Origin: Nitrospira sp.
GTDB lineage: Bacteria; Nitrospirota; Nitrospiria; Nitrospirales; Nitrospiraceae
DNA length: 64,000 nt
Assembly (NCBI GenBank): GCA_047150005.1
Contig: AP038806.1
Location: 2,752,001 to 2,816,000, forward strand
Reading direction: 5' to 3'
Both the position numbers and the translations under genes were made by a program. This document shows, one piece after another, positions 1 to 64,000 of this stretch. Under the pieces are notes generated by a model, which searched no databases, was not told the DNA's origin, and saw nothing but the letters and a program-made list of their open reading frames with translations. The number at the start of each line of letters is the position of its first letter. Within the stretch, counting starts at the first letter, position 1.

Positions 1-2
1 TC

Positions 3-353
3 GAGTCGCGCGGGTTCATCTATGGTGGAACCCTGGCCCAACGTCTCAAGGCGGGATTCGTCCCGGTCCGTAAACCCGGAAAGCTCCCGGCGGCGATCTA
101 TGAGGTGAACTATCAGTTGGAATATGGGTCCAACTCCCTGGCGATTCATCGTGACGCCATTTCCAAAGGGGAGCGGGTGCTCATCGTGGATGACTTGTTG
201 GCGACCGGAGGCACGGCGGTCGCCACGATCGAGCTGATCCGGCAGTTGGGCGGGGAGATCGCCGGTTTGGATTTTCTGGTGGAGCTCAAGAGCTTGAACG
301 GGCGGGATAAGCTGACCGGATATCCGGTCCATAGCACCATCCTCTATCCCTAG
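3..353 (+). CDS. apt: Adenine phosphoribosyltransferase (5' truncated by window)
   Basis: Frame is open from the window edge (ESRGFIYG...[11 protein letters not shown]); PRPP-binding motif [17 protein letters not shown] loop. Confidence 0.95.
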
Positions 354-461
354 GGCACGCGTTTCTTTTCGACCACTACCCCTTGTCAAAGTCCCGGCAC
401 CCGTGCTATGAATGCCGAACTTTTTCCCGCCAATCGACGTGCATCAAGAGAGGACGGCGTC

Positions 462-1043
462 ATGGCAACCAAAACCCCTGCGAAAAAGAAACCGCCTATG
501 AAAAGCAAACCGACAGCCAAGCCGGTCGTCAAAGAGCCGAACGTTGAAGCCCCAGCGGCCGTCATTGAGAAGCCCGTAGCCGCCGAAAGGCCTCTGACCG
601 TCGCCATTTCTCCGCTCGCGGCCAAGCCGAAGGAATCCGCCAAGGAACGGGAGGCGCGCGAGCGTCGCCGCGAGGCGCTGCAGAAAATGCTCATGCGGAA
701 ACGACAGGAGATTCTCAAGGAAATCGAAGGCAGCATCGGCCAATCGCTGACGGAAGATCAGCAGCGGCGTCTGGAGTCTGCCCGCGATGTCGGCGATCAA
801 GCGCTGATGGATCTGGACCGCGAGCTGGGCATTTCTTTGATGGAAATGCGTAACCGCCGCCGCCAGGCTATCGACGAAGCGTTGGTGCGCCTGTCCGAGG
901 GCACCTACGGCATCTGCGCCGAATGCGGCGTCGAGATCAGCGAGCGCCGGCTGGAGGCCGTGCCCTTCGCCAAGCTCTGCGTCGAATGCCAATCGAGAGA
1001 AGAGCTGCTCGAGAAGATTGAAAAAGAAGAAGAACGCGACTGA
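462..1043 (+). CDS. dksA: DksA/TraR family C4 zinc-finger transcription factor
   Basis: Coiled coil with DVGDQA; C-terminal YGICAECG...ERRLEAVP.AKLCVECQ; AGAGGA RBS before ATG 462. Confidence 0.85.
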   Translation: MATKTPAKKKPPMKSKPTAKPVVKEPNVEAPAAVIEKPVAAERPLTVAISPLAAKPKESAKEREARERRREALQKMLMRKRQEILKEIEGSIGQSLTEDQQRRLESARDVGDQALMDLDRELGISLMEMRNRRRQAIDEALVRLSEGTYGICAECGVEISERRLEAVPFAKLCVECQSREELLEKIEKEEERD

Positions 1044-1184
1044 CGGCCGCCCTCGCGTCAGCCCTGCCCTGTCGGACGCTCCGCTGAAGCTCGACCCGAT
1101 CAATGTTCCGCGCGGAAACCCCAGCGGTCCGACGGCGTGCGCGCATGCCGGTCTCCTCGACCGCGGTGACCGTCAGGAGGCGCC

Positions 1185-1883
1185 ATGTCCGGAGTGAACG
1201 GTCCTCGCGCCGTCGTGCTGGTGAGTGGAGGGCTCGATTCTGCCGTGACGGCGGCCATCGCGCGTCGGGACGGCCAGGATCTCCATTTTCTCACGTTCGA
1301 GTACGGCCAACGTCACGCTGTGGAGGTTCGCCAAGCGCGGCGGCTGGCGGAGGCGATGGCGGTGATGCATCATGTGGTCTGTTCAGTCGATCTTCGTGCA
1401 ATCGGCGGATCGGCCCTCACCGGTGATCTGGCGGTGCCGAAAGATCGTGAGAGGCCGGAACGAACCGCGGAGATTCCAGTGACCTATGTGCCGGGGCGGA
1501 ACCTCATCTTTCTGTCCCTGGCGGCGGCCTACGCCGAAACGATCGGGGCTGACTCCGTGTACTTCGGCGCCAACGTTCTCGACTATTCGGGGTATCCGGA
1601 CTGCCGCCCGGAGTTCATCCGTGCGTTCGAAGGAGCGGTAAAGGAAGGCACCAAGGCCGGCGTCGAGGGACGGGCCTTGCGGGTGCTGGCACCCTTGCTT
1701 GCGCTGTCGAAGGCCGAGATCATTCGGGAAGGCGTGGCGCTGGGCGTGCCGCTCGCGCTCACGCACAGTTGCTATGACCCGGTGGGCGAACTGGCCTGCG
1801 GACGATGCGACAGTTGCCGCATCCGGCGCGATGGATTTCGGATGGCCGGGGTTGTAGATCCCACACGATATGCGCTAACGTAA
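1185..1883 (+). CDS. queC: 7-cyano-7-deazaguanine synthase
   Basis: SGGLDS, YGQRH, TYVPGRN, YPDCRPEF, SCY...CGRCDSC motifs. Confidence 0.95.
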   Translation: MSGVNGPRAVVLVSGGLDSAVTAAIARRDGQDLHFLTFEYGQRHAVEVRQARRLAEAMAVMHHVVCSVDLRAIGGSALTGDLAVPKDRERPERTAEIPVTYVPGRNLIFLSLAAAYAETIGADSVYFGANVLDYSGYPDCRPEFIRAFEGAVKEGTKAGVEGRALRVLAPLLALSKAEIIREGVALGVPLALTHSCYDPVGELACGRCDSCRIRRDGFRMAGVVDPTRYALT

Positions 1884-1887
1884 CACG

Positions 1888-2055
1888 ATGTCGCCGGAAG
1901 AATTCTTCATGTATCTGACGATCGGGCTGATCGTCATCGCTCCCATCGGAGCCAGGCTCTATCGGCGTATGACCTTGCGCCGCACGCAAGCCATGCTTCG
2001 CGAACAGTTCGGCCACGGCGACGCGGCTGAGCGCGGACCCGGTGCCGGCCGGTGA
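1888..2055 (+). CDS. Small single-pass membrane protein (55 aa, not in ORF track)
   Basis: MSPEEFFMYLTIGLIVIAPIGARLYRR...; starts 4 nt after the queC stop and its TGA overlaps the next GTG (GTGA coupling). Confidence 0.6.
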   Translation: MSPEEFFMYLTIGLIVIAPIGARLYRRMTLRRTQAMLREQFGHGDAAERGPGAGR

Positions 2056-2453
2056 GACGGAATCGGGAATCCGGCTTCCTATGGTCGTGGAGGCTGGGCG
2101 TCGTCCTGCTCATCACGGCGGCGGCCTGCGATCCGCCGCAGCCGACTCCTGCAGCCGGAGGCTCGGCGCTCCCCGCGGACCTGCAGCCGGGCGAGACCAA
2201 GTTCAACGCCAATTGTTCCGTCTGCCACGGAAAACAGGGGACCGGCACCGCGCAAGGTCCTCCGCTGGTCCATAAGATTTACGAACCCAATCACCACGGC
2301 GATGCAGCCTTTCAGCGGGCTGCGGCCAACGGGGTGCGGGCCCACCATTGGGAATTCGGCAACATGCCGAAGATCGAAAGCGTGACTCCCGCAGATGTAG
2401 ACCACATCACGCAATACATTCGCTGGCTTCAGAAGCAAGCGGGCATCTTCTAA
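2052..2453 (+). CDS. Monoheme cytochrome c lipoprotein
   Basis: Lipobox-like TAAAC; CSVCH heme motif; distal MP (GNMPK). Confidence 0.9.
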   Translation: MRRNRESGFLWSWRLGVVLLITAAACDPPQPTPAAGGSALPADLQPGETKFNANCSVCHGKQGTGTAQGPPLVHKIYEPNHHGDAAFQRAAANGVRAHHWEFGNMPKIESVTPADVDHITQYIRWLQKQAGIF

Positions 2454-2639
2454 CCCCTGCCCATCCGAACGCTCCATCGATTCGGCCGACAACGGTCGGT
2501 TGGCTCTCCTCCTCGCTCGTTTGACTTTGTTTCAGTCTGCTACGTAAGGTGTATCCTCTGATGCGCGCAACCTGATCGAACGTGGCGGCGTGCGGCCCGC
2601 ACTGTCGATGCGGCCCGTCCTAACAACAGGAGGCTAGCT

Positions 2640-3476
2640 ATGAGGGAATCAGACTGTCGTATGTGGGGAGCGGGCATAGTGCTGGGGCTCATGCTGGCGA
2701 CGAGCGGTTGTGCGGCGATCGAAGCGGGCCATGAGGGTGTGTTTGTCGAGCAACCATGGTTCTTCGGGCACGGCGGCGTCGATCCGGTCCCCTCGAAAAC
2801 GGGGCGCGTATGGATTGCTCCGACGACGAAAGTCATCGACGTGGACATTCGTCCGGTCCAGTATTCGGAACACTTCGACATTATTTCGGCCGAGAACGCG
2901 CCGGTGTCGTTCGATGCGTTCCTGATCGCGAACGTCGTCGAGGGCCGCTCACCGGAGCTCATGTCCCGGTACGGGCCGACTTGGTATCTGAACAACGTGA
3001 AAGAAGCGTTCCGCACATTCGTCCGGGAGGAAGTACAGAAATACCCGCTCTTCCAATTGACGACGGATCCGACCACCCGCACCAAGTTACAGGAAGCGAT
3101 TGCCCGTGAAGTCCAAATCAAACTCATTGAAAAGCAAAACATCCCGATCCGGCTCAATCGGGTTGTCGTCGGCAGCATCCTGCCCCCAAAGGGCGTGGTG
3201 GAACAAACCACCCAGACGATCGTGCAGGAACAGCGGAAGATCACGATGGTCGAATTTCAGAAAGCGGAAGAAGCCCGCGAAAAAGCAGAGAAACAACGTG
3301 GCATCGCGGATCGGGCTTACCGCGAATCCCTGGGCCTGACCGCACCGGAGTTCGTCGACCTCCGCCGCATCGAGGTGCAGAAAGAGATTGTGGCGCATTC
3401 GCCGTCGTCCTTAACCGTCATCATGGGACTCGAGCGCTTCGGCATCAACATGCCGCCGCTCGCGGCCGAAAAGTAG
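2640..3476 (+). CDS. SPFH/band 7 (prohibitin-like) lipoprotein
   Basis: Lipobox TSGC, IEAGHEGV start typical of SPFH proteins, C-terminal coiled coil; AGGAGG RBS. Confidence 0.8.
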   Translation: MRESDCRMWGAGIVLGLMLATSGCAAIEAGHEGVFVEQPWFFGHGGVDPVPSKTGRVWIAPTTKVIDVDIRPVQYSEHFDIISAENAPVSFDAFLIANVVEGRSPELMSRYGPTWYLNNVKEAFRTFVREEVQKYPLFQLTTDPTTRTKLQEAIAREVQIKLIEKQNIPIRLNRVVVGSILPPKGVVEQTTQTIVQEQRKITMVEFQKAEEAREKAEKQRGIADRAYRESLGLTAPEFVDLRRIEVQKEIVAHSPSSLTVIMGLERFGINMPPLAAEK

Positions 3477-3625
3477 CGGTGTTAGGGGAGCCCCTGGCTG
3501 CTCTGTCCGTTGCCGGAGAAAAAAAATCTTCGGTATCCACTATATTGTGGGTCGGCCGATGCGGTATGATGCCATTTCTGAACCAAAAGCTACGAGCAGC
3601 AGCCGCGTCACGAAAAGAGGCCGCC

Positions 3626-4159
3626 ATGCAGAGCATCACCGAGCCCCTACGGACTGTGTCGGGAACCGGTTCTGAACCCGGCGCCATCGGACCGTCTACC
3701 CCAGAGGGCGACGCGGGCCCGCATCAGGCGATACCGGGGCCGCGGCGACGAGTGCTGCTTGTGGACGACAATGATCGGGATCGCCACCTCCTGAAGGTCT
3801 TGCTGGAAGAGCATGAGGGAATCGAGGTCGTGGGAGAGGCGTCCAACGGTGAAGAAGCCCAAGCCATGGCAGAGCAGCAACAACCGGACGTGATCCTCAT
3901 GGACATCCGTCTGCCGCGCACCACCGGCGTCGAGGCGACACGCCAAATCAACCGACGCCTGCCCGAGGTGATGATCATCGGGGTGTCCAGTCTCTATACA
4001 CCCCATGACTACAACGCCATGATTACGGCCGGCGCGGTGGCATTCGTTCGGAAGGAAGACGCCGTGGAAGCGTTGTATAAGACCATTCACTACTCCATGC
4101 GGCATTACCGTCACAATCGACCGACCGCTTTGGTTCGCAGTCCTCAGCGAGCCAACTAG
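3626..4159 (+). CDS. Stand-alone NarL-type receiver domain protein
   Basis: RVLLVDD...VVGEASNG...PDVILMDIRLP...FVRKE; no HTH; start codon uncertain. Confidence 0.85.
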   Translation: MQSITEPLRTVSGTGSEPGAIGPSTPEGDAGPHQAIPGPRRRVLLVDDNDRDRHLLKVLLEEHEGIEVVGEASNGEEAQAMAEQQQPDVILMDIRLPRTTGVEATRQINRRLPEVMIIGVSSLYTPHDYNAMITAGAVAFVRKEDAVEALYKTIHYSMRHYRHNRPTALVRSPQRAN

Positions 4160-4413
4160 TCCGCTCATTACCGCTGCCGTTTCTGCCGACCCAGTGCCGC
4201 GATCCCTGCGCGGCCTGTTCTGTTCACCCATCAAACTCCGAATTGGACACCTTATGGGCAAGCCTCTTCTTGCGAGTAGCCGTCAACGCATTGCCCATTT
4301 CTCTGGCAGCCGATCACCAAGACGTGGGTCAGCACCTTTGAATGTGTTGAGTCCAACAGAAGCCCTGGCTTCGAGTCAGCGAATATGCGACATTCATATT
4401 TTTTCGAGGCAAA

Positions 4414-5055
4414 TTGACACATAGAATGACACACAGTTCCGTTCCGCTCCAGCGGACCTTCCTTGCTCGGACCAACAACACCTGGCTCTCATCGTTAGCG
4501 CTGGTGTTCATGACACTACCGCTGCACGGGTGCGGGATGTTTGATCAGTTTTGGGACAAGGAGATTCGCCAAGTCTATTCACCGAAGACGTCTCGGGACA
4601 AGCAGAGGGACTTTTTCATCCAGAGTCTGAATTATCATCTGGGAAAATCAAAGGCTGATCGTATTCGGGTGTTCGGGCCACCTGACAAGTGTACGACCCA
4701 AAGCTCCGCTAAGGAGATATGTGAGTGGAAGCAGCTGAGTGATTCCCAGGAACATGTTGTAACCTACACGTATGGGAATGGCGATCTTGCCACCTCATGG
4801 AGTTACCGCGGCTACTTCGGTGAGTTCACGGATACCAATTATGCAGTGGTCGGGTCGGTCTCTTCCGTCAAGCCGCAACGCGAACCGGCACCCCCGCAAG
4901 AGGAGCGTTGGATACACCCGGCCAAGAACGATCGGCAATTCGAGCAGGACGATGTGCAGTGCAAGACCGAGGCGCAAATGTATCCCAAAGCCGTCTGGGA
5001 GACTGAAACTGAAAAATGCCTGAAGCGCCATGGATGGACACAAGGTCAGAAGTAA
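4414..5055 (+). CDS. Hypothetical lipoprotein (BamE/SmpA-like segment plus C-terminal Cys-pair module)
   Basis: Lipobox LHGC; GKSKADRIRVFGPP; C-terminal D..QC...CLKRHGW; start uncertain. Confidence 0.6.
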   Translation: MTHRMTHSSVPLQRTFLARTNNTWLSSLALVFMTLPLHGCGMFDQFWDKEIRQVYSPKTSRDKQRDFFIQSLNYHLGKSKADRIRVFGPPDKCTTQSSAKEICEWKQLSDSQEHVVTYTYGNGDLATSWSYRGYFGEFTDTNYAVVGSVSSVKPQREPAPPQEERWIHPAKNDRQFEQDDVQCKTEAQMYPKAVWETETEKCLKRHGWTQGQK

Positions 5056-5179
5056 CGCATATCCAACCGATGTTCTCAGGCTTAGGGTCTGATCGCGACG
5101 ATACCGGGGAAATTCCCAGGCAACGAGGACCGGCCAATCGAGTAAGGCTAGCCCGAGAAGGAAGCGGGCCGAGTCCTGC

Positions 5180-7498
5180 GTGAATGCTATCGACATGATG
5201 CCTCGTATCGGAACGGTGCACGCGCTGGTTGTTTGGTGGATCGTCATGTTCGGCTGCGCCGTGGCGACCGGCGTGGAACTTCCCGGAGGGAACACGGCTT
5301 CCCCCGCACCGCAGGGATCCCCAGGTGGTGGTGTGCTCGATGCGGCCGCCTTGGATGAATTGCGGGCCAAGCGTGGGAAGGCTGAGCAGGATCTTAAGGC
5401 TGCGCAATCTTCCAGCAACGGCGGCACAGCCAAGGGTGCGACCGACCTCCCGTCGGAGACGCGCCAGGAACGTCGATCCCTCCTGCAGCAGATCCTTCGC
5501 GGCTACGACGAACAGCTCGACGAGGCCGACCGGTTGCAGGAATCGGTCAAGCGGCTCGTGGAGGTTGAGCGAGCGAGTGCCGAATGGGAGGGATTTCAGG
5601 ACCCGCCGCCCTATTCCATCCTCTTTGTCGATCAACTCTGGAGTTCAACCCTTGCGCTTCGTCTGGCCGTCGAAGGGCTCCAATCTCAACTGAGCCTGAT
5701 CGCGTTGCGAGCCGATCGCGCCAGGGAGTTCTTGCAGGCTGCGGAAGAGCAGCTTCGCAAGACCTCAGAGCGATCGGAGGCGGCGGTCGATTCCGCCCAA
5801 GCCGCCCGGTTACGCACTCAACGCGAACTGGACGAGTTGCGCAAGCGTGCCGTGGCCGTGAGGGTCGCGGCGGCCGAGGCCTCGAAGCAGCGCGTCGAAC
5901 AGGAGTTGGCGGAAACCAGGGCACGACTGGCGTTCGTCGAACGGCAACTCGGAGTGGCCGAGCCGCGAGTGAGTTTCGAGGAAAAGGATCTCGACACGGT
6001 CCGCAAGCGCAACCAGCAGGAGCGACAACAGCTCGAAGACGAATTGGAGCGGACCGTCGCAGAGCGGGCCGTACAGGCGCAGGCGCTGCAGACCGATGTA
6101 CGGCAGGAGGAACAGTTCTCCGCGCGTCTCTCCTCCGGTGCTCCGAAATCGCAGGCCGTTCGGCGGGTCGAGCAAGCCAGGCAGGGGGTCGAACTCAGGC
6201 GGGCGCGTCTCGACAATCTGGTGGCCAGCGGGGATCTGCTCAAACAGATGTTGGACGTCGTGGAGGGGGAACGGCAGCTGTGGGAAAGCCGCTTCGCCAT
6301 CGCGCGGGACCCGGAACCGGGTCTGGCGCGCCGAGGCTATGCCAGGTTCGCCCCGCTGTTTGCCAATTTCAGCGCGTCACGCGACCATCTGCGGCAACAG
6401 CTGCTCGTGACCTCGGGACAGGTCAGCGAGCTGGACAATCGGTTTGCCCACGCGTCGAAGGCGCAGGACCGGCGGCACATCCAGGAGCTGCTCCAGGTCT
6501 ATCGCCAGCGGGAAGCGGCCTACAATCGTTCCCTTCAGCGGATGGACGACACGGCCAGCCTGTTCGAGCGTTGGCGGTCGCAGGTGAAGGATCAGCGCAA
6601 TGAATTGCCGCTGTCGGCCAGGATCGAGGACTGGATGCATCATGCCTGGAGCGGCCTGCGGACGGCGTGGGGCGTCGAGGTGTTCTCGGCCGAGGATACC
6701 ATCGAGGTCGACGGCAAGCGGATCACCGGCCATCGAAGCGTGACGCTGGGCAAAATCGTGAGCGCCCTCGTGCTGCTCCTGGTCGGCTACTGGCTGTGTC
6801 TCTATCTGGCCCGGGTCCTCGGCCGGCTGGCCGTGACACGGTTCGGCCTGTCGGCCGGCGTCGCCAATTTGATCCGTCAGTGGAGCCAGGCGTTTCTCAT
6901 CACCATGGTCATCGTCATCAGTCTGGTCTCGGTCAAGATTCCTCTGACGATCTTCGCGTTCCTGGGCGGAGCGTTCGCGATCGGCGTGGGCTTTGGCGCG
7001 CAAAACCTGCTCAAGAACGTCATCAGCGGCATCCTCGTGCTGATCGAGCGGCCGCTGCGAGTGGGCGATTTGATCGAGGTCGACCACGTACGGGGTCGGG
7101 TCACCACCATCGGACTGCGTTCCTCTACGGTGCGTGATGCGAAGGGCATGGATACGCTTATCCCGAACAGCAGCTTTCTGGAACGGCATCTCACGAACTG
7201 GACCTATTCCAGCCGCCAGAGCCGGTTTTCCCTCCGTCTGGGCGTGCCATACGGTTCCTCCACGCCGGAGGTGATTACATTGCTGACCTCGGTTGCGGCC
7301 GAGCACAAACAGATCGTGAAGGAGCCGGCGCCACAGGTACTGTTGGAAGAGTTCGGCGCGCAGGCCAGGATCTTTGCGCTGAACTATTGGCTGGAAATCC
7401 GTCCCGATATCGACCCGAACGAAGTGGCGAGCGAACTGCGGTTTGCCATCGAGGACAAGTTTCTCCAGGCGGGATGGAAGGTACTCCCGGCCGCCTGA
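5180..7498 (+). CDS. Large MscS-family (MscK-like) mechanosensitive channel
   Basis: Long periplasmic coiled coil, then GGAFAIGVGFGAQNLLKNVISG...RVGDLIEV...GRVTTIGLRSS...IPNS. Confidence 0.92.
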   Translation: MNAIDMMPRIGTVHALVVWWIVMFGCAVATGVELPGGNTASPAPQGSPGGGVLDAAALDELRAKRGKAEQDLKAAQSSSNGGTAKGATDLPSETRQERRSLLQQILRGYDEQLDEADRLQESVKRLVEVERASAEWEGFQDPPPYSILFVDQLWSSTLALRLAVEGLQSQLSLIALRADRAREFLQAAEEQLRKTSERSEAAVDSAQAARLRTQRELDELRKRAVAVRVAAAEASKQRVEQELAETRARLAFVERQLGVAEPRVSFEEKDLDTVRKRNQQERQQLEDELERTVAERAVQAQALQTDVRQEEQFSARLSSGAPKSQAVRRVEQARQGVELRRARLDNLVASGDLLKQMLDVVEGERQLWESRFAIARDPEPGLARRGYARFAPLFANFSASRDHLRQQLLVTSGQVSELDNRFAHASKAQDRRHIQELLQVYRQREAAYNRSLQRMDDTASLFERWRSQVKDQRNELPLSARIEDWMHHAWSGLRTAWGVEVFSAEDTIEVDGKRITGHRSVTLGKIVSALVLLLVGYWLCLYLARVLGRLAVTRFGLSAGVANLIRQWSQAFLITMVIVISLVSVKIPLTIFAFLGGAFAIGVGFGAQNLLKNVISGILVLIERPLRVGDLIEVDHVRGRVTTIGLRSSTVRDAKGMDTLIPNSSFLERHLTNWTYSSRQSRFSLRLGVPYGSSTPEVITLLTSVAAEHKQIVKEPAPQVLLEEFGAQARIFALNYWLEIRPDIDPNEVASELRFAIEDKFLQAGWKVLPAA

Positions 7499-7542
7499 CG
7501 CCGGCGATCGTCAAGAATCGCCCGGCACTCTCGGACACCCTG

Positions 7543-7893
7543 TCACCCTCGCTGCCAAATACGGAGTGCGAGATCCGCTTCGTTCTCCTGAATCAATTCC
7601 CGGAGCCGCCGTTCCTGATCGGGCTCCATCCGCAGAAATTCCACGCCAAATTCCGTGCCCCGCGTCCAGCGCACCGTCGCGAGCAGGATCTCCAGGGGAT
7701 TCTGACGGCGAGGCACCTCGATGCGCACGCCCACCTCGCTTGCCGACAGGGGGACGTCGCTCAACGCGCGGCAACCGGCGATCGAGAGGTTGAGGATGAT
7801 GCCGTTGGTGTGGACGTCCTTTGCGGAAAAGGATCCTGGATATTCGACCGGGTACCGAACGTGACGGCGTTGTTCGTGAGGAACCGTGCTCAT
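7543..7893 (-). CDS. PilZ domain (c-di-GMP binding) protein
   Basis: EQRRHVR (RxxxR), NLSIAG ([D/N]xSxxG), VRW, FGVEF. Confidence 0.9.
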   Translation of the reverse strand: MSTVPHEQRRHVRYPVEYPGSFSAKDVHTNGIILNLSIAGCRALSDVPLSASEVGVRIEVPRRQNPLEILLATVRWTRGTEFGVEFLRMEPDQERRLRELIQENEADLALRIWQRG

Positions 7894-8593
7894 CGTCTCG
7901 ATGCGTAAAGCCTGTTCACCCTCCGGAGAATCATGGAGTAAGGAAAGAAGGGCTCCGGCGAGCGACCGGCATTCGTATACACGCGCCGTTGGCGGAAACA
8001 AAGAGTCGTAAGGCTCCGAGCCGTCCGGCCCTATGTGTGTGAAATCGGCACGGAAATCAGCAGGATGGTCTTGCGTGAGTTGTCATCTTCATTCTTTCAT
8101 CCGTTCCCGCCCAGGTGCTGCTCTCATTGTACGGTCGGAGTAAGCGGTAGCAGTCCTCTAAATGCTGGTATTTATTTGAAAATGTATCCATTCGTCGCAA
8201 GAAATATTCTTGCATCGCTGTGCGACTTCATGTAGAAGCACCGTCACAGTTCGCAATGCTAACCATCGTGCGTGGCGTGTGAGCAATGCGATTTCATCCT
8301 TCTTCTCCAGCATCGCATCGACACTCAATCGACAGCATCCATGTGAACGTCAGTCGCGGTCTGATGCGCCGGGACTTCAGATCCGCTGAAGCTGGCTTCG
8401 CTCGTTCCTCTGTCGCCACTCAAGTCATCAGAACACCGTTATCGTCAGACCTGGATATAGCAGAACCGGTGTGGCTCTCGCAGTCTCTAGGTAGAGGTCG
8501 GGTGACGAAGCAACGGCTCAATATGACGGTCGAGTGACCGTGCGGTGCAGTTCATTGTCTCGCAGGTGATCATAGAAGCGGAAAGGAGAGGCC

Positions 8594-8944
8594 ATGCAGG
8601 AAGTTACGCCGGAAAACAACGCCAAGCGAGTTGAACCGTCTGCACCGCGCCAGGTGAGGCTGCGTCTGGTCGAACGCACGGACCAGCCGGCGATGGCCAA
8701 CTTTTCGACGGTGGCTGTGACGCAGGGGATTGCGTATCTGGATTTTGGATTCATCGAGCCGGCATTGCTCGGAGTCATTTCGCGACCGGTCCAAGGTGGG
8801 CAGCCGGCTTCCAAGATCGTCGACGGACATCGCGTCGCCCGTGTAGCGATGCCGCTCGAGCGACTGGTCGGGCTGCATCAGCAAATTCAACAGGTGTTGG
8901 TCAATGTGAAAGATGCGCGCGTGACGAAAAAAGAAAATAAATAG
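8594..8944 (+). CDS. Hypothetical protein, DUF3467-like
   Basis: AAAGGAG RBS; ANFSTV...YLDFGF...VARVAMP pattern. Confidence 0.6.
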   Translation: MQEVTPENNAKRVEPSAPRQVRLRLVERTDQPAMANFSTVAVTQGIAYLDFGFIEPALLGVISRPVQGGQPASKIVDGHRVARVAMPLERLVGLHQQIQQVLVNVKDARVTKKENK

Positions 8945-8946
8945 CG

Positions 8947-9033
8947 ATGGCAAGACGACACGTAGCTAAGCAAGCCCTTATCCTGAACATCACCCGGCTG
9001 GGCGACATCATCCAAACTCTTGCCGCCGTCTGA
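8947..9033 (+). pseudogene. N-terminal stub of a glycosyltransferase family 9 gene
   Basis: MARRHVAKQALILNITRLGDIIQTLAAV* resembles the GT9 N-terminal (L)GD(I/V)(I/V) motif, then stops after 28 aa. Confidence 0.5.
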
Positions 9034-9037
9034 GTCG

Positions 9038-9270
9038 CTCAGCGCGTGGGCGATCGAGCGGCCGGCTGAGTGGGGGCAGTGGGCCAATATGGATGAGGAG
9101 CCTGAGCAGATTGACGCGCTGCGGCGAAGTGTCGTCTAAAGCCAACCGTTGGGAGTGCTTGGTGGGTTAAGCAGGTCGTGGCGCGCTGGAATCTCGGCGC
9201 GACGATGCGTGGACGAGGACGTCCACGGAAAGAACTGGTGCAGATTGATTCCGGACACCTTTTATTCCAG
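9038..9270 (+). pseudogene. C-terminal remnant of a REP-associated tyrosine transposase (RAYT-like)
   Basis: LSAWAIERPAEWGQWAN..EEPEQIDALRRSVV*SQP, frameshift, then GSAWWVKQVVARWNLGATMRGRGRPRK; internal stop and frameshift. Confidence 0.6.
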
Positions 9271-9314
9271 CAAATCACAGTGGGGATTAGGCAAGTGAAT
9301 GAAAGGACGGCGGC

Positions 9315-10235
9315 ATGATGAAACAAGGGAGATGGATTCTGCTACTGGGCGTCTGCATAGGGATGTTGACAGCCTGCGTGTCGGTGGCCGAGACGCCGGG
9401 GGAGCGGTTTCAGAAGGTGATGAAAGAAATGGCGGAGCTATGCGTTAGTAAGAAACTGATCGCAACGGATTCTCGCTGCATCCTGCCAAAATTGAAACCG
9501 GCCGATCCCTTGGCGACGGAAGAGGGCCGGTTTGCGCACAGTATCAAGATTCCCAACCCTGTCCCTGAGGATAGCGGCTACAAGCCGGGGATGACGCCCG
9601 AACAATACTTCGACCATCTGTGCCGGACAGAAGCAGGAGAGTCTATTTTCAAGACTGTGGAGAATGTCGAAGGGCTCTATATGATGCGGCCACGAGAGCA
9701 GGCCGATGATTACAAACTGCAGCACCTCTATGCGCTTGAAGATCCATATGCCTACTCTGACATCGAAACTGATGCACCACAAAGGTTGTTCATTAATCCT
9801 CCTTGGTGGCGATACCAATTCTTTGAGATTCGAAAGGCCGATTCGACTTTGGAGCGAGACTCTGGAACACACTATCTTCGCTATTTTGGATATGTGCAGG
9901 ACAAGAGTCCTATGAGTGTAGAGGAGTCGTCTAGCCTTAGGAGCCGCTACGGCTACACATGGCGAGGTATTAAACGACCCCATGATCGAGAACTTGGAAT
10001 CGTGGGAGGGGAGCTTATTGTGATGGACTTACAGTCCAATGAAGTACTCGCGGTGCGTCGCGGTTTCATTCGGAGTGGTGATGTACGAAATAACATGACT
10101 GGAGTTTGGTGGCTAGGTGGACACGTTTGTCCAAAGTACAAGCATGCCAATGCATACACCTATGAGTTTGTCAGCAAGGTAATAAGGCCGACTTTCGTTG
10201 AGGTAAGCAAGGGAGATTTCAATGCCACAGAGTGA
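9315..10235 (+). CDS. Lipoprotein, putative immunity protein for the downstream lipase-RTX
   Basis: Lipobox LTAC; FDHLCRTEAGESIFKTVENVEGLYMMRPR; overlaps the RTX start by 14 nt. Confidence 0.7.
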   Translation: MMKQGRWILLLGVCIGMLTACVSVAETPGERFQKVMKEMAELCVSKKLIATDSRCILPKLKPADPLATEEGRFAHSIKIPNPVPEDSGYKPGMTPEQYFDHLCRTEAGESIFKTVENVEGLYMMRPREQADDYKLQHLYALEDPYAYSDIETDAPQRLFINPPWWRYQFFEIRKADSTLERDSGTHYLRYFGYVQDKSPMSVEESSSLRSRYGYTWRGIKRPHDRELGIVGGELIVMDLQSNEVLAVRRGFIRSGDVRNNMTGVWWLGGHVCPKYKHANAYTYEFVSKVIRPTFVEVSKGDFNATE

Positions 10236-13200
10236 TATCAACGTATGGCTTCAGTTCGCACTCCAACAGATGGCTGCGGAAAGCTATTTAGGCGGCATTG
10301 ATCTGAACAATGCAGAACAGGTTAAGACCCAACTTCGGCTTGGCAATAACCCTTCGGGTTTTCCTGAAACTGGAACGACGCGTTTCACTGGGACAATAAC
10401 GCAGGGTCTTCAAGCCCAATCGTTTGTCGAGCACTTCCAGATCCTCGATCATCACGCCAACGATGCGACGGGATTCTCGGCCACGTTGATGCGTGAGCGA
10501 GATACGAATAACTTCACGCTGTCATTCCGGAGTACGGAGTCAAGAAATCAAAGAGACGGCGGCGACTACGAACGAGACGGCGTCAATCTCCCCCTTTTCA
10601 CGGGCGCAGATGGCGAGATTCTCACCCAGGGTTTTGCGTTCGGCCAACTGACGGCGATGGAACAGTACTATCAAACGACGGTGAAAGGCTTGTTGCCGGT
10701 GGGGGCGGTGCTCAATGTGACCGGGTATTCCCTCGGGGCGCACCTCGCCACGGTGTTCACCGAGCTGCACGGGTTGGAGATCACCTCCTCCTTCTCGTTC
10801 GGCCACGCATACACGTTCAATGGCCCAGGCCGTGGGGAATTCTCAGGTGGACCGCAGGCCGAGACGGTTGAAGCTGAGCGAATTCGTGAGATGGTCGCGC
10901 GGTTGACGCAAGTCATGAACGATCCCATGGCAGGTATTCCTCAGGGAACTCCGGAAGAATTATGGCCGTCAGGGTTGAATGCGGCGTTGGTCGCCTGGCA
11001 GCTCAATCCTACATGGGACCCATGGGAGAGCGAATCTGTAATCAGTGTGTATACAGACTCCCGATACCTTTGGGCTAAGCAGGTCGTCGAGGAGGAATTT
11101 TCACCTGTTTCACGGTCGCTTTCCGATATTCCACGAACTGATGGTGCATTCGGCCTCATTACGCAGATTGTTGGTCATGCCACACAAGACGATACGGAGT
11201 ACGTGGCTAATTCCGGCAATCATGCGCCGGAAGTTCGTGTGTATATCGAGGATCAGCCCAATTTCGACGGCTTCGGTAACTTCTTTGAGACAAACGGCAG
11301 TTTCGGTACGACGCATAGTATTACGCTCATCGTGGATTCGCTCGCCACGCAAGAGCTGTTTCAAACGATTGCGCCTGCCCTCGCACAATCGGACATTGAA
11401 GCGATCTTTGCTGCGTCGTCCAACGATCTGGCCACTGGGACCACAGCCGGATTGTCGGGATCAGCTGAAGCTAAACCATTGGAGAATGCCCTCGATGCAT
11501 TGAGACGCCTGTTCTTGACCGGAGTAATCACTGAGACGCCAGCCAATCCCGCAACCGGTGGGTTTGGCGATCTTACGAATCGGAACAAATTCTATGAAGG
11601 CATCGGTGCGGTGAAAACCGCACTCGCCGGTGCGACCGTTACTATCGAACCGTTCGTCGAAATGGGGCTGGTAGACGGTCAACCCAAGGTGCTTCCTCGT
11701 TTGACCCCCGTTGAAGTGATTGTTGAAGCTCAACACAATACCGATCGTGGTCTGGCGTTCCGATATGCGCTGCGCGAATTGAACCCCTTCGCCGTAGTCG
11801 GAGCCGATTATCAGGGGTTGGGCCACACCTTCGACGGACGTTTGGCATTGTTCGATCCTGCGATCGGTTTCGGCGAAATGACCGAGGAGTATCTCGCCGA
11901 TCGGGCGGGATTCCTTGAAGCGAAGATCGAGATCAACCTTCTGAACAACACGACGTCAGGCGACACGATTCACTATGTCGATGTTGCCACAGGATACGAG
12001 ATCAAGACCGGAACGATCGCGTCGATCGACCGTGAATATCTATTCGGCGCCGATAAGACGGATATCTTTGTCGGCAACAGCGCCGATGATCATCTCTTCG
12101 GCGGGGCAGGCTCGGATGTGTTGTTTGGGAGCGGGGGTAATGATTACCTGCAGGGCGATACAGGGAATGATCGACTCGATGGGACAATCGGTAGCGACAC
12201 TTTGAATGGCGGCGCTGGATTCGATACGTACGTGCTGCAACTGGACGGCACGGACAGAATAGAAGATAGCGACCGGTGCGGCGTCATTCAAGTTGGCGGT
12301 CAATTGGTCCTGGGAGGTGTCCATCGTGGAGGCGATCCAGCCGGAACTTATACGAGCCCTGATGGGCAATTCTCGTTCGTGGAGACCGGAGGAAATCTGA
12401 CCATCAATGGGCATCTCACGATCTCGAACTGGCAGGCAGGCACTCTGGGAGTCATGTTGCGCGATCTGTCCTTGCTGCCAAGCGGCACGTCGCTGGCGAT
12501 CGACTACAACAATGGTCAACCGACCGTCATCTATGATGGCGATGCGACGGACAACACGCCGATATTCAATGCCGCGGCCAATCATATCGTTCGGGGGTTC
12601 GGCGGAAACGATGTGCTGGATCTGTCTCCCAGTGGGTCCGCGTTCAACCACCAGCTATTCGGCGGCGATGGCCATGATGAGCTGCATGGAGGGGCTGGGT
12701 CGAATCGGCTCTTTGGCGAGGATGGACGTGATCTCATGTTCGGGGGATTTGGCGACGACGTGATGGACGGCGGCAGTGACATCGATCTCCTGAAGGGAGG
12801 CGCGGGTCGCGATGCACTGTACGGTAAAGGGGGAAGCGATGGGCTTGATGGAGGGTCGGGAGACGATGTGCTCTTTGGGGGAGATGATAACGATGTGCTT
12901 TCAGGAGAGTCCATCGGTCTAGGAGCCAGCACCACCGGCAACGATTATCTTGATGGAGAGGCGGGGGCTGATTGGCTGATGGGCCTGTTGGGTAATGACG
13001 TCTTACAAGGAGGGGCGGGAAACGATCATCTGTATGGCGATCAAGCACCTGCCGAGGCACCGAACTTCGATTTAACCTATCCAGGTCTTGTCACGTCTCT
13101 CACCGAGGTTGTGTTCACCAGTTTCGCCGGTGGCACTGATTACCTGGATGGCGGTGCAGGGGACGATTACCTCCAAGGTGATGGGGGCAACGACGTGCTG

Positions 13201-16200
13201 CTCGGCGGTACGGAGAACGATACCCTCTATGGCGATGATTCCACAGTGATGGTTCAGCAAGGGAACGATTGGCTGGATGGTGGCTCTGGTAATGACAACC
13301 TCTATGGAGGTGGAGGCGACGATACGCTAGACGGCGGGGCCGACAATGATCTTCTCGTCGGTGATTTCACCGACGATCCGATCGGAGGCGCCGATTGGAT
13401 TGATGGCGGTGACGGTGACGATACGCTCATCGGTGGACAGGGCGAGGATGTTCTATTTGGTGGCCCCGACCAGGATGTGCTCTTTGGCAATGAAGGTCAG
13501 GATGCGCTGGACGGGGGCAGCGGCAACGATGAATTGCAAGGCGGGATCGAGGCTGATGTGTTGTGGGGCGGGACAGAAGACGATCGGCTGTTCGGCGAAG
13601 AGGGCGACGATCAACTTTTTGGTGGTGAGGGGAATGATGGATTGTTCGGCGAGGCAGGCGCAGATCTCTTGGTCGGTGCCGGTGGAGCGGATACGCTTCG
13701 AGGCGGTGAAGGTCCGGACACCTATGTGTTCAATCTCGGAGATGGAATAGACACGATTGTCGATGGGCCAAGAGAAGGCAACAGGGTGGTATTCGGGCCC
13801 GGGATCTCGGCAGATGACATCAGTCTTGGGATCGGATCGCTCTTGGTACGTGTAGGGGCAAACGGCGATGCGATCCATATCCAAGGCTTCGATCCCGCGG
13901 ATCCAACGCAATCCGCCGGGATCGACCAGTTCGAGTTTGCTGATGGAACAATATTGACCCATGGGGAGTTAGTTGCGCGCGGATTCGATCTGGTCGGCAC
14001 CAACGGCGATGATTTCCTGGACGGCGGCGAGACATACCGAAAAATCTTCGGTTTGGACGGGAACGATCAGTTGATCGGCGGCCTCGGCGACAATGTGCTC
14101 GACGGCGGGGCGGGGGCTGATCACCTGTTTGCCGGGGCCGGTGCAGACAGACTGCTGGGCGGCACCGGCAATGATTGGCTGGATGGCGGTGAGGAGGCAG
14201 ATACGCTCGACGGGGGCCTCGGCAACGACAGACTTGAAGGAGGCAGTGGCGACGACACCTATCGGTTCTCGCTCGGCAGTGGATTCGATCAAATTGTGGA
14301 GTCGTCGGGAACGGGAGACTCGAATCTGGTCGTGTTCGGGACGGGAATCGAGCCGGCCGGCGTGCAATATCGTCTTGGTAATGCTCTCGAACTTCCTCTA
14401 GGGACGCAGGGGGATGGGTTATCGCTAGGGTCCCCTAATTTCTCCGATGTCTACAATTCACGAGCGATCGACCAGTTTCAATTTGCCGATGGGACGGTGC
14501 TCACCCATGCGCGGCTCGTCGACCGCGGGATCAACGTCCCTGGGACTGAGGATAATGATTCCCTGGATGGAACGAATGCGAGGGATCTATTCGCCGGCGG
14601 GCGAGGCAACGACCGGATGAACGGCGCCGCCGGGGACGATCAGTATACGTTTGCCGTCGGCGATGGGATAGATACCATCGAAGATCTTACTAGGACCGGT
14701 CAAGGCAACGGCGTGGTATTTGGATCCGGAATCACCTCTGCCGATCTCTCGCTCGGGTGGCAAGCGCCGCCATTCGGCAACGGAACGAACAAGTTGCTCG
14801 TCCGGGTTGGGACTTCCGGTGATGCGCTCTTGCTCGACTCGTTTGACCGCAACGACGTGCTGGGAATTCGGGCGGTGGATTCATATCGATTTTCCGACGG
14901 CAGTGCATTGATGTACCACCAACTGGTCGCACGTGGCTTTGACCTCACCGGCGCTGAAGGGAATGACGTGGTAGCGGGTACCAACGTCACGGACCGATTG
15001 AAGGGGCTGGCAGGCCAGGACAGGCTGCAGGGCGGAGACGGCGACGATGTGCTGGACGGAGGGACCGGAAACGATCTGTTGAACGGCGGACGGGGCGCCG
15101 ACACGTATGTGCTTGGCCGTGAAAGCGGAGAGGATCATCTGGTCGATGTGGGCGGGATGCAGGATACGATTCAATATGCGGCGGATGTAGCGCCGGGAGA
15201 TGTTCAGGTTACGAAGCATGGCAATGATGTAGTGTTGACCATCGATGGCACCGGTAATGGGGTGATTCTCTCGCAATTTTTCACGGCGGCTGTGTTGCAA
15301 GTCGATACCGTCCGCTTTGCCGATGGCACGGTCTGGGATGCTGCCGCACTCGCCGGGTTTGCACAACGACCGATCGTGGGGACGACAGCCGCTGATATCT
15401 TGACCGGGACGGCCGGTGACGATCTATTTCAAGGATTAGCGGGGAATGATCAGCTGTCTGGACTGGCAGGGAACGACGTGTTGGATGGTGGCACCGGCGC
15501 CGACACCATGACCGGAGGCCCGGGCGACGATATCTATGTGGTTGATGATGGTGCGGATATCGTCACGGAAGCAGCGGGGGAGGGTCTGGACACCGTACAA
15601 AGCTCAGTCAGTCATCAGCTCAGCGCTCAAGTGGAGAATCTGACGCTTGTCGGCGCTGTAGCCATCGATGGGACTGGTAATGCTCTCGACAACATACTCA
15701 TCGGTAACAGTGCGGCCAATGCGCTGACAGGTAGGGCAGGCAACGATACCTACACCATTGACGGCGACGATGTGGTGGTGGAGCGTCCGGACGAAGGCGT
15801 CGATACCGTACAGATCGACCATAGCTATGCGCTTGGTGCGAACCTCGAAAGTCTCACGCTCACCGGTTCGGCGCCGATCGACGGCACTGGTAACGATCTT
15901 GACAATGTGTTGACGGGTAACAGCGCAGTGAACGTGCTCACCGGAGGGAAAGGCAACGACACCTACGTCGTCAGCGCGGGCGACATCGTCGTAGAGCAAG
16001 TGGGCGAAGGTATCGACACGATCCAGACCACCAGATCGTACCGACTGGGAACGAACGTCGAGAATCTGACATTGCTGGAAACCGCCCGGAACATCGATCC
16101 GTTTCTTCAGCTCGGACCAAATGCGGATGAAGCGATCGCGACTTCGATCTACGGTGGGACAGGAGCCGGTCTTCAAGTGGGTATCGGCAATGCGCTCGAC

Positions 16201-19200
16201 AATGTGTTGTTGGGAAACGGCCAGAGAAACGTGCTCGAGGCAGGTGTTGGGAACGATACATTGGCAGGGAATGGAGGGCTCGACGTTCTGCGTGGCGGTT
16301 CGGGCCAAGACACCTATCTGTTTGGGTTCGGATCGGGAATCGATGTCATTGACGACGTGAGCACGGGCGAGATCGATACGATTCAATTGGAAGCCGGAAT
16401 CAGCCCGGACCAAGTAATGGTGACTCGGCAACAAATACTCACCGAATCACCGATATACAGTCTTTATCCGTTTGCCTTTGCCCTCAGCCTTGCCCTTCCG
16501 AACCCCGATCGCAATGCCGGTGCCCCTGCCGATCAAATGTACATTGTCTATAGCTCGCTTGCGGATTTCTCGACCAAACAAGTGCGCTTTGCCGATGGGA
16601 CGGTGTGGGACGGCGCAACGCTCCTGGAAAAATCAGCGGGCGAACCGGATCCGGGTCCGGGCATTACGTTGGACGGTGGAATCGACGACGATCTGCTCAT
16701 CGGAACTGAGGCCAATGATCGGTTGAATGGCTTTGCTGGAAACGACCGGCTCGAAGGAGGCGCAGGGAGCGACATCCTTGATGGAGGAAGCGGCAACGAT
16801 GTGCTCTTGGGCGGCGATGGGCGTGATGCGCTCTCCGGAGGCGAAGGCGATAACGAGCTCGATGGGGGAGCCGGTGACGACAGCTTGTCCGCAATCGGAG
16901 GGCAGAATGTCCTGCGCGGAGGGGCGGGAAATGACTCGGTCAGTGGGCAGGGGCTAACCAATCTTCTTGATGGCGGGGTCGGAAACGATAACCTGTTCGG
17001 TCTTGGCACCGATACCTTCGTCTTTGGTCGGGGATATGGCTACGATAGCGCCAATCCCGGCTCTGAAGATATCGTCCAGATGACCTCGGACGTATTACCG
17101 GTCGATGTCATGCTCTACTCGATCGAGTCGGGGAATCATCGACTCGGTATTCATGGATCTTTCGACGAATTGCAGATGGGATCGTCGTTCCCTGGTCAAG
17201 TCGTCTTTGCGGACGGCACGGTGTGGGACCAGGCCTACCTGATGAACCATGAACAGCAGGGCATGGGCACGGACGGGAACGATACCATGGGAGGTGCGAG
17301 TGGCGCGGATATTCTGGTTGGGGGGAAAGGAGACGATCTCTACGGTGTAGAGGCCGGAGACATCGTCATCGAATTTCAGGATGAAGGCAACGATACCATT
17401 ACCACGCTGTTGGAGTATGCTCTGCCTGACAATGTTGAAAACCTGATTTTTAACCTGAATAGTCACGCCGTTCTTGGTATCGGGAACGACCTCGACAATG
17501 TCATCGAGGGGTCGCCTGATCACGGCGGCGACGGCGACAATATCCTCGACGGCGGCGCAGGGAATGACGTGCTCATCGGAGGGGCCTCGATTCCCTCCTT
17601 CACACAGCTTGGCGACGGAAGCGATCTCCTTATTGGCGGACCCGGAAATGATGTGCTCAGACCGTTCTTCTTGATGCTGGGAGGACCATTCTTTAATAGT
17701 TTGGAGTCCCACGGGATCGATCTCTTACTTGGCGGTCCAGGCGACGATACCTATATCTTGATTGGCGGGTACACCATTCAATCGCCGCTCGAACCCACCA
17801 TCGGACCCTTCTTCGATCTGCCCAATGCGACAGTCGTGGAATTGCCTGGCGAGGGCAGCGACACGCTCGTGGCTATTACTGATCAGACGCTTCCGAGCAA
17901 TGTGGAAAATTTGTTTCTGTTCGGCGGCACTCATGGCATCGGGAATGAGCTGGACAATGTCCTGATCGGCGGCATCGGTGCCAATATCCTTGAGGGTCAT
18001 ACCGGCAACGACACCTTGATAGGAGGTTATGGGCGAATTCTTTCACCCAATGGAATCGAGTTTGTCGATTCGGCGACGGTGCTTGACGATTCGATCAACG
18101 ACACGGCAATAGATACATTGATCGGTGGTGTTGGAGATGATGTGTATGTGGTCGGAGTCGGCGACATCATCGTGGAATCGACAGGTGAGGGAGCCGACAG
18201 GGTAATAAGTCGTGCCTCTTATCAGCTCGGAGATCATCTTGAGCATCTCATATTGGCGGGGGATGAGTCGATTGATGGGACCGGCAACGGCCTGGATAAC
18301 CGCTTGACGGGTAATGGCGCTGTGAATGTTCTGGCCGGCGGTCTGAGCGATGACGTTCTCCTGGGCAATGGCGGCGATGACACGTATGTGTTCAACATTG
18401 GTGACGGCGCGGACACAATCGAGGATACAGCCTCAACGACTGAGGGCAATCGGATTCGATTTGGCGCCGGTATCACGCAAAGCGACCTGACCTTCACTCG
18501 GGACGATGTCGCCCACACATTGACAATCCGGGTGGGGGGTAGCGGGATCGATCAGCTGCTCTTGACGAATTTCGATCCCACCGCCACACATGGCTCGCTG
18601 GTGGTCGACACATTGGCCTTCGCCGATGGAACGTCCATCAATCTTGACAGCCTCCTGGCTTCGATGATCAACCAGGCGCCCACAGTGGCGCAGCCGTTGG
18701 CGGATTGGACTGTTCCTGAGGATATTCCGTTTAGTTTCGTCGTTCCGGCGAATACATTTGCCGATCCAAATGCCGGTGATCACCTGACGCTTAGTGCGAG
18801 TCTGGCAGATGGCGGCGCGCTTCCAACTTGGCTGAGCTTCGATGCGAGCACGCGCACGTTCAGCGGGACGCCGGCCAATGGTGACGTGGGCAGCCTTGAA
18901 GTGAAAGTGACGGCGACGGATTCGGGGACTCTAAGTGTCTCCGACACGTTCAATCTTACAGCCACGAATGTGAATGATGCCCCGACGGTGGCGAATCCGA
19001 TCGTGGACCAATCGGCGCAGACCGGCGCAGTCTTCTCCTTCACCCTTCCTGCGAATACTTTCTCGGATATCGACGTTGGCGATACCTTGATCTATACCGC
19101 CACGTTGGCAGAGGGCGGTGCCTTGCCGGCCTGGTTGAACTTCAACACGGCTACGCGGACCTTCAGCGGGACGCCGGCCAATGGTGACGTGGGCAGCCTC

Positions 19201-20577
19201 GAAGTGAAAGTGACGGCGACGGATTCGGGGAGCTTGAGCGTCGCCGATGACTTTACACTCACGGTCAGCACTGCCGACCAGACTCTGACGGGCACTGCCG
19301 GAAATGACGTTCTTACGGGTGGTGTCGGGAATGATCAACTTTTCGGCCGGGCCGGCAATGATACGTTGGTGGGCGGGGCTGGCAACGATCTCCTTGACGG
19401 CGGCGCCGGCGTGGACAATATGCGGGGCGGGCTTGGCAACGACACCTACGTGGTCGACAACGCCGGAGACGTCGTCACTGAAAACACCAACGAGGGTATC
19501 GACAGCGTGCAGAGTTCGATCACCTACACGATCGGAGCGAATGTCGAACATCTCACGCTCACCGGGGCCGCCAATATCAATGGCACCGGCAATGCGCTGG
19601 ACAACATTCTTGTCGGCAACAGCGGGAACAATACGTTGGCCGGCGGGGCCGGCAATGACCGGCTGGACGGCGGTCTCGGTAACGACACAATGATCGGCGG
19701 GACCGGAAACGACACCTTCGTCGTGAACCAGGCCGGCGATGTGGTCACGGAATCGTCAAACCAGGGGATCGATACCGTCGAAAGCGCTGTGACCTGCAAC
19801 CTGGGTTCCAACGTCGAGAACCTGACTTTGACCGGCACGACCGATATCAATGGTACCGGAAGCTCCGCCAACAATGTGTTGCTTGGGAACAGCGGCAACA
19901 ATCAACTCGAGGGCGGTTCCGGCAACGATCAGGTGGACGGCGGTCACGGCAACGATCTGCTGCAAGGCGGAAGCGGAGAGGACAGTCTCGCGGGCGGTCT
20001 CGGCGATGATATGCTCACAGGTGGCAGCGACAATGATGTGCTCGACGGTGGAGACGGTTTCGATACACTTGATGGCGGCTCTGGTAACGATATTCTCCGA
20101 GGCGGCGCAGGAAACGATAGCCTGTCCGGTGGCAGCGGAGCCGATCAGTTTACAGGAGGCACCGGCAACGACACGTTGACCGGCGGGTCCGGAAACGATA
20201 GTTACACGTTCGTGCGAGGCGACGGCCAGGAAGCGATCGTCGACAGCGATTCGGCATCCGGCAATCAGGATCATGTGCTCTTTGGCCAAGGGATCAATCC
20301 GTTGGACCTCGTGCTTTCACGGCAAGTCAACAATCTGCGTCTTGCCGTGCATGGTTCGAACGATGTCGTCACGATCCGAAATTGGTACACGAGCCCCGCT
20401 ACTAATCAGATCGAGAACATCCAGGCCGGCAACGGACAACATCTCCTGAACACCCAAGTGGATCAACTCATCCAGGCGATGGCCGGTTTCTCGCAACAGT
20501 CCGGCCTTACGTGGGATCAAGCCATCGATCAGCAACCGCAGCAGGTGCAGGCCGTGCTCGCCGCAAATTGGCACTAG
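10222..20577 (+). CDS. Giant RTX calcium-binding protein with N-terminal lipase-like alpha/beta hydrolase and two cadherin/He_PIG-like domains; T1SS substrate
   Basis: LSFRSTE, VTGYSLGAHLA (GxSxG), YTFNGPG; dozens of GGxGxDxL repeats; (I/V)Dx(F/V)xFADG modules; two LPxWLxF...FSGTP domains; RTX-type C-terminus VDQLIQAMAGF; no Sec signal. Confidence 0.93.
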   Translation: MPQSDINVWLQFALQQMAAESYLGGIDLNNAEQVKTQLRLGNNPSGFPETGTTRFTGTITQGLQAQSFVEHFQILDHHANDATGFSATLMRERDTNNFTLSFRSTESRNQRDGGDYERDGVNLPLFTGADGEILTQGFAFGQLTAMEQYYQTTVKGLLPVGAVLNVTGYSLGAHLATVFTELHGLEITSSFSFGHAYTFNGPGRGEFSGGPQAETVEAERIREMVARLTQVMNDPMAGIPQGTPEELWPSGLNAALVAWQLNPTWDPWESESVISVYTDSRYLWAKQVVEEEFSPVSRSLSDIPRTDGAFGLITQIVGHATQDDTEYVANSGNHAPEVRVYIEDQPNFDGFGNFFETNGSFGTTHSITLIVDSLATQELFQTIAPALAQSDIEAIFAASSNDLATGTTAGLSGSAEAKPLENALDALRRLFLTGVITETPANPATGGFGDLTNRNKFYEGIGAVKTALAGATVTIEPFVEMGLVDGQPKVLPRLTPVEVIVEAQHNTDRGLAFRYALRELNPFAVVGADYQGLGHTFDGRLALFDPAIGFGEMTEEYLADRAGFLEAKIEINLLNNTTSGDTIHYVDVATGYEIKTGTIASIDREYLFGADKTDIFVGNSADDHLFGGAGSDVLFGSGGNDYLQGDTGNDRLDGTIGSDTLNGGAGFDTYVLQLDGTDRIEDSDRCGVIQVGGQLVLGGVHRGGDPAGTYTSPDGQFSFVETGGNLTINGHLTISNWQAGTLGVMLRDLSLLPSGTSLAIDYNNGQPTVIYDGDATDNTPIFNAAANHIVRGFGGNDVLDLSPSGSAFNHQLFGGDGHDELHGGAGSNRLFGEDGRDLMFGGFGDDVMDGGSDIDLLKGGAGRDALYGKGGSDGLDGGSGDDVLFGGDDNDVLSGESIGLGASTTGNDYLDGEAGADWLMGLLGNDVLQGGAGNDHLYGDQAPAEAPNFDLTYPGLVTSLTEVVFTSFAGGTDYLDGGAGDDYLQGDGGNDVLLGGTENDTLYGDDSTVMVQQGNDWLDGGSGNDNLYGGGGDDTLDGGADNDLLVGDFTDDPIGGADWIDGGDGDDTLIGGQGEDVLFGGPDQDVLFGNEGQDALDGGSGNDELQGGIEADVLWGGTEDDRLFGEEGDDQLFGGEGNDGLFGEAGADLLVGAGGADTLRGGEGPDTYVFNLGDGIDTIVDGPREGNRVVFGPGISADDISLGIGSLLVRVGANGDAIHIQGFDPADPTQSAGIDQFEFADGTILTHGELVARGFDLVGTNGDDFLDGGETYRKIFGLDGNDQLIGGLGDNVLDGGAGADHLFAGAGADRLLGGTGNDWLDGGEEADTLDGGLGNDRLEGGSGDDTYRFSLGSGFDQIVESSGTGDSNLVVFGTGIEPAGVQYRLGNALELPLGTQGDGLSLGSPNFSDVYNSRAIDQFQFADGTVLTHARLVDRGINVPGTEDNDSLDGTNARDLFAGGRGNDRMNGAAGDDQYTFAVGDGIDTIEDLTRTGQGNGVVFGSGITSADLSLGWQAPPFGNGTNKLLVRVGTSGDALLLDSFDRNDVLGIRAVDSYRFSDGSALMYHQLVARGFDLTGAEGNDVVAGTNVTDRLKGLAGQDRLQGGDGDDVLDGGTGNDLLNGGRGADTYVLGRESGEDHLVDVGGMQDTIQYAADVAPGDVQVTKHGNDVVLTIDGTGNGVILSQFFTAAVLQVDTVRFADGTVWDAAALAGFAQRPIVGTTAADILTGTAGDDLFQGLAGNDQLSGLAGNDVLDGGTGADTMTGGPGDDIYVVDDGADIVTEAAGEGLDTVQSSVSHQLSAQVENLTLVGAVAIDGTGNALDNILIGNSAANALTGRAGNDTYTIDGDDVVVERPDEGVDTVQIDHSYALGANLESLTLTGSAPIDGTGNDLDNVLTGNSAVNVLTGGKGNDTYVVSAGDIVVEQVGEGIDTIQTTRSYRLGTNVENLTLLETARNIDPFLQLGPNADEAIATSIYGGTGAGLQVGIGNALDNVLLGNGQRNVLEAGVGNDTLAGNGGLDVLRGGSGQDTYLFGFGSGIDVIDDVSTGEIDTIQLEAGISPDQVMVTRQQILTESPIYSLYPFAFALSLALPNPDRNAGAPADQMYIVYSSLADFSTKQVRFADGTVWDGATLLEKSAGEPDPGPGITLDGGIDDDLLIGTEANDRLNGFAGNDRLEGGAGSDILDGGSGNDVLLGGDGRDALSGGEGDNELDGGAGDDSLSAIGGQNVLRGGAGNDSVSGQGLTNLLDGGVGNDNLFGLGTDTFVFGRGYGYDSANPGSEDIVQMTSDVLPVDVMLYSIESGNHRLGIHGSFDELQMGSSFPGQVVFADGTVWDQAYLMNHEQQGMGTDGNDTMGGASGADILVGGKGDDLYGVEAGDIVIEFQDEGNDTITTLLEYALPDNVENLIFNLNSHAVLGIGNDLDNVIEGSPDHGGDGDNILDGGAGNDVLIGGASIPSFTQLGDGSDLLIGGPGNDVLRPFFLMLGGPFFNSLESHGIDLLLGGPGDDTYILIGGYTIQSPLEPTIGPFFDLPNATVVELPGEGSDTLVAITDQTLPSNVENLFLFGGTHGIGNELDNVLIGGIGANILEGHTGNDTLIGGYGRILSPNGIEFVDSATVLDDSINDTAIDTLIGGVGDDVYVVGVGDIIVESTGEGADRVISRASYQLGDHLEHLILAGDESIDGTGNGLDNRLTGNGAVNVLAGGLSDDVLLGNGGDDTYVFNIGDGADTIEDTASTTEGNRIRFGAGITQSDLTFTRDDVAHTLTIRVGGSGIDQLLLTNFDPTATHGSLVVDTLAFADGTSINLDSLLASMINQAPTVAQPLADWTVPEDIPFSFVVPANTFADPNAGDHLTLSASLADGGALPTWLSFDASTRTFSGTPANGDVGSLEVKVTATDSGTLSVSDTFNLTATNVNDAPTVANPIVDQSAQTGAVFSFTLPANTFSDIDVGDTLIYTATLAEGGALPAWLNFNTATRTFSGTPANGDVGSLEVKVTATDSGSLSVADDFTLTVSTADQTLTGTAGNDVLTGGVGNDQLFGRAGNDTLVGGAGNDLLDGGAGVDNMRGGLGNDTYVVDNAGDVVTENTNEGIDSVQSSITYTIGANVEHLTLTGAANINGTGNALDNILVGNSGNNTLAGGAGNDRLDGGLGNDTMIGGTGNDTFVVNQAGDVVTESSNQGIDTVESAVTCNLGSNVENLTLTGTTDINGTGSSANNVLLGNSGNNQLEGGSGNDQVDGGHGNDLLQGGSGEDSLAGGLGDDMLTGGSDNDVLDGGDGFDTLDGGSGNDILRGGAGNDSLSGGSGADQFTGGTGNDTLTGGSGNDSYTFVRGDGQEAIVDSDSASGNQDHVLFGQGINPLDLVLSRQVNNLRLAVHGSNDVVTIRNWYTSPATNQIENIQAGNGQHLLNTQVDQLIQAMAGFSQQSGLTWDQAIDQQPQQVQAVLAANWH
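18859..19231 (+). repeat. Near-identical 70-bp direct repeat in the two cadherin-like domains (18859-18928, 19162-19231)
   Basis: ttcagcgggacgccggccaatggtgacgtgggcagcct(t/c)gaagtgaaagtgacggcgacggattcgggga; one mismatch; 303-bp period. Confidence 0.9.
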
Positions 20578-20593
20578 CCCAAGGCAGCTGGCC

Positions 20594-22780
20594 ATGGCGA
20601 CGGCATCACCCCTGAATTCACACCTCCAAGAGCCAGTCGAATCCTCGTCTTTTCCTCTCGAGGACAGTGGGCTTGTATGCCTTCTCATCATGGCCCGCTT
20701 CCATGATGTGCCTGCCGATGCAGCGCAGTTGCGCCATCAGTTCGCCAGGTCCGGGTCTCTGTTCTCCGATATCGATATCCTGCGCGCTGCCAAACATCTC
20801 GGACTCAAGGCGCGCGTCCATCGCACGCAATGGAGCCGTTTGCCTGGGACTCCGTTGCCCGCTGTGGCAAGGCGACGCGACGGACGGTATGTGGTCCTGG
20901 CCAAGATGGAAGGCGACAGGGCGTTGATTCAAGACCCGGTACTCGGGCGTCCGCTGGTCCAGCTTCGCGAGGAGTTCGAATCGGGTTGGACCGGCGAGCT
21001 GCTGCTGTTTGCGAAACGCGCCCGTCTCAGGCCTCAGGATCTGAAGTTCGATTTCACCTGGTTCATTCCGGCGATCGTGAAATATCGCAAGTTTCTGGGC
21101 GAGGTGTTCCTGGCCTCGTTCTTTCTGCAACTGTTCGCTCTCCTCACACCGCTCTTTACCCAAGTGGTCATCGACAAGGTGCTCGTGCACAAAGGCTTCA
21201 CGACACTGCACGTCATGGCGATCGGCATGATCGCCCTGGCGCTGTTCGATGCGACGCTCGGGGGTCTGCGCACCTATTTGTTTTCGCATACGACTAACCG
21301 CATCGATGTCGGCCTCGGCGCGCAATTGTTCCGTCACATCCTCGGGCTCCCGTTGGCGTACTTCGAGGCGCGGCGTGTCGGGGATACGGTCGCGCGGGTT
21401 CGTGAGCTGGAACACATCAGGCAGTTTCTCACGAGCAATTCCGTCACCGTGGTTCTGGATCTGTTCTTTACGTTTGTGTTCCTTGTGGTCATGTGGCTTT
21501 ACAGTCCCACGCTGAGCCTAGTCGTCATGGCGTCGCTGCCGCTCTATGCCCTCTTGTCCATGACGATCACCCCGGCTATCCGCGCCAGGCTCCATGAGAA
21601 ATGTAATCGGGGCGCGGACAACCAATCGTTTCTCGTGGAAGCGGTAAGCGGCATTCAGACGATTAAAGCTCTCGCCGTCGAGCCGCCGCTGGTGCGTGCA
21701 TGGGAGGAGCAGCTCGCCGCCTATGTGCGAGCCAGTTTTCGGGCGACCATCCTCATTACAGGAGCGAGCCAGATTGCCTCGTGCATTCAGAAGATCACCG
21801 TGGTCGCCGTGCTCTGGGTCGGCGCCTATCGGGTGATCGACGGAGATCTGACCATCGGTCAATTGATCGCCTTTAATATGTTGTCCGCTCAGGTCACAGG
21901 CCCGCTGCTCCGTATCGTGAACCTTTGGCAGGAGCTCCAGCAGGTCGGCATTTCCGTTCAACGGCTGGGCGATGTACTGAATACGCAGGTGGAGCCTTCG
22001 TACAGCGTCAGTCGAACCGCGCTTCAGCCGGCGCGTGGTCAAGTGGCTTTTGAGGAGGTCAGCTTCCGGTACCGTCCGGACGGATCCGAAGTGTTGCGCA
22101 AGGTCTCGTTCTCAGTCATGCCGGGACATATCATAGGGATCGTCGGGAAATCCGGGTCCGGCAAGAGCACGATTGCGAGGTTGATCCAGCGGCTCTATGT
22201 TCCCGAGCGCGGACGGATACTCGTCGATGGTGTGGACGTGGCACAGGTCGATCCCACTTCATTACGCCGGCAGGTGGGTGTCGTACTCCAGGACAACTTC
22301 CTGTTCAATCGCTCGGTCCGCGACAACATTGCCTTGACCGATCCAGGAATTGGGGTCGAACAGGTGATGCAGGCGGCCAAGCTGGCCGGCGCCCATGACT
22401 TCATTCTCGAACTACCTGCAGGCTATGACACGCCGGTAGGCGAGCAGGGCTGTTCGTTATCAGGCGGACAGCGCCAGCGGATCGCCATCGCGCGAGCCCT
22501 GATCGCCAATCCACCGATCCTGATCTTTGACGAAGCCACCAGCGCTCTCGATTATGAATCGGAAGCTGTCATTCAGCGAAACATGGCACAGATCTGCAAC
22601 AAACGAACGGTCTTCATTATCGCCCATCGGTTGAGCGCAGTGCGGCCTGCCCATCGCATCTACGTCGTGGAAAAGGGAGAAATCATCGAAGACGGCACCC
22701 ATGATGACTTGCTTGGGAGAAACGGTTCCTATGCGCGGCTATGCAGGCTTCAAGACGGGCGGCTCGAGGTGGGCATTTAA
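20594..22780 (+). CDS. hlyB: Type I secretion ABC transporter (HlyB family) with inactive C39-like domain
   Basis: DSGLVCL (C39 catalytic Cys replaced), FDFTWFIPAIVKYR, GKSGSGKST, LSGGQRQR, ILIFDEATSALD. Confidence 0.95.
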   Translation: MATASPLNSHLQEPVESSSFPLEDSGLVCLLIMARFHDVPADAAQLRHQFARSGSLFSDIDILRAAKHLGLKARVHRTQWSRLPGTPLPAVARRRDGRYVVLAKMEGDRALIQDPVLGRPLVQLREEFESGWTGELLLFAKRARLRPQDLKFDFTWFIPAIVKYRKFLGEVFLASFFLQLFALLTPLFTQVVIDKVLVHKGFTTLHVMAIGMIALALFDATLGGLRTYLFSHTTNRIDVGLGAQLFRHILGLPLAYFEARRVGDTVARVRELEHIRQFLTSNSVTVVLDLFFTFVFLVVMWLYSPTLSLVVMASLPLYALLSMTITPAIRARLHEKCNRGADNQSFLVEAVSGIQTIKALAVEPPLVRAWEEQLAAYVRASFRATILITGASQIASCIQKITVVAVLWVGAYRVIDGDLTIGQLIAFNMLSAQVTGPLLRIVNLWQELQQVGISVQRLGDVLNTQVEPSYSVSRTALQPARGQVAFEEVSFRYRPDGSEVLRKVSFSVMPGHIIGIVGKSGSGKSTIARLIQRLYVPERGRILVDGVDVAQVDPTSLRRQVGVVLQDNFLFNRSVRDNIALTDPGIGVEQVMQAAKLAGAHDFILELPAGYDTPVGEQGCSLSGGQRQRIAIARALIANPPILIFDEATSALDYESEAVIQRNMAQICNKRTVFIIAHRLSAVRPAHRIYVVEKGEIIEDGTHDDLLGRNGSYARLCRLQDGRLEVGI

Positions 22781-22784
22781 CAGA

Positions 22785-24143
22785 ATGAAGGTGGGAGAGA
22801 GACAGGCGACAGAATTTCTCCCCGCCGTGCTGGAAATGCAGCAGGCGCCGCCTTCGCCGATTGGTCGCGCGATTGTCTGGGTGATTATGATGGTCTTCAC
22901 GTCCGGCGTGCTGTGGGCGACATTCGGCTGGATTGATATCGTGGCCATCGCCCAAGGCAGGATCATTCCCAGCGGCTATTCCAAAGTGATTCAGCCCTAT
23001 GAAGCCGGTGTCATCGCCGCTATTCATGTTCAAGATGGTCAGGTCGTGAAACGAGGTGATGTGCTGATCGAACTCGATCCGACGCTGAACCGGGCCGATC
23101 GAGACCGTGCCTCGAACGAATACCGGGCAGCCAGGGTCGAAGCGGCCCGCTTGCGGGCACTGATCGCCGGCCAATCGACTTTCGACCCTCCGGCTGACGG
23201 AGATGCAACCTACATTGTCTTGCAACAACAACTTCTCCTCGATGAGCGAGCCGAGCATCAATCCCGCATGCAGGCGGCGCAGCATGTGATCGATCAACGG
23301 AAGGCTGCCATCGGGCAAACCAAAGAAGAGATTCATCGATTGGAAGCGACCGTACCCATGGAAACGGAACGGGCCGAAACCTTCAAGTCGCTCCTGGAAT
23401 ATCAGGCTGCGACGAAGATGGAGTATATCCAGGCCGAAGAGCAGCGCATCGACCGAACCCAAGAATTGGCCGGACAGCGCATGAAGCTGGTTCAGGGCCG
23501 CGCGACCTTGGCGGAAAGCGAGAAGAACTACCGAGTGATCGTGTCGGAATTTCAGCAAACCAAGCAGACCGAGCTGGCGACTCTTGAAACCAAGGCCGCC
23601 TCCCTTGCCCAAGAGGTGACGAAGGCCGGACAAAAAGCGACGCTCCAGTGGCTGACGGCGCCGATCGATGGCGTGGTGCAGCAACTGGCCGTGCACACGG
23701 TGGGAGGAGTCGTCACCTCGGCGCAACAGCTGTTGGTCGTGGTGCCGGAAGATCATCCCGTGGAAGTGGCGGCGCAGGTCGAGAATAAGGATGTGGGGTT
23801 TGTCAAAGAAGGCCAGTCTGTCGAGATCAAGGTGGAAACCTTCCCGTTTACGCTCTATGGCACGATTCCGGGCCAGGTGATCACGGTGTCGGATGATGCA
23901 GTCCTACTCGACCGTGAAAGGACGAACGCAGAACAGCCGACTCAAGCCAAGGTGGCGGAGCAACTGGTCTATGCCACCCGCGTGCGATTGGAACGGTCTA
24001 CTATCCTCGTCAATGGGAAAACGGTGAACCTCTCTCCCGGCATGGCCGTCTCCGTCGAGATCAAGACCGGGAAGCGACGGATCATCGAATATCTCTTGAG
24101 CCCCTTGCTCAAATCCGTCAAAGAGAGTTTGCGGGAACGATAA
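22785..24143 (+). CDS. hlyD: Type I secretion membrane fusion protein (HlyD family)
   Basis: EFLPAVLE...PPSP, APIDGVVQQL.VHTVGGVV, LSPGMAVSVEIKTGKRRIIEYLLSPL...ER. Confidence 0.95.
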   Translation: MKVGERQATEFLPAVLEMQQAPPSPIGRAIVWVIMMVFTSGVLWATFGWIDIVAIAQGRIIPSGYSKVIQPYEAGVIAAIHVQDGQVVKRGDVLIELDPTLNRADRDRASNEYRAARVEAARLRALIAGQSTFDPPADGDATYIVLQQQLLLDERAEHQSRMQAAQHVIDQRKAAIGQTKEEIHRLEATVPMETERAETFKSLLEYQAATKMEYIQAEEQRIDRTQELAGQRMKLVQGRATLAESEKNYRVIVSEFQQTKQTELATLETKAASLAQEVTKAGQKATLQWLTAPIDGVVQQLAVHTVGGVVTSAQQLLVVVPEDHPVEVAAQVENKDVGFVKEGQSVEIKVETFPFTLYGTIPGQVITVSDDAVLLDRERTNAEQPTQAKVAEQLVYATRVRLERSTILVNGKTVNLSPGMAVSVEIKTGKRRIIEYLLSPLLKSVKESLRER

Positions 24144-24266
24144 CATGCATCAACTCAACGGCTATCAGGAGAAGGCCAACCATCTCGCGGGACCGCCGGA
24201 AGGGACACTCGTGACAGATCGTACTTCGATCTTGCGCCACAAAAGCAAAGGTGGTAGCGTGTTTCC

Positions 24267-24443
24267 ATGACACAGCTCGCACAACAACTCGACAAGAAAC
24301 TCGCCACGTGGAGCCCGGACGTCGCGGCGCAGGTGGAGCAACTGATCAGCGACGTGATCGCCATGGCCGACGCCAACGCTCTGGATCTCCTCCCCTCTCG
24401 GACAGCGGTACAGAAAGTCCTCGACACGCTCGATGAAAGCTAA
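24267..24443 (+). CDS. Putative antitoxin (58 aa, not in ORF track)
   Basis: MTQLAQQLDKKLATWSPDVAAQVEQLISDVIAMADANALDLLPSRTAVQKVLDTLDES; acidic; overlaps the toxin start by 11 nt. Confidence 0.7.
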   Translation: MTQLAQQLDKKLATWSPDVAAQVEQLISDVIAMADANALDLLPSRTAVQKVLDTLDES

Positions 24444-24750
24444 GCCAGGGGAGATCTGGCTCGCCGAACTCGGCTTGGCCGCCAAACGGCGTCCCGTTCT
24501 TGTCGTCTCTCACTATGATCCCGATGCGCCGCGCGCCCTTATTGTGTATGTTCCTCTCACAACCCAGCATCGGGGAAGCCGCTATGAAGTCCTCGTCGGA
24601 CATCTGCCGTTTCTTGATGAGGTCTCCGTGGTGAATGTCCAAGGCATAGGGCCCTTGGTCGAACCCCACCTCGAACGCAAGCTTGGCCAGCTTCCATCGG
24701 ACACCTTCGCGCAGGTCAAAAACGCTCTCCGCTTTGTACTCGAATTGTAA
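24433..24750 (+). CDS. PemK/MazF family toxin (endoribonuclease)
   Basis: PGEIWLAELG...KRRPVLVVS...VPLTT...RKLGQL. Confidence 0.9.
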   Translation: MKAKPGEIWLAELGLAAKRRPVLVVSHYDPDAPRALIVYVPLTTQHRGSRYEVLVGHLPFLDEVSVVNVQGIGPLVEPHLERKLGQLPSDTFAQVKNALRFVLEL

Positions 24751-24956
24751 GGCTTCGTTTGCTTTTTCGCGCTCCTAACGCATTTTACCAAAGACAGCCT
24801 CTCTTCATTTCAAGTCGATTCGTGTGAGTCCTTTCCATCGAAGAATGGGATGACCGGTTGCCATTGGTTTCTTGGAACGGTCAAAAGAAACGGGCGTGCC
24901 GAAAGGGGAGAGATGAAAGGAGGGTGGGGTTGTCCGCGCCCGCGCCGTACTGCCCA

Positions 24957-25664
24957 TTACCCATAGTTGGGTTCGAGGGCCTCCCGAGGGCGTGCTGTTG
25001 TTGAGGAAGGGAACTCCACCGGGAGGGCGCCGAGACGCCCGCTTCGTTCTGACAGCGGGAAAATCATACAGGACAGCAGCCCCGTCCTGGTCGTCGTGTG
25101 TGTCTTCTGCATTAGGCGCTTCAAGTGTTCCTTCACCGTGTGTTCGCTCAGATTGATACGATTGGCGATCTCCTTGTTCGTAAATCCCAGCATCAGATAG
25201 ATGATCACCATCTGTTCACGCTCGGTCAGGTGGTATCGGTCTTGGATCCTGGTTTCCGCACAGGTCGCGGCTTGCCGGAGCGTTTCAAGCATAATGAGCA
25301 CGCGACTCTTCGTCTCGTCGCCCTGATCGGACATGCGCCATCCCCGGATGAGAAGCCGATCCTCGGATAGGTCGACGACTCGCTCGATGTACTGCGGCCT
25401 GCAATCCTCGGAATCGTCGCCCGTCCATGCGGGAGGGTTGAGTTCGCGTAGCACCGTGCCGAGCTCCTCGGGCATGAGGCAGGCGCCGAACTCTCTCGTG
25501 GCGGCGGGCTGTAATCGTTGAATGAACAACGGGACCTGGTCATTCATGAAAAGGAGCTGCCCAAAATTATTGAACAGCATCACGCCGATTCTGGCATGAC
25601 GCCAAGGACCAGCCGCATGTTTTCTCTGCTGATTCGGCGCCGGTGCCTCTCGTTCAAGGTTCAT
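24957..25664 (-). CDS. LuxR-family HTH regulator with PAS-like N-terminus (copy A)
   Basis: LTEREQ...GFTNKEIANRINLSEHTVKEHLKRLMQK; no receiver domain. Confidence 0.88.
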   Translation of the reverse strand: MNLEREAPAPNQQRKHAAGPWRHARIGVMLFNNFGQLLFMNDQVPLFIQRLQPAATREFGACLMPEELGTVLRELNPPAWTGDDSEDCRPQYIERVVDLSEDRLLIRGWRMSDQGDETKSRVLIMLETLRQAATCAETRIQDRYHLTEREQMVIIYLMLGFTNKEIANRINLSEHTVKEHLKRLMQKTHTTTRTGLLSCMIFPLSERSGRLGALPVEFPSSTTARPREALEPNYG

Positions 25665-25863
25665 CAAAGGGCTTTCCTGGTTATCCCCGTTCACGTGGTC
25701 GGATCGGCCTAGCTGCCTCATTATGCAATATGGAGACCCCCCTAGAGATCCCCCTAGGTCGCAGACTGGCCGATAGATCAGCCATCATCTGGAAATCACA
25801 CGTATAGTCATAGAGTTGTGTTCATTGGATCCCATCGTACTTTTCGGAGGAAATAATGTCTGC

Positions 25864-25909
25864 TGGATCCATTTAGTAGATACGAATGGACCCATTTAGT
25901 AGGTACGAA
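25864..25909. repeat. Tandem 23-bp direct repeat upstream of LuxR copy A
   Basis: tggatccatttagtagatacgaa / tggacccatttagtaggtacgaa (2 mismatches). Confidence 0.8.
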
Positions 25910-26011
25910 CAGATTCAGCATGAATTGCATTTGATCCAGGCGGCAAGGCTGTCAAGCTGGGTGGTAGGACGTAAGAGCGCGGGTAAATCGGGCTGTTGGA
26001 ACGGTCGGTAG

Positions 26012-26803
26012 CTAGACCGAAATGGTCTGGCCCTCTTGAAGAACCGTGAGCGAGGGGAGGCGCAACTGATTGAGTTCGCGCACGATCTCATCCGTGTACG
26101 CCGGCTTGAGATGATAGGCATAGACGGCAATATCCGCACGACTCAGCTTGCGAAGCTCCTCTGCAAGCAAGGCGGGCGTGAGGTGTTTGCTGATGCGCGC
26201 GAGATCATGCTTGGCATTCGGATAGGAACATTCGATGAACACCGCCTTGAGGTCCGGAATACGTTTGGCTACCGACCACAATTCCTCGGTCACGTACGTG
26301 TCTCCGCTGTACAACAGAGCGGCACTCCGATTCCGAATAATGAACCCCGCGGCCGGCACCGTGTGGTTCACGAGCACCGGACTGATCTCGAAGCCTTCCA
26401 CGGAATAACATTTTCCTGCCTCGATCGCCTGAGCCACAAAGATGGGGTTCTCCGCTGTCGGAATCCTGAAGAAATCGGGATAGACGGATGTGTTGAAGAT
26501 GTGCCGCTTCAAGCCTGAGATGACTTCTGGCAGGGCGGCAATCGTCACGGGTGAGGCGGCACCCTCACTGAGATTGTCGGCGAAGGTGGGCAGGCCCTTG
26601 ATGTGATCAAAATGCAAATGTGACAGGAGAACATGACGAATCTGCTTCTGCTCTTCGAACACAAGCTTTGCGGCGATTGTCCCTGCATCGAGGAGTACGG
26701 TGCCGTTCAGCAGGAAGCCGCAAGTGTTGCACTCTGTCCGGCCACGGCCACCCGTCTTCAGCAGACTGTCGGACCCGTGACAGCCAAGGATTCGTATATT
26801 CAC
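26012..26803 (-). CDS. 3',5'-cyclic nucleotide phosphodiesterase, class II-like (MBL fold)
   Basis: ILGCHG, LLDAGT, SHLHFDHIKG, HIFN..YPDF, VNHTVP, SGDT, IECSYPN, HLTP, YHLKP. Confidence 0.85.
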   Translation of the reverse strand: MNIRILGCHGSDSLLKTGGRGRTECNTCGFLLNGTVLLDAGTIAAKLVFEEQKQIRHVLLSHLHFDHIKGLPTFADNLSEGAASPVTIAALPEVISGLKRHIFNTSVYPDFFRIPTAENPIFVAQAIEAGKCYSVEGFEISPVLVNHTVPAAGFIIRNRSAALLYSGDTYVTEELWSVAKRIPDLKAVFIECSYPNAKHDLARISKHLTPALLAEELRKLSRADIAVYAYHLKPAYTDEIVRELNQLRLPSLTVLQEGQTISV

Positions 26804-26910
26804 CGCCTGACCTTCTGACTCATCGAGTGTTTAGCCGGTGCTCACCGGTGTTCGCCGCCGCCGGTGCCATTTGACCGTCACGATCCGGTGGCACCTGCGA
26901 TCATATCCGG

Positions 26911-27366
26911 TCACTCGCCCTGTGATTGTCGAAGCGCATAGAGGTTGGCTGCTGTACCCACTTTCTGAAGCAATATCTCGCGTGCCGCAGGCTTGCGTAT
27001 CCAGTCACAGACTCCATTCTGCACAATCCCTTCGAGGAACGTTGCATCTGCAGCGCCGCTGAACACGATGATCGGAATGGTCGAGTAGTGCGTCCGGAAA
27101 TGGGCGATGAGCTCTTTCCCGCTGGTCTTTGGCATTTCGAGGTCGACCAACAGGACGCATACCGTGTTGGCGTTCGCCTGGGTGTTCATGATGTCTATGG
27201 CGCTGTGAGAATCCGCTGCCATGAGCACACCATAGCCTTCCCGGCTAAGCACCAAACGGACGGTCTCCCGAATGAGGGGATCGTCATCGACCACTAGGAC
27301 TCTTCCTCGCACGGGGGGGCCATGCAATGCCGGTTTGGTCGGTTCCTCTTGATCAAACGGTGTCAT
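26911..27366 (-). CDS. Stand-alone response regulator receiver (paralog 1)
   Basis: VLVVDDD, VDLEMPK, PIIVFSG, IRKP. Confidence 0.88.
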   Translation of the reverse strand: MTPFDQEEPTKPALHGPPVRGRVLVVDDDPLIRETVRLVLSREGYGVLMAADSHSAIDIMNTQANANTVCVLLVDLEMPKTSGKELIAHFRTHYSTIPIIVFSGAADATFLEGIVQNGVCDWIRKPAAREILLQKVGTAANLYALRQSQGE

Positions 27367-27525
27367 GCCTCTCCTCTTCATCGATCTCTCTGCGGAAAAG
27401 GGTGTTACTCGCCGGATGGTTCATCGGTGCGGACGCACTGTACTCTCATGTTTGTCATAGATGGAACATCCCCAAATGAGGGGGGAACCGGTTCGCTGTC
27501 TCCCGAATGATCGTCCGGTCTCTCT

Positions 27526-27543
27526 TCCCCTCGTTTGAGGGGA
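27526..27543. promoter_or_regulatory. Palindromic operator copy between divergent receiver genes
   Basis: TCCCCTCGTTTGAGGGGA; a degenerate copy lies at about 27468-27486. Confidence 0.7.
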
Positions 27544-27667
27544 TACCTAGCTTGCGGGGATTGCGGCGACCTGGGAAATGACCTATACATCACCTTAAAA
27601 AGATACAAAATGAGCGGGACCTCCTTCTATGAGCGAATGGTCGGCGTTTGGGACCTCTCCATTGGCT

Positions 27668-28084
27668 ATGACTAAGCGCGAGGACAAGCAGATTGTTCAA
27701 GGTCGTATCCTGGTCGTCGATGATGATCCGCATGTGAGAAAGACGATCCACTTTGCCTTGCAACAAGGAGGGTATGATGTCTGCGAGGCCCAAAACGGCG
27801 AACAGGCCATTGATGCGATTCAGCAGATGTCTTCTGAACAGATGATCGACGTGATCCTTTGCGATCTCGAAATGCCGAAGATGGGCGGCAACAGCGTGAT
27901 TCCCTTCTTCAGGTCCCAATTCCCGACCATTCCCATCATCGTCATGACCGGCTTTCCTGATGTGCAAAATGCGACCGCGCTCTTTAAACAAGGAGTCGTG
28001 GATTACCTCATTAAGCCGGTGGAGCCGGGAACATTGTTAGAGGCGGTGAGGCGGGCGATGGGTGAGCAGGCCATGTTGGGATAG
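27668..28084 (+). CDS. Stand-alone response regulator receiver (paralog 2)
   Basis: ILVVDDD, CDLEMPKMGG, PIIVMTG, YLIKP. Confidence 0.9.
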   Translation: MTKREDKQIVQGRILVVDDDPHVRKTIHFALQQGGYDVCEAQNGEQAIDAIQQMSSEQMIDVILCDLEMPKMGGNSVIPFFRSQFPTIPIIVMTGFPDVQNATALFKQGVVDYLIKPVEPGTLLEAVRRAMGEQAMLG

Positions 28085-28137
28085 GCGACCCTCCGTCAGA
28101 TGAGGCCGGTCCAGAGGTGATGCGCTTCGCCGATGGC

Positions 28138-29475
28138 TCACCGCGGTGCGGCATGCACATGTCCCTGGGGAGCGAGTGGAAGCGCGATGTGGACCGTCGT
28201 TCCGCTCCCGATCTCGCTCTCGACCCACACCTTTCCTCCGTGGGCGTCAACGACATCTTTGACGATCTTCGTGCCGAGCCCCGTTCCTCCCACCTTCGTG
28301 CTCATCGCGCGTTTCGTGAATAGTCGATCGCGGATTTCGGGAGGCATCCCGCGGCCGGTGTCCATGACGGAGACGACAATGCCGCCGTCCTCCCGGCCGT
28401 CTCTTCCCCGAACGGTCACGGTGCCGCCGGCAGAGACTTCGGGGACGGCGTTGTTGACCAGATTGTAGAAGGCATTGTAGAGCCTTCGTTGATCCGCGAT
28501 GATCAGCGGCAGCAGTTCAAGATTCTCGGTTCGTAACGTCACCTTCTTCTCTTGTGCCAGGACGCCCAAAGACTTGAATACGGTCTTGATCACTTCCTGA
28601 ATCTCGCAAGCCGAAAACTCGAGCGGGGAACTGAGTCCCTTGACCGCATCGGCAATCTCTCGTACGCGATCCTGAATCCGGTGTGCGTCATCCTTCAGCA
28701 TTTGGATGACCTCATTGCACAAGTCGCGGCTCGCCTCGGCCCGTTCGGTGTCGATTTCAGGAATGCGTGAGAGGAGATCATTGATTTCGGCCTGCAGGAT
28801 GCCGGCCCCGCAGACGACCGGCATGAGCAGGTTCTTGATGTCATGGCTCACGTCCCCCATCATCTGCGCCACTTCCGCGAGTTTGGCCGCTTCGAAGAGC
28901 CACGTATGTTCAATCGCTGCGGCTGACAGCGCGGAAATGACGATCAGAATGGCCAGATCGTCTCGGTTCAAGCACGTGCCGCCCCGCTTGTTCATGACCT
29001 GAATGACGCCGATCGGATCGCCTTCCCACCGTTTGAGAGGAATCGTAATCATGTCGTGCGTGACCGAGCCGGTCGCTTGGTCGATTTTGGGGAAATGGCG
29101 ATCGTCCGTCTGAGCATCCGGCACAATGTCCGGCAGTCCGGTCTTAAAGACCGTTCCGGCGATGCCTTTGTCCCAGGGGATGGTTGTTCCATGCGGCACC
29201 GGCTTCTCGCCGACCGAATGATAAAAGACCAACTCTTGTTTCTCGGGGTCAGCCAGCAGAATGGACCCGTTCTCTGCGTTCACCACATCCAGCGCGATGG
29301 TGAGTGCGTGCTCGAGCAAATCCTGTAACTTGATCTTTTTGGAAAAGACCTCCGCCATCCGTCGGACGGCGCCGAACTCGATCTCACGACGGCCGAGGAG
29401 CCGCTGAAGGTCCTGTTCACTCGGCAACTGCTGCGGCTGGATGGGTGAAGGATTCGCGACATTGTGTTGCGTCAT
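28138..29475 (-). CDS. Cytoplasmic GAF-domain sensor histidine kinase (copy A)
   Basis: GAF (IDQATG...MITIPL...VMNK); H-box SHDIKN; NLVNNA, DTGRGM, GGTGLG. Confidence 0.92.
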   Translation of the reverse strand: MTQHNVANPSPIQPQQLPSEQDLQRLLGRREIEFGAVRRMAEVFSKKIKLQDLLEHALTIALDVVNAENGSILLADPEKQELVFYHSVGEKPVPHGTTIPWDKGIAGTVFKTGLPDIVPDAQTDDRHFPKIDQATGSVTHDMITIPLKRWEGDPIGVIQVMNKRGGTCLNRDDLAILIVISALSAAAIEHTWLFEAAKLAEVAQMMGDVSHDIKNLLMPVVCGAGILQAEINDLLSRIPEIDTERAEASRDLCNEVIQMLKDDAHRIQDRVREIADAVKGLSSPLEFSACEIQEVIKTVFKSLGVLAQEKKVTLRTENLELLPLIIADQRRLYNAFYNLVNNAVPEVSAGGTVTVRGRDGREDGGIVVSVMDTGRGMPPEIRDRLFTKRAMSTKVGGTGLGTKIVKDVVDAHGGKVWVESEIGSGTTVHIALPLAPQGHVHAAPR

Positions 29476-29568
29476 GGTGATCTTCTCCTTGTGGTGCAAA
29501 CCCTTGGCTCATCGACTCCCTGCCCCGCCGTGTCGTGCATGCGACGACCCGCCGATCCTGAGTGGACA

Positions 29569-31080
29569 TTACACCTTGTCCCAATCCGGATGTTCCTTTC
29601 TCGCGCAGGTCGTACAAATGGTATGGGAGAACTGCGCTTCCGAATGCCCTTGAAATAACTGTTCGAGCTCATGCCATTCCCCCTGACTGTCTCGAATCTT
29701 CTTGCAGGACGCGCAAATCGGCACTAACCCGCGGATGGGATTGCTCCCGGATGCGGATTGCAATTCCGCGACGAGCCTCGCCGTTTCCTCCGCGAGCTGT
29801 TTGCGCTCGACGAAATGTCCCACCTTGATGCCGATGTCCGCAAAGGTATGCAACAGCCCGTTATCGGGGGGCCGAATTTCACGGGAGAAGAATTCAATCA
29901 CTCCCAGAACACCCTCGGCGCCTTTGATCGGGAACCCGAATGCGGCGTGCAAGCCGGCCGTTTGCGCCAGCGCCAGTCGTGGAAAATTCTCGTCCTTCTC
30001 CAAGTTCATGATCCAATTCGGTTCACCGCTGGCAAAGACGCGGCCCGGCAATCCGATTCCGGATTCGAAGATCGCCGTGCGACTTGCTTGGAGGAATTCC
30101 TCGATGTGCGGCGGAGCCGAATCCTGCCACACCGTCGCGCAGCGCAATGTCCCGGTTCGTTTGGTCGGCACCCAGATGAGACCGGCCTCCCAGTCCGTGA
30201 GATGGCCGATGGCCTGCAGGAGTTGCGCTCCCGCTTGTTCGATCGTATCCGCTTCCATGAGGACCTGACTGATGGCCAATTGCACAGCCTGCCGGGTTTC
30301 CATCCGTTTCCGGTCCGTGATATCCCGCAGGAATGCGCTGAAGAACCGGCGGCCTTTCGTTTGCCACGACGCGAGTGAGAGCTCCAACGGAAATTCTCTG
30401 TTGGTTTTGCGGAGCCCGTGCAACTCAATCGTCGTTCCAAGTATTCGAGGTTCGCCCGTTTCGCACAGCCGCCGCAGACCCCGTTCATGGGCATCCCGGT
30501 ACCGTTTAGGCATGATCGTCGTCAGTGGAAGACCGAGGGCTTCTTCCTCTCGGTATCCGAACGTTTTCGTGGCGCCGGCATTCCAGTAGACGATGTTCCC
30601 TTCCGCATCAGCCAGGATCAGCGCATCGGGAGTCGATTGCACGACTGAGGTGAGCCGGGCCTCGATATCCGTGAGGCTCTCCTGGGCGTGTTTGTACTTG
30701 ACCTCTTGGCGCGCAATGTACAGGCACGCGGTCCCAAACAACACGAGCAGGATCAGATTGAAAACAAACTGTGATGCCACAACGAACGGAGACGGATCAT
30801 CGAGACCGGAGAAGGCAACGGGATGGGCCCACTGTTCGAGCGCCGTAAGACCGAGAACGAGCCCCGTGACCACCAGCACGGCCCGGCCCCCTCCCCACCA
30901 GAGCGCCGAAATGATCGCGACAGGATAGAGCAACACTCCCACGTGAAGTCGGGGGGTCAGGAAGAGATCGATGACGGCGATGCCTGCAAGCAGAAATCCG
31001 GTGAGCAGCCTGGGGAACAGAGGCCGCGGCATCACGGCCGTCTTGACCAAGAGCTGTTTCAGGTTCGGCCAAGGGTCCAT
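29569..31080 (-). CDS. Membrane PAS+GAF sensor with C-terminal Cys/His tail and no kinase domain
   Basis: About 4 TM segments; PAS (WNAGA..FGY...DITDRK); GAF (GLPGRV...NFPR); tail PICASCKKIRD...SHTICTTC. Confidence 0.85.
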   Translation of the reverse strand: MDPWPNLKQLLVKTAVMPRPLFPRLLTGFLLAGIAVIDLFLTPRLHVGVLLYPVAIISALWWGGGRAVLVVTGLVLGLTALEQWAHPVAFSGLDDPSPFVVASQFVFNLILLVLFGTACLYIARQEVKYKHAQESLTDIEARLTSVVQSTPDALILADAEGNIVYWNAGATKTFGYREEEALGLPLTTIMPKRYRDAHERGLRRLCETGEPRILGTTIELHGLRKTNREFPLELSLASWQTKGRRFFSAFLRDITDRKRMETRQAVQLAISQVLMEADTIEQAGAQLLQAIGHLTDWEAGLIWVPTKRTGTLRCATVWQDSAPPHIEEFLQASRTAIFESGIGLPGRVFASGEPNWIMNLEKDENFPRLALAQTAGLHAAFGFPIKGAEGVLGVIEFFSREIRPPDNGLLHTFADIGIKVGHFVERKQLAEETARLVAELQSASGSNPIRGLVPICASCKKIRDSQGEWHELEQLFQGHSEAQFSHTICTTCARKEHPDWDKV

Positions 31081-31259
31081 ACCTGACCTTGCATCCCGGC
31101 ATGATGTCGGGAGGGTCGGGACGAATGAGTCACCTGCATCCCGCGCAGATCACATGAGAGCGCGAAATCGGCGCGGATATTCTGTCTCGCAGTCGACCCG
31201 TCCAATAGGGGTGACATTATCACCGGGTGGGCTGTTCATGTAAACCCTCACAAACAAGG

Positions 31260-31281
31260 TATCCCCTCATTTGAGGGGATA
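31260..31281. promoter_or_regulatory. Palindromic operator (perfect arms)
   Basis: TATCCCCTCA-TT-TGAGGGGATA between divergent genes. Confidence 0.75.
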
Positions 31282-31371
31282 GTGACATGTCTCAATCGTG
31301 TGGTACTGACTTTCGCGTTCCGGGCAGAGGGCGAAGACCGGCTGAGAAACCTGAACAAGGAGGAAGGCATC

Positions 31372-31776
31372 ATGAGTGTCGGCAGAGTGCTGATTGTGGA
31401 CGACGAAGCCGATATCAGAAAGTCGGTGCGTCTGATCTTGTCGAAGGCAGGGTACGACGTCATCGAAGCTGAAGACGGCGCAGCAGGTGTCAATACCGTG
31501 AAGTCCGGCGACAATCCTCTCTCGCTCAACGCGATCATTTGTGATCTGAACATGCCCAAGATGGGCGGCATGGAAGCGATTCCCTATTTCCGCTCGCAGT
31601 TTCCTTCCTGCCCCGTGATTGTGTTGACCGGAGCCGGCACGGTCGATCGGGCCACCACGCTCTTTAAACAGGGCGTCATCGAGTTTCTGAGCAAGCCCAT
31701 CGATCGAGACAAATTATTGTCGGCAGTCAAGAAGGCGGTCGACATGGGAGGATGGAAAGATTCCTTCTCCGTGTGA
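31372..31776 (+). CDS. Stand-alone response regulator receiver (paralog 3)
   Basis: VLIVDDE, CDLNMPKMGG, PVIVLTG, FLSKP; AGGAGG RBS. Confidence 0.92.
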   Translation: MSVGRVLIVDDEADIRKSVRLILSKAGYDVIEAEDGAAGVNTVKSGDNPLSLNAIICDLNMPKMGGMEAIPYFRSQFPSCPVIVLTGAGTVDRATTLFKQGVIEFLSKPIDRDKLLSAVKKAVDMGGWKDSFSV

Positions 31777-31838
31777 TGGTGAGAGCGGATGCCGACACGA
31801 CTGCGATATACCGCTGGGCATGACTCGCGTTTCTCCGC

Positions 31839-32975
31839 TCACTTCGCTAGATAGACACTGAGATCTTTGTTCATGTCGTACATCTTCCGCGACACGGCGG
31901 CAAGACAGATGGCGTTGTTCTTCCCCTCAAGCTGGTCGCAGACGCGTACCGCGCTGTGCGGGAAAAACTTCGCAATCCGCTCCATGGCGCCATCGATACA
32001 GACGAACTCCTCCAGCGTGCCCAGACCCAGACAGACGGAGCGGACGCTGATCCTTCCGCCTATGAGCATCAGCATGTGAGCGTTGCCGAGCCCGTGAAAG
32101 CAGCCGCGCCGCACCGGGTCCGTGAGGGAAGAGCAAAGCGCCCTGAGTTCTTCCGTCGTCTTACCCGCCTGGTAGTGCCTTCGGACTACATGCACCATCT
32201 TGTAGCGGGCGCATGCAGCCGGATAAATGTATTGATCGCAGGGATAAAGGAGGCTTTTCGTCGTGGCGTCCTGTGGGTCCCGCTCCGTCACGTATTCCAT
32301 GTAGGCGCCGGTCGCGCAGTAGTATGCCATGGCCTGATTGTCGTTCCCCTGGCAGGCCTTGAGGGCTTCCGGAATCTCGTATCCCGCCAGGTTCATGAGC
32401 GCGTGGCCGACGCCGTGCGCGCAGTCGCCGGGCGAATAAGACGCGGTCATCACGAGATTGCCCTGACAGAGGTCCTTGATCGCCGGTCCGAGGATGGCCG
32501 AATCCATGTGATGGGGAGATGCTCTGCCGATGGTCGTGAAGGCTTCCATCAGGACGCCGTGCATGCATCCCGAGTTACACCGATCCGCGCAGACGCGTAG
32601 GCCGATGCCAACGTCGCGGACGCGCGCGAAGATGACTTTCCCGAGGTCATGCGCCTCGGAATGGCACTTCGGCCAGAGGCTCTTGATGCTGTCCAATGCT
32701 CCGTTGGCGCCGATTACCGGCAGGAAGATCTCGACGAGTTGCCTGTTATTCTTCCCGACCCGAGAGAGCGCCCGGATGAATTCCGCCCGCTGCTTCTGGG
32801 TGCCGCCTGGGTCAACGAAGAGCGGGTGCTGGAACGCCGCCGTCTCCTCCTCTGCGCCACCCATTTCTTCAGCAACAGGAGGCTCCATTGCCAGGCCCTG
32901 GGATGAAGAACACAGAAGGAGGAGGACCGAAAGCGAACGTCGCATACATGAGAACATAGGTTGCGGTCCGCTCAT
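31839..32975 (-). CDS. Exported Cys/His-rich repeat protein of unknown function
   Basis: Signal peptide; CHSEAHDLG, CMHGV, CAHGVGH, CATGAYME, CFHGLG, CIDGAME; ATGA overlap with upstream kinase. Confidence 0.75.
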   Translation of the reverse strand: MSGPQPMFSCMRRSLSVLLLLCSSSQGLAMEPPVAEEMGGAEEETAAFQHPLFVDPGGTQKQRAEFIRALSRVGKNNRQLVEIFLPVIGANGALDSIKSLWPKCHSEAHDLGKVIFARVRDVGIGLRVCADRCNSGCMHGVLMEAFTTIGRASPHHMDSAILGPAIKDLCQGNLVMTASYSPGDCAHGVGHALMNLAGYEIPEALKACQGNDNQAMAYYCATGAYMEYVTERDPQDATTKSLLYPCDQYIYPAACARYKMVHVVRRHYQAGKTTEELRALCSSLTDPVRRGCFHGLGNAHMLMLIGGRISVRSVCLGLGTLEEFVCIDGAMERIAKFFPHSAVRVCDQLEGKNNAICLAAVSRKMYDMNKDLSVYLAK

Positions 32976-34303
32976 GGGCGAGCGTGTGCGGTCATGGGGT
33001 CGAGGGGAAACCGGAGATAGAACGTCGTGCCCACGTTGGGTTCACTCTCCACCCAGATCTTTCCCTTGTGAGCACTGACGACATCTTTGACGATCTTCGT
33101 GCCGAGACCGGTCCCGCCTTTCTTGGTACTGATCGCGTGGGCAGAGAACAGGCGCTCACGGATCTCCGGTAGCATGCCACGCCCTGTGTCGGCAACGGAG
33201 ATTTCAATCCCTTCCTTGTCCTGAGTCAGACAACCACGCACTGTGATCGAGCCGCCCGGCGGAGTTTCAGGAATCGCATTGTTCACCAGATTGTAGAAGG
33301 CGTTATAGAGCCGGCGCTCGTCCGCATGGATCACAGGCAGGGACTTGAGCCCATCGGTCTGTAACACAATCTGTTTTTCCTTCGCCAAGACCAGCAATGT
33401 CTGGAATACCTCTCGGACAACGGCATCCAAACGGCAGGGCGCAAAGTCGGGAGGCGAATTCAAGCCCTTCACGCAGTCGGCCATTTCCTTGACGCGGTCG
33501 TGCAGCCGCCGAATTCCGTTTTGAGCGATCTCCGCCGATTCGTCACAGATCTTCTTGTCGGTCTCGTGCTGAGTCAGCTCAGACATGCTCATGGCGCCGA
33601 ACAGGTCCTTCGTGACGTCCCGCAGCAATTCCATGCCCGTCTGAACCGGCGTCAGCAAATTCTTCAAATCGTGGCCGATATCGCCGAGGAGCGTGACGAC
33701 CTCGGCCTTCCTCGCGTCCTCGAATTGCTTCGCCTGCTGAATGGCCAGCGCGGCAAAGGCGGACACGATGGTCAGGAGTTCCAGATCCTGGTCGTTCGGC
33801 CGGCCTGTCCGTTTATTCAGCACGTTCAGGACGCCGATCGGCGCTCCTCCCCAACGTCGAAGCGGAACCGTGATCATGTCTCGCGTGACGAACCCGGTGT
33901 CCTGATCGATCTGCCGATAGTGGCCGGCGTTGTGACCGACCTCATGTGTAATGCGCGGTTCGCCCGATTGGAACACGGCGCCCGAAATGCCCTGATCCCA
34001 CGCAATCGCCGTCCCCCGCGGAACCGGTTTCGCGCCGATCGAATACTGAAACACCAGTTGCCGCGCTTCTGCGTCGGCTAAAAGAATTGAGCCTGCTTCC
34101 GCCCCGACTTCATCCAGTGCGGTGCGCAGCGTGGTTTCGACCAGCTGATCCAGATCGATCGTGTGGAAGAGCGCTTGGCTGATCCGTTGCACCGCGGCCA
34201 ATTCAGTTTTGTAGTGGATGAGTTCGGAAAGATCGGGTCCAAGTGGGCCGGCCTGGTGGGGTGCTCTAGGCTGCTCGCTGTCGGATCCGGGCGGATGTGT
34301 CAT
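32972..34303 (-). CDS. Cytoplasmic GAF-domain sensor histidine kinase (copy B)
   Basis: GAF (IDQDTG...MITVPL...VLNK); GHDLKN; NLVNNA, DTGRGM, GGTGLG; paralog of copy A. Confidence 0.92.
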   Translation of the reverse strand: MTHPPGSDSEQPRAPHQAGPLGPDLSELIHYKTELAAVQRISQALFHTIDLDQLVETTLRTALDEVGAEAGSILLADAEARQLVFQYSIGAKPVPRGTAIAWDQGISGAVFQSGEPRITHEVGHNAGHYRQIDQDTGFVTRDMITVPLRRWGGAPIGVLNVLNKRTGRPNDQDLELLTIVSAFAALAIQQAKQFEDARKAEVVTLLGDIGHDLKNLLTPVQTGMELLRDVTKDLFGAMSMSELTQHETDKKICDESAEIAQNGIRRLHDRVKEMADCVKGLNSPPDFAPCRLDAVVREVFQTLLVLAKEKQIVLQTDGLKSLPVIHADERRLYNAFYNLVNNAIPETPPGGSITVRGCLTQDKEGIEISVADTGRGMLPEIRERLFSAHAISTKKGGTGLGTKIVKDVVSAHKGKIWVESEPNVGTTFYLRFPLDPMTAHARP

Positions 34304-34392
34304 AGACAGCTCCTTATGCGTGCCTCGAACCCATCTTCGTCGAGTGGCGCATAGGAGTGACGCATTGTAAGGACATGCAGCCTCAAAAGCAG

Positions 34393-34567
34393 TCCCCTCA
34401 TTCGTGGGGAGCCTCAAGTGTAGGGATTTGAGGCTTTGACGAAGCTTCCACTCGAGGTTTCCCGGTCAAGACCACCCGCTCGACCGCCTATCCCCCGTCG
34501 GCAGCAAGCGGCGGCGCACCAGGAACAGATTCGCGAGTGCGGATACTCCCCTCATTCGTGGGGAGCC
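34393..34567. promoter_or_regulatory. Two identical operator copies in the divergent promoter region
   Basis: TCCCCTCATTCGTGGGGAGCC at 34393-34413 and 34547-34567. Confidence 0.75.
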
Positions 34568-34659
34568 CCGTCTGTGGGGATTGTCTGGGAATAAGATAAG
34601 GGGCATAAAACGGCGCGGGAAGCTGCTTTTGCGTATTGTGGATCAATAAGGAGGTCGTG

Positions 34660-36033
34660 ATGAAAAAGCTAGGTGGGCTAGTGTGTCTATGCAGCATCTT
34701 GCTCGTTGGAACGATGTTGGTGCCGATTCTTTCTGAGGCGGCCCCCTCACTCACGATAAACAACACTGGCGGCACCGGTAGTACAACTCTCACAGTAGGG
34801 AATGGCTTGGAACTGAACGGAGCGAACTGCCTCGGTGGTGATGGTGTGACTCACTGTTACACGATCACCGGTACCGCCGGTACGGGCCGGACCATCAACG
34901 ACTGGAAGCTGGCCGACGTTTCTTCAACAAACAGGGCCAGAATTTTGATCAACGATAAGAACACAAGTGGCGCTGTGGATTCCGTGAAATTAACCGGTAT
35001 TAAGATAACCCCGGTGCTCACTGGCACGACGAGTGTGAGCATAGTCATTAACAATACTTTCAATGTTACCACTCCACAAGGCCTTCCAAGGGGTAATCTT
35101 GTATGGGGCATGTCACAGAACGGGTATTTCGATCCTCTTTCTACTACTGACTCCGCGAACGGTAATAGGCTGATAAACAATGCCGATGCAACTGTCACTC
35201 CGTTTGTGAACTTGGGGAAGATAGATACCGGGGTAATCGCAAATGCCCTTACCAATGTCAATAAATCCGTGACTTCGACCTTGAGTGCTACTACACGCTA
35301 TGTTGATTGCAATACCAACGCCAGTGGAAGATGCATTCCAAGTGTCACGGCAAAGTACTCAATCAGCATTACCGGTGGAGACACGTTGGTCCTGAACGAC
35401 AGCTTCATCGCCGCGTTTGGAACCTGTCGCGAGAACGACGATCCTCCCCCGAACGATTCTACCGATCCTACGTCTCCTCCTACCACCGTCCCCAACGGCC
35501 CTCCTGACCCACTTCCGCCTGGTCCGGTCTGTAAGGGAATGGAGAGTAAGGTGAACACCGAACTTAATAATGACGTGAAGGATGCATTGAAAGCCGCGAA
35601 GGCGGCTGGCGCGACGCCGGCGGAAAAGTGCACGAGCGCGTGCGGCAATGGCACCGTCGTAATCATCAAGCAGGTGGATTCGGGCGACCCCGACGGCACG
35701 TTCGGCTTCACGGCAAACGGTGACGATATACCTGGCGCTTTCGATATCACCACCAGTGGGGGGGTAGGGAGTCAGACCTTCCTCAAGGTCTCCACAGGCC
35801 CGCTCGCTGGTGCGCGGACGATTACTGAAAGCGTTGTGCCACTGCTTCCCGATCCAGGTGATTTCTGGGATCTATATGATATCTCATGCTCAAACACGGG
35901 TGGAGAAAATTCTACGATGTACACCCTTAATCGTGATGATGGAGAATCGCTGATCGGTGTTACGATCAACAACCTGGATGATAACGACACCTTGAGTTGT
36001 ACCTTCAGCAACCGCGTCGCTGGCGTTGACTGA
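34660..36033 (+). CDS. Secreted Thr/Gly/Asn-rich protein with Pro-rich linker and C-terminal prealbumin/Cna-B-like domain
   Basis: AAGGAGG RBS; signal peptide ending SEA-A; GTVVIIKQ...FGFT...ITE...WDL..ISC...CTFSN. Confidence 0.75.
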   Translation: MKKLGGLVCLCSILLVGTMLVPILSEAAPSLTINNTGGTGSTTLTVGNGLELNGANCLGGDGVTHCYTITGTAGTGRTINDWKLADVSSTNRARILINDKNTSGAVDSVKLTGIKITPVLTGTTSVSIVINNTFNVTTPQGLPRGNLVWGMSQNGYFDPLSTTDSANGNRLINNADATVTPFVNLGKIDTGVIANALTNVNKSVTSTLSATTRYVDCNTNASGRCIPSVTAKYSISITGGDTLVLNDSFIAAFGTCRENDDPPPNDSTDPTSPPTTVPNGPPDPLPPGPVCKGMESKVNTELNNDVKDALKAAKAAGATPAEKCTSACGNGTVVIIKQVDSGDPDGTFGFTANGDDIPGAFDITTSGGVGSQTFLKVSTGPLAGARTITESVVPLLPDPGDFWDLYDISCSNTGGENSTMYTLNRDDGESLIGVTINNLDDNDTLSCTFSNRVAGVD

Positions 36034-36091
36034 AGGCTAAGTTGGTATTGCCGAATGCTCTTGCCTGGTGAAACCGTCTGGCCGCCATCTC

Positions 36092-36126
36092 AACCGGACT
36101 CTTCGCTTTCGGCGAAGAGTCCGGTT
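36092..36126 (+). terminator. Perfect 15-bp-stem hairpin (terminator or mRNA-stabilising element)
   Basis: aaccggactcttcgc-tttcg-gcgaagagtccggtt; only a weak U tract. Confidence 0.6.
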
Positions 36127-36212
36127 CGATCTCAAGGCGAGTGTTTTGCGTTCCGTTGGGAAGGAACGGCAGATTCTTGGACTGCTCCGCTCTTTCATGA
36201 ACGGGAGGAGAT

Positions 36213-39200
36213 ATGGATGCCATCACCACGGGCCAGGCGGTTTCTATAAGGCAGGCCTTTCGATTCGCCCTTCTCCCGATACTCGCGCTGTTCTTGATTG
36301 CGCCGTCAAGTGGCCATGCGCAGGTTCCGACAAACATCACTCCGACAACCGGCGCAGGTAATCTCGGAACCTCGGTCAATCAGGTCGGCAATTCCTTCAA
36401 CATTACCGGAGGGACGAGACCGGGCGGTGGACCAAATTTATTTCATAGCTTCGCGAACTTCAGTGTCGGAGTTGGTGACGTGGGCAACTTCTTGAATACC
36501 ACTCCCAATATAGCGACCTCCAATATCCTTGGCCGGGTGACGGGCGGAAACATCTCGAACATCTTTGGCACGATTCAAACTGCCAGCTATCCAAACGCCA
36601 ATCTGTTTCTGATGAATCCATCCGGCTTTGTCTTTGGACCGACAGCCTCGCTGAATGTCGGTGGTTCAGTCAGTTTCACCACCGCACAGTACATTCGTTT
36701 GATGGACGCGTTGGGGACGAGTGCAAACTTTTACGCCAACCCAGCTAGTGACGGCTTGGCCAACAGCATTCTCACGATCAACGCTTCGGCGTTTGAATTT
36801 CTTTCGGCGTCACCGGCTGCCTATGGGTTTTTGAGCGCGCCTGATCCGAATGCAACGATCACGGTCCAGGGGAGCGCCTTGTCCGTTCCCTCAGGTCAAT
36901 CGATCTCTATCGTTGGTGGCGATATCTTGATTCAAGCCGGCTCACTCGACAATGGGACTCCTCAGGCGGCAATACTCTCGGCCCCCAGCGGGCGCATCAA
37001 CTTGGCCAGTGTGGCATCCGCCGGGGAGGTCCTTTACCCGAACCTGCAGTTTGGCCTGAACGTCAGCGGCGGAAATATTGCCATCTCACAAGGAGCGATC
37101 CTTGACGTCAGCGGTAGTGAAAATGTCGGTTCGGGAGTCGTAGTGATCCGCGGTGGCCAACTGACAATCGATCAATCGTCGATCATCGCGAACACTGTGG
37201 ACGGAGATGCGGCGAATCCTGGGATCGATATTCAAGTCTCAGAGAATCTCTCGCTCATTAACGGCACGATGATCAGCTCTTCCACGTCTGGGGCAGGCCG
37301 CAGCGCTGATATAGCAATCGTTGCAGGGACTGCCCAGATGGATGGTGCTCTTATCACCAGTGGGACTACTGGAAACGGCAATGGAGGGAATATCACGCTC
37401 GATGCGACGACACTAACGCTTACCAATGGAGGGACCATTTTCAGCTCAGCCTTTGGGCTGGGCGGTGGAGGGAAATTAGAGCTTAACGCAGGCAAGCTGA
37501 CCATGGACACTGGCGCGCAGATCGTGACGGCAAATGGGGACGGTGTTGGAGGAGATATAGTTCTAAACGTGGGAACGGCAAGTTTCATGGGTGGTTCCTC
37601 AATCCTGAGCCAGAGTCAGAGTCCCACGGCGTCAGGTCATGGCGGGAATGTGACTATCCGAGGGTTGCAAGGATCGGGCAGCGCGGCGGAGTCGGTTGGA
37701 TTCTCGGGCGACAGCTTCTTGTCGAGTGAGTCACAGCTAACCGGTGGTGGGGGTGCAGTGACCATCACTTCCAACTCGTTGAAGATGGATGGATCCTCTA
37801 CCCTCATTAAGTCGTCGGCAAATGATGTGGGTAGTGGAGGAAACATCGAACTGAACGTCCAGCACGCCAATCTCTCAGGCGGCGCGACCATTCAAGCTTT
37901 TACCGGTAGTGGGGAGCTCAATGCTCAACCGGGCCCCACGCTCACAATCCATGGAGTGCAGGCAGGAAGCAAGGCGGAGTCTGTGGTCCTATCAGGATCC
38001 GGCTCCGGCCTCATCTCCGATAGCTTCGGCACCATCACGGCACGTGCTGGGGATGTGGCGGTCCATGCCAAGACAATCAGCTTGACTGACGGGGCCGTGA
38101 TCCGAGCCGGAACTCCGAGCACCTCATCGGCCGGCGGAAATGTGACTCTCGATGCCAACTCGGTCGATATCTCCAGCGGAAGCCTCCTTTCAAGCCAGTC
38201 AAGCCAATTAGATGCCGGTAAGGTAACCATCACGACAAAAACGCTTACTCTAAACAATGCTTCCATCACGACCCAGAGTACCAGCGAAGGAAAAGGCGGT
38301 GACGTGGTGTTGCAGGTAGGAAGTGCGAGCCTCTCAAATGGAGCCACGATTAATAGCAGCACCACTGGGACGGGCCGAGCAGGCGATGTTCTGATCACTG
38401 CAGGTCAGTCGGTTACCTTAGACAGCAGTTCGAGCATTTCGGCAAACACGATAGGGCAAGGCAATGCAGGCAATGTGCAGATAAATGCTGGAACAGTCAC
38501 GGTGGCAAACGGGAGCCAAATTAATACATCCGCGAGCATCCCTGAAGGCTTCTCTGGTCAACCAAGCGATCTGACCGGTAATGCAGGGAGTATTGAAATC
38601 ACGACCACCGGCGGTTCGGTTGTCGTTTCCAATGGTGGAACGATAGCGAGTTCGTCACAAACGGGTGGCAACGCCGGTCAGGTAATTGTCACGACGCCCT
38701 CCTTGACGCTGGACCACGGCAGCATCACGACCAACACAAGCGGCAGCGGCAATGCGGGCAGCATCACAGCAAACGTGGGCTCGCTGGCGCTCACGAACGG
38801 GGCGGAGATTTCCAGTAACAGCACGGGGACAGCGACTGGAGCCGCTGGCAGCGTGACGATTCAAGGGGTGGCTTCGCCGGCCAATGCCGTGACGGTGACA
38901 GATAGTTCGATTTTGACCAGTGCTTCGAATACAGGGCAAGGCGGCAGCATTACTGTGGATGCCACGAATCTCTCGCTGAACAACGCGACGATGTCGGCGT
39001 CAGTGAACAACTTTGATCACTCGCCAGGCTCGTCAGATAGTGCCACGACTGGGCTCGCCAATATAAACCTGACCGCCTCCACTATGACTATGACAGGCAG
39101 TACGATCACAACCCAGTCGTCTGGTTTGCGCAACGCCGGCGATGTCCTGATCAACCCCAATGTGCCCGGTAGCAGTCTTGAGATGCAGAACAGCACGATC

Positions 39201-39830
39201 AACACTTCGGCCTCCTTCTCGGACGGCGGAAACATCGAGATCAATGTCACTAACATGTTTCAAATGACAAATAGCATTGTCACCTCGTCGGTCGGCAATC
39301 CCACGAAGACCGATACCATAGGCGGGAATATTACGATCGATCCCCAAAATGTAATTATGCAGAACAGCCAAATCATCGCCCAGGCCTTCGCCGGCACCGG
39401 CGGAAACATCAGCATCACCTCCAATGTATTTCTTGCGGACCCCAGCAGCGTGGTCGATGCATCATCCACGCTCGGCATCAGCGGGACCGTGGATATCCGC
39501 TCGCCGGTGAGTAATATCTCCGGCGTCATCGGGCGGTTGCCTGAATCGGTGTTGGCGGCACAGGCGTTGCTGCGGGCTGCCTGTGCAGCCAGACTCGCCG
39601 AGTCAAAGGTGAGCAGTTTCGTCGAGCGGGGACGAGATCACATTCCTGTAGGCCCCGAGGGCCTGCTCGCCACGCCGTATGTGCCGGCTGCTTCCGAGCC
39701 AACAATGCGGATGGGCGCTGCGTCGTTACGGCTCGAAGACACTTCCGGAATCCAGCTACGTCGTCGGATGGGGCAGGATCTCACTCCTCGCGTGCACATG
39801 TTGTCGGGTGATGCTGCCTGTCAATCATGA
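36213..39830 (+). CDS. TpsA filamentous-haemagglutinin-family exoprotein (cyanobacterial type)
   Basis: Signal peptide (GHA-Q); TPS domain NLFHSF...NILGRVTGG...NLFLMNPSG; GxGGxIxI beta-helix repeats. Confidence 0.92.
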   Translation: MDAITTGQAVSIRQAFRFALLPILALFLIAPSSGHAQVPTNITPTTGAGNLGTSVNQVGNSFNITGGTRPGGGPNLFHSFANFSVGVGDVGNFLNTTPNIATSNILGRVTGGNISNIFGTIQTASYPNANLFLMNPSGFVFGPTASLNVGGSVSFTTAQYIRLMDALGTSANFYANPASDGLANSILTINASAFEFLSASPAAYGFLSAPDPNATITVQGSALSVPSGQSISIVGGDILIQAGSLDNGTPQAAILSAPSGRINLASVASAGEVLYPNLQFGLNVSGGNIAISQGAILDVSGSENVGSGVVVIRGGQLTIDQSSIIANTVDGDAANPGIDIQVSENLSLINGTMISSSTSGAGRSADIAIVAGTAQMDGALITSGTTGNGNGGNITLDATTLTLTNGGTIFSSAFGLGGGGKLELNAGKLTMDTGAQIVTANGDGVGGDIVLNVGTASFMGGSSILSQSQSPTASGHGGNVTIRGLQGSGSAAESVGFSGDSFLSSESQLTGGGGAVTITSNSLKMDGSSTLIKSSANDVGSGGNIELNVQHANLSGGATIQAFTGSGELNAQPGPTLTIHGVQAGSKAESVVLSGSGSGLISDSFGTITARAGDVAVHAKTISLTDGAVIRAGTPSTSSAGGNVTLDANSVDISSGSLLSSQSSQLDAGKVTITTKTLTLNNASITTQSTSEGKGGDVVLQVGSASLSNGATINSSTTGTGRAGDVLITAGQSVTLDSSSSISANTIGQGNAGNVQINAGTVTVANGSQINTSASIPEGFSGQPSDLTGNAGSIEITTTGGSVVVSNGGTIASSSQTGGNAGQVIVTTPSLTLDHGSITTNTSGSGNAGSITANVGSLALTNGAEISSNSTGTATGAAGSVTIQGVASPANAVTVTDSSILTSASNTGQGGSITVDATNLSLNNATMSASVNNFDHSPGSSDSATTGLANINLTASTMTMTGSTITTQSSGLRNAGDVLINPNVPGSSLEMQNSTINTSASFSDGGNIEINVTNMFQMTNSIVTSSVGNPTKTDTIGGNITIDPQNVIMQNSQIIAQAFAGTGGNISITSNVFLADPSSVVDASSTLGISGTVDIRSPVSNISGVIGRLPESVLAAQALLRAACAARLAESKVSSFVERGRDHIPVGPEGLLATPYVPAASEPTMRMGAASLRLEDTSGIQLRRRMGQDLTPRVHMLSGDAACQS

Positions 39831-41635
39831 ACTGGCGAAGAACAAGGAGTCTCCGGCAATTACCGGCCGCTTCCTTGATTGTGTGGCCGTTGACTTGGAT
39901 CGGAGGCGGACTCGTGCTCATGACGCTCATGGCGGAGCCGCTTCACGCGCAAGTGCCATTGCCTCCGATCTTCGATCCCGGCGGCCGTTCAAAAGAAGGC
40001 CTTCCTCTGAGACGTGAAGAGCCGCTGAAACCAAAACCTGCTCCCCTGGAGCCCACGAAGCCCACCCCGCCGTCTGAAACACAAGGGCGCCTCCCGCCCG
40101 TGCGCGTATTCGTCCGCGAATACCAGTTCAGCGGCCACTCAGTGTTTACGATCGATGAATTGCAATCTGTGGCTGCTCCGTATGTGAACCGGCAAGTCAC
40201 GACTGAAGATCTGGAAAGTCTGCGCAATGCGGTGACGTTGCTCTACATCCAACGTGGCTATGTCACATCCGGGGCCATTCTCCCCGATCAGGCTGTGACG
40301 GACGGTGTAATCCTGATTCAGATCATCGAAGGGAAATTGAGTGAGATCAACATTGAAGGGGCACGGTGGTTGTGGCCGAGCTATTATCAACGCCGGCTTG
40401 CTCTCAGCGCCGGGCCACCTGTCAACATTTACAATTTGCAGGAACGCCTGCAGCTCCTCCAACAAGACTCTCGGATCCAGCGTATCAATGCGGAACTGCG
40501 TCGTGGCGCGGTGACCGGCGAGAGCGAGCTGAACGTGCGCGTATCCGAATATCGCCCCTTCAAGGCCTGGCTGGACTTCAATAATTATCAGCCGCCGGCG
40601 GTTCGGGGCGAACGAGGTTTGGCGACGGTAGCACACGATAGTTTGACGGGGAACGGTGACCGGTTTCAGTTCACGTACGGGCAGTCACTTGCAGTCAATC
40701 AACCGATCGGTGTCTTCCCCTTGATCAATACCTCCTACATTGTGCCGTTCACACCCTATGACACTACGTTTACCGCAGGCTACCGCCGCACGAATTTTCA
40801 GGTGGTCACGCAGCCGTTTGAACCGCTCGATATCGAGGGCGCCATCGAAATTTTTACCTTCACGCTGCAACAACCGGTGTATCGCACGCTCAACCATCAG
40901 GTAAATGTGGGCGTGCAAGGTGAATATCTCTATAACAAGAATACCCTGCTGGGCCAACCGTTCGATTTCTTCGCCGGCTATCAGAACGGTGTGGCGAACG
41001 TCGCCGCGTTGCGCTTCCTTCAGGACTGGACGTATCGATCCCAGGACACTGTGGTCGGGGCTCGATCGCGTTTTTCTGTCGGATTGAATGTCTTGGATGC
41101 CACGATCAATTCTGGTCCGGTTCCCGATGGACAATTCTTCTCTTGGCTGGGACAATTTCAGGCGCTGCGCCGCTACGAGGAATGGGCGGGAACGCAACTG
41201 CTTGGCCGCATCGATATGCAATTCGCCAACGATCGGCTGTTTCCGCTCGAGCAGGTTCCCGTGGGTGGTCGATACAGTGTGCGAGGTTATCGTGAAATCA
41301 GTTTGCTGCGTGATGATGCCTTTTTGTTTTCGATCGAGTCGCGCCTACCGATTTCTCGCTGGGTATGGGATAAACGCGAAGATTTGTTGCAACTGGCTCC
41401 CTTCATCGATTATGCGCGAGCATGGGCCGCCAAGGGCGAGACCCCGGATCCGGTGAGCCTGTTGAGCGCTGGAGCGGGTTTACGAACGGGCTTCCTGCCG
41501 AACGATCGCGGATACTTTGAAGTCTATTGGGGCTACCGAATCAGAGGCTCCGGCACGAACAACCCTCCGTATAACGTCACCGGCAATCTGCAAGATCATG
41601 GCGTGCACTTGCAACTCGTGCTGCAGGTACTGTAG
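39827..41635 (+). CDS. TpsB (ShlB/FhaC/HecB) outer-membrane transporter
   Basis: POTRA (LYIQRGYVTSGA..PDQ...IIEG), GGRYSVRGY, beta-barrel C-terminus; ATGA overlap. Confidence 0.93.
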   Translation: MNWRRTRSLRQLPAASLIVWPLTWIGGGLVLMTLMAEPLHAQVPLPPIFDPGGRSKEGLPLRREEPLKPKPAPLEPTKPTPPSETQGRLPPVRVFVREYQFSGHSVFTIDELQSVAAPYVNRQVTTEDLESLRNAVTLLYIQRGYVTSGAILPDQAVTDGVILIQIIEGKLSEINIEGARWLWPSYYQRRLALSAGPPVNIYNLQERLQLLQQDSRIQRINAELRRGAVTGESELNVRVSEYRPFKAWLDFNNYQPPAVRGERGLATVAHDSLTGNGDRFQFTYGQSLAVNQPIGVFPLINTSYIVPFTPYDTTFTAGYRRTNFQVVTQPFEPLDIEGAIEIFTFTLQQPVYRTLNHQVNVGVQGEYLYNKNTLLGQPFDFFAGYQNGVANVAALRFLQDWTYRSQDTVVGARSRFSVGLNVLDATINSGPVPDGQFFSWLGQFQALRRYEEWAGTQLLGRIDMQFANDRLFPLEQVPVGGRYSVRGYREISLLRDDAFLFSIESRLPISRWVWDKREDLLQLAPFIDYARAWAAKGETPDPVSLLSAGAGLRTGFLPNDRGYFEVYWGYRIRGSGTNNPPYNVTGNLQDHGVHLQLVLQVL

Positions 41636-41650
41636 CCGGAGGATCGTCAC

Positions 41651-44014
41651 ATGACACGATATCCATGTCGCCCTGAATCGGTGGCCTCTCGCGGTTCCGA
41701 TTGGCTACGAACCGGCATCGTGCTGGGTTTCCTCGTCGCAGCCTGCATGACCTGGCATTTTTCCGTCGGAAGCCAACGGGGATACTCCCAATCCATGGAG
41801 GCCGTCCCGCCGGTCACCGGTTTGTCACTGTTCCAGCAAGGGGACGAGGCGTTTCGACGCGGTGCGTTCGAACAAGCGGTCCAGGTGTGGCAGCAATCTG
41901 CACACATGGCTCACGAGGCCGGTAATCTGCGCGAGGAATGCGATGCTCGTGTGGCACTCGCGCAGAGCTACATGGCGCTTGGATTTCACACTCGTGCTGC
42001 CCAACAACTCGAGCTGGCTGTTGCCATTGCCCGGTCGGCTGGTGATCCATCCCGTCAGGCAGCTGCCCTCGATCTGCTCGGGCAAACCTATCTGACCGCC
42101 GGACGACCCGAGCCGGCCTTGGAAACGCTCGAGGATGCCCGGCGGCTGGCCGTAGAAGCGCAAGACCAGGTACGCATGGCCACGGTTCTTCACTCTCTCG
42201 GGACCACACAAGCGGCACTGAATCAGAACGATGAGGCGGCGGCCTCATTTAAAGAGGCTCGTCGTTTGGCACAGGTTGCCCATCTGGATACACTCGTTGC
42301 TACTTCAACAATCAACCTGGCCAAGATGGCGCTCGGAGCAAACCAATGGCAAGAAGCCGATGGTCTGCTCAACGAGGCGTTGGCGCAGAGCCGATCGCTT
42401 CCTGACTCACATGACAAGGCGTACGGTCATATTTCGATCGGCCTCGGGTTTGCCGCCCTCCATGGCCATCTCCCGCCAAACGGGGACCGTCGCGCGATAG
42501 CTGCCGAAGTGCTCGAAGAGGCCGGTGAGATTGCTCAAACGCTTGGTGATGCCCGTGCCGCCTCATACGCTCTCGGGTATCGTGGCCATCTCTATGAAGA
42601 GGAACGCCGTTACGAGGAGACATTGCTCCTCAGCCGGCTTGCCATTGGCTTTGCCCAACAGGTGCATGCACCGGAGTCACTCTATCAATGGGAATGGCAA
42701 ACAGGCCGAGCGTTGAAGGCGCAAAACCACCTCGATCACGCGATTCCGGCCTACCAACGAGCGGCAGATCTCGTGCAGACATTACGGCCGGAAATGGTGG
42801 CCGGTTCAGCTTCGTTCAGGGAATCCAGCGGCCGACTGTTCTTCGAATTGGCCGATCTCCTGCTGCAGCGGGCGAGTGGCACTTCGGGGAGAGAAGAAGC
42901 GCAACCGTATTTGATGAAGGCGCGGGAAGCCGTGGAGCTCTTTAAGTCGGCGGAGCTGCGGGATTACTTCCGAGACGAGTGCGTGGACGCGTACCAAACC
43001 CGTTCGACTAAACTTGAAGATGTTTCACATCGAGCGGCCATTCTGTATCCCATCATTCTTCCGGATCGTACCGAGTTGCTGGTGAGTCTGCCCGATGGCA
43101 TGCATCGACTGACCGTCCCGGTCAAACAAGAGGACATCACGGCAGAGGCACGCGCCTTTCGGACGATGTTGCAGAAGGAAACGACGCGTGAATATCTCCG
43201 CCGTGCACAACGGCTCTATGATTGGCTCTTGAGGCCACTTGAGACGACGTTCGCGAAATTTGATCTCGATACCTTGGTGATCGTTCCAGATGGTCCGCTT
43301 CGAATGATCCCGTTTGCCGCGCTGCACGATGGAAAGCAATTTCTGATCGCCAAGTACGCCGTGGCGACGACGCCAGGGCTGAATCTGACGGATCCCAAGC
43401 CCCTGGCGCGAGACCGCATAGAAGTGCTCTCAGCCGGGCTTACTGAAGGCGTGCAAGGATTTCCGCCCCTCCCGAACACCGCGGAAGAACTGAAGGCCAT
43501 CGGAGCGATGTATAAGACGCATCGTCTGCTCAATGAAGAATTTCGCGTGCCGCAACTCGAGCGGGAGATGAAAGAAACTCCGTTCACGATCGTGCATATC
43601 GCGTCGCACGGCAAATTCGAACGCGACGTAAAGAAGAGCTTTCTGCTGACGTACGATGATAAGCTGACGATGGACCGTCTGAATCAGGTCGTAGGCTATT
43701 TCCGGTTCCGGGACCAGCCGCTCGAACTGTTGAGCCTCAGCGCCTGCCAGACCGCGGCGGGGGACGACCGCGCGGCGCTCGGGTTGGCGGGAATCGCGAT
43801 CAAAGCCGGCGCGCGAAGCGCTCTCGCCACTCTGTGGTTCGTGAACGACGAGGCCTCGTCGGCGTTGGTGGTGGAGTTCTATCGTCATTTGAAGAATCCG
43901 GCCAACTCGAAAGCGATGGCGCTTCGACAGGCTCAGTTGAAGTTGATGGAGAATCCGGATTTCCAGCATCCGATCTTTTGGTCGCCGTTTCTCATGTTGA
44001 ACAACTGGCTGTAG
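41651..44014 (+). CDS. TPR-CHAT caspase-like (clan CD) protease with N-terminal export signal
   Basis: TPR-like helical repeats; IVPDGPLRMIPFAAL; HIASHG and LSACQT dyad motifs; ATLWFVND; HPIFWSPF..NNW. Confidence 0.93.
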   Translation: MTRYPCRPESVASRGSDWLRTGIVLGFLVAACMTWHFSVGSQRGYSQSMEAVPPVTGLSLFQQGDEAFRRGAFEQAVQVWQQSAHMAHEAGNLREECDARVALAQSYMALGFHTRAAQQLELAVAIARSAGDPSRQAAALDLLGQTYLTAGRPEPALETLEDARRLAVEAQDQVRMATVLHSLGTTQAALNQNDEAAASFKEARRLAQVAHLDTLVATSTINLAKMALGANQWQEADGLLNEALAQSRSLPDSHDKAYGHISIGLGFAALHGHLPPNGDRRAIAAEVLEEAGEIAQTLGDARAASYALGYRGHLYEEERRYEETLLLSRLAIGFAQQVHAPESLYQWEWQTGRALKAQNHLDHAIPAYQRAADLVQTLRPEMVAGSASFRESSGRLFFELADLLLQRASGTSGREEAQPYLMKAREAVELFKSAELRDYFRDECVDAYQTRSTKLEDVSHRAAILYPIILPDRTELLVSLPDGMHRLTVPVKQEDITAEARAFRTMLQKETTREYLRRAQRLYDWLLRPLETTFAKFDLDTLVIVPDGPLRMIPFAALHDGKQFLIAKYAVATTPGLNLTDPKPLARDRIEVLSAGLTEGVQGFPPLPNTAEELKAIGAMYKTHRLLNEEFRVPQLEREMKETPFTIVHIASHGKFERDVKKSFLLTYDDKLTMDRLNQVVGYFRFRDQPLELLSLSACQTAAGDDRAALGLAGIAIKAGARSALATLWFVNDEASSALVVEFYRHLKNPANSKAMALRQAQLKLMENPDFQHPIFWSPFLMLNNWL

Positions 44015-44076
44015 CCGGAATTGAACACGTCTCGCAAGAAAGACAAAGGTCCCCTTTCCCCGGTGTGCTTCCTCGC

Positions 44077-46020
44077 ATGCGAAGCGCCCTGAAAGTCTTT
44101 CAGTCACCGCTCGTCGCGAGCGTCGTGATCGGCTTTCTCTGTGCTCTTGTCATTCTCGGCGTGCGCAGCACCGGCCAGCTCCAACAGCTGGAGCTCTCTC
44201 TGTACGACTGGCTGCTGCGGTCGCGGCCGATGCCGGCCGTATCCGATTCGCGGATCACGTTCATCACGATTTCCGAGGAGGACATCCGCCAACAGGGCCG
44301 ATGGCCTATCACGGACGAGACCCTGGCGCAAGCTCTCCGCCTCCTGCTTGCGCACAAGCCTCGCGCCATCGGTATAGACCTCTACCGGGACATCGACGTC
44401 CCGCCAGGGCATGAGGACCTTACGGCGCTTCTCACGCAACAACCCCGGATCGTCATGGTGACTCAGGTCGGAGGCGGGACCGTGATCCGCATTCCTCCTC
44501 CTCCGGCGTTGGAGGGGAGCGAGCAAGTGGGATTCAACGACATCCTCATCGATTCCGATGGGCTCATCCGTCGGGCCTTGCTGTTCCAGGATGATGGAGA
44601 TCAAGTCGCCTATTCATTCGGTCTCAGGCTCGCCCTGCTCTACTTGGCGGGCGACGGGATTGTTCCGCAGCCGGATCCGTCCAATCCTGACCTGATTCGA
44701 TTGGGCCCGACCACGCTCAGGCCGTTTGCTTCTTCAGACGGGGGGTATGTGAATGCGGATGCGGGCGGCTACCAGATTGTGCTGGACTTCGGCGGCGCTG
44801 CGGCGCCGATGAGGACGTTTTCCCTGAGTGATCTGCTGGCCGGCCTTGTGGAACCTCGGCAGATTACCGATCGTATCGTGTTGATGGGCGTGACGGCCGA
44901 AAGCGTGCCGGATCTCTTTCATATTCCGGTTCAATACGGCTCTCACGCTGGAGACCTGTTCCCCGGAGTCTTTCTGCACGGGATCGTCATCGAGCAATTG
45001 CTGGCCGCAGCCAAGGACGGCCGCAAACCGATCCACGTCCTGAGCGAGACTGCGGAAATTGCTTGGACCCTGCTGTGGGGAATGCTCGGTGGCGCACTGG
45101 GTGTCTTCGCTCGTTCTCCGTGGCGCTTCTCCCTGATCACAGTCGGAGGGCTGCTTCTGCTGACCGTGATGGTGATTTGGCTATTCTGGTCCGGATGGTG
45201 GGTGCCCGAAGCTCCGGCCGCGATTACATGGTTCGTCACGGCCTCAGTCGTGGTCGCCTCGACGCTGGGTCGAGAACGAAAAGAACGGGCGCTCTTGATG
45301 CAGTTGTTCTCCCGGCATGTCTCGCGGGAGGTGGCCCAGGCCATCTGGCACCAGCGAGAGCAGTTCCTCGAGGACGGTCGCCCGCGGCCGCAGGAACTCA
45401 CAGCGACGGTGTTGTTCTTGGACTTCAAAGGCTACACAGCGGCTTCGGAAAAGATGACCCCGCAGGCCTTGATGGCCTGGGTCAATGCCTACCTGGATGC
45501 CATGACTCAGGTCGTCATGAGGCACGACGGAGTCATCGATGACTATGCGGGCGACTCGATCAAAGCGAATTTCGGGGTCCCGTTGAAGCGAGCGTCGAAT
45601 TCGGAAGTCGCCACGGACGCGATCAACGCGGTGACCTGTGCCTTGGCGATGGAGCGGGAGATGCACAGGATGAACGAACGACATGAGGGGAACGGGCTTC
45701 CCACCGTCGGCATGCGCATCGGGATTCACACCGGTCCGGTGCTGGCCGGATGCGTCGGAAGCGCCGAGCGCATGAAGTATACGACGGTGGGAGATACGGT
45801 CAATGCGGCGGCGAGGCTGGAAAGCTTGGATCGGGAGGTCGTGGCGGAAACACCGGGCCGGCGGCCCTGTCGGATCTTGATCAGCGGGGCGACGGCCCAA
45901 TTACTCGGCGAGCGTTTTCACCTCGAGCGCCTCGGTGAAGTGAGTGTCAAAGGCAAAGCCCAGCCCATTGTCACGTATCGAGTCACCAGCCACATCGGAG
46001 AGCAAGTCGGAGCCAGATAA
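44077..46020 (+). CDS. CHASE2-domain class III adenylate/guanylate cyclase
   Basis: CHASE2 (WPITD, IGIDLYRD, VGFND, DSDGLIRR, PGVFLH); 3 TM segments; TVLFLDFKGYT, GD, RIGIHTG, YTTVGDTVNAAARLE, VKGK. Confidence 0.93.
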   Translation: MRSALKVFQSPLVASVVIGFLCALVILGVRSTGQLQQLELSLYDWLLRSRPMPAVSDSRITFITISEEDIRQQGRWPITDETLAQALRLLLAHKPRAIGIDLYRDIDVPPGHEDLTALLTQQPRIVMVTQVGGGTVIRIPPPPALEGSEQVGFNDILIDSDGLIRRALLFQDDGDQVAYSFGLRLALLYLAGDGIVPQPDPSNPDLIRLGPTTLRPFASSDGGYVNADAGGYQIVLDFGGAAAPMRTFSLSDLLAGLVEPRQITDRIVLMGVTAESVPDLFHIPVQYGSHAGDLFPGVFLHGIVIEQLLAAAKDGRKPIHVLSETAEIAWTLLWGMLGGALGVFARSPWRFSLITVGGLLLLTVMVIWLFWSGWWVPEAPAAITWFVTASVVVASTLGRERKERALLMQLFSRHVSREVAQAIWHQREQFLEDGRPRPQELTATVLFLDFKGYTAASEKMTPQALMAWVNAYLDAMTQVVMRHDGVIDDYAGDSIKANFGVPLKRASNSEVATDAINAVTCALAMEREMHRMNERHEGNGLPTVGMRIGIHTGPVLAGCVGSAERMKYTTVGDTVNAAARLESLDREVVAETPGRRPCRILISGATAQLLGERFHLERLGEVSVKGKAQPIVTYRVTSHIGEQVGAR

Positions 46021-46036
46021 CGTTCGCGCCCATCCC

Positions 46037-46807
46037 TCAATTCGACTGAGCCATCAGCGCGTTCGATGCGACATCAGCCAGTCCCACCTGCTCAAGCAGC
46101 GAGGCGCGTTGCTGACGCCACTCATTGTTGGCCGGATTGGATTGAATGCGATCCGTGAGCGCCATAACCGTGTCATACCAAATTCCCGCCTCTGCATAGC
46201 GCGCTGGAGCTTCCGCGTCGGTGATGACAGTCGTCATTGGCGGCTGCAGTTTCTCCCGATCGATACGTTCGATCGCTCCCTTTGCCACGACATTGGCGGA
46301 ACGTTCCTCGGCGTCCACAATCAATGACACCGACCATTGGTACCGTTCTCCCGGCGACAGCTTCACGTTATAATCCGCCAGCTTGATCTGCTGAAGGCCG
46401 GCCTGCGCCGGAGGCGGAAGCTTCGCGTCCACGACCGGAGCCTCGGCATTGTCACCGATCAAGGTGAATTCAAACGAGAACGCCTTGTCCTGTTTGGTTG
46501 GTGTGAACCAGTAGAGAACCGGTTGTTCCAACAGTGTCCAGCCTACATGCTCGGGAGCCAACAGGCTGATGACGGGCACGCTCTTGTTCAAACCACGAGT
46601 CCCTCCGCCTCTGCGTGTCGTCGTCGCAGGAGCACCCTTGTGGGGTGGTTGATATTTGATAGCCTGCTTAGGCTGGGGCTGAGAATCCTTCGCCTGGGCC
46701 ACAGGCGGCACTGTCGTGCCAGCTTGTTCTTCCGAGATTGCCACAAGGGGAAGGCCGAAAAGCAGACTCGCGGCCAGACCACACACAGTCACCGTTTGTC
46801 GTTTCAT
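46037..46807 (-). CDS. DUF928 family periplasmic protein
   Basis: Signal peptide; GAP...RGGGTRG, PVLYW, YQWSVSL, YAEAGIWYD, LLEQVGL. Confidence 0.85.
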   Translation of the reverse strand: MKRQTVTVCGLAASLLFGLPLVAISEEQAGTTVPPVAQAKDSQPQPKQAIKYQPPHKGAPATTTRRGGGTRGLNKSVPVISLLAPEHVGWTLLEQPVLYWFTPTKQDKAFSFEFTLIGDNAEAPVVDAKLPPPAQAGLQQIKLADYNVKLSPGERYQWSVSLIVDAEERSANVVAKGAIERIDREKLQPPMTTVITDAEAPARYAEAGIWYDTVMALTDRIQSNPANNEWRQQRASLLEQVGLADVASNALMAQSN

Positions 46808-47259
46808 AGATAGGCCCTCCTGTCATCTGTCAGGTGCGTCATCTTGACCGGTCCTCGCCCGTGCCAAATACCGAATACAAGGCAAGGGACGGGCCAACCC
46901 ACCTCATAAAAATACGTAAAGGTCACCAAGCTGAAACTCTATGACGGTACAGCCACTTTTTGATGACCTTGATCTCCACGATCCCCACCTGTCGGACTTG
47001 GTTCATTCAGGTTTGTTCTTCATGCGAAAAAACGCATTCAGTCTGGATCGAAAGTGATTCGAGATACGCAGATTGGCTCACGTAGATATCGAGAGTCGGA
47101 GCCTGAAATGGGCTTCGCAGCTGTTCCGTGACTCGCATTGTCGTGAGTGGTGATGCAGGTCTTTTTCGGGGGAGTTATCGCTTGTGCGGCGAGGAGTTTC
47201 CCCTCCGACGACCCGGTCAGCTCGGAAGATTTTATATGCCCAATGATACCCCCTGTGAA

Positions 47260-47277
47260 TCCCCTCACTTGAGGGGA
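47260..47277. promoter_or_regulatory. Palindromic operator copy
   Basis: TCCCCTCACTTGAGGGGA between divergent DUF928 and lipoprotein genes. Confidence 0.72.
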
Positions 47278-47336
47278 TAGCTAACTGTGGGGGTTGTGGT
47301 CTGACCGTCCCTGCCGTACAGAGGACGAGGGAAGAG

Positions 47337-47792
47337 TTGAATGTTTCCGTGATGATCGGCCCTGACATGATGCTGCATCTGAGCAAGAGCATCCGTGTGC
47401 TGGCTGCCGCCAGTCTCCTGACGGCCTGCGGGGAACCGGTGTTTGAGAACGCCGGCAGTCCGAACAGCCTGGCGCTGGACCGCGAGGCCTGTGTCATGGA
47501 GATTGATCAAAGTCCCGAGGCATTCAGGTATCGTCAAAACCCTGCGGCCCATCCTGACTATCCGGTCGAGGCGGTAGAGGACATCAATACGTGCATCGAG
47601 AAGAAGGGTTGGAGGCTGGTGCGTTCCAGATCGGAACAAGAGCAGGTGCGGGATGCGGTAGCTTCCGAAATGAGTCGCTCTCCTCATCCCGTGCCCTTGT
47701 CGGATCCGAAAGGCATAGAGGCCTTGAAGCGAGCGATCGAGGACAAGCTTACGCGTGCCGGATCAGTGGAGAGTACGTCGAAGAAGGAGTAG
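47337..47792 (+). CDS. Hypothetical lipoprotein
   Basis: Lipobox LTAC; DREAC...CIEKKGW; true start may be 47367. Confidence 0.7.
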   Translation: MNVSVMIGPDMMLHLSKSIRVLAAASLLTACGEPVFENAGSPNSLALDREACVMEIDQSPEAFRYRQNPAAHPDYPVEAVEDINTCIEKKGWRLVRSRSEQEQVRDAVASEMSRSPHPVPLSDPKGIEALKRAIEDKLTRAGSVESTSKKE

Positions 47793-47895
47793 TACTATAA
47801 GCAAAGCTGAGAGGTTGTTTCCGCCATTCTGCTCCTTGTGCCAGGCTGGTCCCGTCCGGTTGAGGTCGCGCCATGCGGGGATGGTGTCGAAGGGG

Positions 47896-48534
47896 CTAAG
47901 ATCCCGATCGGAGGCCCCCGTCGGGCTGGTCGGCCGGCGGCATTTGTCCTACCCCGTCCGGTGTCGAGAAGATCATGCGGGCGAGCAGACCCGTCCGGGT
48001 CGTCGTATGGGTTTTGTGCATGATGCGTTTGAGGTGTTCCTTCACGGTATATTCGCTGAGATTGATCCGGCTTGCGATTTCTTTGTTGGTAAACCCCAGC
48101 ATCAGGTAGATAATCACTATTTGCTCGCGCTCGGTCAGGTGATACCGCTCCTGAACGATGGAATTCAGGCCTTCGGCCTGCTGCGGAAATGGTTCGATGA
48201 TGATGAGGAAGCGGCTGTTGGACTGAAACGGCTCTTCCGGGACGCATAAGCCCCGAATGAGGAGGCGGTGCGTCGAGTTCAGGTGGACCCGTTCAACTTG
48301 AATGGACTCACAGTCCTTCGGGTGGGAACATTTGGCCAGCTGACCGGCTAACTCCCGCACGACCGTATGAACTTCCGGTGGGATGAGGTCGCTTCCACAT
48401 TCCTGAGTTGCGGGAGAATGAATATTCCTCAGGAGCGTCTGCGCCTCCTCATTCATGAACAAGAGTTGCTCGGAACTGGTGAAAAGAATGACGCCTGTAG
48501 CAATGTCTCTGGCAGGACGGCCTGGTGATATCAC
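47896..48534 (-). CDS. LuxR-family HTH regulator with PAS-like N-terminus (copy B)
   Basis: LTEREQ...GFTNKEIASRINLSEYTVKEHLKRIMHK; HTH nearly identical to copy A. Confidence 0.88.
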   Translation of the reverse strand: MISPGRPARDIATGVILFTSSEQLLFMNEEAQTLLRNIHSPATQECGSDLIPPEVHTVVRELAGQLAKCSHPKDCESIQVERVHLNSTHRLLIRGLCVPEEPFQSNSRFLIIIEPFPQQAEGLNSIVQERYHLTEREQIVIIYLMLGFTNKEIASRINLSEYTVKEHLKRIMHKTHTTTRTGLLARMIFSTPDGVGQMPPADQPDGGLRSGS

Positions 48535-48957
48535 GTTATGCCCTCATGACTTGCCCATTCCGCATCAGACAAGTGGCAGGGGTGGACGGGGCGCTGATTA
48601 TCTCTCTACCCCCGTGATAAGCGAGCAGAGTGCAAGACATAGACCCGGTACTTTTCCCCGTTCCCCTGAGGGAGTAAAAGCGCGTAAGCCTATAGTGATA
48701 AGGATCGGCAAGTCAAAGCGGGGACTATACGTACGGCAGGCTATGCAGGGCTTGTCAAGTCAGGATCATGGATTCAGCCATCTCATGCATCTAATGAGAT
48801 TCAGCTGGGATCAAATCACATTCTAAAGAGGTGACTGTACAGGCGAGCCAGCCGGTACGCACTCCAATTGGTTCCCACCATGCTATTGATTCCTACTTTT
48901 CCCGGTGTCTTGGCCGGGGTATCCTGCTCCCCTTGAAATTGAGACCACCTCTACGAC

Positions 48958-49314
48958 ATGGTCCTACGACGGACCGAGGAGGTGGCGATGGCAGCAGAAG
49001 CAGCAGAACCCATTGAACGGTGGACGGCCAAGCGACGCGTGGCATTGGTCGTGAGTATTCTGAAGGGTGAGACCTCGGTGGCCGAGGCGGCCCGGCAGCA
49101 CGGCCTGACCGTGGCGGAGGTGGAGGCGTGGCGTGAGAAGTTTCTCCTCGGCGCCGAGAACGCGCTCCGGACTCGGCCCAAGGACGAGGAGGCCGTGAAG
49201 GACGAGCAGATCAAGAAGCTGAAACAGAAGATCGGGGATCTGGTCGTGGACAACGACATCTTACGGGAGGCCTTGAAACCCTTCCCTTTGGACCGGAAGA
49301 CATCCGACGCGTGA
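48958..49314 (+). CDS. IS3 OrfA (HTH, DUF1153-like)
   Basis: RWTAKRRVALVVSILKGETSVAEAARQHGL; leucine-zipper tail; ATG 48988 with GAGGAGG RBS is an alternative start. Confidence 0.88.
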   Translation: MVLRRTEEVAMAAEAAEPIERWTAKRRVALVVSILKGETSVAEAARQHGLTVAEVEAWREKFLLGAENALRTRPKDEEAVKDEQIKKLKQKIGDLVVDNDILREALKPFPLDRKTSDA

Positions 49315-50144
49315 GAGCCCGCGTGTCGGGTGTCTCCGAGCGACGGAGTTGCCAGGTGCTCCGCGTGAACCGAGCCGGTCTGCATCGGACGAGAGCAACG
49401 GAGGGACGACGCCGAGGCCCCACGGCACCCCCGTGGCTGGAGCGGATGCGGTATTGGATTCAGCAGCATCCCACGTTTGGGTATCGCCGACTCTGGGTGA
49501 TGTTGCGGTATCAGGATGGGATCCTGGTGAATCGCAAAGCCGTGTATCGCGTGCTGAAGCAGCAGGGCTGGTTCGTCCACCAACGCGTGGCGACCCCGCG
49601 CCCTCGGGTGCGAGGCTGGCGCAGTCGGGCTGGGCAGAGCAATGAACGGTGGGCGATGGACGTGACGCATATTCCCTGTGGCCAGGACGGCTGGGCCCAT
49701 CTCGCGGCCGTGATCGACTGTCACGATCGGGAAGTCATCGGCTACGAGTTCGCGTTGCGCAGTCGGGCCAAGGAGGCGGAGCGGGCCGTCGAAGCGGCGT
49801 GCCTGCAGCGGTTCGGGACGTTGCGGCCTACGGGCGCACCGGTCCTCCGCAGTGACAACGGCCTGATCTTCCAGAGTCGCCGGTTTCGACAAGCCTGTCG
49901 GGACTATCGGCTCCAACAGGAATTCATTACGCCCTATACGCCGGAACAGAACGGGATCATCGAGCGGTTCTTCCGGAGTCTGAAGGAGGAGTGCGTCTGG
50001 CAACACACGTTCCAGACGTTTGAGGAGGCGCGACGGATCATTCGGGACTGGCTCCATTGGTACAACGAGGGACGACCGCACAGCGCCTTGGCGTATCGGA
50101 GTCCCGTCCAATTCCGCGCGCAACAGTCAACCCAGGTGGCTTGA
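49311..50144 (+). CDS. IS3 OrfB DDE transposase/integrase core
   Basis: FGYRR, WAMDVT, LRSDNG, PEQNGIIERFFRSLKEE, YNEGRPHSAL. Confidence 0.93.
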   Translation: MRARVSGVSERRSCQVLRVNRAGLHRTRATEGRRRGPTAPPWLERMRYWIQQHPTFGYRRLWVMLRYQDGILVNRKAVYRVLKQQGWFVHQRVATPRPRVRGWRSRAGQSNERWAMDVTHIPCGQDGWAHLAAVIDCHDREVIGYEFALRSRAKEAERAVEAACLQRFGTLRPTGAPVLRSDNGLIFQSRRFRQACRDYRLQQEFITPYTPEQNGIIERFFRSLKEECVWQHTFQTFEEARRIIRDWLHWYNEGRPHSALAYRSPVQFRAQQSTQVA

Positions 50145-50296
50145 TTTCAGGGGAGCACTACAGGGGCAGCGGCCCATATTCCAAGGGTTCATGTAAACAT
50201 ATGAATCGGCTCGGAAGGTGGCGGGAAGCACGGGCATCCGAGGGCGATTGTTGGGATCGAAGAGTACCGGTGTCACTGTGCCGGACGTGCAGACGA

Positions 50297-51025
50297 CTAT
50301 TTCACGAGCCAGACGCGATAGGTCTTGGTGGCCATCGGCTTGGCGACTTTCAGCACGCCCGTGGCGCCCGGGTTCATGACGTCGTCCCCGGATGCGCTGC
50401 GTCTCGCCGGGTAGCGCTCGGTGCGGATGAGGAACTTTTGGTCGTTGTAGAAGTCCACCATGATGTCGGCGGTTTCTCGTAATCCACCCTGGTAGTTCGT
50501 GTTCAACCAATCGAGCCGCCGCAACGCTTGGTATTCGATCGAGATGGTGCCGTTGGCTTCATCGCGGACCACGAGGATCTTGAGCGAGCGATTTTGATCG
50601 AGGCCGTCTCCACCGGCCGGTTCGCCCGCCAGTTGAGTCCGGATCGCCTTCACGCTTTCGTCCACGACGAGTGTGCCGCGGACTCGACAGGTGACGGTCT
50701 TGCCCTGCTGGAATTGCTCGAGAATCTTTTGATCCCGGACATACTTCGTCACGAGGTTGTTGGCGATCTCGCGCAGCAATGCGGAGTCGACGACGTTGGC
50801 GGTCTGGTCGCGATACAATGGCGATTCGATCACGGCCAGTCTCCAGGCTTCGCGGCAGGCCAGCGTGAGGGCATCGGACGGTGTCTCTGGCTCATGAAAG
50901 GTATACCGATACTCGCCGGTCACTTCGGTCTTCTCCGGGGCGGCCTCCGCAGCTATGGCGATCAACGGAGCAAAAAGTAAGAGACCAAGGACTCCTGACG
51001 TCGTATGTCTGTATGCCATCGCCAT
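50297..51025 (-). CDS. Exported hypothetical protein
   Basis: Signal peptide ending AIA/AEA; AGAGGAGG RBS; coherent coding frame. Confidence 0.7.
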   Translation of the reverse strand: MAMAYRHTTSGVLGLLLFAPLIAIAAEAAPEKTEVTGEYRYTFHEPETPSDALTLACREAWRLAVIESPLYRDQTANVVDSALLREIANNLVTKYVRDQKILEQFQQGKTVTCRVRGTLVVDESVKAIRTQLAGEPAGGDGLDQNRSLKILVVRDEANGTISIEYQALRRLDWLNTNYQGGLRETADIMVDFYNDQKFLIRTERYPARRSASGDDVMNPGATGVLKVAKPMATKTYRVWLVK

Positions 51026-51244
51026 GGGACGCCTCCTCTGCCGTCGGGACGATCGAGCCTCAGCCCGGCTGGCGGAATGACGCGGATATCCTACCATGGG
51101 CATCGTATGACATAAAGGCAGCCGGGATGGGCTTCGCCGGCAGATGGCCGCGCGCGACCGATAGATCGCATTCGCTGCGAGACGCGGGGCTTGTCTGGTA
51201 TGGTCGTGCGGCCGGTCGTAGCCTGCGGATCGGTGCGCACCTTG

Positions 51245-52174
51245 TCATAAGGCTGCGTTCAGGGCTTGGATAGTGAGAGGACTGCAGCCTTCCGCCCGAT
51301 TGTTCGCGAGAACATAGATGGGTGTGCCTTCCTGGACGGCCTGGTTGATGAGGGCGACTGTGTCCTGTCTCATGCTCGTCTGTTCCTGCACGATGCGGTT
51401 ATAGGGTTTGTACCGCGCGACGGCCTTTTCGTACGCGAGGCCAAGCGGGGTCAGGAGTCTCACAACCGCGAACGAGGCGAGAAAGCGTCGGTCCAACACC
51501 TGATGCTGGTAGGACAGCGGCGGCATGGCGGTCCAGTGGTTGTATACGTGGGTAACGTTGTGTGCCTGAAGGATGTCGCCGTAACGACGGCCGAGCAAGA
51601 TTGGATTGCGGATTTCGACGCCATAGAGCGGGCCCGATGGGAGCTGTTCCAAGAAGCGATCGAGTCGATCCAGAAAGACCGGCGGTTCGACGCCCCAGCG
51701 CTGAAACTCGAAGATGAACGGGCCGAGCCTGTCGCCCAGGCCTGTTGCCGCCGGATTCAGCATCGATTCGCGAAACAGCGCGGCGTCGAGAAAACGCGGA
51801 TTGGATTTGCCCGCTTTTGCTCCGTATCGCGGCAGGTTGGCATAGACGGGCACGGTAATGTCTTCCCACACTTTCTGGCAGAAGCGGAAGTCGGCCGGCA
51901 CCTGTGCCGCGTAGTGCGCCAACTGGGCGGCGTCGGCCGGATGATAAAACGAATGGTCGATGCCGACTGTGCGGAACAGCGGAGGCTCTTCCTCACTGAA
52001 CCGGTGCGCGGCGTACTCCGCAAGCGTGTCCTGGCTGAAACGGCCCTTCGGATAGGCCCGATGGTAGACCAGTCCTTGCCAGCCTTCGTAGGCCCAGGAA
52101 CTCGTGCCGAATCGCACCAAATCACAGGCGCAAATCATATGCCCGCATTGTACTGAAATCGTGTTCAAGAACAA
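51245..52174 (-). CDS. DUF72 (YecE/YunF-like) protein
   Basis: FGTSSWAY..W.G..Y, TVGIDHSFY, FCQKV, YVLANNRAEG; start uncertain. Confidence 0.88.
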   Translation of the reverse strand: MFLNTISVQCGHMICACDLVRFGTSSWAYEGWQGLVYHRAYPKGRFSQDTLAEYAAHRFSEEEPPLFRTVGIDHSFYHPADAAQLAHYAAQVPADFRFCQKVWEDITVPVYANLPRYGAKAGKSNPRFLDAALFRESMLNPAATGLGDRLGPFIFEFQRWGVEPPVFLDRLDRFLEQLPSGPLYGVEIRNPILLGRRYGDILQAHNVTHVYNHWTAMPPLSYQHQVLDRRFLASFAVVRLLTPLGLAYEKAVARYKPYNRIVQEQTSMRQDTVALINQAVQEGTPIYVLANNRAEGCSPLTIQALNAAL

Positions 52175-52220
52175 TAGGATAGCTTGACTTGATTGGCGTC
52201 TTCACTCAGACTCTTCCCTT

Positions 52221-54470
52221 ATGTTCGCTTCCGACGAATCTTCTCTCCTCGCGACACTGGCAGAACGGGTCGGCATCGCCTCGGAATATTACGACATCGG
52301 CGGGACGCTGCACGTCGCCTCCGATGACGCGAAGCGGGCGATCCTCTCGGCAATGGGGTTCAATATCCATTCGACCGAAGAACTCACCAAAGCCTTGCGG
52401 GAGTGGGAAGAGGCTCCCTGGCGCCGTCCCTGTGAGCCGGTGCTGGTGGTGCGCGAAGGCACCGGCGAAGCGGTCGTCCTCTGCTGTCTGATGCTTGAAG
52501 ACGGCAAGGAACGGTCCGTCGTGGTGCAGTGGACGATCTCCGATGAAAATGGACAACCGGTGCGCACCGGCGAGGCAGGACCCGGTCTCTCGGCGGCTGA
52601 AGTGCGCTTTGTGGAAGGGCAACGACGAGTACGACTGGATTGCCGATTGCCGGGTGACTTGCCGATCGGCTACTACACAGTGACGGTTCAGGCTTCCGGG
52701 CTGGTGGGCGACTCGTCCGGGACGATGCGTCTGATCGTGGCTCCTCAGCAGTGCTATCTGCCGCCCGCGCTTGCGGATCACCGGCGCATCTGGGGCATGG
52801 CACTACAACTCTATGCGCTGTCGTCGAATCGGAACTGGGGCTGTGGAGACTTTACGGATCTGGGCACGGTGGTCGAGTGGGCCGGCGCCTCGCTCGGCGC
52901 TGGGTTGGTCGGGCTCAATCCGCTGCACGCTCTGCGCAACAGCGCTCCACACCATACCAGTCCCTATGCACCCGTCACGCGGCTCTTTCTCAACGAACTC
53001 TACATCGATCTCGAGCGGCTGCCGGAATTCTGGGCGTCGCCGGAGGCGCAGCGTCAGTTTCAGGCGCCGGAATTTCAAGCCAAGCTCAAGGCCCTGCGTG
53101 AAAGCCGCCGAGTGGACTATGACGTCATTGCCACCGCGAAACGTGGTTTCCTGGATCTGGCCTATCGGCAGTTTTTGAAAGAGCACTATGTCGGGAACGA
53201 GCCTGATTTGGAGCCGAAGACCGCCCGCGCCAAGCTTCTCGAGCGGTTTATTCGGGCCGAAGGGGAGTCGCTGGAACTGTATGCCACATTCCAGACGCTG
53301 GAAGAGGAACGCCGACTGATTCAACCCAAGGCGTCCTCGTGGCGCGATTGGCCTGCTCAGTTTCAGTCCCCCGGACCGGCTGTGCGCGAGTATGGGAAGC
53401 GGCATCGGAAGCGTCTGCGGTTCTTCCAGTATATCCAGTGGGTTGCGTCGGAACAGTTGGGCGAAAACCGCCGGAGATCCGAACAGGCGGGTATGACGAT
53501 CGGGCTGTACAATGATCTGGCGCTGGGGGCGGAGCGGTTCGGAGCCGAATCCTGGATGTATCAATCGGTGCTGGCGCTCGATGCCGACTGCGGCGCTCCG
53601 CCCGATTCATTGGGACCGCAGGGACAGAATTGGGGGTTGCCGCCGGTCAATCCGTTGGCGCTGCGCGCCGGCGGTTATGAACTGATCATCCGTCTGTTGC
53701 GCAATAACCTCCGATTCGGCGGCGCGATCAGGCTGGACCACGTGATGGCGCTCTGTCGGCTCTTCTGGATTCCGCGAGGAAAGCCGGCGGCGGAGGGCAC
53801 CTATGTGCACTATCCATTCGAAGATTTGCTTGCGATCGTCGCGCTGGAAAGCGTGCGGGCCAAAACTCTGGTGATCGGTGAAGATCTCGGGACCGTCCCC
53901 GATTGGGTACGCGAGGAGTTGGCCAAAGCCAGGGTCCTGTCCTATCGCGTCTTCTACTTCGAGCGCCACGGTGACGGAACCTGCAAGGCGCCAAATGAGT
54001 ATCCCGAACAGTCGCTCGCCGTCGTCGGGACCCACGACCTGCCGACATTGACCGGCTTCTGGTCTGGTGAGGATCTGCAAGTGAGGGCCGGATTGGGGGC
54101 GCTGGGAGACGATGACGCCAAGCGCCGAGCGTGGGAGGACCGTCGCCGCGACAAGGGGCGCATGCTGGAGGCACTCGCCCGCGAAAGCTTGTTGCCTGAA
54201 GGTCTGTCAACCGACCCGGATTCGGCACCCTCGATGACGCCGGCTCTCTGCCAGGCCATCCATATCTATCTGGCACGCACTACCTCCGCCGTCGTGCTGG
54301 CCAATCTGGAGGACGGTTTGGAGGAGCTGTCGCAGACCAACCTGCCGGGCACCATCGATGCCCATCCCAATTGGAACAGAAAGTACGCCGTTCCGGTCGA
54401 GACCCTGCCTACAGACCACCGGTTGCGGGATCTGGCTGCCGTCTTGCGTTCCGCACGCCCGCTAGGCTAA
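52221..54470 (+). CDS. malQ: 4-alpha-glucanotransferase (amylomaltase, GH77)
   Basis: WGCGDFTDL, GLNPLH, SPY, GAPPD..GPQGQNWG, RLDHVM, IGEDLG, GTHDLPT, NLPGT..HPNW. Confidence 0.95.
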   Translation: MFASDESSLLATLAERVGIASEYYDIGGTLHVASDDAKRAILSAMGFNIHSTEELTKALREWEEAPWRRPCEPVLVVREGTGEAVVLCCLMLEDGKERSVVVQWTISDENGQPVRTGEAGPGLSAAEVRFVEGQRRVRLDCRLPGDLPIGYYTVTVQASGLVGDSSGTMRLIVAPQQCYLPPALADHRRIWGMALQLYALSSNRNWGCGDFTDLGTVVEWAGASLGAGLVGLNPLHALRNSAPHHTSPYAPVTRLFLNELYIDLERLPEFWASPEAQRQFQAPEFQAKLKALRESRRVDYDVIATAKRGFLDLAYRQFLKEHYVGNEPDLEPKTARAKLLERFIRAEGESLELYATFQTLEEERRLIQPKASSWRDWPAQFQSPGPAVREYGKRHRKRLRFFQYIQWVASEQLGENRRRSEQAGMTIGLYNDLALGAERFGAESWMYQSVLALDADCGAPPDSLGPQGQNWGLPPVNPLALRAGGYELIIRLLRNNLRFGGAIRLDHVMALCRLFWIPRGKPAAEGTYVHYPFEDLLAIVALESVRAKTLVIGEDLGTVPDWVREELAKARVLSYRVFYFERHGDGTCKAPNEYPEQSLAVVGTHDLPTLTGFWSGEDLQVRAGLGALGDDDAKRRAWEDRRRDKGRMLEALARESLLPEGLSTDPDSAPSMTPALCQAIHIYLARTTSAVVLANLEDGLEELSQTNLPGTIDAHPNWNRKYAVPVETLPTDHRLRDLAAVLRSARPLG

Positions 54471-54607
54471 GACCTTCCGTCGGAGATGTGGCCTTGTCTG
54501 CCTCCTTTACAGATGGAGAGCGGTGCGATCGACGGTGGACGTGCTTCATCGGCGCCGGCTTGCCGCGTCGGCCTGGATCCCGGTAGCCTCCGCCACGGAC
54601 GTTCACG

Positions 54608-55762
54608 ATGAACAAGCAGAACCGCATTCTTCTGGCCGTCGCGGGAGTCGTCTTTCTTGCCATCGTGATTCTGGAGACCGTCGCGCCGGCGAACATCGTC
54701 GCCGCGTACGGGCTGGTGTTTCCCATTTTGCTGGTCGCGCGGCTGCGTAATCGGGCGCTCATGGTGCTGGCAGTCGTGTGCTGCGTGGCGGCGACCTATC
54801 TGGGCTTGATGCAGCCGACGAAGCCCGGACGGTTTCAGGCCGCGGTGATCAACCGCTCCGTCGTGGCGGGGGTGCTGATGGTGGTGGCCTACGTCGGTAT
54901 GACGTGGGAAGAGCGGAAAGCCAGGGAGGCGGCGGCGAAGGCGGCTCTGGCGCAACAGACCGAAAGTCTGCTGCGCGCCAACACGCTGTTGGTCGATGCG
55001 AAGGATCAACTGAACCGCTCGGAACGCCTAGCCGCCGTCGGGCAGCTCGTGGCTTCGGTCGCCCACGAGGTCGGGACGCCGCTGCATTCGATCGCCTGGC
55101 ATGTTCAGGCGCTGGCCGAGGAACCGGGTGTCACGCCGGAAATGAAGAAGCGCATCACGGTCATCGACGAGCAGCTCAACCGTGTGGTCCGGATCATCCA
55201 AGACCTGCTGTCTTCGACCAGACAGCGCAAACCCGAACCGGTGTGGATGTCCGCGGAGCAGGTCATCAATCCGGCCACGGCACTGCTGGAGCCGGCGTTC
55301 CACGCAAAAGGCGTGTCGTTGGGCGTGGAGTTGGCGATCGGGATTCCATACGTGTGGGCCGATGCGGAGAAGGTGCATCAGGTATTGGTCAACCTGCTCA
55401 CGAATGCCTTGGCGGCCACGGCCCAGCATGGCTCGGTGATCGTGCAGGCGGGCGGTCGCGCCGCTACGGCTGAGGAAGTGGAGGTGGCGCGCCGCATGGC
55501 TCCTGATATGACGGCCATGATGGTGACCATCGCCGTGCGTGACACGGGGGTTGGCATGCCGGCGGCGGACGTACAGCGGGCTTTCCATCCATTTTTCACG
55601 ACCAAGGAAGTTGGCAAAGGGACAGGATTGGGACTATTCTTGAGCCGTGAAACGGTGGCGGCGCACGGGGGAGGCCTGTCTCTCCAGAGCGAAGCCGGTC
55701 GGGGGACCGTAGTCATGGTGACATTGCCCGGGAAGATGCCGGAACCGGGCGCAACGGTGTAG
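54608..55762 (+). CDS. Membrane-bound NtrB-like sensor histidine kinase
   Basis: ERLAAVGQLVASVAHEVGTPL, NLLTNA, DTGVGM, FFTTK..GKGTGLGL. Confidence 0.93.
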   Translation: MNKQNRILLAVAGVVFLAIVILETVAPANIVAAYGLVFPILLVARLRNRALMVLAVVCCVAATYLGLMQPTKPGRFQAAVINRSVVAGVLMVVAYVGMTWEERKAREAAAKAALAQQTESLLRANTLLVDAKDQLNRSERLAAVGQLVASVAHEVGTPLHSIAWHVQALAEEPGVTPEMKKRITVIDEQLNRVVRIIQDLLSSTRQRKPEPVWMSAEQVINPATALLEPAFHAKGVSLGVELAIGIPYVWADAEKVHQVLVNLLTNALAATAQHGSVIVQAGGRAATAEEVEVARRMAPDMTAMMVTIAVRDTGVGMPAADVQRAFHPFFTTKEVGKGTGLGLFLSRETVAAHGGGLSLQSEAGRGTVVMVTLPGKMPEPGATV

Positions 55763-55776
55763 AAACGAAAACGATC

Positions 55777-57192
55777 ATGAATGTTGCAACGATTTTGGTG
55801 GTCGACGACGACGCGGTGGCCCGGGATCTGCTGGCTGAAGCGTTGAAGAAGGAAGGCTACAACGTCGAGGCCTTCGGGAGCGGCGAAGAAGCCATTGCGA
55901 GAGGACGGGAAGGCTCGGTGGACCTGGTGCTCACGGATATCCGCATGGGAGCCGTGGACGGCCTCACGGTGCTGCGCGAGTTCAAACGGACAAGTCCGGA
56001 CACCGCCGTCGTGGTCCTGACGGCCTTCGGCTCGTTGGAAGGGGCGATCGAGGCCATCAAGCAGGGGGCATATGACTACTTGGCCAAGCCGTTCAAAAGG
56101 GAAGAGATCAAGCTCGTCGTCGAACGGAGCTTGGATCACTGCCGTCTGGTACGGGAAAACACCCGGTTTCGAGAGGAGCTCAAGGGCAAAGAGGACTGGT
56201 CGCCGCTGGTGGGCAGCAGTCCCGCGATGCTTGAAGTCTATAAGCTGGTCGCCCGGGTGTCGGAAGGAAAGAGCACGGTGTTGTTGCAGGGCGAAAGCGG
56301 AACTGGAAAAGAACTGATCGCTCGCGCCATCCATGCCAACGGCCCCAGGCGGGAGAAGACGTTCGTGCCGGTGAATTGCGGGGCACTACCCGACGCGCTG
56401 CTCGAATCGGAGATGTTCGGGCATGAGAAGGGCGCTTTTACGGGAGCCGTGGGCACTAAAACGGGCCTCTTCGAGTCGGCCAGTGGAGGCACCCTGTTTC
56501 TCGATGAGATCGGGGAGCTGGGGCAGGCGCTACAAGTGAAGCTCCTGCGCGTCATGCAGGAGCAGGAAGTGAGGCGGGTCGGCGGGACGGCCTCGATCAA
56601 GGTCGATGTGCGGATTATCGCAGCGACGAATCGGGACTTGGAACAGCTCGTCAAGGAGGCGAAGTTTCGTGACGATCTGTTCTATCGGCTGAATGTCGTC
56701 CGCATCACCTTGCCGTCGCTCAAGGAGCGTCAGGAAGATATTCCCATGCTGGCCCACCACTTTCTGCAGAAGTGGGGCGTCGGTGCAACGCGAGCCGTGA
56801 GGGGGTTTCACCCTGATACACTGACGCTGTTGCAACAATATCGGTGGCCGGGGAACGTGCGTGAACTGGAGAACGCCATCGAACGGGCCATGTCGCTGAG
56901 CCGGGGCCCGCTCCTAACGCCGGACGATCTTCCTGCTGCCATTCGGCAGGTAGGAACGGAACCGAGCCAACGGGTGGAGCCGGCGGAATCTCCTGGCGAG
57001 GCCTATCTCACGCTGGAAGAAGTGGAGAAACGCCACCTGATACGTGTCTTGAAAGAAATGAAGGGTAACAAGGTCAAGGCGGCGAAGGTGCTCGGCATTG
57101 ATCGGCGGACGCTGTACCGGATGGCGGACCGTTTCGGAGTGGATCTCGGCGACGATGGAGATGGAGGCGATGCCGCACCCACCTCGAACTGA
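55777..57192 (+). CDS. Sigma-54-dependent (NtrC/AtoC-like) response regulator
   Basis: REC; GESGTGKE; GAFTGA; LFLDEI; WPGNVREL; Fis-type HTH. Confidence 0.95.
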   Translation: MNVATILVVDDDAVARDLLAEALKKEGYNVEAFGSGEEAIARGREGSVDLVLTDIRMGAVDGLTVLREFKRTSPDTAVVVLTAFGSLEGAIEAIKQGAYDYLAKPFKREEIKLVVERSLDHCRLVRENTRFREELKGKEDWSPLVGSSPAMLEVYKLVARVSEGKSTVLLQGESGTGKELIARAIHANGPRREKTFVPVNCGALPDALLESEMFGHEKGAFTGAVGTKTGLFESASGGTLFLDEIGELGQALQVKLLRVMQEQEVRRVGGTASIKVDVRIIAATNRDLEQLVKEAKFRDDLFYRLNVVRITLPSLKERQEDIPMLAHHFLQKWGVGATRAVRGFHPDTLTLLQQYRWPGNVRELENAIERAMSLSRGPLLTPDDLPAAIRQVGTEPSQRVEPAESPGEAYLTLEEVEKRHLIRVLKEMKGNKVKAAKVLGIDRRTLYRMADRFGVDLGDDGDGGDAAPTSN

Positions 57193-57241
57193 ATCGGGCG
57201 GCCTGCATCGGACAGCCGGATGAGGATCTCTAGGCTGATCC

Positions 57242-57688
57242 TCAGAGGAAATGGAGGGCGTTTTTGATCAGCCGGAGTTGGTTTTCAGCGCTTTGAGGCA
57301 AGGCCGTCGGAGAGTCCTCCCACCTGGTGAACAGTCCGTCTTTTCCCTCATAAAGCACGTGGAGCCTCAGCCTGGTGCTCGCCTCCGAGGAGGGAGTCAC
57401 CCGAGCCTCCACCCGGCTCTTTCCCGTTCCGAATCGCCAATGCAGCATCCAGTCCCAGGGTCCCCGTATCTCCTGACGATAGTCGGTCGCCAGGTGTTCA
57501 TCGTCCTTGTGGTCGATGTCGTAGCCCCCGTCGGTCAATACTTCAATGACCGCGGTTCTGACCTGATCGGCCGGAGCCGGTAACATGACGTCAATGATGT
57601 CTGGTTCATGAGGGATAATGGGGCCGGCACACGCGAGGGTTCCAAGGAGACAGAGGCAGAGGACGGTTCGAGGAAGGATGGTGATCAC
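57242..57688 (-). CDS. Hypothetical lipoprotein
   Basis: GTG start overlapping the upstream stop (GTGA); lipobox TLAC. Confidence 0.7.
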   Translation of the reverse strand: MITILPRTVLCLCLLGTLACAGPIIPHEPDIIDVMLPAPADQVRTAVIEVLTDGGYDIDHKDDEHLATDYRQEIRGPWDWMLHWRFGTGKSRVEARVTPSSEASTRLRLHVLYEGKDGLFTRWEDSPTALPQSAENQLRLIKNALHFL

Positions 57689-57939
57689 TTGGCCTTGGTT
57701 TCCTTCAATCGATACACCAAATGCGTGTCGGTCTGAGTCACTCCTTCGATGGCATGAATTCGGCTGAGCACCAACTGCGTTAAGGCGTCTTGGTCCGCTA
57801 CTTCCACGACGGCAATGATATCGGGTTTGCCCCAACAGGGATCTACGGTCTTGATCTGCTTGATGTCGCGTAGCGCCCGGACGACACCGCTGGTCTGCCC
57901 CGGAAGTACGTGAATCAACACATAGGCACGGTCCGCCAT
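57685..57939 (-). CDS. Lrp/AsnC ligand-binding-domain-only protein
   Basis: RAYVLIHVLPG...WGKPDIIAVVE...IHAIEGVTQTDT. Confidence 0.85.
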   Translation of the reverse strand: MADRAYVLIHVLPGQTSGVVRALRDIKQIKTVDPCWGKPDIIAVVEVADQDALTQLVLSRIHAIEGVTQTDTHLVYRLKETKAK

Positions 57940-58103
57940 AACTACCCCGCCGTCAACCGGCGCGTGAATCGTACAAGGCACCGCCGGAATGGCAGGTTCC
58001 CCGTCAACGTAGCGGATGCCCCGTGCGCCTGTCAATGTGCCGGTGGTGGATTTCGCTGAGGGTGGAGGGGTGAGGTCGGACTTCGCTTTCTTCATCGATG
58101 GCC

Positions 58104-59591
58104 TCATTTCGGTGCGACGTAGACGTCGACGGTCAATTGGTCGCTGATACTGATGAGATCGGTCTCGAGCCCACGAGGATTGCCGATCCGTCCTTCGGGG
58201 TCGTACACAAAATACAGCAGCGTCGAGCATCGCTTCAGCGTTCGGCAATGCTCGATGTCGGCGCGCAACTGCTCCGTGAGGTCTCTGGTGTTCAATCCGG
58301 ACCTGGTCTTCTTCACGATGACGGCAAGGCAACCGTCGTTGAGCAGGAACATCGCGCGTGGCGTGCCGTCGGCATAGCCCGGCACCCACTCGCTTGTCTC
58401 GATGTCGTCGAAGGAAACTCGCAGCAGGGCGTGTAACAGATCCCGGGCATCGAGTTCGTCCTCGACGTTCAGCGTGGCGCGGTACTCGCCTCGAAGGCGA
58501 AGCTGCCGGGCGATCGTGTGGAACCGCTTGCAAAGGGATTTGACCGTCTCCGAGGGATCGGGTCCTGGGTCAGTTCCAGCTGAGGACTGTGGTTTCGTCG
58601 AAGGCGACGGCTCCGTGGACAGGGTCTTTGGAATCGAAGAAACGGGTACAGCCGCGGGCTGCTCGAGCTCCGGAGCGGCAAGCTTCGATTCGGCAACAGC
58701 GGGTGCCGCCGGTATCGGGACAGGTGGCGACACCGGCATCGATGCCGGTGGGGAAGGCGATGCAGCTGTGGGTGTCATAGTTTGGGATTCCTGCAATGAA
58801 GGTTGTAGAGGTGCAGCGGGAACCGGGGGACTGGGTGGAACCGGGTTGGGAGTAGCGAGGTGAATTGACTCAGACGTCGAGGAGGCGGGAGCTGGTGATC
58901 GAGGGACTGCCGTGGAGGCGGCGACCGTCTGCCGGTTCGCCGGAGCCTGAGGGGCCTCAATGGGAATAGATGAAAGAGGAAGCGGTACCGGTGGTCTCGG
59001 CGTTGGTTTCGGTGGATCAGATGCTGCCTGCTGAATGCCGGCTAGCGGCGTCGGCGGTACAGCCGATGGCTGAGTCATGTCCAGATTCGTGGTAAGGGCC
59101 ACGGACATCGTAATCGGGGGAGGTACGATAGGAGCCGCAGGGGTGATGGTTACCTGGGCTGTCGGAGTCGACGGAGGCACCAGTGCCAACGAGGGTCGCG
59201 ACGGGGCAGTAGGGGGTACTGGGGCTGGAGCTGACGCCTCAGCGATAGGGGGCGGAGGCTTCAGGCCTTGGAGTTCCAACCTCTTGTCCTCAAGGGCGCC
59301 GATGAGGCTTTTGAGGAGCGCGACTGTCTGCTTCGTGTCGGCCGGTGTCTCCACGGAGAGGCGATGTTGTCGGTAGGTTTGAAATTCCGGCGACTTGTCT
59401 CCAAACGTCTTCTTGATGCATTCCTTGAGTTGTAGTTCGGTTCGAGCCCGGGCGCCTTCCAAATAAGGAAATCCGTCGCGTCCCAGGTCTTCGATCTGCG
59501 GAATGAAGCTCTGAAGACGTTCGACTCCTTGAGCGATGTCTTCCAGCATCGCGGTTTTCGACCGCACGCGCTCTGCTTTTACTCGTGCCAT
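58104..59591 (-). CDS. Protein with long Pro-rich linker and C-terminal DpnII/MboI-like PD-(D/E)xK domain, apparently inactive
   Basis: RFH..ARQL...EDE.D..DLLHALL...FVYDPEGRI.NPRGLE.DL signature. Confidence 0.75.
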   Translation of the reverse strand: MARVKAERVRSKTAMLEDIAQGVERLQSFIPQIEDLGRDGFPYLEGARARTELQLKECIKKTFGDKSPEFQTYRQHRLSVETPADTKQTVALLKSLIGALEDKRLELQGLKPPPPIAEASAPAPVPPTAPSRPSLALVPPSTPTAQVTITPAAPIVPPPITMSVALTTNLDMTQPSAVPPTPLAGIQQAASDPPKPTPRPPVPLPLSSIPIEAPQAPANRQTVAASTAVPRSPAPASSTSESIHLATPNPVPPSPPVPAAPLQPSLQESQTMTPTAASPSPPASMPVSPPVPIPAAPAVAESKLAAPELEQPAAVPVSSIPKTLSTEPSPSTKPQSSAGTDPGPDPSETVKSLCKRFHTIARQLRLRGEYRATLNVEDELDARDLLHALLRVSFDDIETSEWVPGYADGTPRAMFLLNDGCLAVIVKKTRSGLNTRDLTEQLRADIEHCRTLKRCSTLLYFVYDPEGRIGNPRGLETDLISISDQLTVDVYVAPK

Positions 59592-59697
59592 GATGCGTGG
59601 AAAAAGTGTAGCGAAGGCCGCAGTCTCTGACAAGAAAACACCATAAAACTGACAGTCATGCGCATCTTCTACGCGACGAATTGCGAGCGAGCGGTTC

Positions 59698-59940
59698 CTA
59701 GGCTGCCGAGTCGAGTTCGGCCAATTCCTCGTCAAGACTCGAGGCCTGAGTCACGACGACCGGCGCTGCGACGACCATGCGCTCGCTATGTTGTTTCCGA
59801 CGATTCTGTTCTAGGACCGCGTCGAGCACATAACCGCAATTGATGCAACGCCATGTGGTAGTCCACCATTCCCCGCCACTCTCCAACAGATCCACGAAAT
59901 GGTCGCGAACCATGCAACCGTGGCAACGATGACAATTCAT
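59698..59940 (-). CDS. Small zinc-ribbon protein (CxxC...CxxC)
   Basis: MNCHRCHGCM...WRCINCG; AGGGAG RBS. Confidence 0.75.
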   Translation of the reverse strand: MNCHRCHGCMVRDHFVDLLESGGEWWTTTWRCINCGYVLDAVLEQNRRKQHSERMVVAAPVVVTQASSLDEELAELDSAA

Positions 59941-60237
59941 GTGGGGCTCCCTTCGACGAGGTTTTCGCGATCCGATAGTGAAAAAATATCCGACTTCCTT
60001 GAGCGGTGTTAGACCTGAAAGGAGTACCTCGGAAGTGGGGATGGTAAAGGGCTGTACGCTAAACTCGCGGAAACCACGCTGATAGAGGCATCCAGCATCG
60101 TGGGGAAATGACCTGTCGATGAAGTTGCTGCGGATATGGGCAAGCTTGCAGCAGATCAGGAGGGTAGGGGCGCTAGGGCTAGATGGAGGCGGTTGTCCCA
60201 TCTTGGTCGCTGATGCAGAACCGGAGTCCAAGTGAAA

Positions 60238-60549
60238 TCACCTGGACCGCTCCCAACTTTGCAGAATACGTTGCTGGTCGAAGGTTAGAACATATTCTTC
60301 GCAGCGAGAGTTTCCCACCATTCCAGATTGATTGGCAACAACGCTTCCCCGACAGATTCGATAGACCCAAACTTCACTGCCATCGTTCAACTGTTCTGTA
60401 CTACTGGGAGGGCCGAGCTCTTGGGCCACCGCATCCTGGTGGGCGTGTCCTCTTGCTTCCTCCAGATAGGCCGATATCCAGGGTGTACATCCGGTCAGAA
60501 CTAGAAAGAGAAGCGCGATGATACACAGTCGCATCAATACCTGGCACAC
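60238..60549 (-). CDS. Small BamE/SmpA-like lipoprotein
   Basis: Lipobox LTGC; VAQELGPPS...DGSEVWVY...LTFD. Confidence 0.7.
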   Translation of the reverse strand: MCQVLMRLCIIALLFLVLTGCTPWISAYLEEARGHAHQDAVAQELGPPSSTEQLNDGSEVWVYRICRGSVVANQSGMVGNSRCEEYVLTFDQQRILQSWERSR

Positions 60550-60714
60550 CTAAACGTTGCGCACATTCTAGATACATCGCCTCAGATGTCAATGTGACCT
60601 GGGGACTATGCCGCTATCTTCGTCTGAGCCGGTGAGCCGGGTTTTGCTGGCAGGAGGAGGAACTGACGATTTTCAGGATGGTTGTGTGACCACCTGATGC
60701 AAGAAGGGAAGGTT

Positions 60715-60791
60715 TGGTGCCCCCGACACGAATTGAACGTGCGACCCGCGGTTTAGGAAACCGCTGCTCTATCCAACTGAGCTACGGGGGC
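60715..60791 (-). tRNA. tRNA-Arg (anticodon CCT)
   Basis: Reverse complement GCCCCCGTAGCTCAGTTGGATAGAGCAGCGGTTTCCTAAACCGCGGGTCGCACGTTCAATTCGTGTCGGGGGGCACCA-type cloverleaf with encoded CCA. Confidence 0.95.
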
Positions 60792-60861
60792 GTGAGGGGT
60801 ACGATACTGAAGGCGGTCGAGAAAGTCCAGGCAAGGAATCCGCGAGGACCGGTCCGCTCCG

Positions 60862-62238
60862 TCAATGGGGCGAACGATCGCCATCGCCCGCCGAGCCGAA
60901 GAGTTCCTTTTTCGACGGGATCTGCTTGAGCAGGTCGGCACGAATTTGATAGATGCCCTGCAAGCGGTGCCCCATCGCGTAGACGAGTCCGTTGGATTGG
61001 CTGCCGAGGGAGAGTTTGCCGGCGAGCTTGCCGTCCTGTCCGGTGGCCACGAATTCCGCGGTAGGGGATACAAGACCATATGGAGCCAGGGGACCGGACT
61101 GTTTCATCACCCGTTCTTCGGCCGGCGCATTCACCACCCGGCTCACGAAGAGATCGGCGGTCTGTTGATTCACCTTGTCGGTCGGGCGGTCTTCCAACAC
61201 CCACTCGCCGCTCTGGTTGATCAGTACATAGTGTTCCTCAGCCGTCTTGACCGAGAGCATGGCGATGTCCGGCGCGTCCACGCCGAGCAGCCGTTTGTCC
61301 TGCAGATTGAAGAGTTCCTTCGTGAGATCCCTGATGGCCGTGGGATTGATGCGATAGAGCGGACCGTCTGTCGTCGTTTCGGCGATGGCCTCCCCGCTTG
61401 ACGGGTCCGGTTGATACAGCTTGACCGTCTGGTCGCCGTCCGTGGCATGGATGGTGACTTTCACTTTCGGAGCGTGAAGGGTTTTGGCCAATGTGTCGCG
61501 CTCCGGCCCGGGATCGACGATGCCGAGTGCCTTCAGGTCTTCAAGGCGGAACAACAGCATGCGGACTTCGTTCAAGTCGGCTTCGGCCTCGATCGGATAG
61601 CGGATCTTCCACTTCGGTTTCGGTTTTTCGTTCACGTTGTACAGGACGATTTCGGTCGTCGGGTATGTCAGGCGGATGCGGTCGACGTCACCCTTGGCCA
61701 CACGCAAAATGTCTTTGCGCCGGAAGGTCATCAGGCTCTTATTGACGAAGTCCTTCGGCGCCATGTCCGTGAGCAGCAGGGCATGGTCGGATTCCCGCAG
61801 GACATAGAGGGTCGAGGACAGGGGGCCGCTGTCGCCGATGGAGAATGTTTCCTTCGTGGCGCCGCTCGTGATCGTGATTGTGGTCACTGGAGAGTCGAGC
61901 CCGAATGGCGAAAGCGCAGTCGGATTCTGCTCGACCACCCGATGCACGGATCCCGTCACAAGGGCACGGATCAGGCCTTGGACTTCGCGTTGGTCCGCGT
62001 CGGTCTGAAGAGGAGCGGTCAACACCCAGCCCTTCTCGGCAGTCCGTTCAAACACCAGTTCGCCCTGATCGGTCTTGAAGATTAAGCCCGTCAACGCCTG
62101 CTGATCCAGCAGCAACACCTTTTTCTTTTCAACCGCGTGGCGCTCTTCGGTTTCTTTTGCCGGAAACTCGACGAGATATAGGTAAAGACCGAGACCACCA
62201 AGAACGAGGGCCATGAGCAGCGTGGGCCAGTATTTCAT
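60862..62238 (-). CDS. DUF4340 domain membrane-anchored protein
   Basis: N-terminal TM; repeated L.PFGL..P / L.PYGL..P units; follows a GldG-like gene. Confidence 0.85.
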   Translation of the reverse strand: MKYWPTLLMALVLGGLGLYLYLVEFPAKETEERHAVEKKKVLLLDQQALTGLIFKTDQGELVFERTAEKGWVLTAPLQTDADQREVQGLIRALVTGSVHRVVEQNPTALSPFGLDSPVTTITITSGATKETFSIGDSGPLSSTLYVLRESDHALLLTDMAPKDFVNKSLMTFRRKDILRVAKGDVDRIRLTYPTTEIVLYNVNEKPKPKWKIRYPIEAEADLNEVRMLLFRLEDLKALGIVDPGPERDTLAKTLHAPKVKVTIHATDGDQTVKLYQPDPSSGEAIAETTTDGPLYRINPTAIRDLTKELFNLQDKRLLGVDAPDIAMLSVKTAEEHYVLINQSGEWVLEDRPTDKVNQQTADLFVSRVVNAPAEERVMKQSGPLAPYGLVSPTAEFVATGQDGKLAGKLSLGSQSNGLVYAMGHRLQGIYQIRADLLKQIPSKKELFGSAGDGDRSPH

Positions 62239-62243
62239 GAGGA

Positions 62244-63773
62244 TTAGAGTCGGCGACGCTTCCGCCACACCGTCAGGCCGACGATGCACAGCAAAGCCGG
62301 AATGAGTATGACCTGCACGTAGAGTAGCGTTCGTTCCTGAACCGGATTGGGAATGAACGGCTTCAGCGCCTGGTCTCTGGGACCGATGGCAAGCAGCTCG
62401 CGATCATCCGCCAGCCATCCGGTGGCATGCAGCAGGAAATCGCTGTTGCCTGGGAAATTGACGAAGCCGTTGGTTGCGAACGTGCTGTTGCCGATGATCA
62501 CAACCCCGGCTCTGGGTTTGCCTTCGATGGGCGGTGCTTTTGGAGCCAAGGCCGCGGCCATTGGAAGCGGGCCCTTGATATCCTCCTTTTCGTTGAGACT
62601 CACCACACGGCCCTTTAGATCCGTCTCGGCCCAGCTATTGGGAGAGGTGCGCGCGAGCGGCACGAAGTCCCAATCCTTTCCCATGTGTTCATCGAACGTG
62701 ATATGCCTGGCGAGTGGGAAAAGTACGGCCGCGGTGAGGTCCTGCGTAATCTCATGTTCGGTGAAGGTGCGGACAAGCAATGCGGTGAGATCACCTTGTG
62801 CCAACCGGTCTTGCAGATCGACAAGCACTCCGGGACCGAGTCCGAGCCCCCAGCGGGACAGGAGGGGAGAAAGATCGGTCTGCGTATCCGGGTCCACCAT
62901 GAGCAGGAGTCGGCCTCCGGCCTCCAGGTACGTCCGGATGCGGTCAAGTTCATCTGGAGTGATCGGCTTGCGAGGCCCTGCCAGCACGAGGATGGCTGTG
63001 CCGTCCGGAACGGAAGATTGGGACAGCAGGCTGACCGAGTCGACTTGGTATCCCTGTCGGGTCAGCAACTCCTTGGTGGAGGAGAAACCCGTCCGTTCCC
63101 GGTCCGTGAGGCTGTGTTCCCCGTGTCCGTCCACGAATAGAATGCGTTTTTTCTCGTCGCGTGAGACGCGCATCAATGCGCCGGTCAGTTCCGCTTCGGA
63201 CGGATTGGTTGCGCGGATCGTCTGCGTGCCGCTCTCGAAAATGGCCGTGTCGGTTCTCGTGATCCCGTAGGATTGCGCCGCCTTCGGTTGTCGCTCCGGA
63301 TCGACGAACTCGACGGTCAGCTTCGAACTCGCCTGCCGATAACTATCGAGTCGTTCCTTGTAGGACTGATAACCAGGGTCTTTTTCTCGGGTGAAGACGG
63401 TGATCTTCACGTCGCGGGGCAGGCTGCGTAGAACCCGATGAGTTTGAGGCGCGAGCGAGAAGTGTTGATTTTCAGAGAAATCCCAGCGCACCGAGTGACG
63501 GGCGGACAGAAAGTTTACGATCACCAGAATGCCGATCAGCAACAGGCTCAATAGCAAACTATTGGTCCCGAGACGGGTCGAGCGACGAGATGAAAAGCTC
63601 TTCAGCGATTGGAAGTGAACGATAAAGAACGCGATGAGGCAGACCAGCGCCAGTCCTTCTACAACCGTCACGAGCCAGACTTTGTCGGGCGCGAGGCTAT
63701 AGGCGACCATGCCGGCGATTGCCAGCGCCGTTCCCAACACGCCCAGCGGCAGGGTTCTGAAGTTTATCTCCAT
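62244..63773 (-). CDS. GldG-like ABC transporter auxiliary protein
   Basis: RWDFSEN..FSL, EFVDPE, DGHGE, LVLAGP, GGRLL.MVDP, HEIT, GN.DFL; C-terminal TM. Confidence 0.88.
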   Translation of the reverse strand: MEINFRTLPLGVLGTALAIAGMVAYSLAPDKVWLVTVVEGLALVCLIAFFIVHFQSLKSFSSRRSTRLGTNSLLLSLLLIGILVIVNFLSARHSVRWDFSENQHFSLAPQTHRVLRSLPRDVKITVFTREKDPGYQSYKERLDSYRQASSKLTVEFVDPERQPKAAQSYGITRTDTAIFESGTQTIRATNPSEAELTGALMRVSRDEKKRILFVDGHGEHSLTDRERTGFSSTKELLTRQGYQVDSVSLLSQSSVPDGTAILVLAGPRKPITPDELDRIRTYLEAGGRLLLMVDPDTQTDLSPLLSRWGLGLGPGVLVDLQDRLAQGDLTALLVRTFTEHEITQDLTAAVLFPLARHITFDEHMGKDWDFVPLARTSPNSWAETDLKGRVVSLNEKEDIKGPLPMAAALAPKAPPIEGKPRAGVVIIGNSTFATNGFVNFPGNSDFLLHATGWLADDRELLAIGPRDQALKPFIPNPVQERTLLYVQVILIPALLCIVGLTVWRKRRRL

Positions 63774-64000
63774 CTGGTGGAATCGACGACGCGGTGCGCA
63801 AGAAACAACAACAGGATGATCGCAGTAGCAAAATATACGAGATCCTTCGTGTCCACTAGGCCGCGCACCAGGTGGTCATAGTGTTCCATGAAGGAAATGT
63901 AGGAGATGACTTGCCCCGCCGCGGTATCGCCTAGAAGAGAGCCGAGGCCTGCAAGGAGCCACAGGAACAGCAACAGGCCGAAGCTGACGAACGCCGCGAC
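63764..64000 (-). CDS. GldF-like ABC-2 permease (5' truncated by window)
   Basis: YISFMEHY..LVRGLVDTKDLVYF...RWR C-terminus. Confidence 0.85.
   Translation of the reverse strand, partial: VAAFVSFGLLLFLWLLAGLGSLLGDTAAGQVISYISFMEHYDHLVRGLVDTKDLVYFATAIILLLFLAHRVVDSTRWR

Follow-up and report, generated by a model that had tools for sequence, protein, structure and literature searches.

CdrA, a TpsA protein, is known to undergo periplasmic processing by LapG (PMC4694147), caspase-like proteases and CHASE2 are discussed among bacterial conflict systems (PMC8195603), and a 'PDE' encoded by a locus of S. meliloti acted on 2′,3′-cNMP rather than 3′,5′-cAMP (PMC4222275). The locus considered here occupies positions 24957-48534 of the window, a 64,000-nucleotide stretch of Nitrospira sp. 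contig AP038806.1. Its gene content and coordinates are confirmed: all of the genes listed in a preliminary description were found in place by Pfam profile search. That description had taken cyanobacteria as its point of comparison, a wrong premise: the host is Nitrospira-like rather than cyanobacterial, and the relatives are Nitrospira and Nitrospirales records. Besides gene content, the solid results of the analysis are the unit character of the block, its conserved linkage, the operator and promoter architecture and the catalytic residues.

Island limits and gene content

The block lies in an accessory island with approximate limits 24143-50297 (no strand assigned) that is absent from G293, a genome of the same genus, as a clean 26-kb indel with both flanks collinear. 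This indel, together with an operator that is restricted to the locus and phylogenetically conserved, bears out the proposal that the block forms a single unit. The island also carries a MazF-like gene at 24433-24750 and, at 48958-50144, an IS3 element. Missing from the earlier gene list had been the genes for a TM-PAS-GAF protein, for two secreted proteins, one of 378 aa and the other of 465 aa, and for a lipoprotein-like protein of 151 aa.

The Tps operon begins with the gene of the 465-aa secreted protein (34636-36033, plus strand; signal peptide by eye; likely start 34660), which has no Pfam match but has orthologues with 29-33% sequence identity at the equivalent position in G177, L088, L126, L151 and L152. 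It is followed on the same strand by a TpsA exoprotein of 1205 aa (36213-39830; PF05860, E 1.5e-35), a TpsB outer-membrane transporter (39827-41635; POTRA_2 and ShlB) whose start overlaps the tpsA stop by four bases, and an exported caspase-like protease, TPR-CHAT (41651-44014; PF12770, E 1.2e-57), with an N-terminal hydrophobic segment. Beyond its TPS domain TpsA has no Pfam match; its C-terminus carries an element, C.AR..SSFV..GRD.LP..PGG.L.SP, that is conserved from locus to locus and kept in both locus types, with and without CHASE2. Residues H649, H653 and C699 of CHAT are invariant in an alignment of 18 sequences.

The candidate writer is a fusion of a CHASE2 receptor with a class III cyclase (44077-46020, plus strand, the orf being open from 43834; PF05226, E 1.2e-59; PF00211, E 1.5e-23). 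The two metal-binding Asp residues and the catalytic Asn and Arg are present, in keeping with the proposal that it makes a cNMP; an Asp stands at the position of Cya2 E488, where adenylate cyclases have Lys, so that cGMP is as likely a product as cAMP. Next to the operon are a periplasmic DUF928 protein (46037-46807, minus strand; PF06051, E 2.2e-36), in which alignment and model (pLDDT 81.7) delineate a conserved N-terminal Arg/Gly motif, an Ig-like sandwich and a helical C-terminus, and a lipoprotein-like orf of 151 aa (47337-47792, plus strand; LLTAC lipobox-like), with 52-55% identical orthologues in the equivalent place in G177 and G204.

DUF928 had been suggested to be a substrate or inhibitor of CHAT, and modelling of the complex supports an interaction: the score was 0.69 in three of three runs, as against 0.15 for the best of three controls (the mark applied to such scores was attained for 116 of 157 solved complexes and for 2 of 215 mismatched pairs), with at least 94% contact agreement between runs and partner pLDDT of at least 79. 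The modelled interface includes residues 652-653, 700 and 703 of CHAT and 60-64 and 68-77 of DUF928, and places the Arg/Gly motif near the catalytic His and Cys. By hand count, about 9 of 29 CHAT and 5 of 30 DUF928 interface residues are invariant, which is no clear enrichment. CHAT is predicted, with support from the model, to bind DUF928.

The other half of the block encodes cytoplasmic signalling proteins. An MBL-fold phosphodiesterase of the class II cNMP-PDE type (26012-26803, minus strand; PF02112, 55.1 bits against a cut-off of 23.7) has as its best PDB match the yeast class II enzyme PDE1 (4ojv, E 2.5e-10), with which its HxHxDH and ECS...HL(T/S)P stretches align; at least 44 of 150 listed places of such genes in the phylum have a class III cyclase match no more than 1 kb away. 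The profile, the structural match and the nearby cyclase genes uphold its earlier annotation as a cNMP phosphodiesterase, and it is a candidate eraser, although the substrate of the S. meliloti enzyme counts against that role. Three single-domain receivers are encoded: REC1 (26911-27381, minus strand; PF00072, E 6.2e-21), upstream of the phosphodiesterase in a pair that recurs in L085; REC2 (27629-28084, plus strand; E 2.2e-27); and REC3 (31282-31776, plus strand; E 2.9e-26; likely start ATG 31372).

The histidine kinases GAF-HK1 (28138-29499; H-box SHDIKNLL by alignment) and GAF-HK2 (32972-34417; likely start ATG 34306), both on the minus strand with GAF_2 and HATPase_c matches, are 49% identical, and receiver and GAF-HK genes are adjacent in many related loci. 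The nearest solved domains to the GAF domain of GAF-HK2 are 4mcw and then the cNMP-binding GAF domains of PDE2A/5/6/10 and CyaB2. The NKFDE-type motif is only partly kept in the GAF domains of the block. From their sequences, the kinases are candidate cyclic-nucleotide readers. The TM-PAS-GAF membrane protein (29569-31080; PAS and GAF matches; Cys-rich C-terminal motif; 64% identical orthologue in L085) is encoded upstream of GAF-HK1, likewise on the minus strand. The gene of the 378-aa Cys-rich secreted protein (31839-32975, minus strand; signal-peptide-like N-terminus) overlaps the GAF-HK2 stop by four bases; this protein has no Pfam or NCBIfam match and is absent from the related loci compared.

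The regulators at the two ends of the block, LuxR-A (24957-25721, minus strand; PAS-like N-terminal domain and LuxR/GerE HTH; PF00196, E 3.9e-13) and LuxR-B (47896-48534, minus strand; PAS-like domain and LuxR HTH, with a GerE match), are indeed paralogous, with 51% identity over 192 aa. The predicted structure of LuxR-B matches VqmA and EL222 (Foldseek), as befits a one-component regulator. Neither protein has a receiver domain by Pfam, and both are modelled as PAS plus HTH; these one-component proteins are ruled out as phosphorelay endpoints. The earlier idea of a signal passed to receivers and LuxR is not supported on this point, and the chain from the kinases to transcription consequently has a gap.

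A palindromic operator in the divergent promoters

The preliminary description had noticed a palindrome shared by the divergent promoters of the block. The 18-bp sequence TCCCCTCAnnTGAGGGGA has five matches in the window with at most three mismatches (27526, 31262, 34393, 34547 and 47260), all intergenic with divergent genes on either side; shuffled sequences gave a mean of 0.32 matches and none of 100 reached five. At up to two mismatches, the 4.07-Mb genome contains six matches, five of them inside the block. Operator P1 (27526-27543, plus strand), with a third half-site that directly adjoins a -35-like TTGCGG, is directed at REC2; P2 (31262-31279, minus strand), with the half-site and TTTACA-17-GATAAT (a 10/12 consensus match), at the PAS-GAF and GAF-HK1 genes; and P4 (47260-47277, plus strand), of a promoter class also found in G177 and G204, at the lipoprotein-like gene. 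Of the remaining copies, P3a (34393-34410) and P3b (34547-34564), both on the plus strand, P3b carries the half-site and TTGTCT-17-CATAAA 96 bases upstream of ATG 34660, and its promoter class is kept in L087, L089, L091, L092, L149, L151 and L152.

The palindrome with this promoter layout is kept in 22 of 72 GAF-HK loci. Its distances to the third half-site and to the -35/-10-like hexamers are fixed, although the flanking sequences differ, and in four genomes the palindrome occurs almost exclusively at the locus. Orthologues of LuxR-B with at least 59% identity occur only in G204, G177 and G271, adjacent to DUF928 in each. In G271, the only two palindrome matches of the genome are in a PDE/GAF-HK module that is detached and lies 185 kb away from the LuxR-B orthologue, and none was found in the Tps-CHAT-cyclase block at up to three mismatches; G044 and G249 have no LuxR-B orthologue, and the palindrome is absent from both loci. 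LuxR-B is a candidate for the protein that binds the palindrome. No palindrome was found upstream of LuxR-A or LuxR-B in the window scan, and consensus scans of the block for promoters and terminators gave results at chance level.

Linkage in related genomes

Thirteen of 300 other genomes sampled from the phylum encode a full-length cyclase orthologue. With the window included, 10 of 14 loci, drawn from several families, have CHAT immediately upstream of the cyclase in the same orientation, and the same ten have DUF928 within 5 kb. Synteny of the two halves elsewhere, on which the proposed circuit had been made to depend, was found: the PDE/GAF-HK/REC half and the Tps-CHAT-CHASE2 half are syntenic in G177 and G204 and linked in other gene orders in G249, G186, G255 and G044. 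In the first three of the latter, GAF-HK orthologues (54-55% identity) and receivers lie beside CHAT/DUF928 in varying orders.

Among the 72 GAF-HK loci of all genomes, 31 contain the PDE, 12 a CHASE2 cyclase with at least 40% identity, and 24 a gene for a cyclase, a Tps protein, CHAT or DUF928; among the 29 loci that span 15 kb or more the counts are 17 with the PDE, 16 with an envelope or cyclase gene and seven with none of these. In type-B loci the PDE, GAF-HK and CHASE2 cyclase genes share one strand; they are immediate neighbours in L124, L133 and L137 and about 1 kb apart in L141. Within the family, loci with DUF928 and CHAT but no CHASE2 gene are the more common type, and this genome has one as well: a second locus, at 3.417 Mb, whose neighbours are a HAMP-GAF kinase and a sigma-54 regulator. 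Cyclase orthologues are solitary in G086 and G106, and GAF-HK orthologues are distant from any DUF928 gene in G283, G159, G059 and G271.

A possible circuit and its alternatives

On balance, and by a small measure, it is probable that the block is a self-contained three-layer accessory signalling island of a Nitrospira-type bacterium. Its envelope input operon would comprise the 465-aa protein, TpsA, TpsB, TPR-CHAT and the cyclase, with DUF928 and the lipoprotein beside it. CHAT would act on DUF928 in the periplasm, with the Arg/Gly motif at its catalytic His/Cys, and might also target the TpsA C-terminal element; the periplasmic CHASE2 domain would read the resulting proteolytic state, and the cyclase would make a 3′,5′-cyclic purine nucleotide. 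The two GAF kinases may bind this nucleotide and then phosphorylate the single-domain receivers, and the phosphodiesterase would clear it. The PAS-LuxR regulators may bind the palindrome and the half-site abutting the -35 hexamer, switching on the promoters of the envelope and second-messenger modules. The biological output is probably surface adhesion or aggregation. Of the circuit as first proposed, the unit, the synteny and the phosphodiesterase are supported, as is, by the complex model, the CHAT-DUF928 pairing; the step from receivers to LuxR is not, and contact sensing by TpsA and the relay from CHAT to CHASE2 are hypothetical.

A rather doubtful alternative is that two co-regulated systems are present with no signalling from protease to cyclase: an adhesin secretion and maturation set, in which CHAT trims or releases TpsA with DUF928 as its chaperone or inhibitor, and a separate cNMP pathway, in which the cyclase, GAF kinases and PDE sense an unrelated periplasmic ligand. 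The two would be co-located since each contributes to the control of aggregation or biofilm, with one LuxR regulator over both. Tps-CHAT-DUF928 sets that lack CHASE2 in most genomes of the family and in the second locus, cyclase orthologues without CHAT/DUF928 in G086 and G106, and a PDE-cyclase pair found phylum-wide, mostly without Tps genes, all fit such a division, as does a TpsA C-terminal element common to both locus types, and LapG processing of CdrA is a precedent for TpsA processing (PMC4694147). However, the repeated placement of CHAT directly upstream of the cyclase in several families argues against this division, and the paralogous locus is also beside a membrane sensor kinase, as would fit a general coupling of the protease set to sensors.

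It is very unlikely that the block is a conflict or cell-death system on a mobile island, with CHAT as a death or defence effector, TpsA as a contact-dependent toxin-delivery filament and cNMP as an alarm signal. The flanking MazF-like toxin gene and IS3 element would suit it, as would the appearance of caspase-like proteases and CHASE2 in the conflict-system literature (PMC8195603), but CHAT bears an export or anchor segment at its N-terminus and has periplasmic partners rather than a cytoplasmic location, TpsA has no Pfam match outside the TPS domain, its C-terminus is conserved and common to paralogues, unlike the variable tips of polymorphic toxins, and downstream of tpsA, where tpsB overlaps the stop, no small orf resembling an immunity gene was noted. 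That the genes are chance neighbours and the palindrome a repeat element without regulatory function is scarcely credible and already disfavoured; the chance-level consensus scans would agree with it, but the linkage recurs in several families and gene orders, and the palindrome keeps its distance from the half-site and hexamers despite diverging flanks and in four genomes is all but restricted to the locus.

The island of about 26 kb puts a surface filament, an exported protease, a cyclase and the candidate nucleotide readers and eraser under a common control site, an arrangement that opens an unstudied bacterial signalling route to direct tests. No paper was found on the combination; the new elements, beyond the Tps-CHAT-DUF928-CHASE2 core, are the operator, the circuit downstream and the CHAT-DUF928 interface as modelled.

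Gene content, limits and recurrence of the island

The reading best supported by the analysis is that the block from LuxR-A to LuxR-B (24957-48534) belongs to an island of three layers: an envelope input, a cyclic nucleotide (cNMP) module and a PAS-LuxR layer. ORF listing with Pfam and NCBIfam scans recovered every gene that the preliminary description had named and added four more. From left to right, the minus-strand genes for LuxR-A (24957-25721), an MBL-fold PDEase_II protein (PDE, 26012-26803; PF02112, 55.1 bits against a cut-off of 23.7) and the receiver REC1 (26911-27381) are followed by REC2 (27629-28084, plus strand), the histidine kinase GAF-HK1 (28138-29499, minus; HATPase_c), a membrane PAS-GAF protein with a Cys-rich tail (29569-31080, minus), REC3 (31282-31776, plus), a 378-aa Cys-rich secreted protein (31839-32975, minus) whose gene overlaps the stop of GAF-HK2 by four bases, and GAF-HK2 itself (32972-34417, minus; HATPase_c). 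A run of plus-strand genes then encodes a 465-aa secreted protein (34636-36033), TpsA (36213-39830; PF05860, 123.8 bits against a cut-off of 33.5, and TIGR01901, 63.7 bits), TpsB (39827-41635, overlapping the tpsA stop; PF08479 and PF03865, the POTRA and Omp85/ShlB barrel domains, above cut-off), a TPR-CHAT protein (41651-44014; PF12770, 196 bits) and a CHASE2 cyclase (44077-46020; PF05226, 202 bits, and PF00211, 83.8 bits), and is followed by DUF928 (46037-46807, minus), a 151-aa lipoprotein-like ORF (47337-47792, plus) and LuxR-B (47896-48534, minus).

The N-terminal TPS domain of TpsA and the adjoining TpsB gene identify a two-partner secretion (type Vb) pair. LuxR-A and LuxR-B are paralogues with 51% sequence identity, as are GAF-HK1 and GAF-HK2 with 49%. 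NCBIfam provided a specific equivalog for none of the block's genes, and protein-atlas matches to the 378-aa protein were to unnamed clusters only. The tail of the PAS-GAF protein, CxxCKKIRD...W...H..CxxC after the GAF domain (C-terminus, 29569-29720), had no Pfam match; similar Cys-rich tails occur on many sensor proteins of other phyla.

The genome of another member of the genus (G293) is collinear with the window at 5346-8034 and 50297-64000 (80-85% identity), and its 90-base match to 24053-24142 sits approximately 100 bases before its right-flank match. The collinear flanks and the near-joined 90-base match indicate that approximately 26 kb (about 24143-50297) present here is missing in G293, and no orthologues of the cyclase, PDE, GAF kinases or LuxR-B were found elsewhere in that genome. 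Besides the entire block, the island contains a MazF-like gene and an IS3 element. At its edges lie a MazF/PemK-like toxin gene on the left (to 24750) and IS3-family orfA/orfB on the right (48958-50144); to the left of the island, from 20594, are a C39-peptidase ABC exporter and an HlyD-type protein (type I secretion).

The half of the block with PDE, receivers and GAF kinases and the half with Tps, CHAT and cyclase form a unit whose linkage recurs in other genomes. A full-length cyclase orthologue was found in 13 of 300 other genomes sampled from the phylum, and the neighbourhoods of these orthologues were searched with the block's 17 proteins. Two genomes of another genus (G177, G204) have both halves in the order PDE-REC-GAF-HK-REC-GAF-HK-(465-aa protein)-TpsA-TpsB-CHAT-cyclase-DUF928-lipoprotein-LuxR-B. 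In a 60-kb stretch from another family (G186), PDE and the cyclase are neighbours at one end, and CHAT, DUF928, TpsB, several TpsA genes, GAF-HK (54%) and REC are found in the remainder; in a third family (G255), TpsA, CHAT, DUF928, two REC genes and GAF-HK (54%) are together. G249 has two REC genes, two TpsA genes, TpsB, CHAT, cyclase, DUF928, REC and GAF-HK (55%), and G044 has PDE with Tps, CHAT, cyclase and DUF928. In G190, G273, G217 and G262 there is just the envelope set with the cyclase, the cyclase is alone in G086 and G106, and in G271 the envelope set occurs with LuxR-B, a PDE/GAF-HK/GAF-HK module being located 185 kb away on the same contig. A lack of synteny between the two halves in other genomes had been named in the preliminary description as a refutation of its circuit. 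This refutation fails: the halves are linked, in a common order in G177 and G204 and in different arrangements elsewhere, and the linkage is not universal.

A GAF-HK profile search of all genomes kept 72 loci, some of them the same places as in G177, G204, G271 and G186. PDE is present in 31 of the 72, a receiver of at least 45% identity in 38, a CHASE2 cyclase with 40% identity or more in 12 and a Tps gene in 14. Of the 29 loci that span 15 kb or more, PDE is present in 17 and a cyclase or envelope gene in 16, while seven have none of these. PDE, GAF-HK and CHASE2 cyclase are adjacent on one strand in L124, L133 and L137, lie on one strand with gaps of approximately 1 kb in L141, and occur in a duplicated form of this arrangement in L121, L125, L129, L130, L131 and L132. 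In L130, L137, L145 and L141, the cyclase is followed approximately 5-7 kb downstream by a TpsA or TpsB gene. The PDE gene is widespread and mostly single-copy (154 of 301 genomes), and at least 44 of the 150 PDE places listed fall within 1 kb of a cyclase match, among the 150 cyclase matches listed. All 72 loci belong to Nitrospira, Nitrospiraceae, Nitrospirales or Nitrospirota except one from Nitrospinota, and the relatives of LuxR-B with a source name are nearly all from Nitrospira or Nitrospirota, with one cyanobacterium, Petrachloros mirabilis. The cyanobacterial frame in which these genes had been placed does not apply to the window.

In the type-B loci L121, L125, L130 and L131, a second CHASE2-like cyclase (25-30% identity) precedes the CHASE2 cyclase by approximately 2.5-3 kb. 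It is flanked by a GAF kinase on either side and has degenerate motifs (LIVDLKGN versus ..D.Y.GD); possibly it is a pseudo-cyclase partner.

A second Tps-CHAT-DUF928 locus of this genome is located outside the window (G000:C1, approximately 3,414,000-3,456,100; L154, L155). Its TpsB and CHAT are 49% and 50% identical to those of the block, it has five or more TpsA paralogues and a tandem pair of DUF928 genes, and no CHASE2 gene was found in it. Its neighbours encode a REC-PASx4 protein, an ABC_sub_bind protein, a HAMP-GAF-HisKA kinase and a sigma-54 response regulator. Tps-CHAT-DUF928 without CHASE2 is the common locus type in the family; DUF928 itself matches in 46 of 301 genomes, this one counted.

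The palindrome and the PAS-LuxR proteins

The palindrome TCCCCTCAnnTGAGGGGA, which had been reported as shared by the divergent promoters of the block, is present in five copies in the window (P1 at 27526, P2 at 31262, P3a at 34393, P3b at 34547 and P4 at 47260); shuffled sequences contain 0.32 on average, and none of 100 shuffles contains five or more. With up to two mismatches there are six matches in the genome of 4,071,157 bases, five of which are inside the block. The sole match outside (G000:C1:3390176, TCTCCTCACTTGAGGGAA, two mismatches) is approximately 24 kb from the second Tps locus, and a degenerate, shortened copy (ATCCCCAAATGAGGGGGG, 27468-27486) lies approximately 45 bases upstream of P1, towards REC1.

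A third half-site, TGnGGGGA, occurs 8-9 bases beyond each copy of the palindrome and, as read by eye, abuts a TTGnnn hexamer followed by 17 bases and a TAnAnn or GATAAT hexamer. Scans for promoter and terminator consensus sequences gave numbers at chance level (4 versus 4.7 and 11 versus 10.4; in a second set, 5 versus 3.8 and 15 versus 7.6), so they were used solely for the single 10/12 promoter match, TTTACA-17-GATAAT beside P2. The targets according to site orientation are REC2, the genes of the PAS-GAF protein and GAF-HK1, the operon of the 465-aa protein, TpsA, TpsB, CHAT and the cyclase, an operon faced by two tandem sites, and the lipoprotein-like gene. No site was found upstream of the genes for LuxR-A and LuxR-B.

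The operator is conserved outside this genome. A site with no more than one mismatch is present in 22 of the 72 GAF-HK loci, and in 21 of these a kinase shares 67% identity or more with GAF-HK1 or GAF-HK2; L093 and L136 have kinases of that similarity and no site. When all 39 sites were aligned, they had a common layout in three promoter classes (towards GAF-HK1, the Tps operon and the lipoprotein gene) with diverging flanks. In genome-wide searches, G177 has three sites with one mismatch, all in its locus, and two with two mismatches elsewhere, while G204 has two sites in its locus and four elsewhere (three with the reversed pattern as a control). In G271 there are just two sites, both in the detached PDE/GAF-HK module (L089:4747-8521), where the promoter of the Tps class faces ORFs of 181 aa and 632 aa, the latter with a sub-threshold match to Peptidase_C14 (caspase; 20.8 bits against a cut-off of 21.4). 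Even when three mismatches are allowed, the G271 block of Tps and cyclase genes is devoid of sites, which speaks against a uniform regulon.

Among the 300 genomes, G204, G177 and G271 alone have an orthologue of LuxR-B with at least 59% identity, and in each of the three it adjoins the DUF928 gene of the cyclase locus; no palindrome site was found in the loci of G044 and G249, which have no LuxR-B orthologue. LuxR-type dimers generally bind palindromes of about this size. On the basis of this habit and the co-occurrence of the site with LuxR-B, LuxR-A and LuxR-B are predicted to bind the palindrome. A third PAS-LuxR paralogue (G000:C1:411959-412504), which shares approximately 35% identity with LuxR-B, belongs to the core genes of the family, with matches in 44 of 49 genomes. 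In L097, L104 and L108, distant GAF-HK/REC pairs (55-63%) adjoin a PAS-LuxR-like gene (35-45%) without the palindrome; the operator of these loci may have diverged from that of the block.

The preliminary description had the signal of the kinases passed to receivers and LuxR. The LuxR proteins here do not have the domains of response-regulator LuxR/NarL factors: neither LuxR-A nor LuxR-B matches PF00072, and the N-terminal domain models as PAS-like. The model of LuxR-B, of moderate confidence (pLDDT 72.5), consists of a PAS-like domain with three conserved Cys and a LuxR HTH. Its top Foldseek matches are VqmA (7dwm and 6ugl) and EL222 (3p7n), with E-values of approximately 1e-6; LuxR-B shares with these proteins the layout of a PAS or LOV domain and a LuxR-type HTH, with a sequence identity of just 14-18%. 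The 408 metagenome relatives of LuxR-B are annotated merely as CsgD/LuxR family.

Envelope proteins, cyclase and candidate readers

The CHAT protein, a putative caspase-like protease, has a hydrophobic export or anchor segment at its N-terminus, and H649, H653 and C699 are invariant in 18 sequences. DUF928 (alignment; model pLDDT 81.7) consists of a signal peptide, a low-confidence stretch, an Ig-like sandwich and a helical end. Its best fold match is the C-terminal domain of MtxA (E 2.7e-5), with weaker matches to FN3 domains and pilus chaperones. The low-confidence stretch includes invariant Y52, P60, R65 and R71 within Y.PP..GAP..R.GGGTRG; among the block's proteins this Arg/Gly motif was found in DUF928 alone, and no cleavage motif shared by DUF928 and TpsA was found. 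TpsA ends in approximately 100 residues with the pattern C.AR..SSFV..GRD.LP..PGG.L.SP, common to its paralogues and orthologues.

DUF928 had been proposed as a substrate or inhibitor of CHAT, and binding between them is supported by a model of the complex of CHAT 46-787 with DUF928 40-256, each with its own alignment. The pair scored 0.69 in all three runs, while the best of three controls scored 0.15; 116 of 157 solved complexes attain the score mark, as do 2 of 215 mismatched pairs, counts that apply just roughly to user-supplied alignments such as these. We know of no solved complex of this kind, and it therefore seems unlikely that the score reflects a structure on which the model was trained. 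Contacts agree between the runs to at least 94%, with a partner pLDDT of at least 79. In the predicted interface, DUF928 residues 60-64 and 68-77, which include the Arg/Gly motif, lie against CHAT 652-653, 700, 703 and 729-736 around the catalytic His and Cys, and the DUF928 sandwich lies against CHAT 505-517. Such an arrangement would fit either a substrate or a pseudosubstrate inhibitor of CHAT.

The CHASE2 cyclase has the architecture of class III, in which a CHASE2 domain between membrane segments precedes a catalytic domain with two metal-binding Asp, Asn and Arg; the motifs in alignments are FLDFKGY, YAGD and GDTVNAAARLES. The closest solved catalytic domains are those of Cya2 (2w01, best, E 7e-28), a Cya2 chimera (6fht), CyaB (3r5g) and CyaC (1wc0). 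The residue at the purine-specifying position (within 45300-46020) is Asp (VIDDYAGD), versus Glu in Cya2 and Lys in CyaB 3r5g and the E488K chimera 6fht, and at the second specificity position Thr aligns with a Gly of Cya2. All Nitrospirales orthologues examined retain the Asp-Thr pair, and Lys-Thr is found in the more distant ones of G106, G086, G217, G190 and G262. The Lys expected of an adenylate cyclase at the position of Cya2 E488 is thus replaced by Asp in the protein of the block. Cya2 has been described as a CHASE2-regulated guanylate cyclase that the E488K substitution converts to an adenylate cyclase (PMC5995499). The Synechocystis enzyme (2w01) and the cyclase of the block have in common the CHASE2-TM-cyclase architecture and an acidic specificity residue, Glu there and Asp here. 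With Asp at this position, cGMP is a serious candidate for the product, beside cAMP.

The GAF domain of GAF-HK2 best matches the GAF of 4mcw in the PDB, and the next 12 matches are cNMP-binding GAFs (E 1e-8 to 3e-5), among them those of PDE2/5/6/10 and CyaB2. A motif of the NKFDE type marks cNMP-binding GAF domains. The GAF domains of the block keep the N, K and acidic pair of this motif and lack its Phe. As expected of two-component histidine kinases, both kinases have HATPase_c (91-97 bits) and an invariant H(D)xKNLL box without a Pfam HisKA match, and REC genes are adjacent in most related loci. No cNMP-binding or Crp domain was matched among the block ORFs scanned by Pfam (18 + 3).

The predicted eraser, a putative hydrolase of 3',5'-cAMP or cGMP, belongs to PF02112 (class II type), with an equal score for Lactamase_B_2; its best PDB match is yeast class II PDE1 (4ojv, E 2.5e-10), with which HxHxDH and ECS...HL(T/S)P align. 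Its motif HLHFDH has F in place of L relative to HXHLDH, the motif described for class II enzymes (PMC4222275).

A tentative circuit and its known counterparts

What the comparisons show are the parts of the island, its character as a unit, the recurrence of the linkage and the conservation of the operator; the chemistry that might connect these parts is something we infer. An exported caspase-like protease might cut the invariant Arg/Gly motif of DUF928 or the C-terminal plug of a TpsB-held TpsA, and this cut might be the long-sought input of a CHASE2 receptor that makes cGMP rather than cAMP, to be read by the GAF histidine kinases. This scheme, a cGMP phosphorelay across the envelope that is gated by proteolysis and has an eraser and PAS-LuxR feedback of its own, is in its entirety rather unlikely. 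In the three-layer reading, the weakest links are any effect of CHAT, DUF928 and TpsA on CHASE2 and the passage from GAF kinases and receivers to an output, the latter because the receivers lack an output domain and the LuxR proteins lack a receiver. The main rival explanation is that the genes of the island share regulation without any signalling from protease to cyclase; it retains its credibility since Tps-CHAT-DUF928 occurs more often without CHASE2 than with it, as in the second locus of this genome (3.417-3.456 Mb).

The inputs of CHASE2 receptors are largely unknown, and no function has been assigned to DUF928. The island is a compact set of components suitable for reconstitution: a protease together with a modelled substrate or inhibitor whose motif is defined, a receptor cyclase together with its probable readers and its probable eraser, and an operator. 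It may represent a bacterial pathway in which histidine kinases read cGMP. Members of Nitrospira, nitrite oxidisers that inhabit flocs and biofilms, could thereby link the filaments on their surface to gene expression. In a literature search that covered sources other than subscription journals, none of the papers listed was on the set of DUF928, CHASE2 and CHAT, nor did any of them join two-partner secretion or filamentous hemagglutinin with the CHAT domain or CHASE2, or Nitrospira with CHASE2; DUF928 was named in a single paper, which reports just a CHASE2-DUF928 neighbourhood in Nostoc.

The closest known parallels to the protease-adhesin idea are LapG/CdrA and the processing of FhaB. LapD/LapG signalling runs inside-out, from c-di-GMP through LapD to LapG, whereas the direction proposed here is outside-in, to the cyclase. 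A periplasmic cysteine protease, a two-partner-secreted adhesin and a nucleotide second messenger are features common to both, LapG of Pseudomonas being described as cleaving the TpsA adhesin CdrA held in CdrB (PMC4694147); LapG, however, is transglutaminase-like rather than CHAT, and its system has no DUF928. FhaB, also a TpsA, is described as having a conserved C-terminal part and regulated processing by periplasmic proteases (PMC8263021, PMC4542190). The proteases named in these descriptions are DegP, CtpA and SphB1, and no receptor cyclase figures in them, whereas here a dedicated caspase-like enzyme is encoded in the operon; the C-terminal element is a large prodomain in FhaB and approximately 100 aa in TpsA.

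The closest described system overall is the NsrA-CyaD1/CyaD2/CyaK-Clr pathway of S. meliloti with its cyaD1 locus (cyaD1, clr, smc02178, spdA). Its CHASE2 receptor cyclases are described as activated from outside via an outer-membrane beta-barrel protein (PMC13001267), and cyclase, reader, target gene and predicted phosphodiesterase as being in one locus, with the reader binding a palindrome upstream of the target (PMC4222275). Similarly, the block brings together a cyclase, a candidate reader, a predicted phosphodiesterase and a palindrome. The reader in S. meliloti is the Crp-type Clr, whereas the candidates here are GAF kinases together with receivers of a single domain, and PAS-LuxR proteins take the place of the transcription factor. 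Membership of the block in the NsrA-CyaD-Clr type was rejected, no Crp-family reader being present among its scanned ORFs. SpdA, as described, is a class III enzyme that acts on 2',3'-cNMP, in contrast to the class II MBL type predicted here; NsrA is set apart from TpsB by its description, and neither TpsA nor CHAT nor DUF928 is described in that system. CHAT, DUF928 and GAF-kinase readers are absent from the S. meliloti, LapG/CdrA and FhaB systems alike. Compared with known receptor-cyclase signalling loci, the input module and the readers of this island are new.
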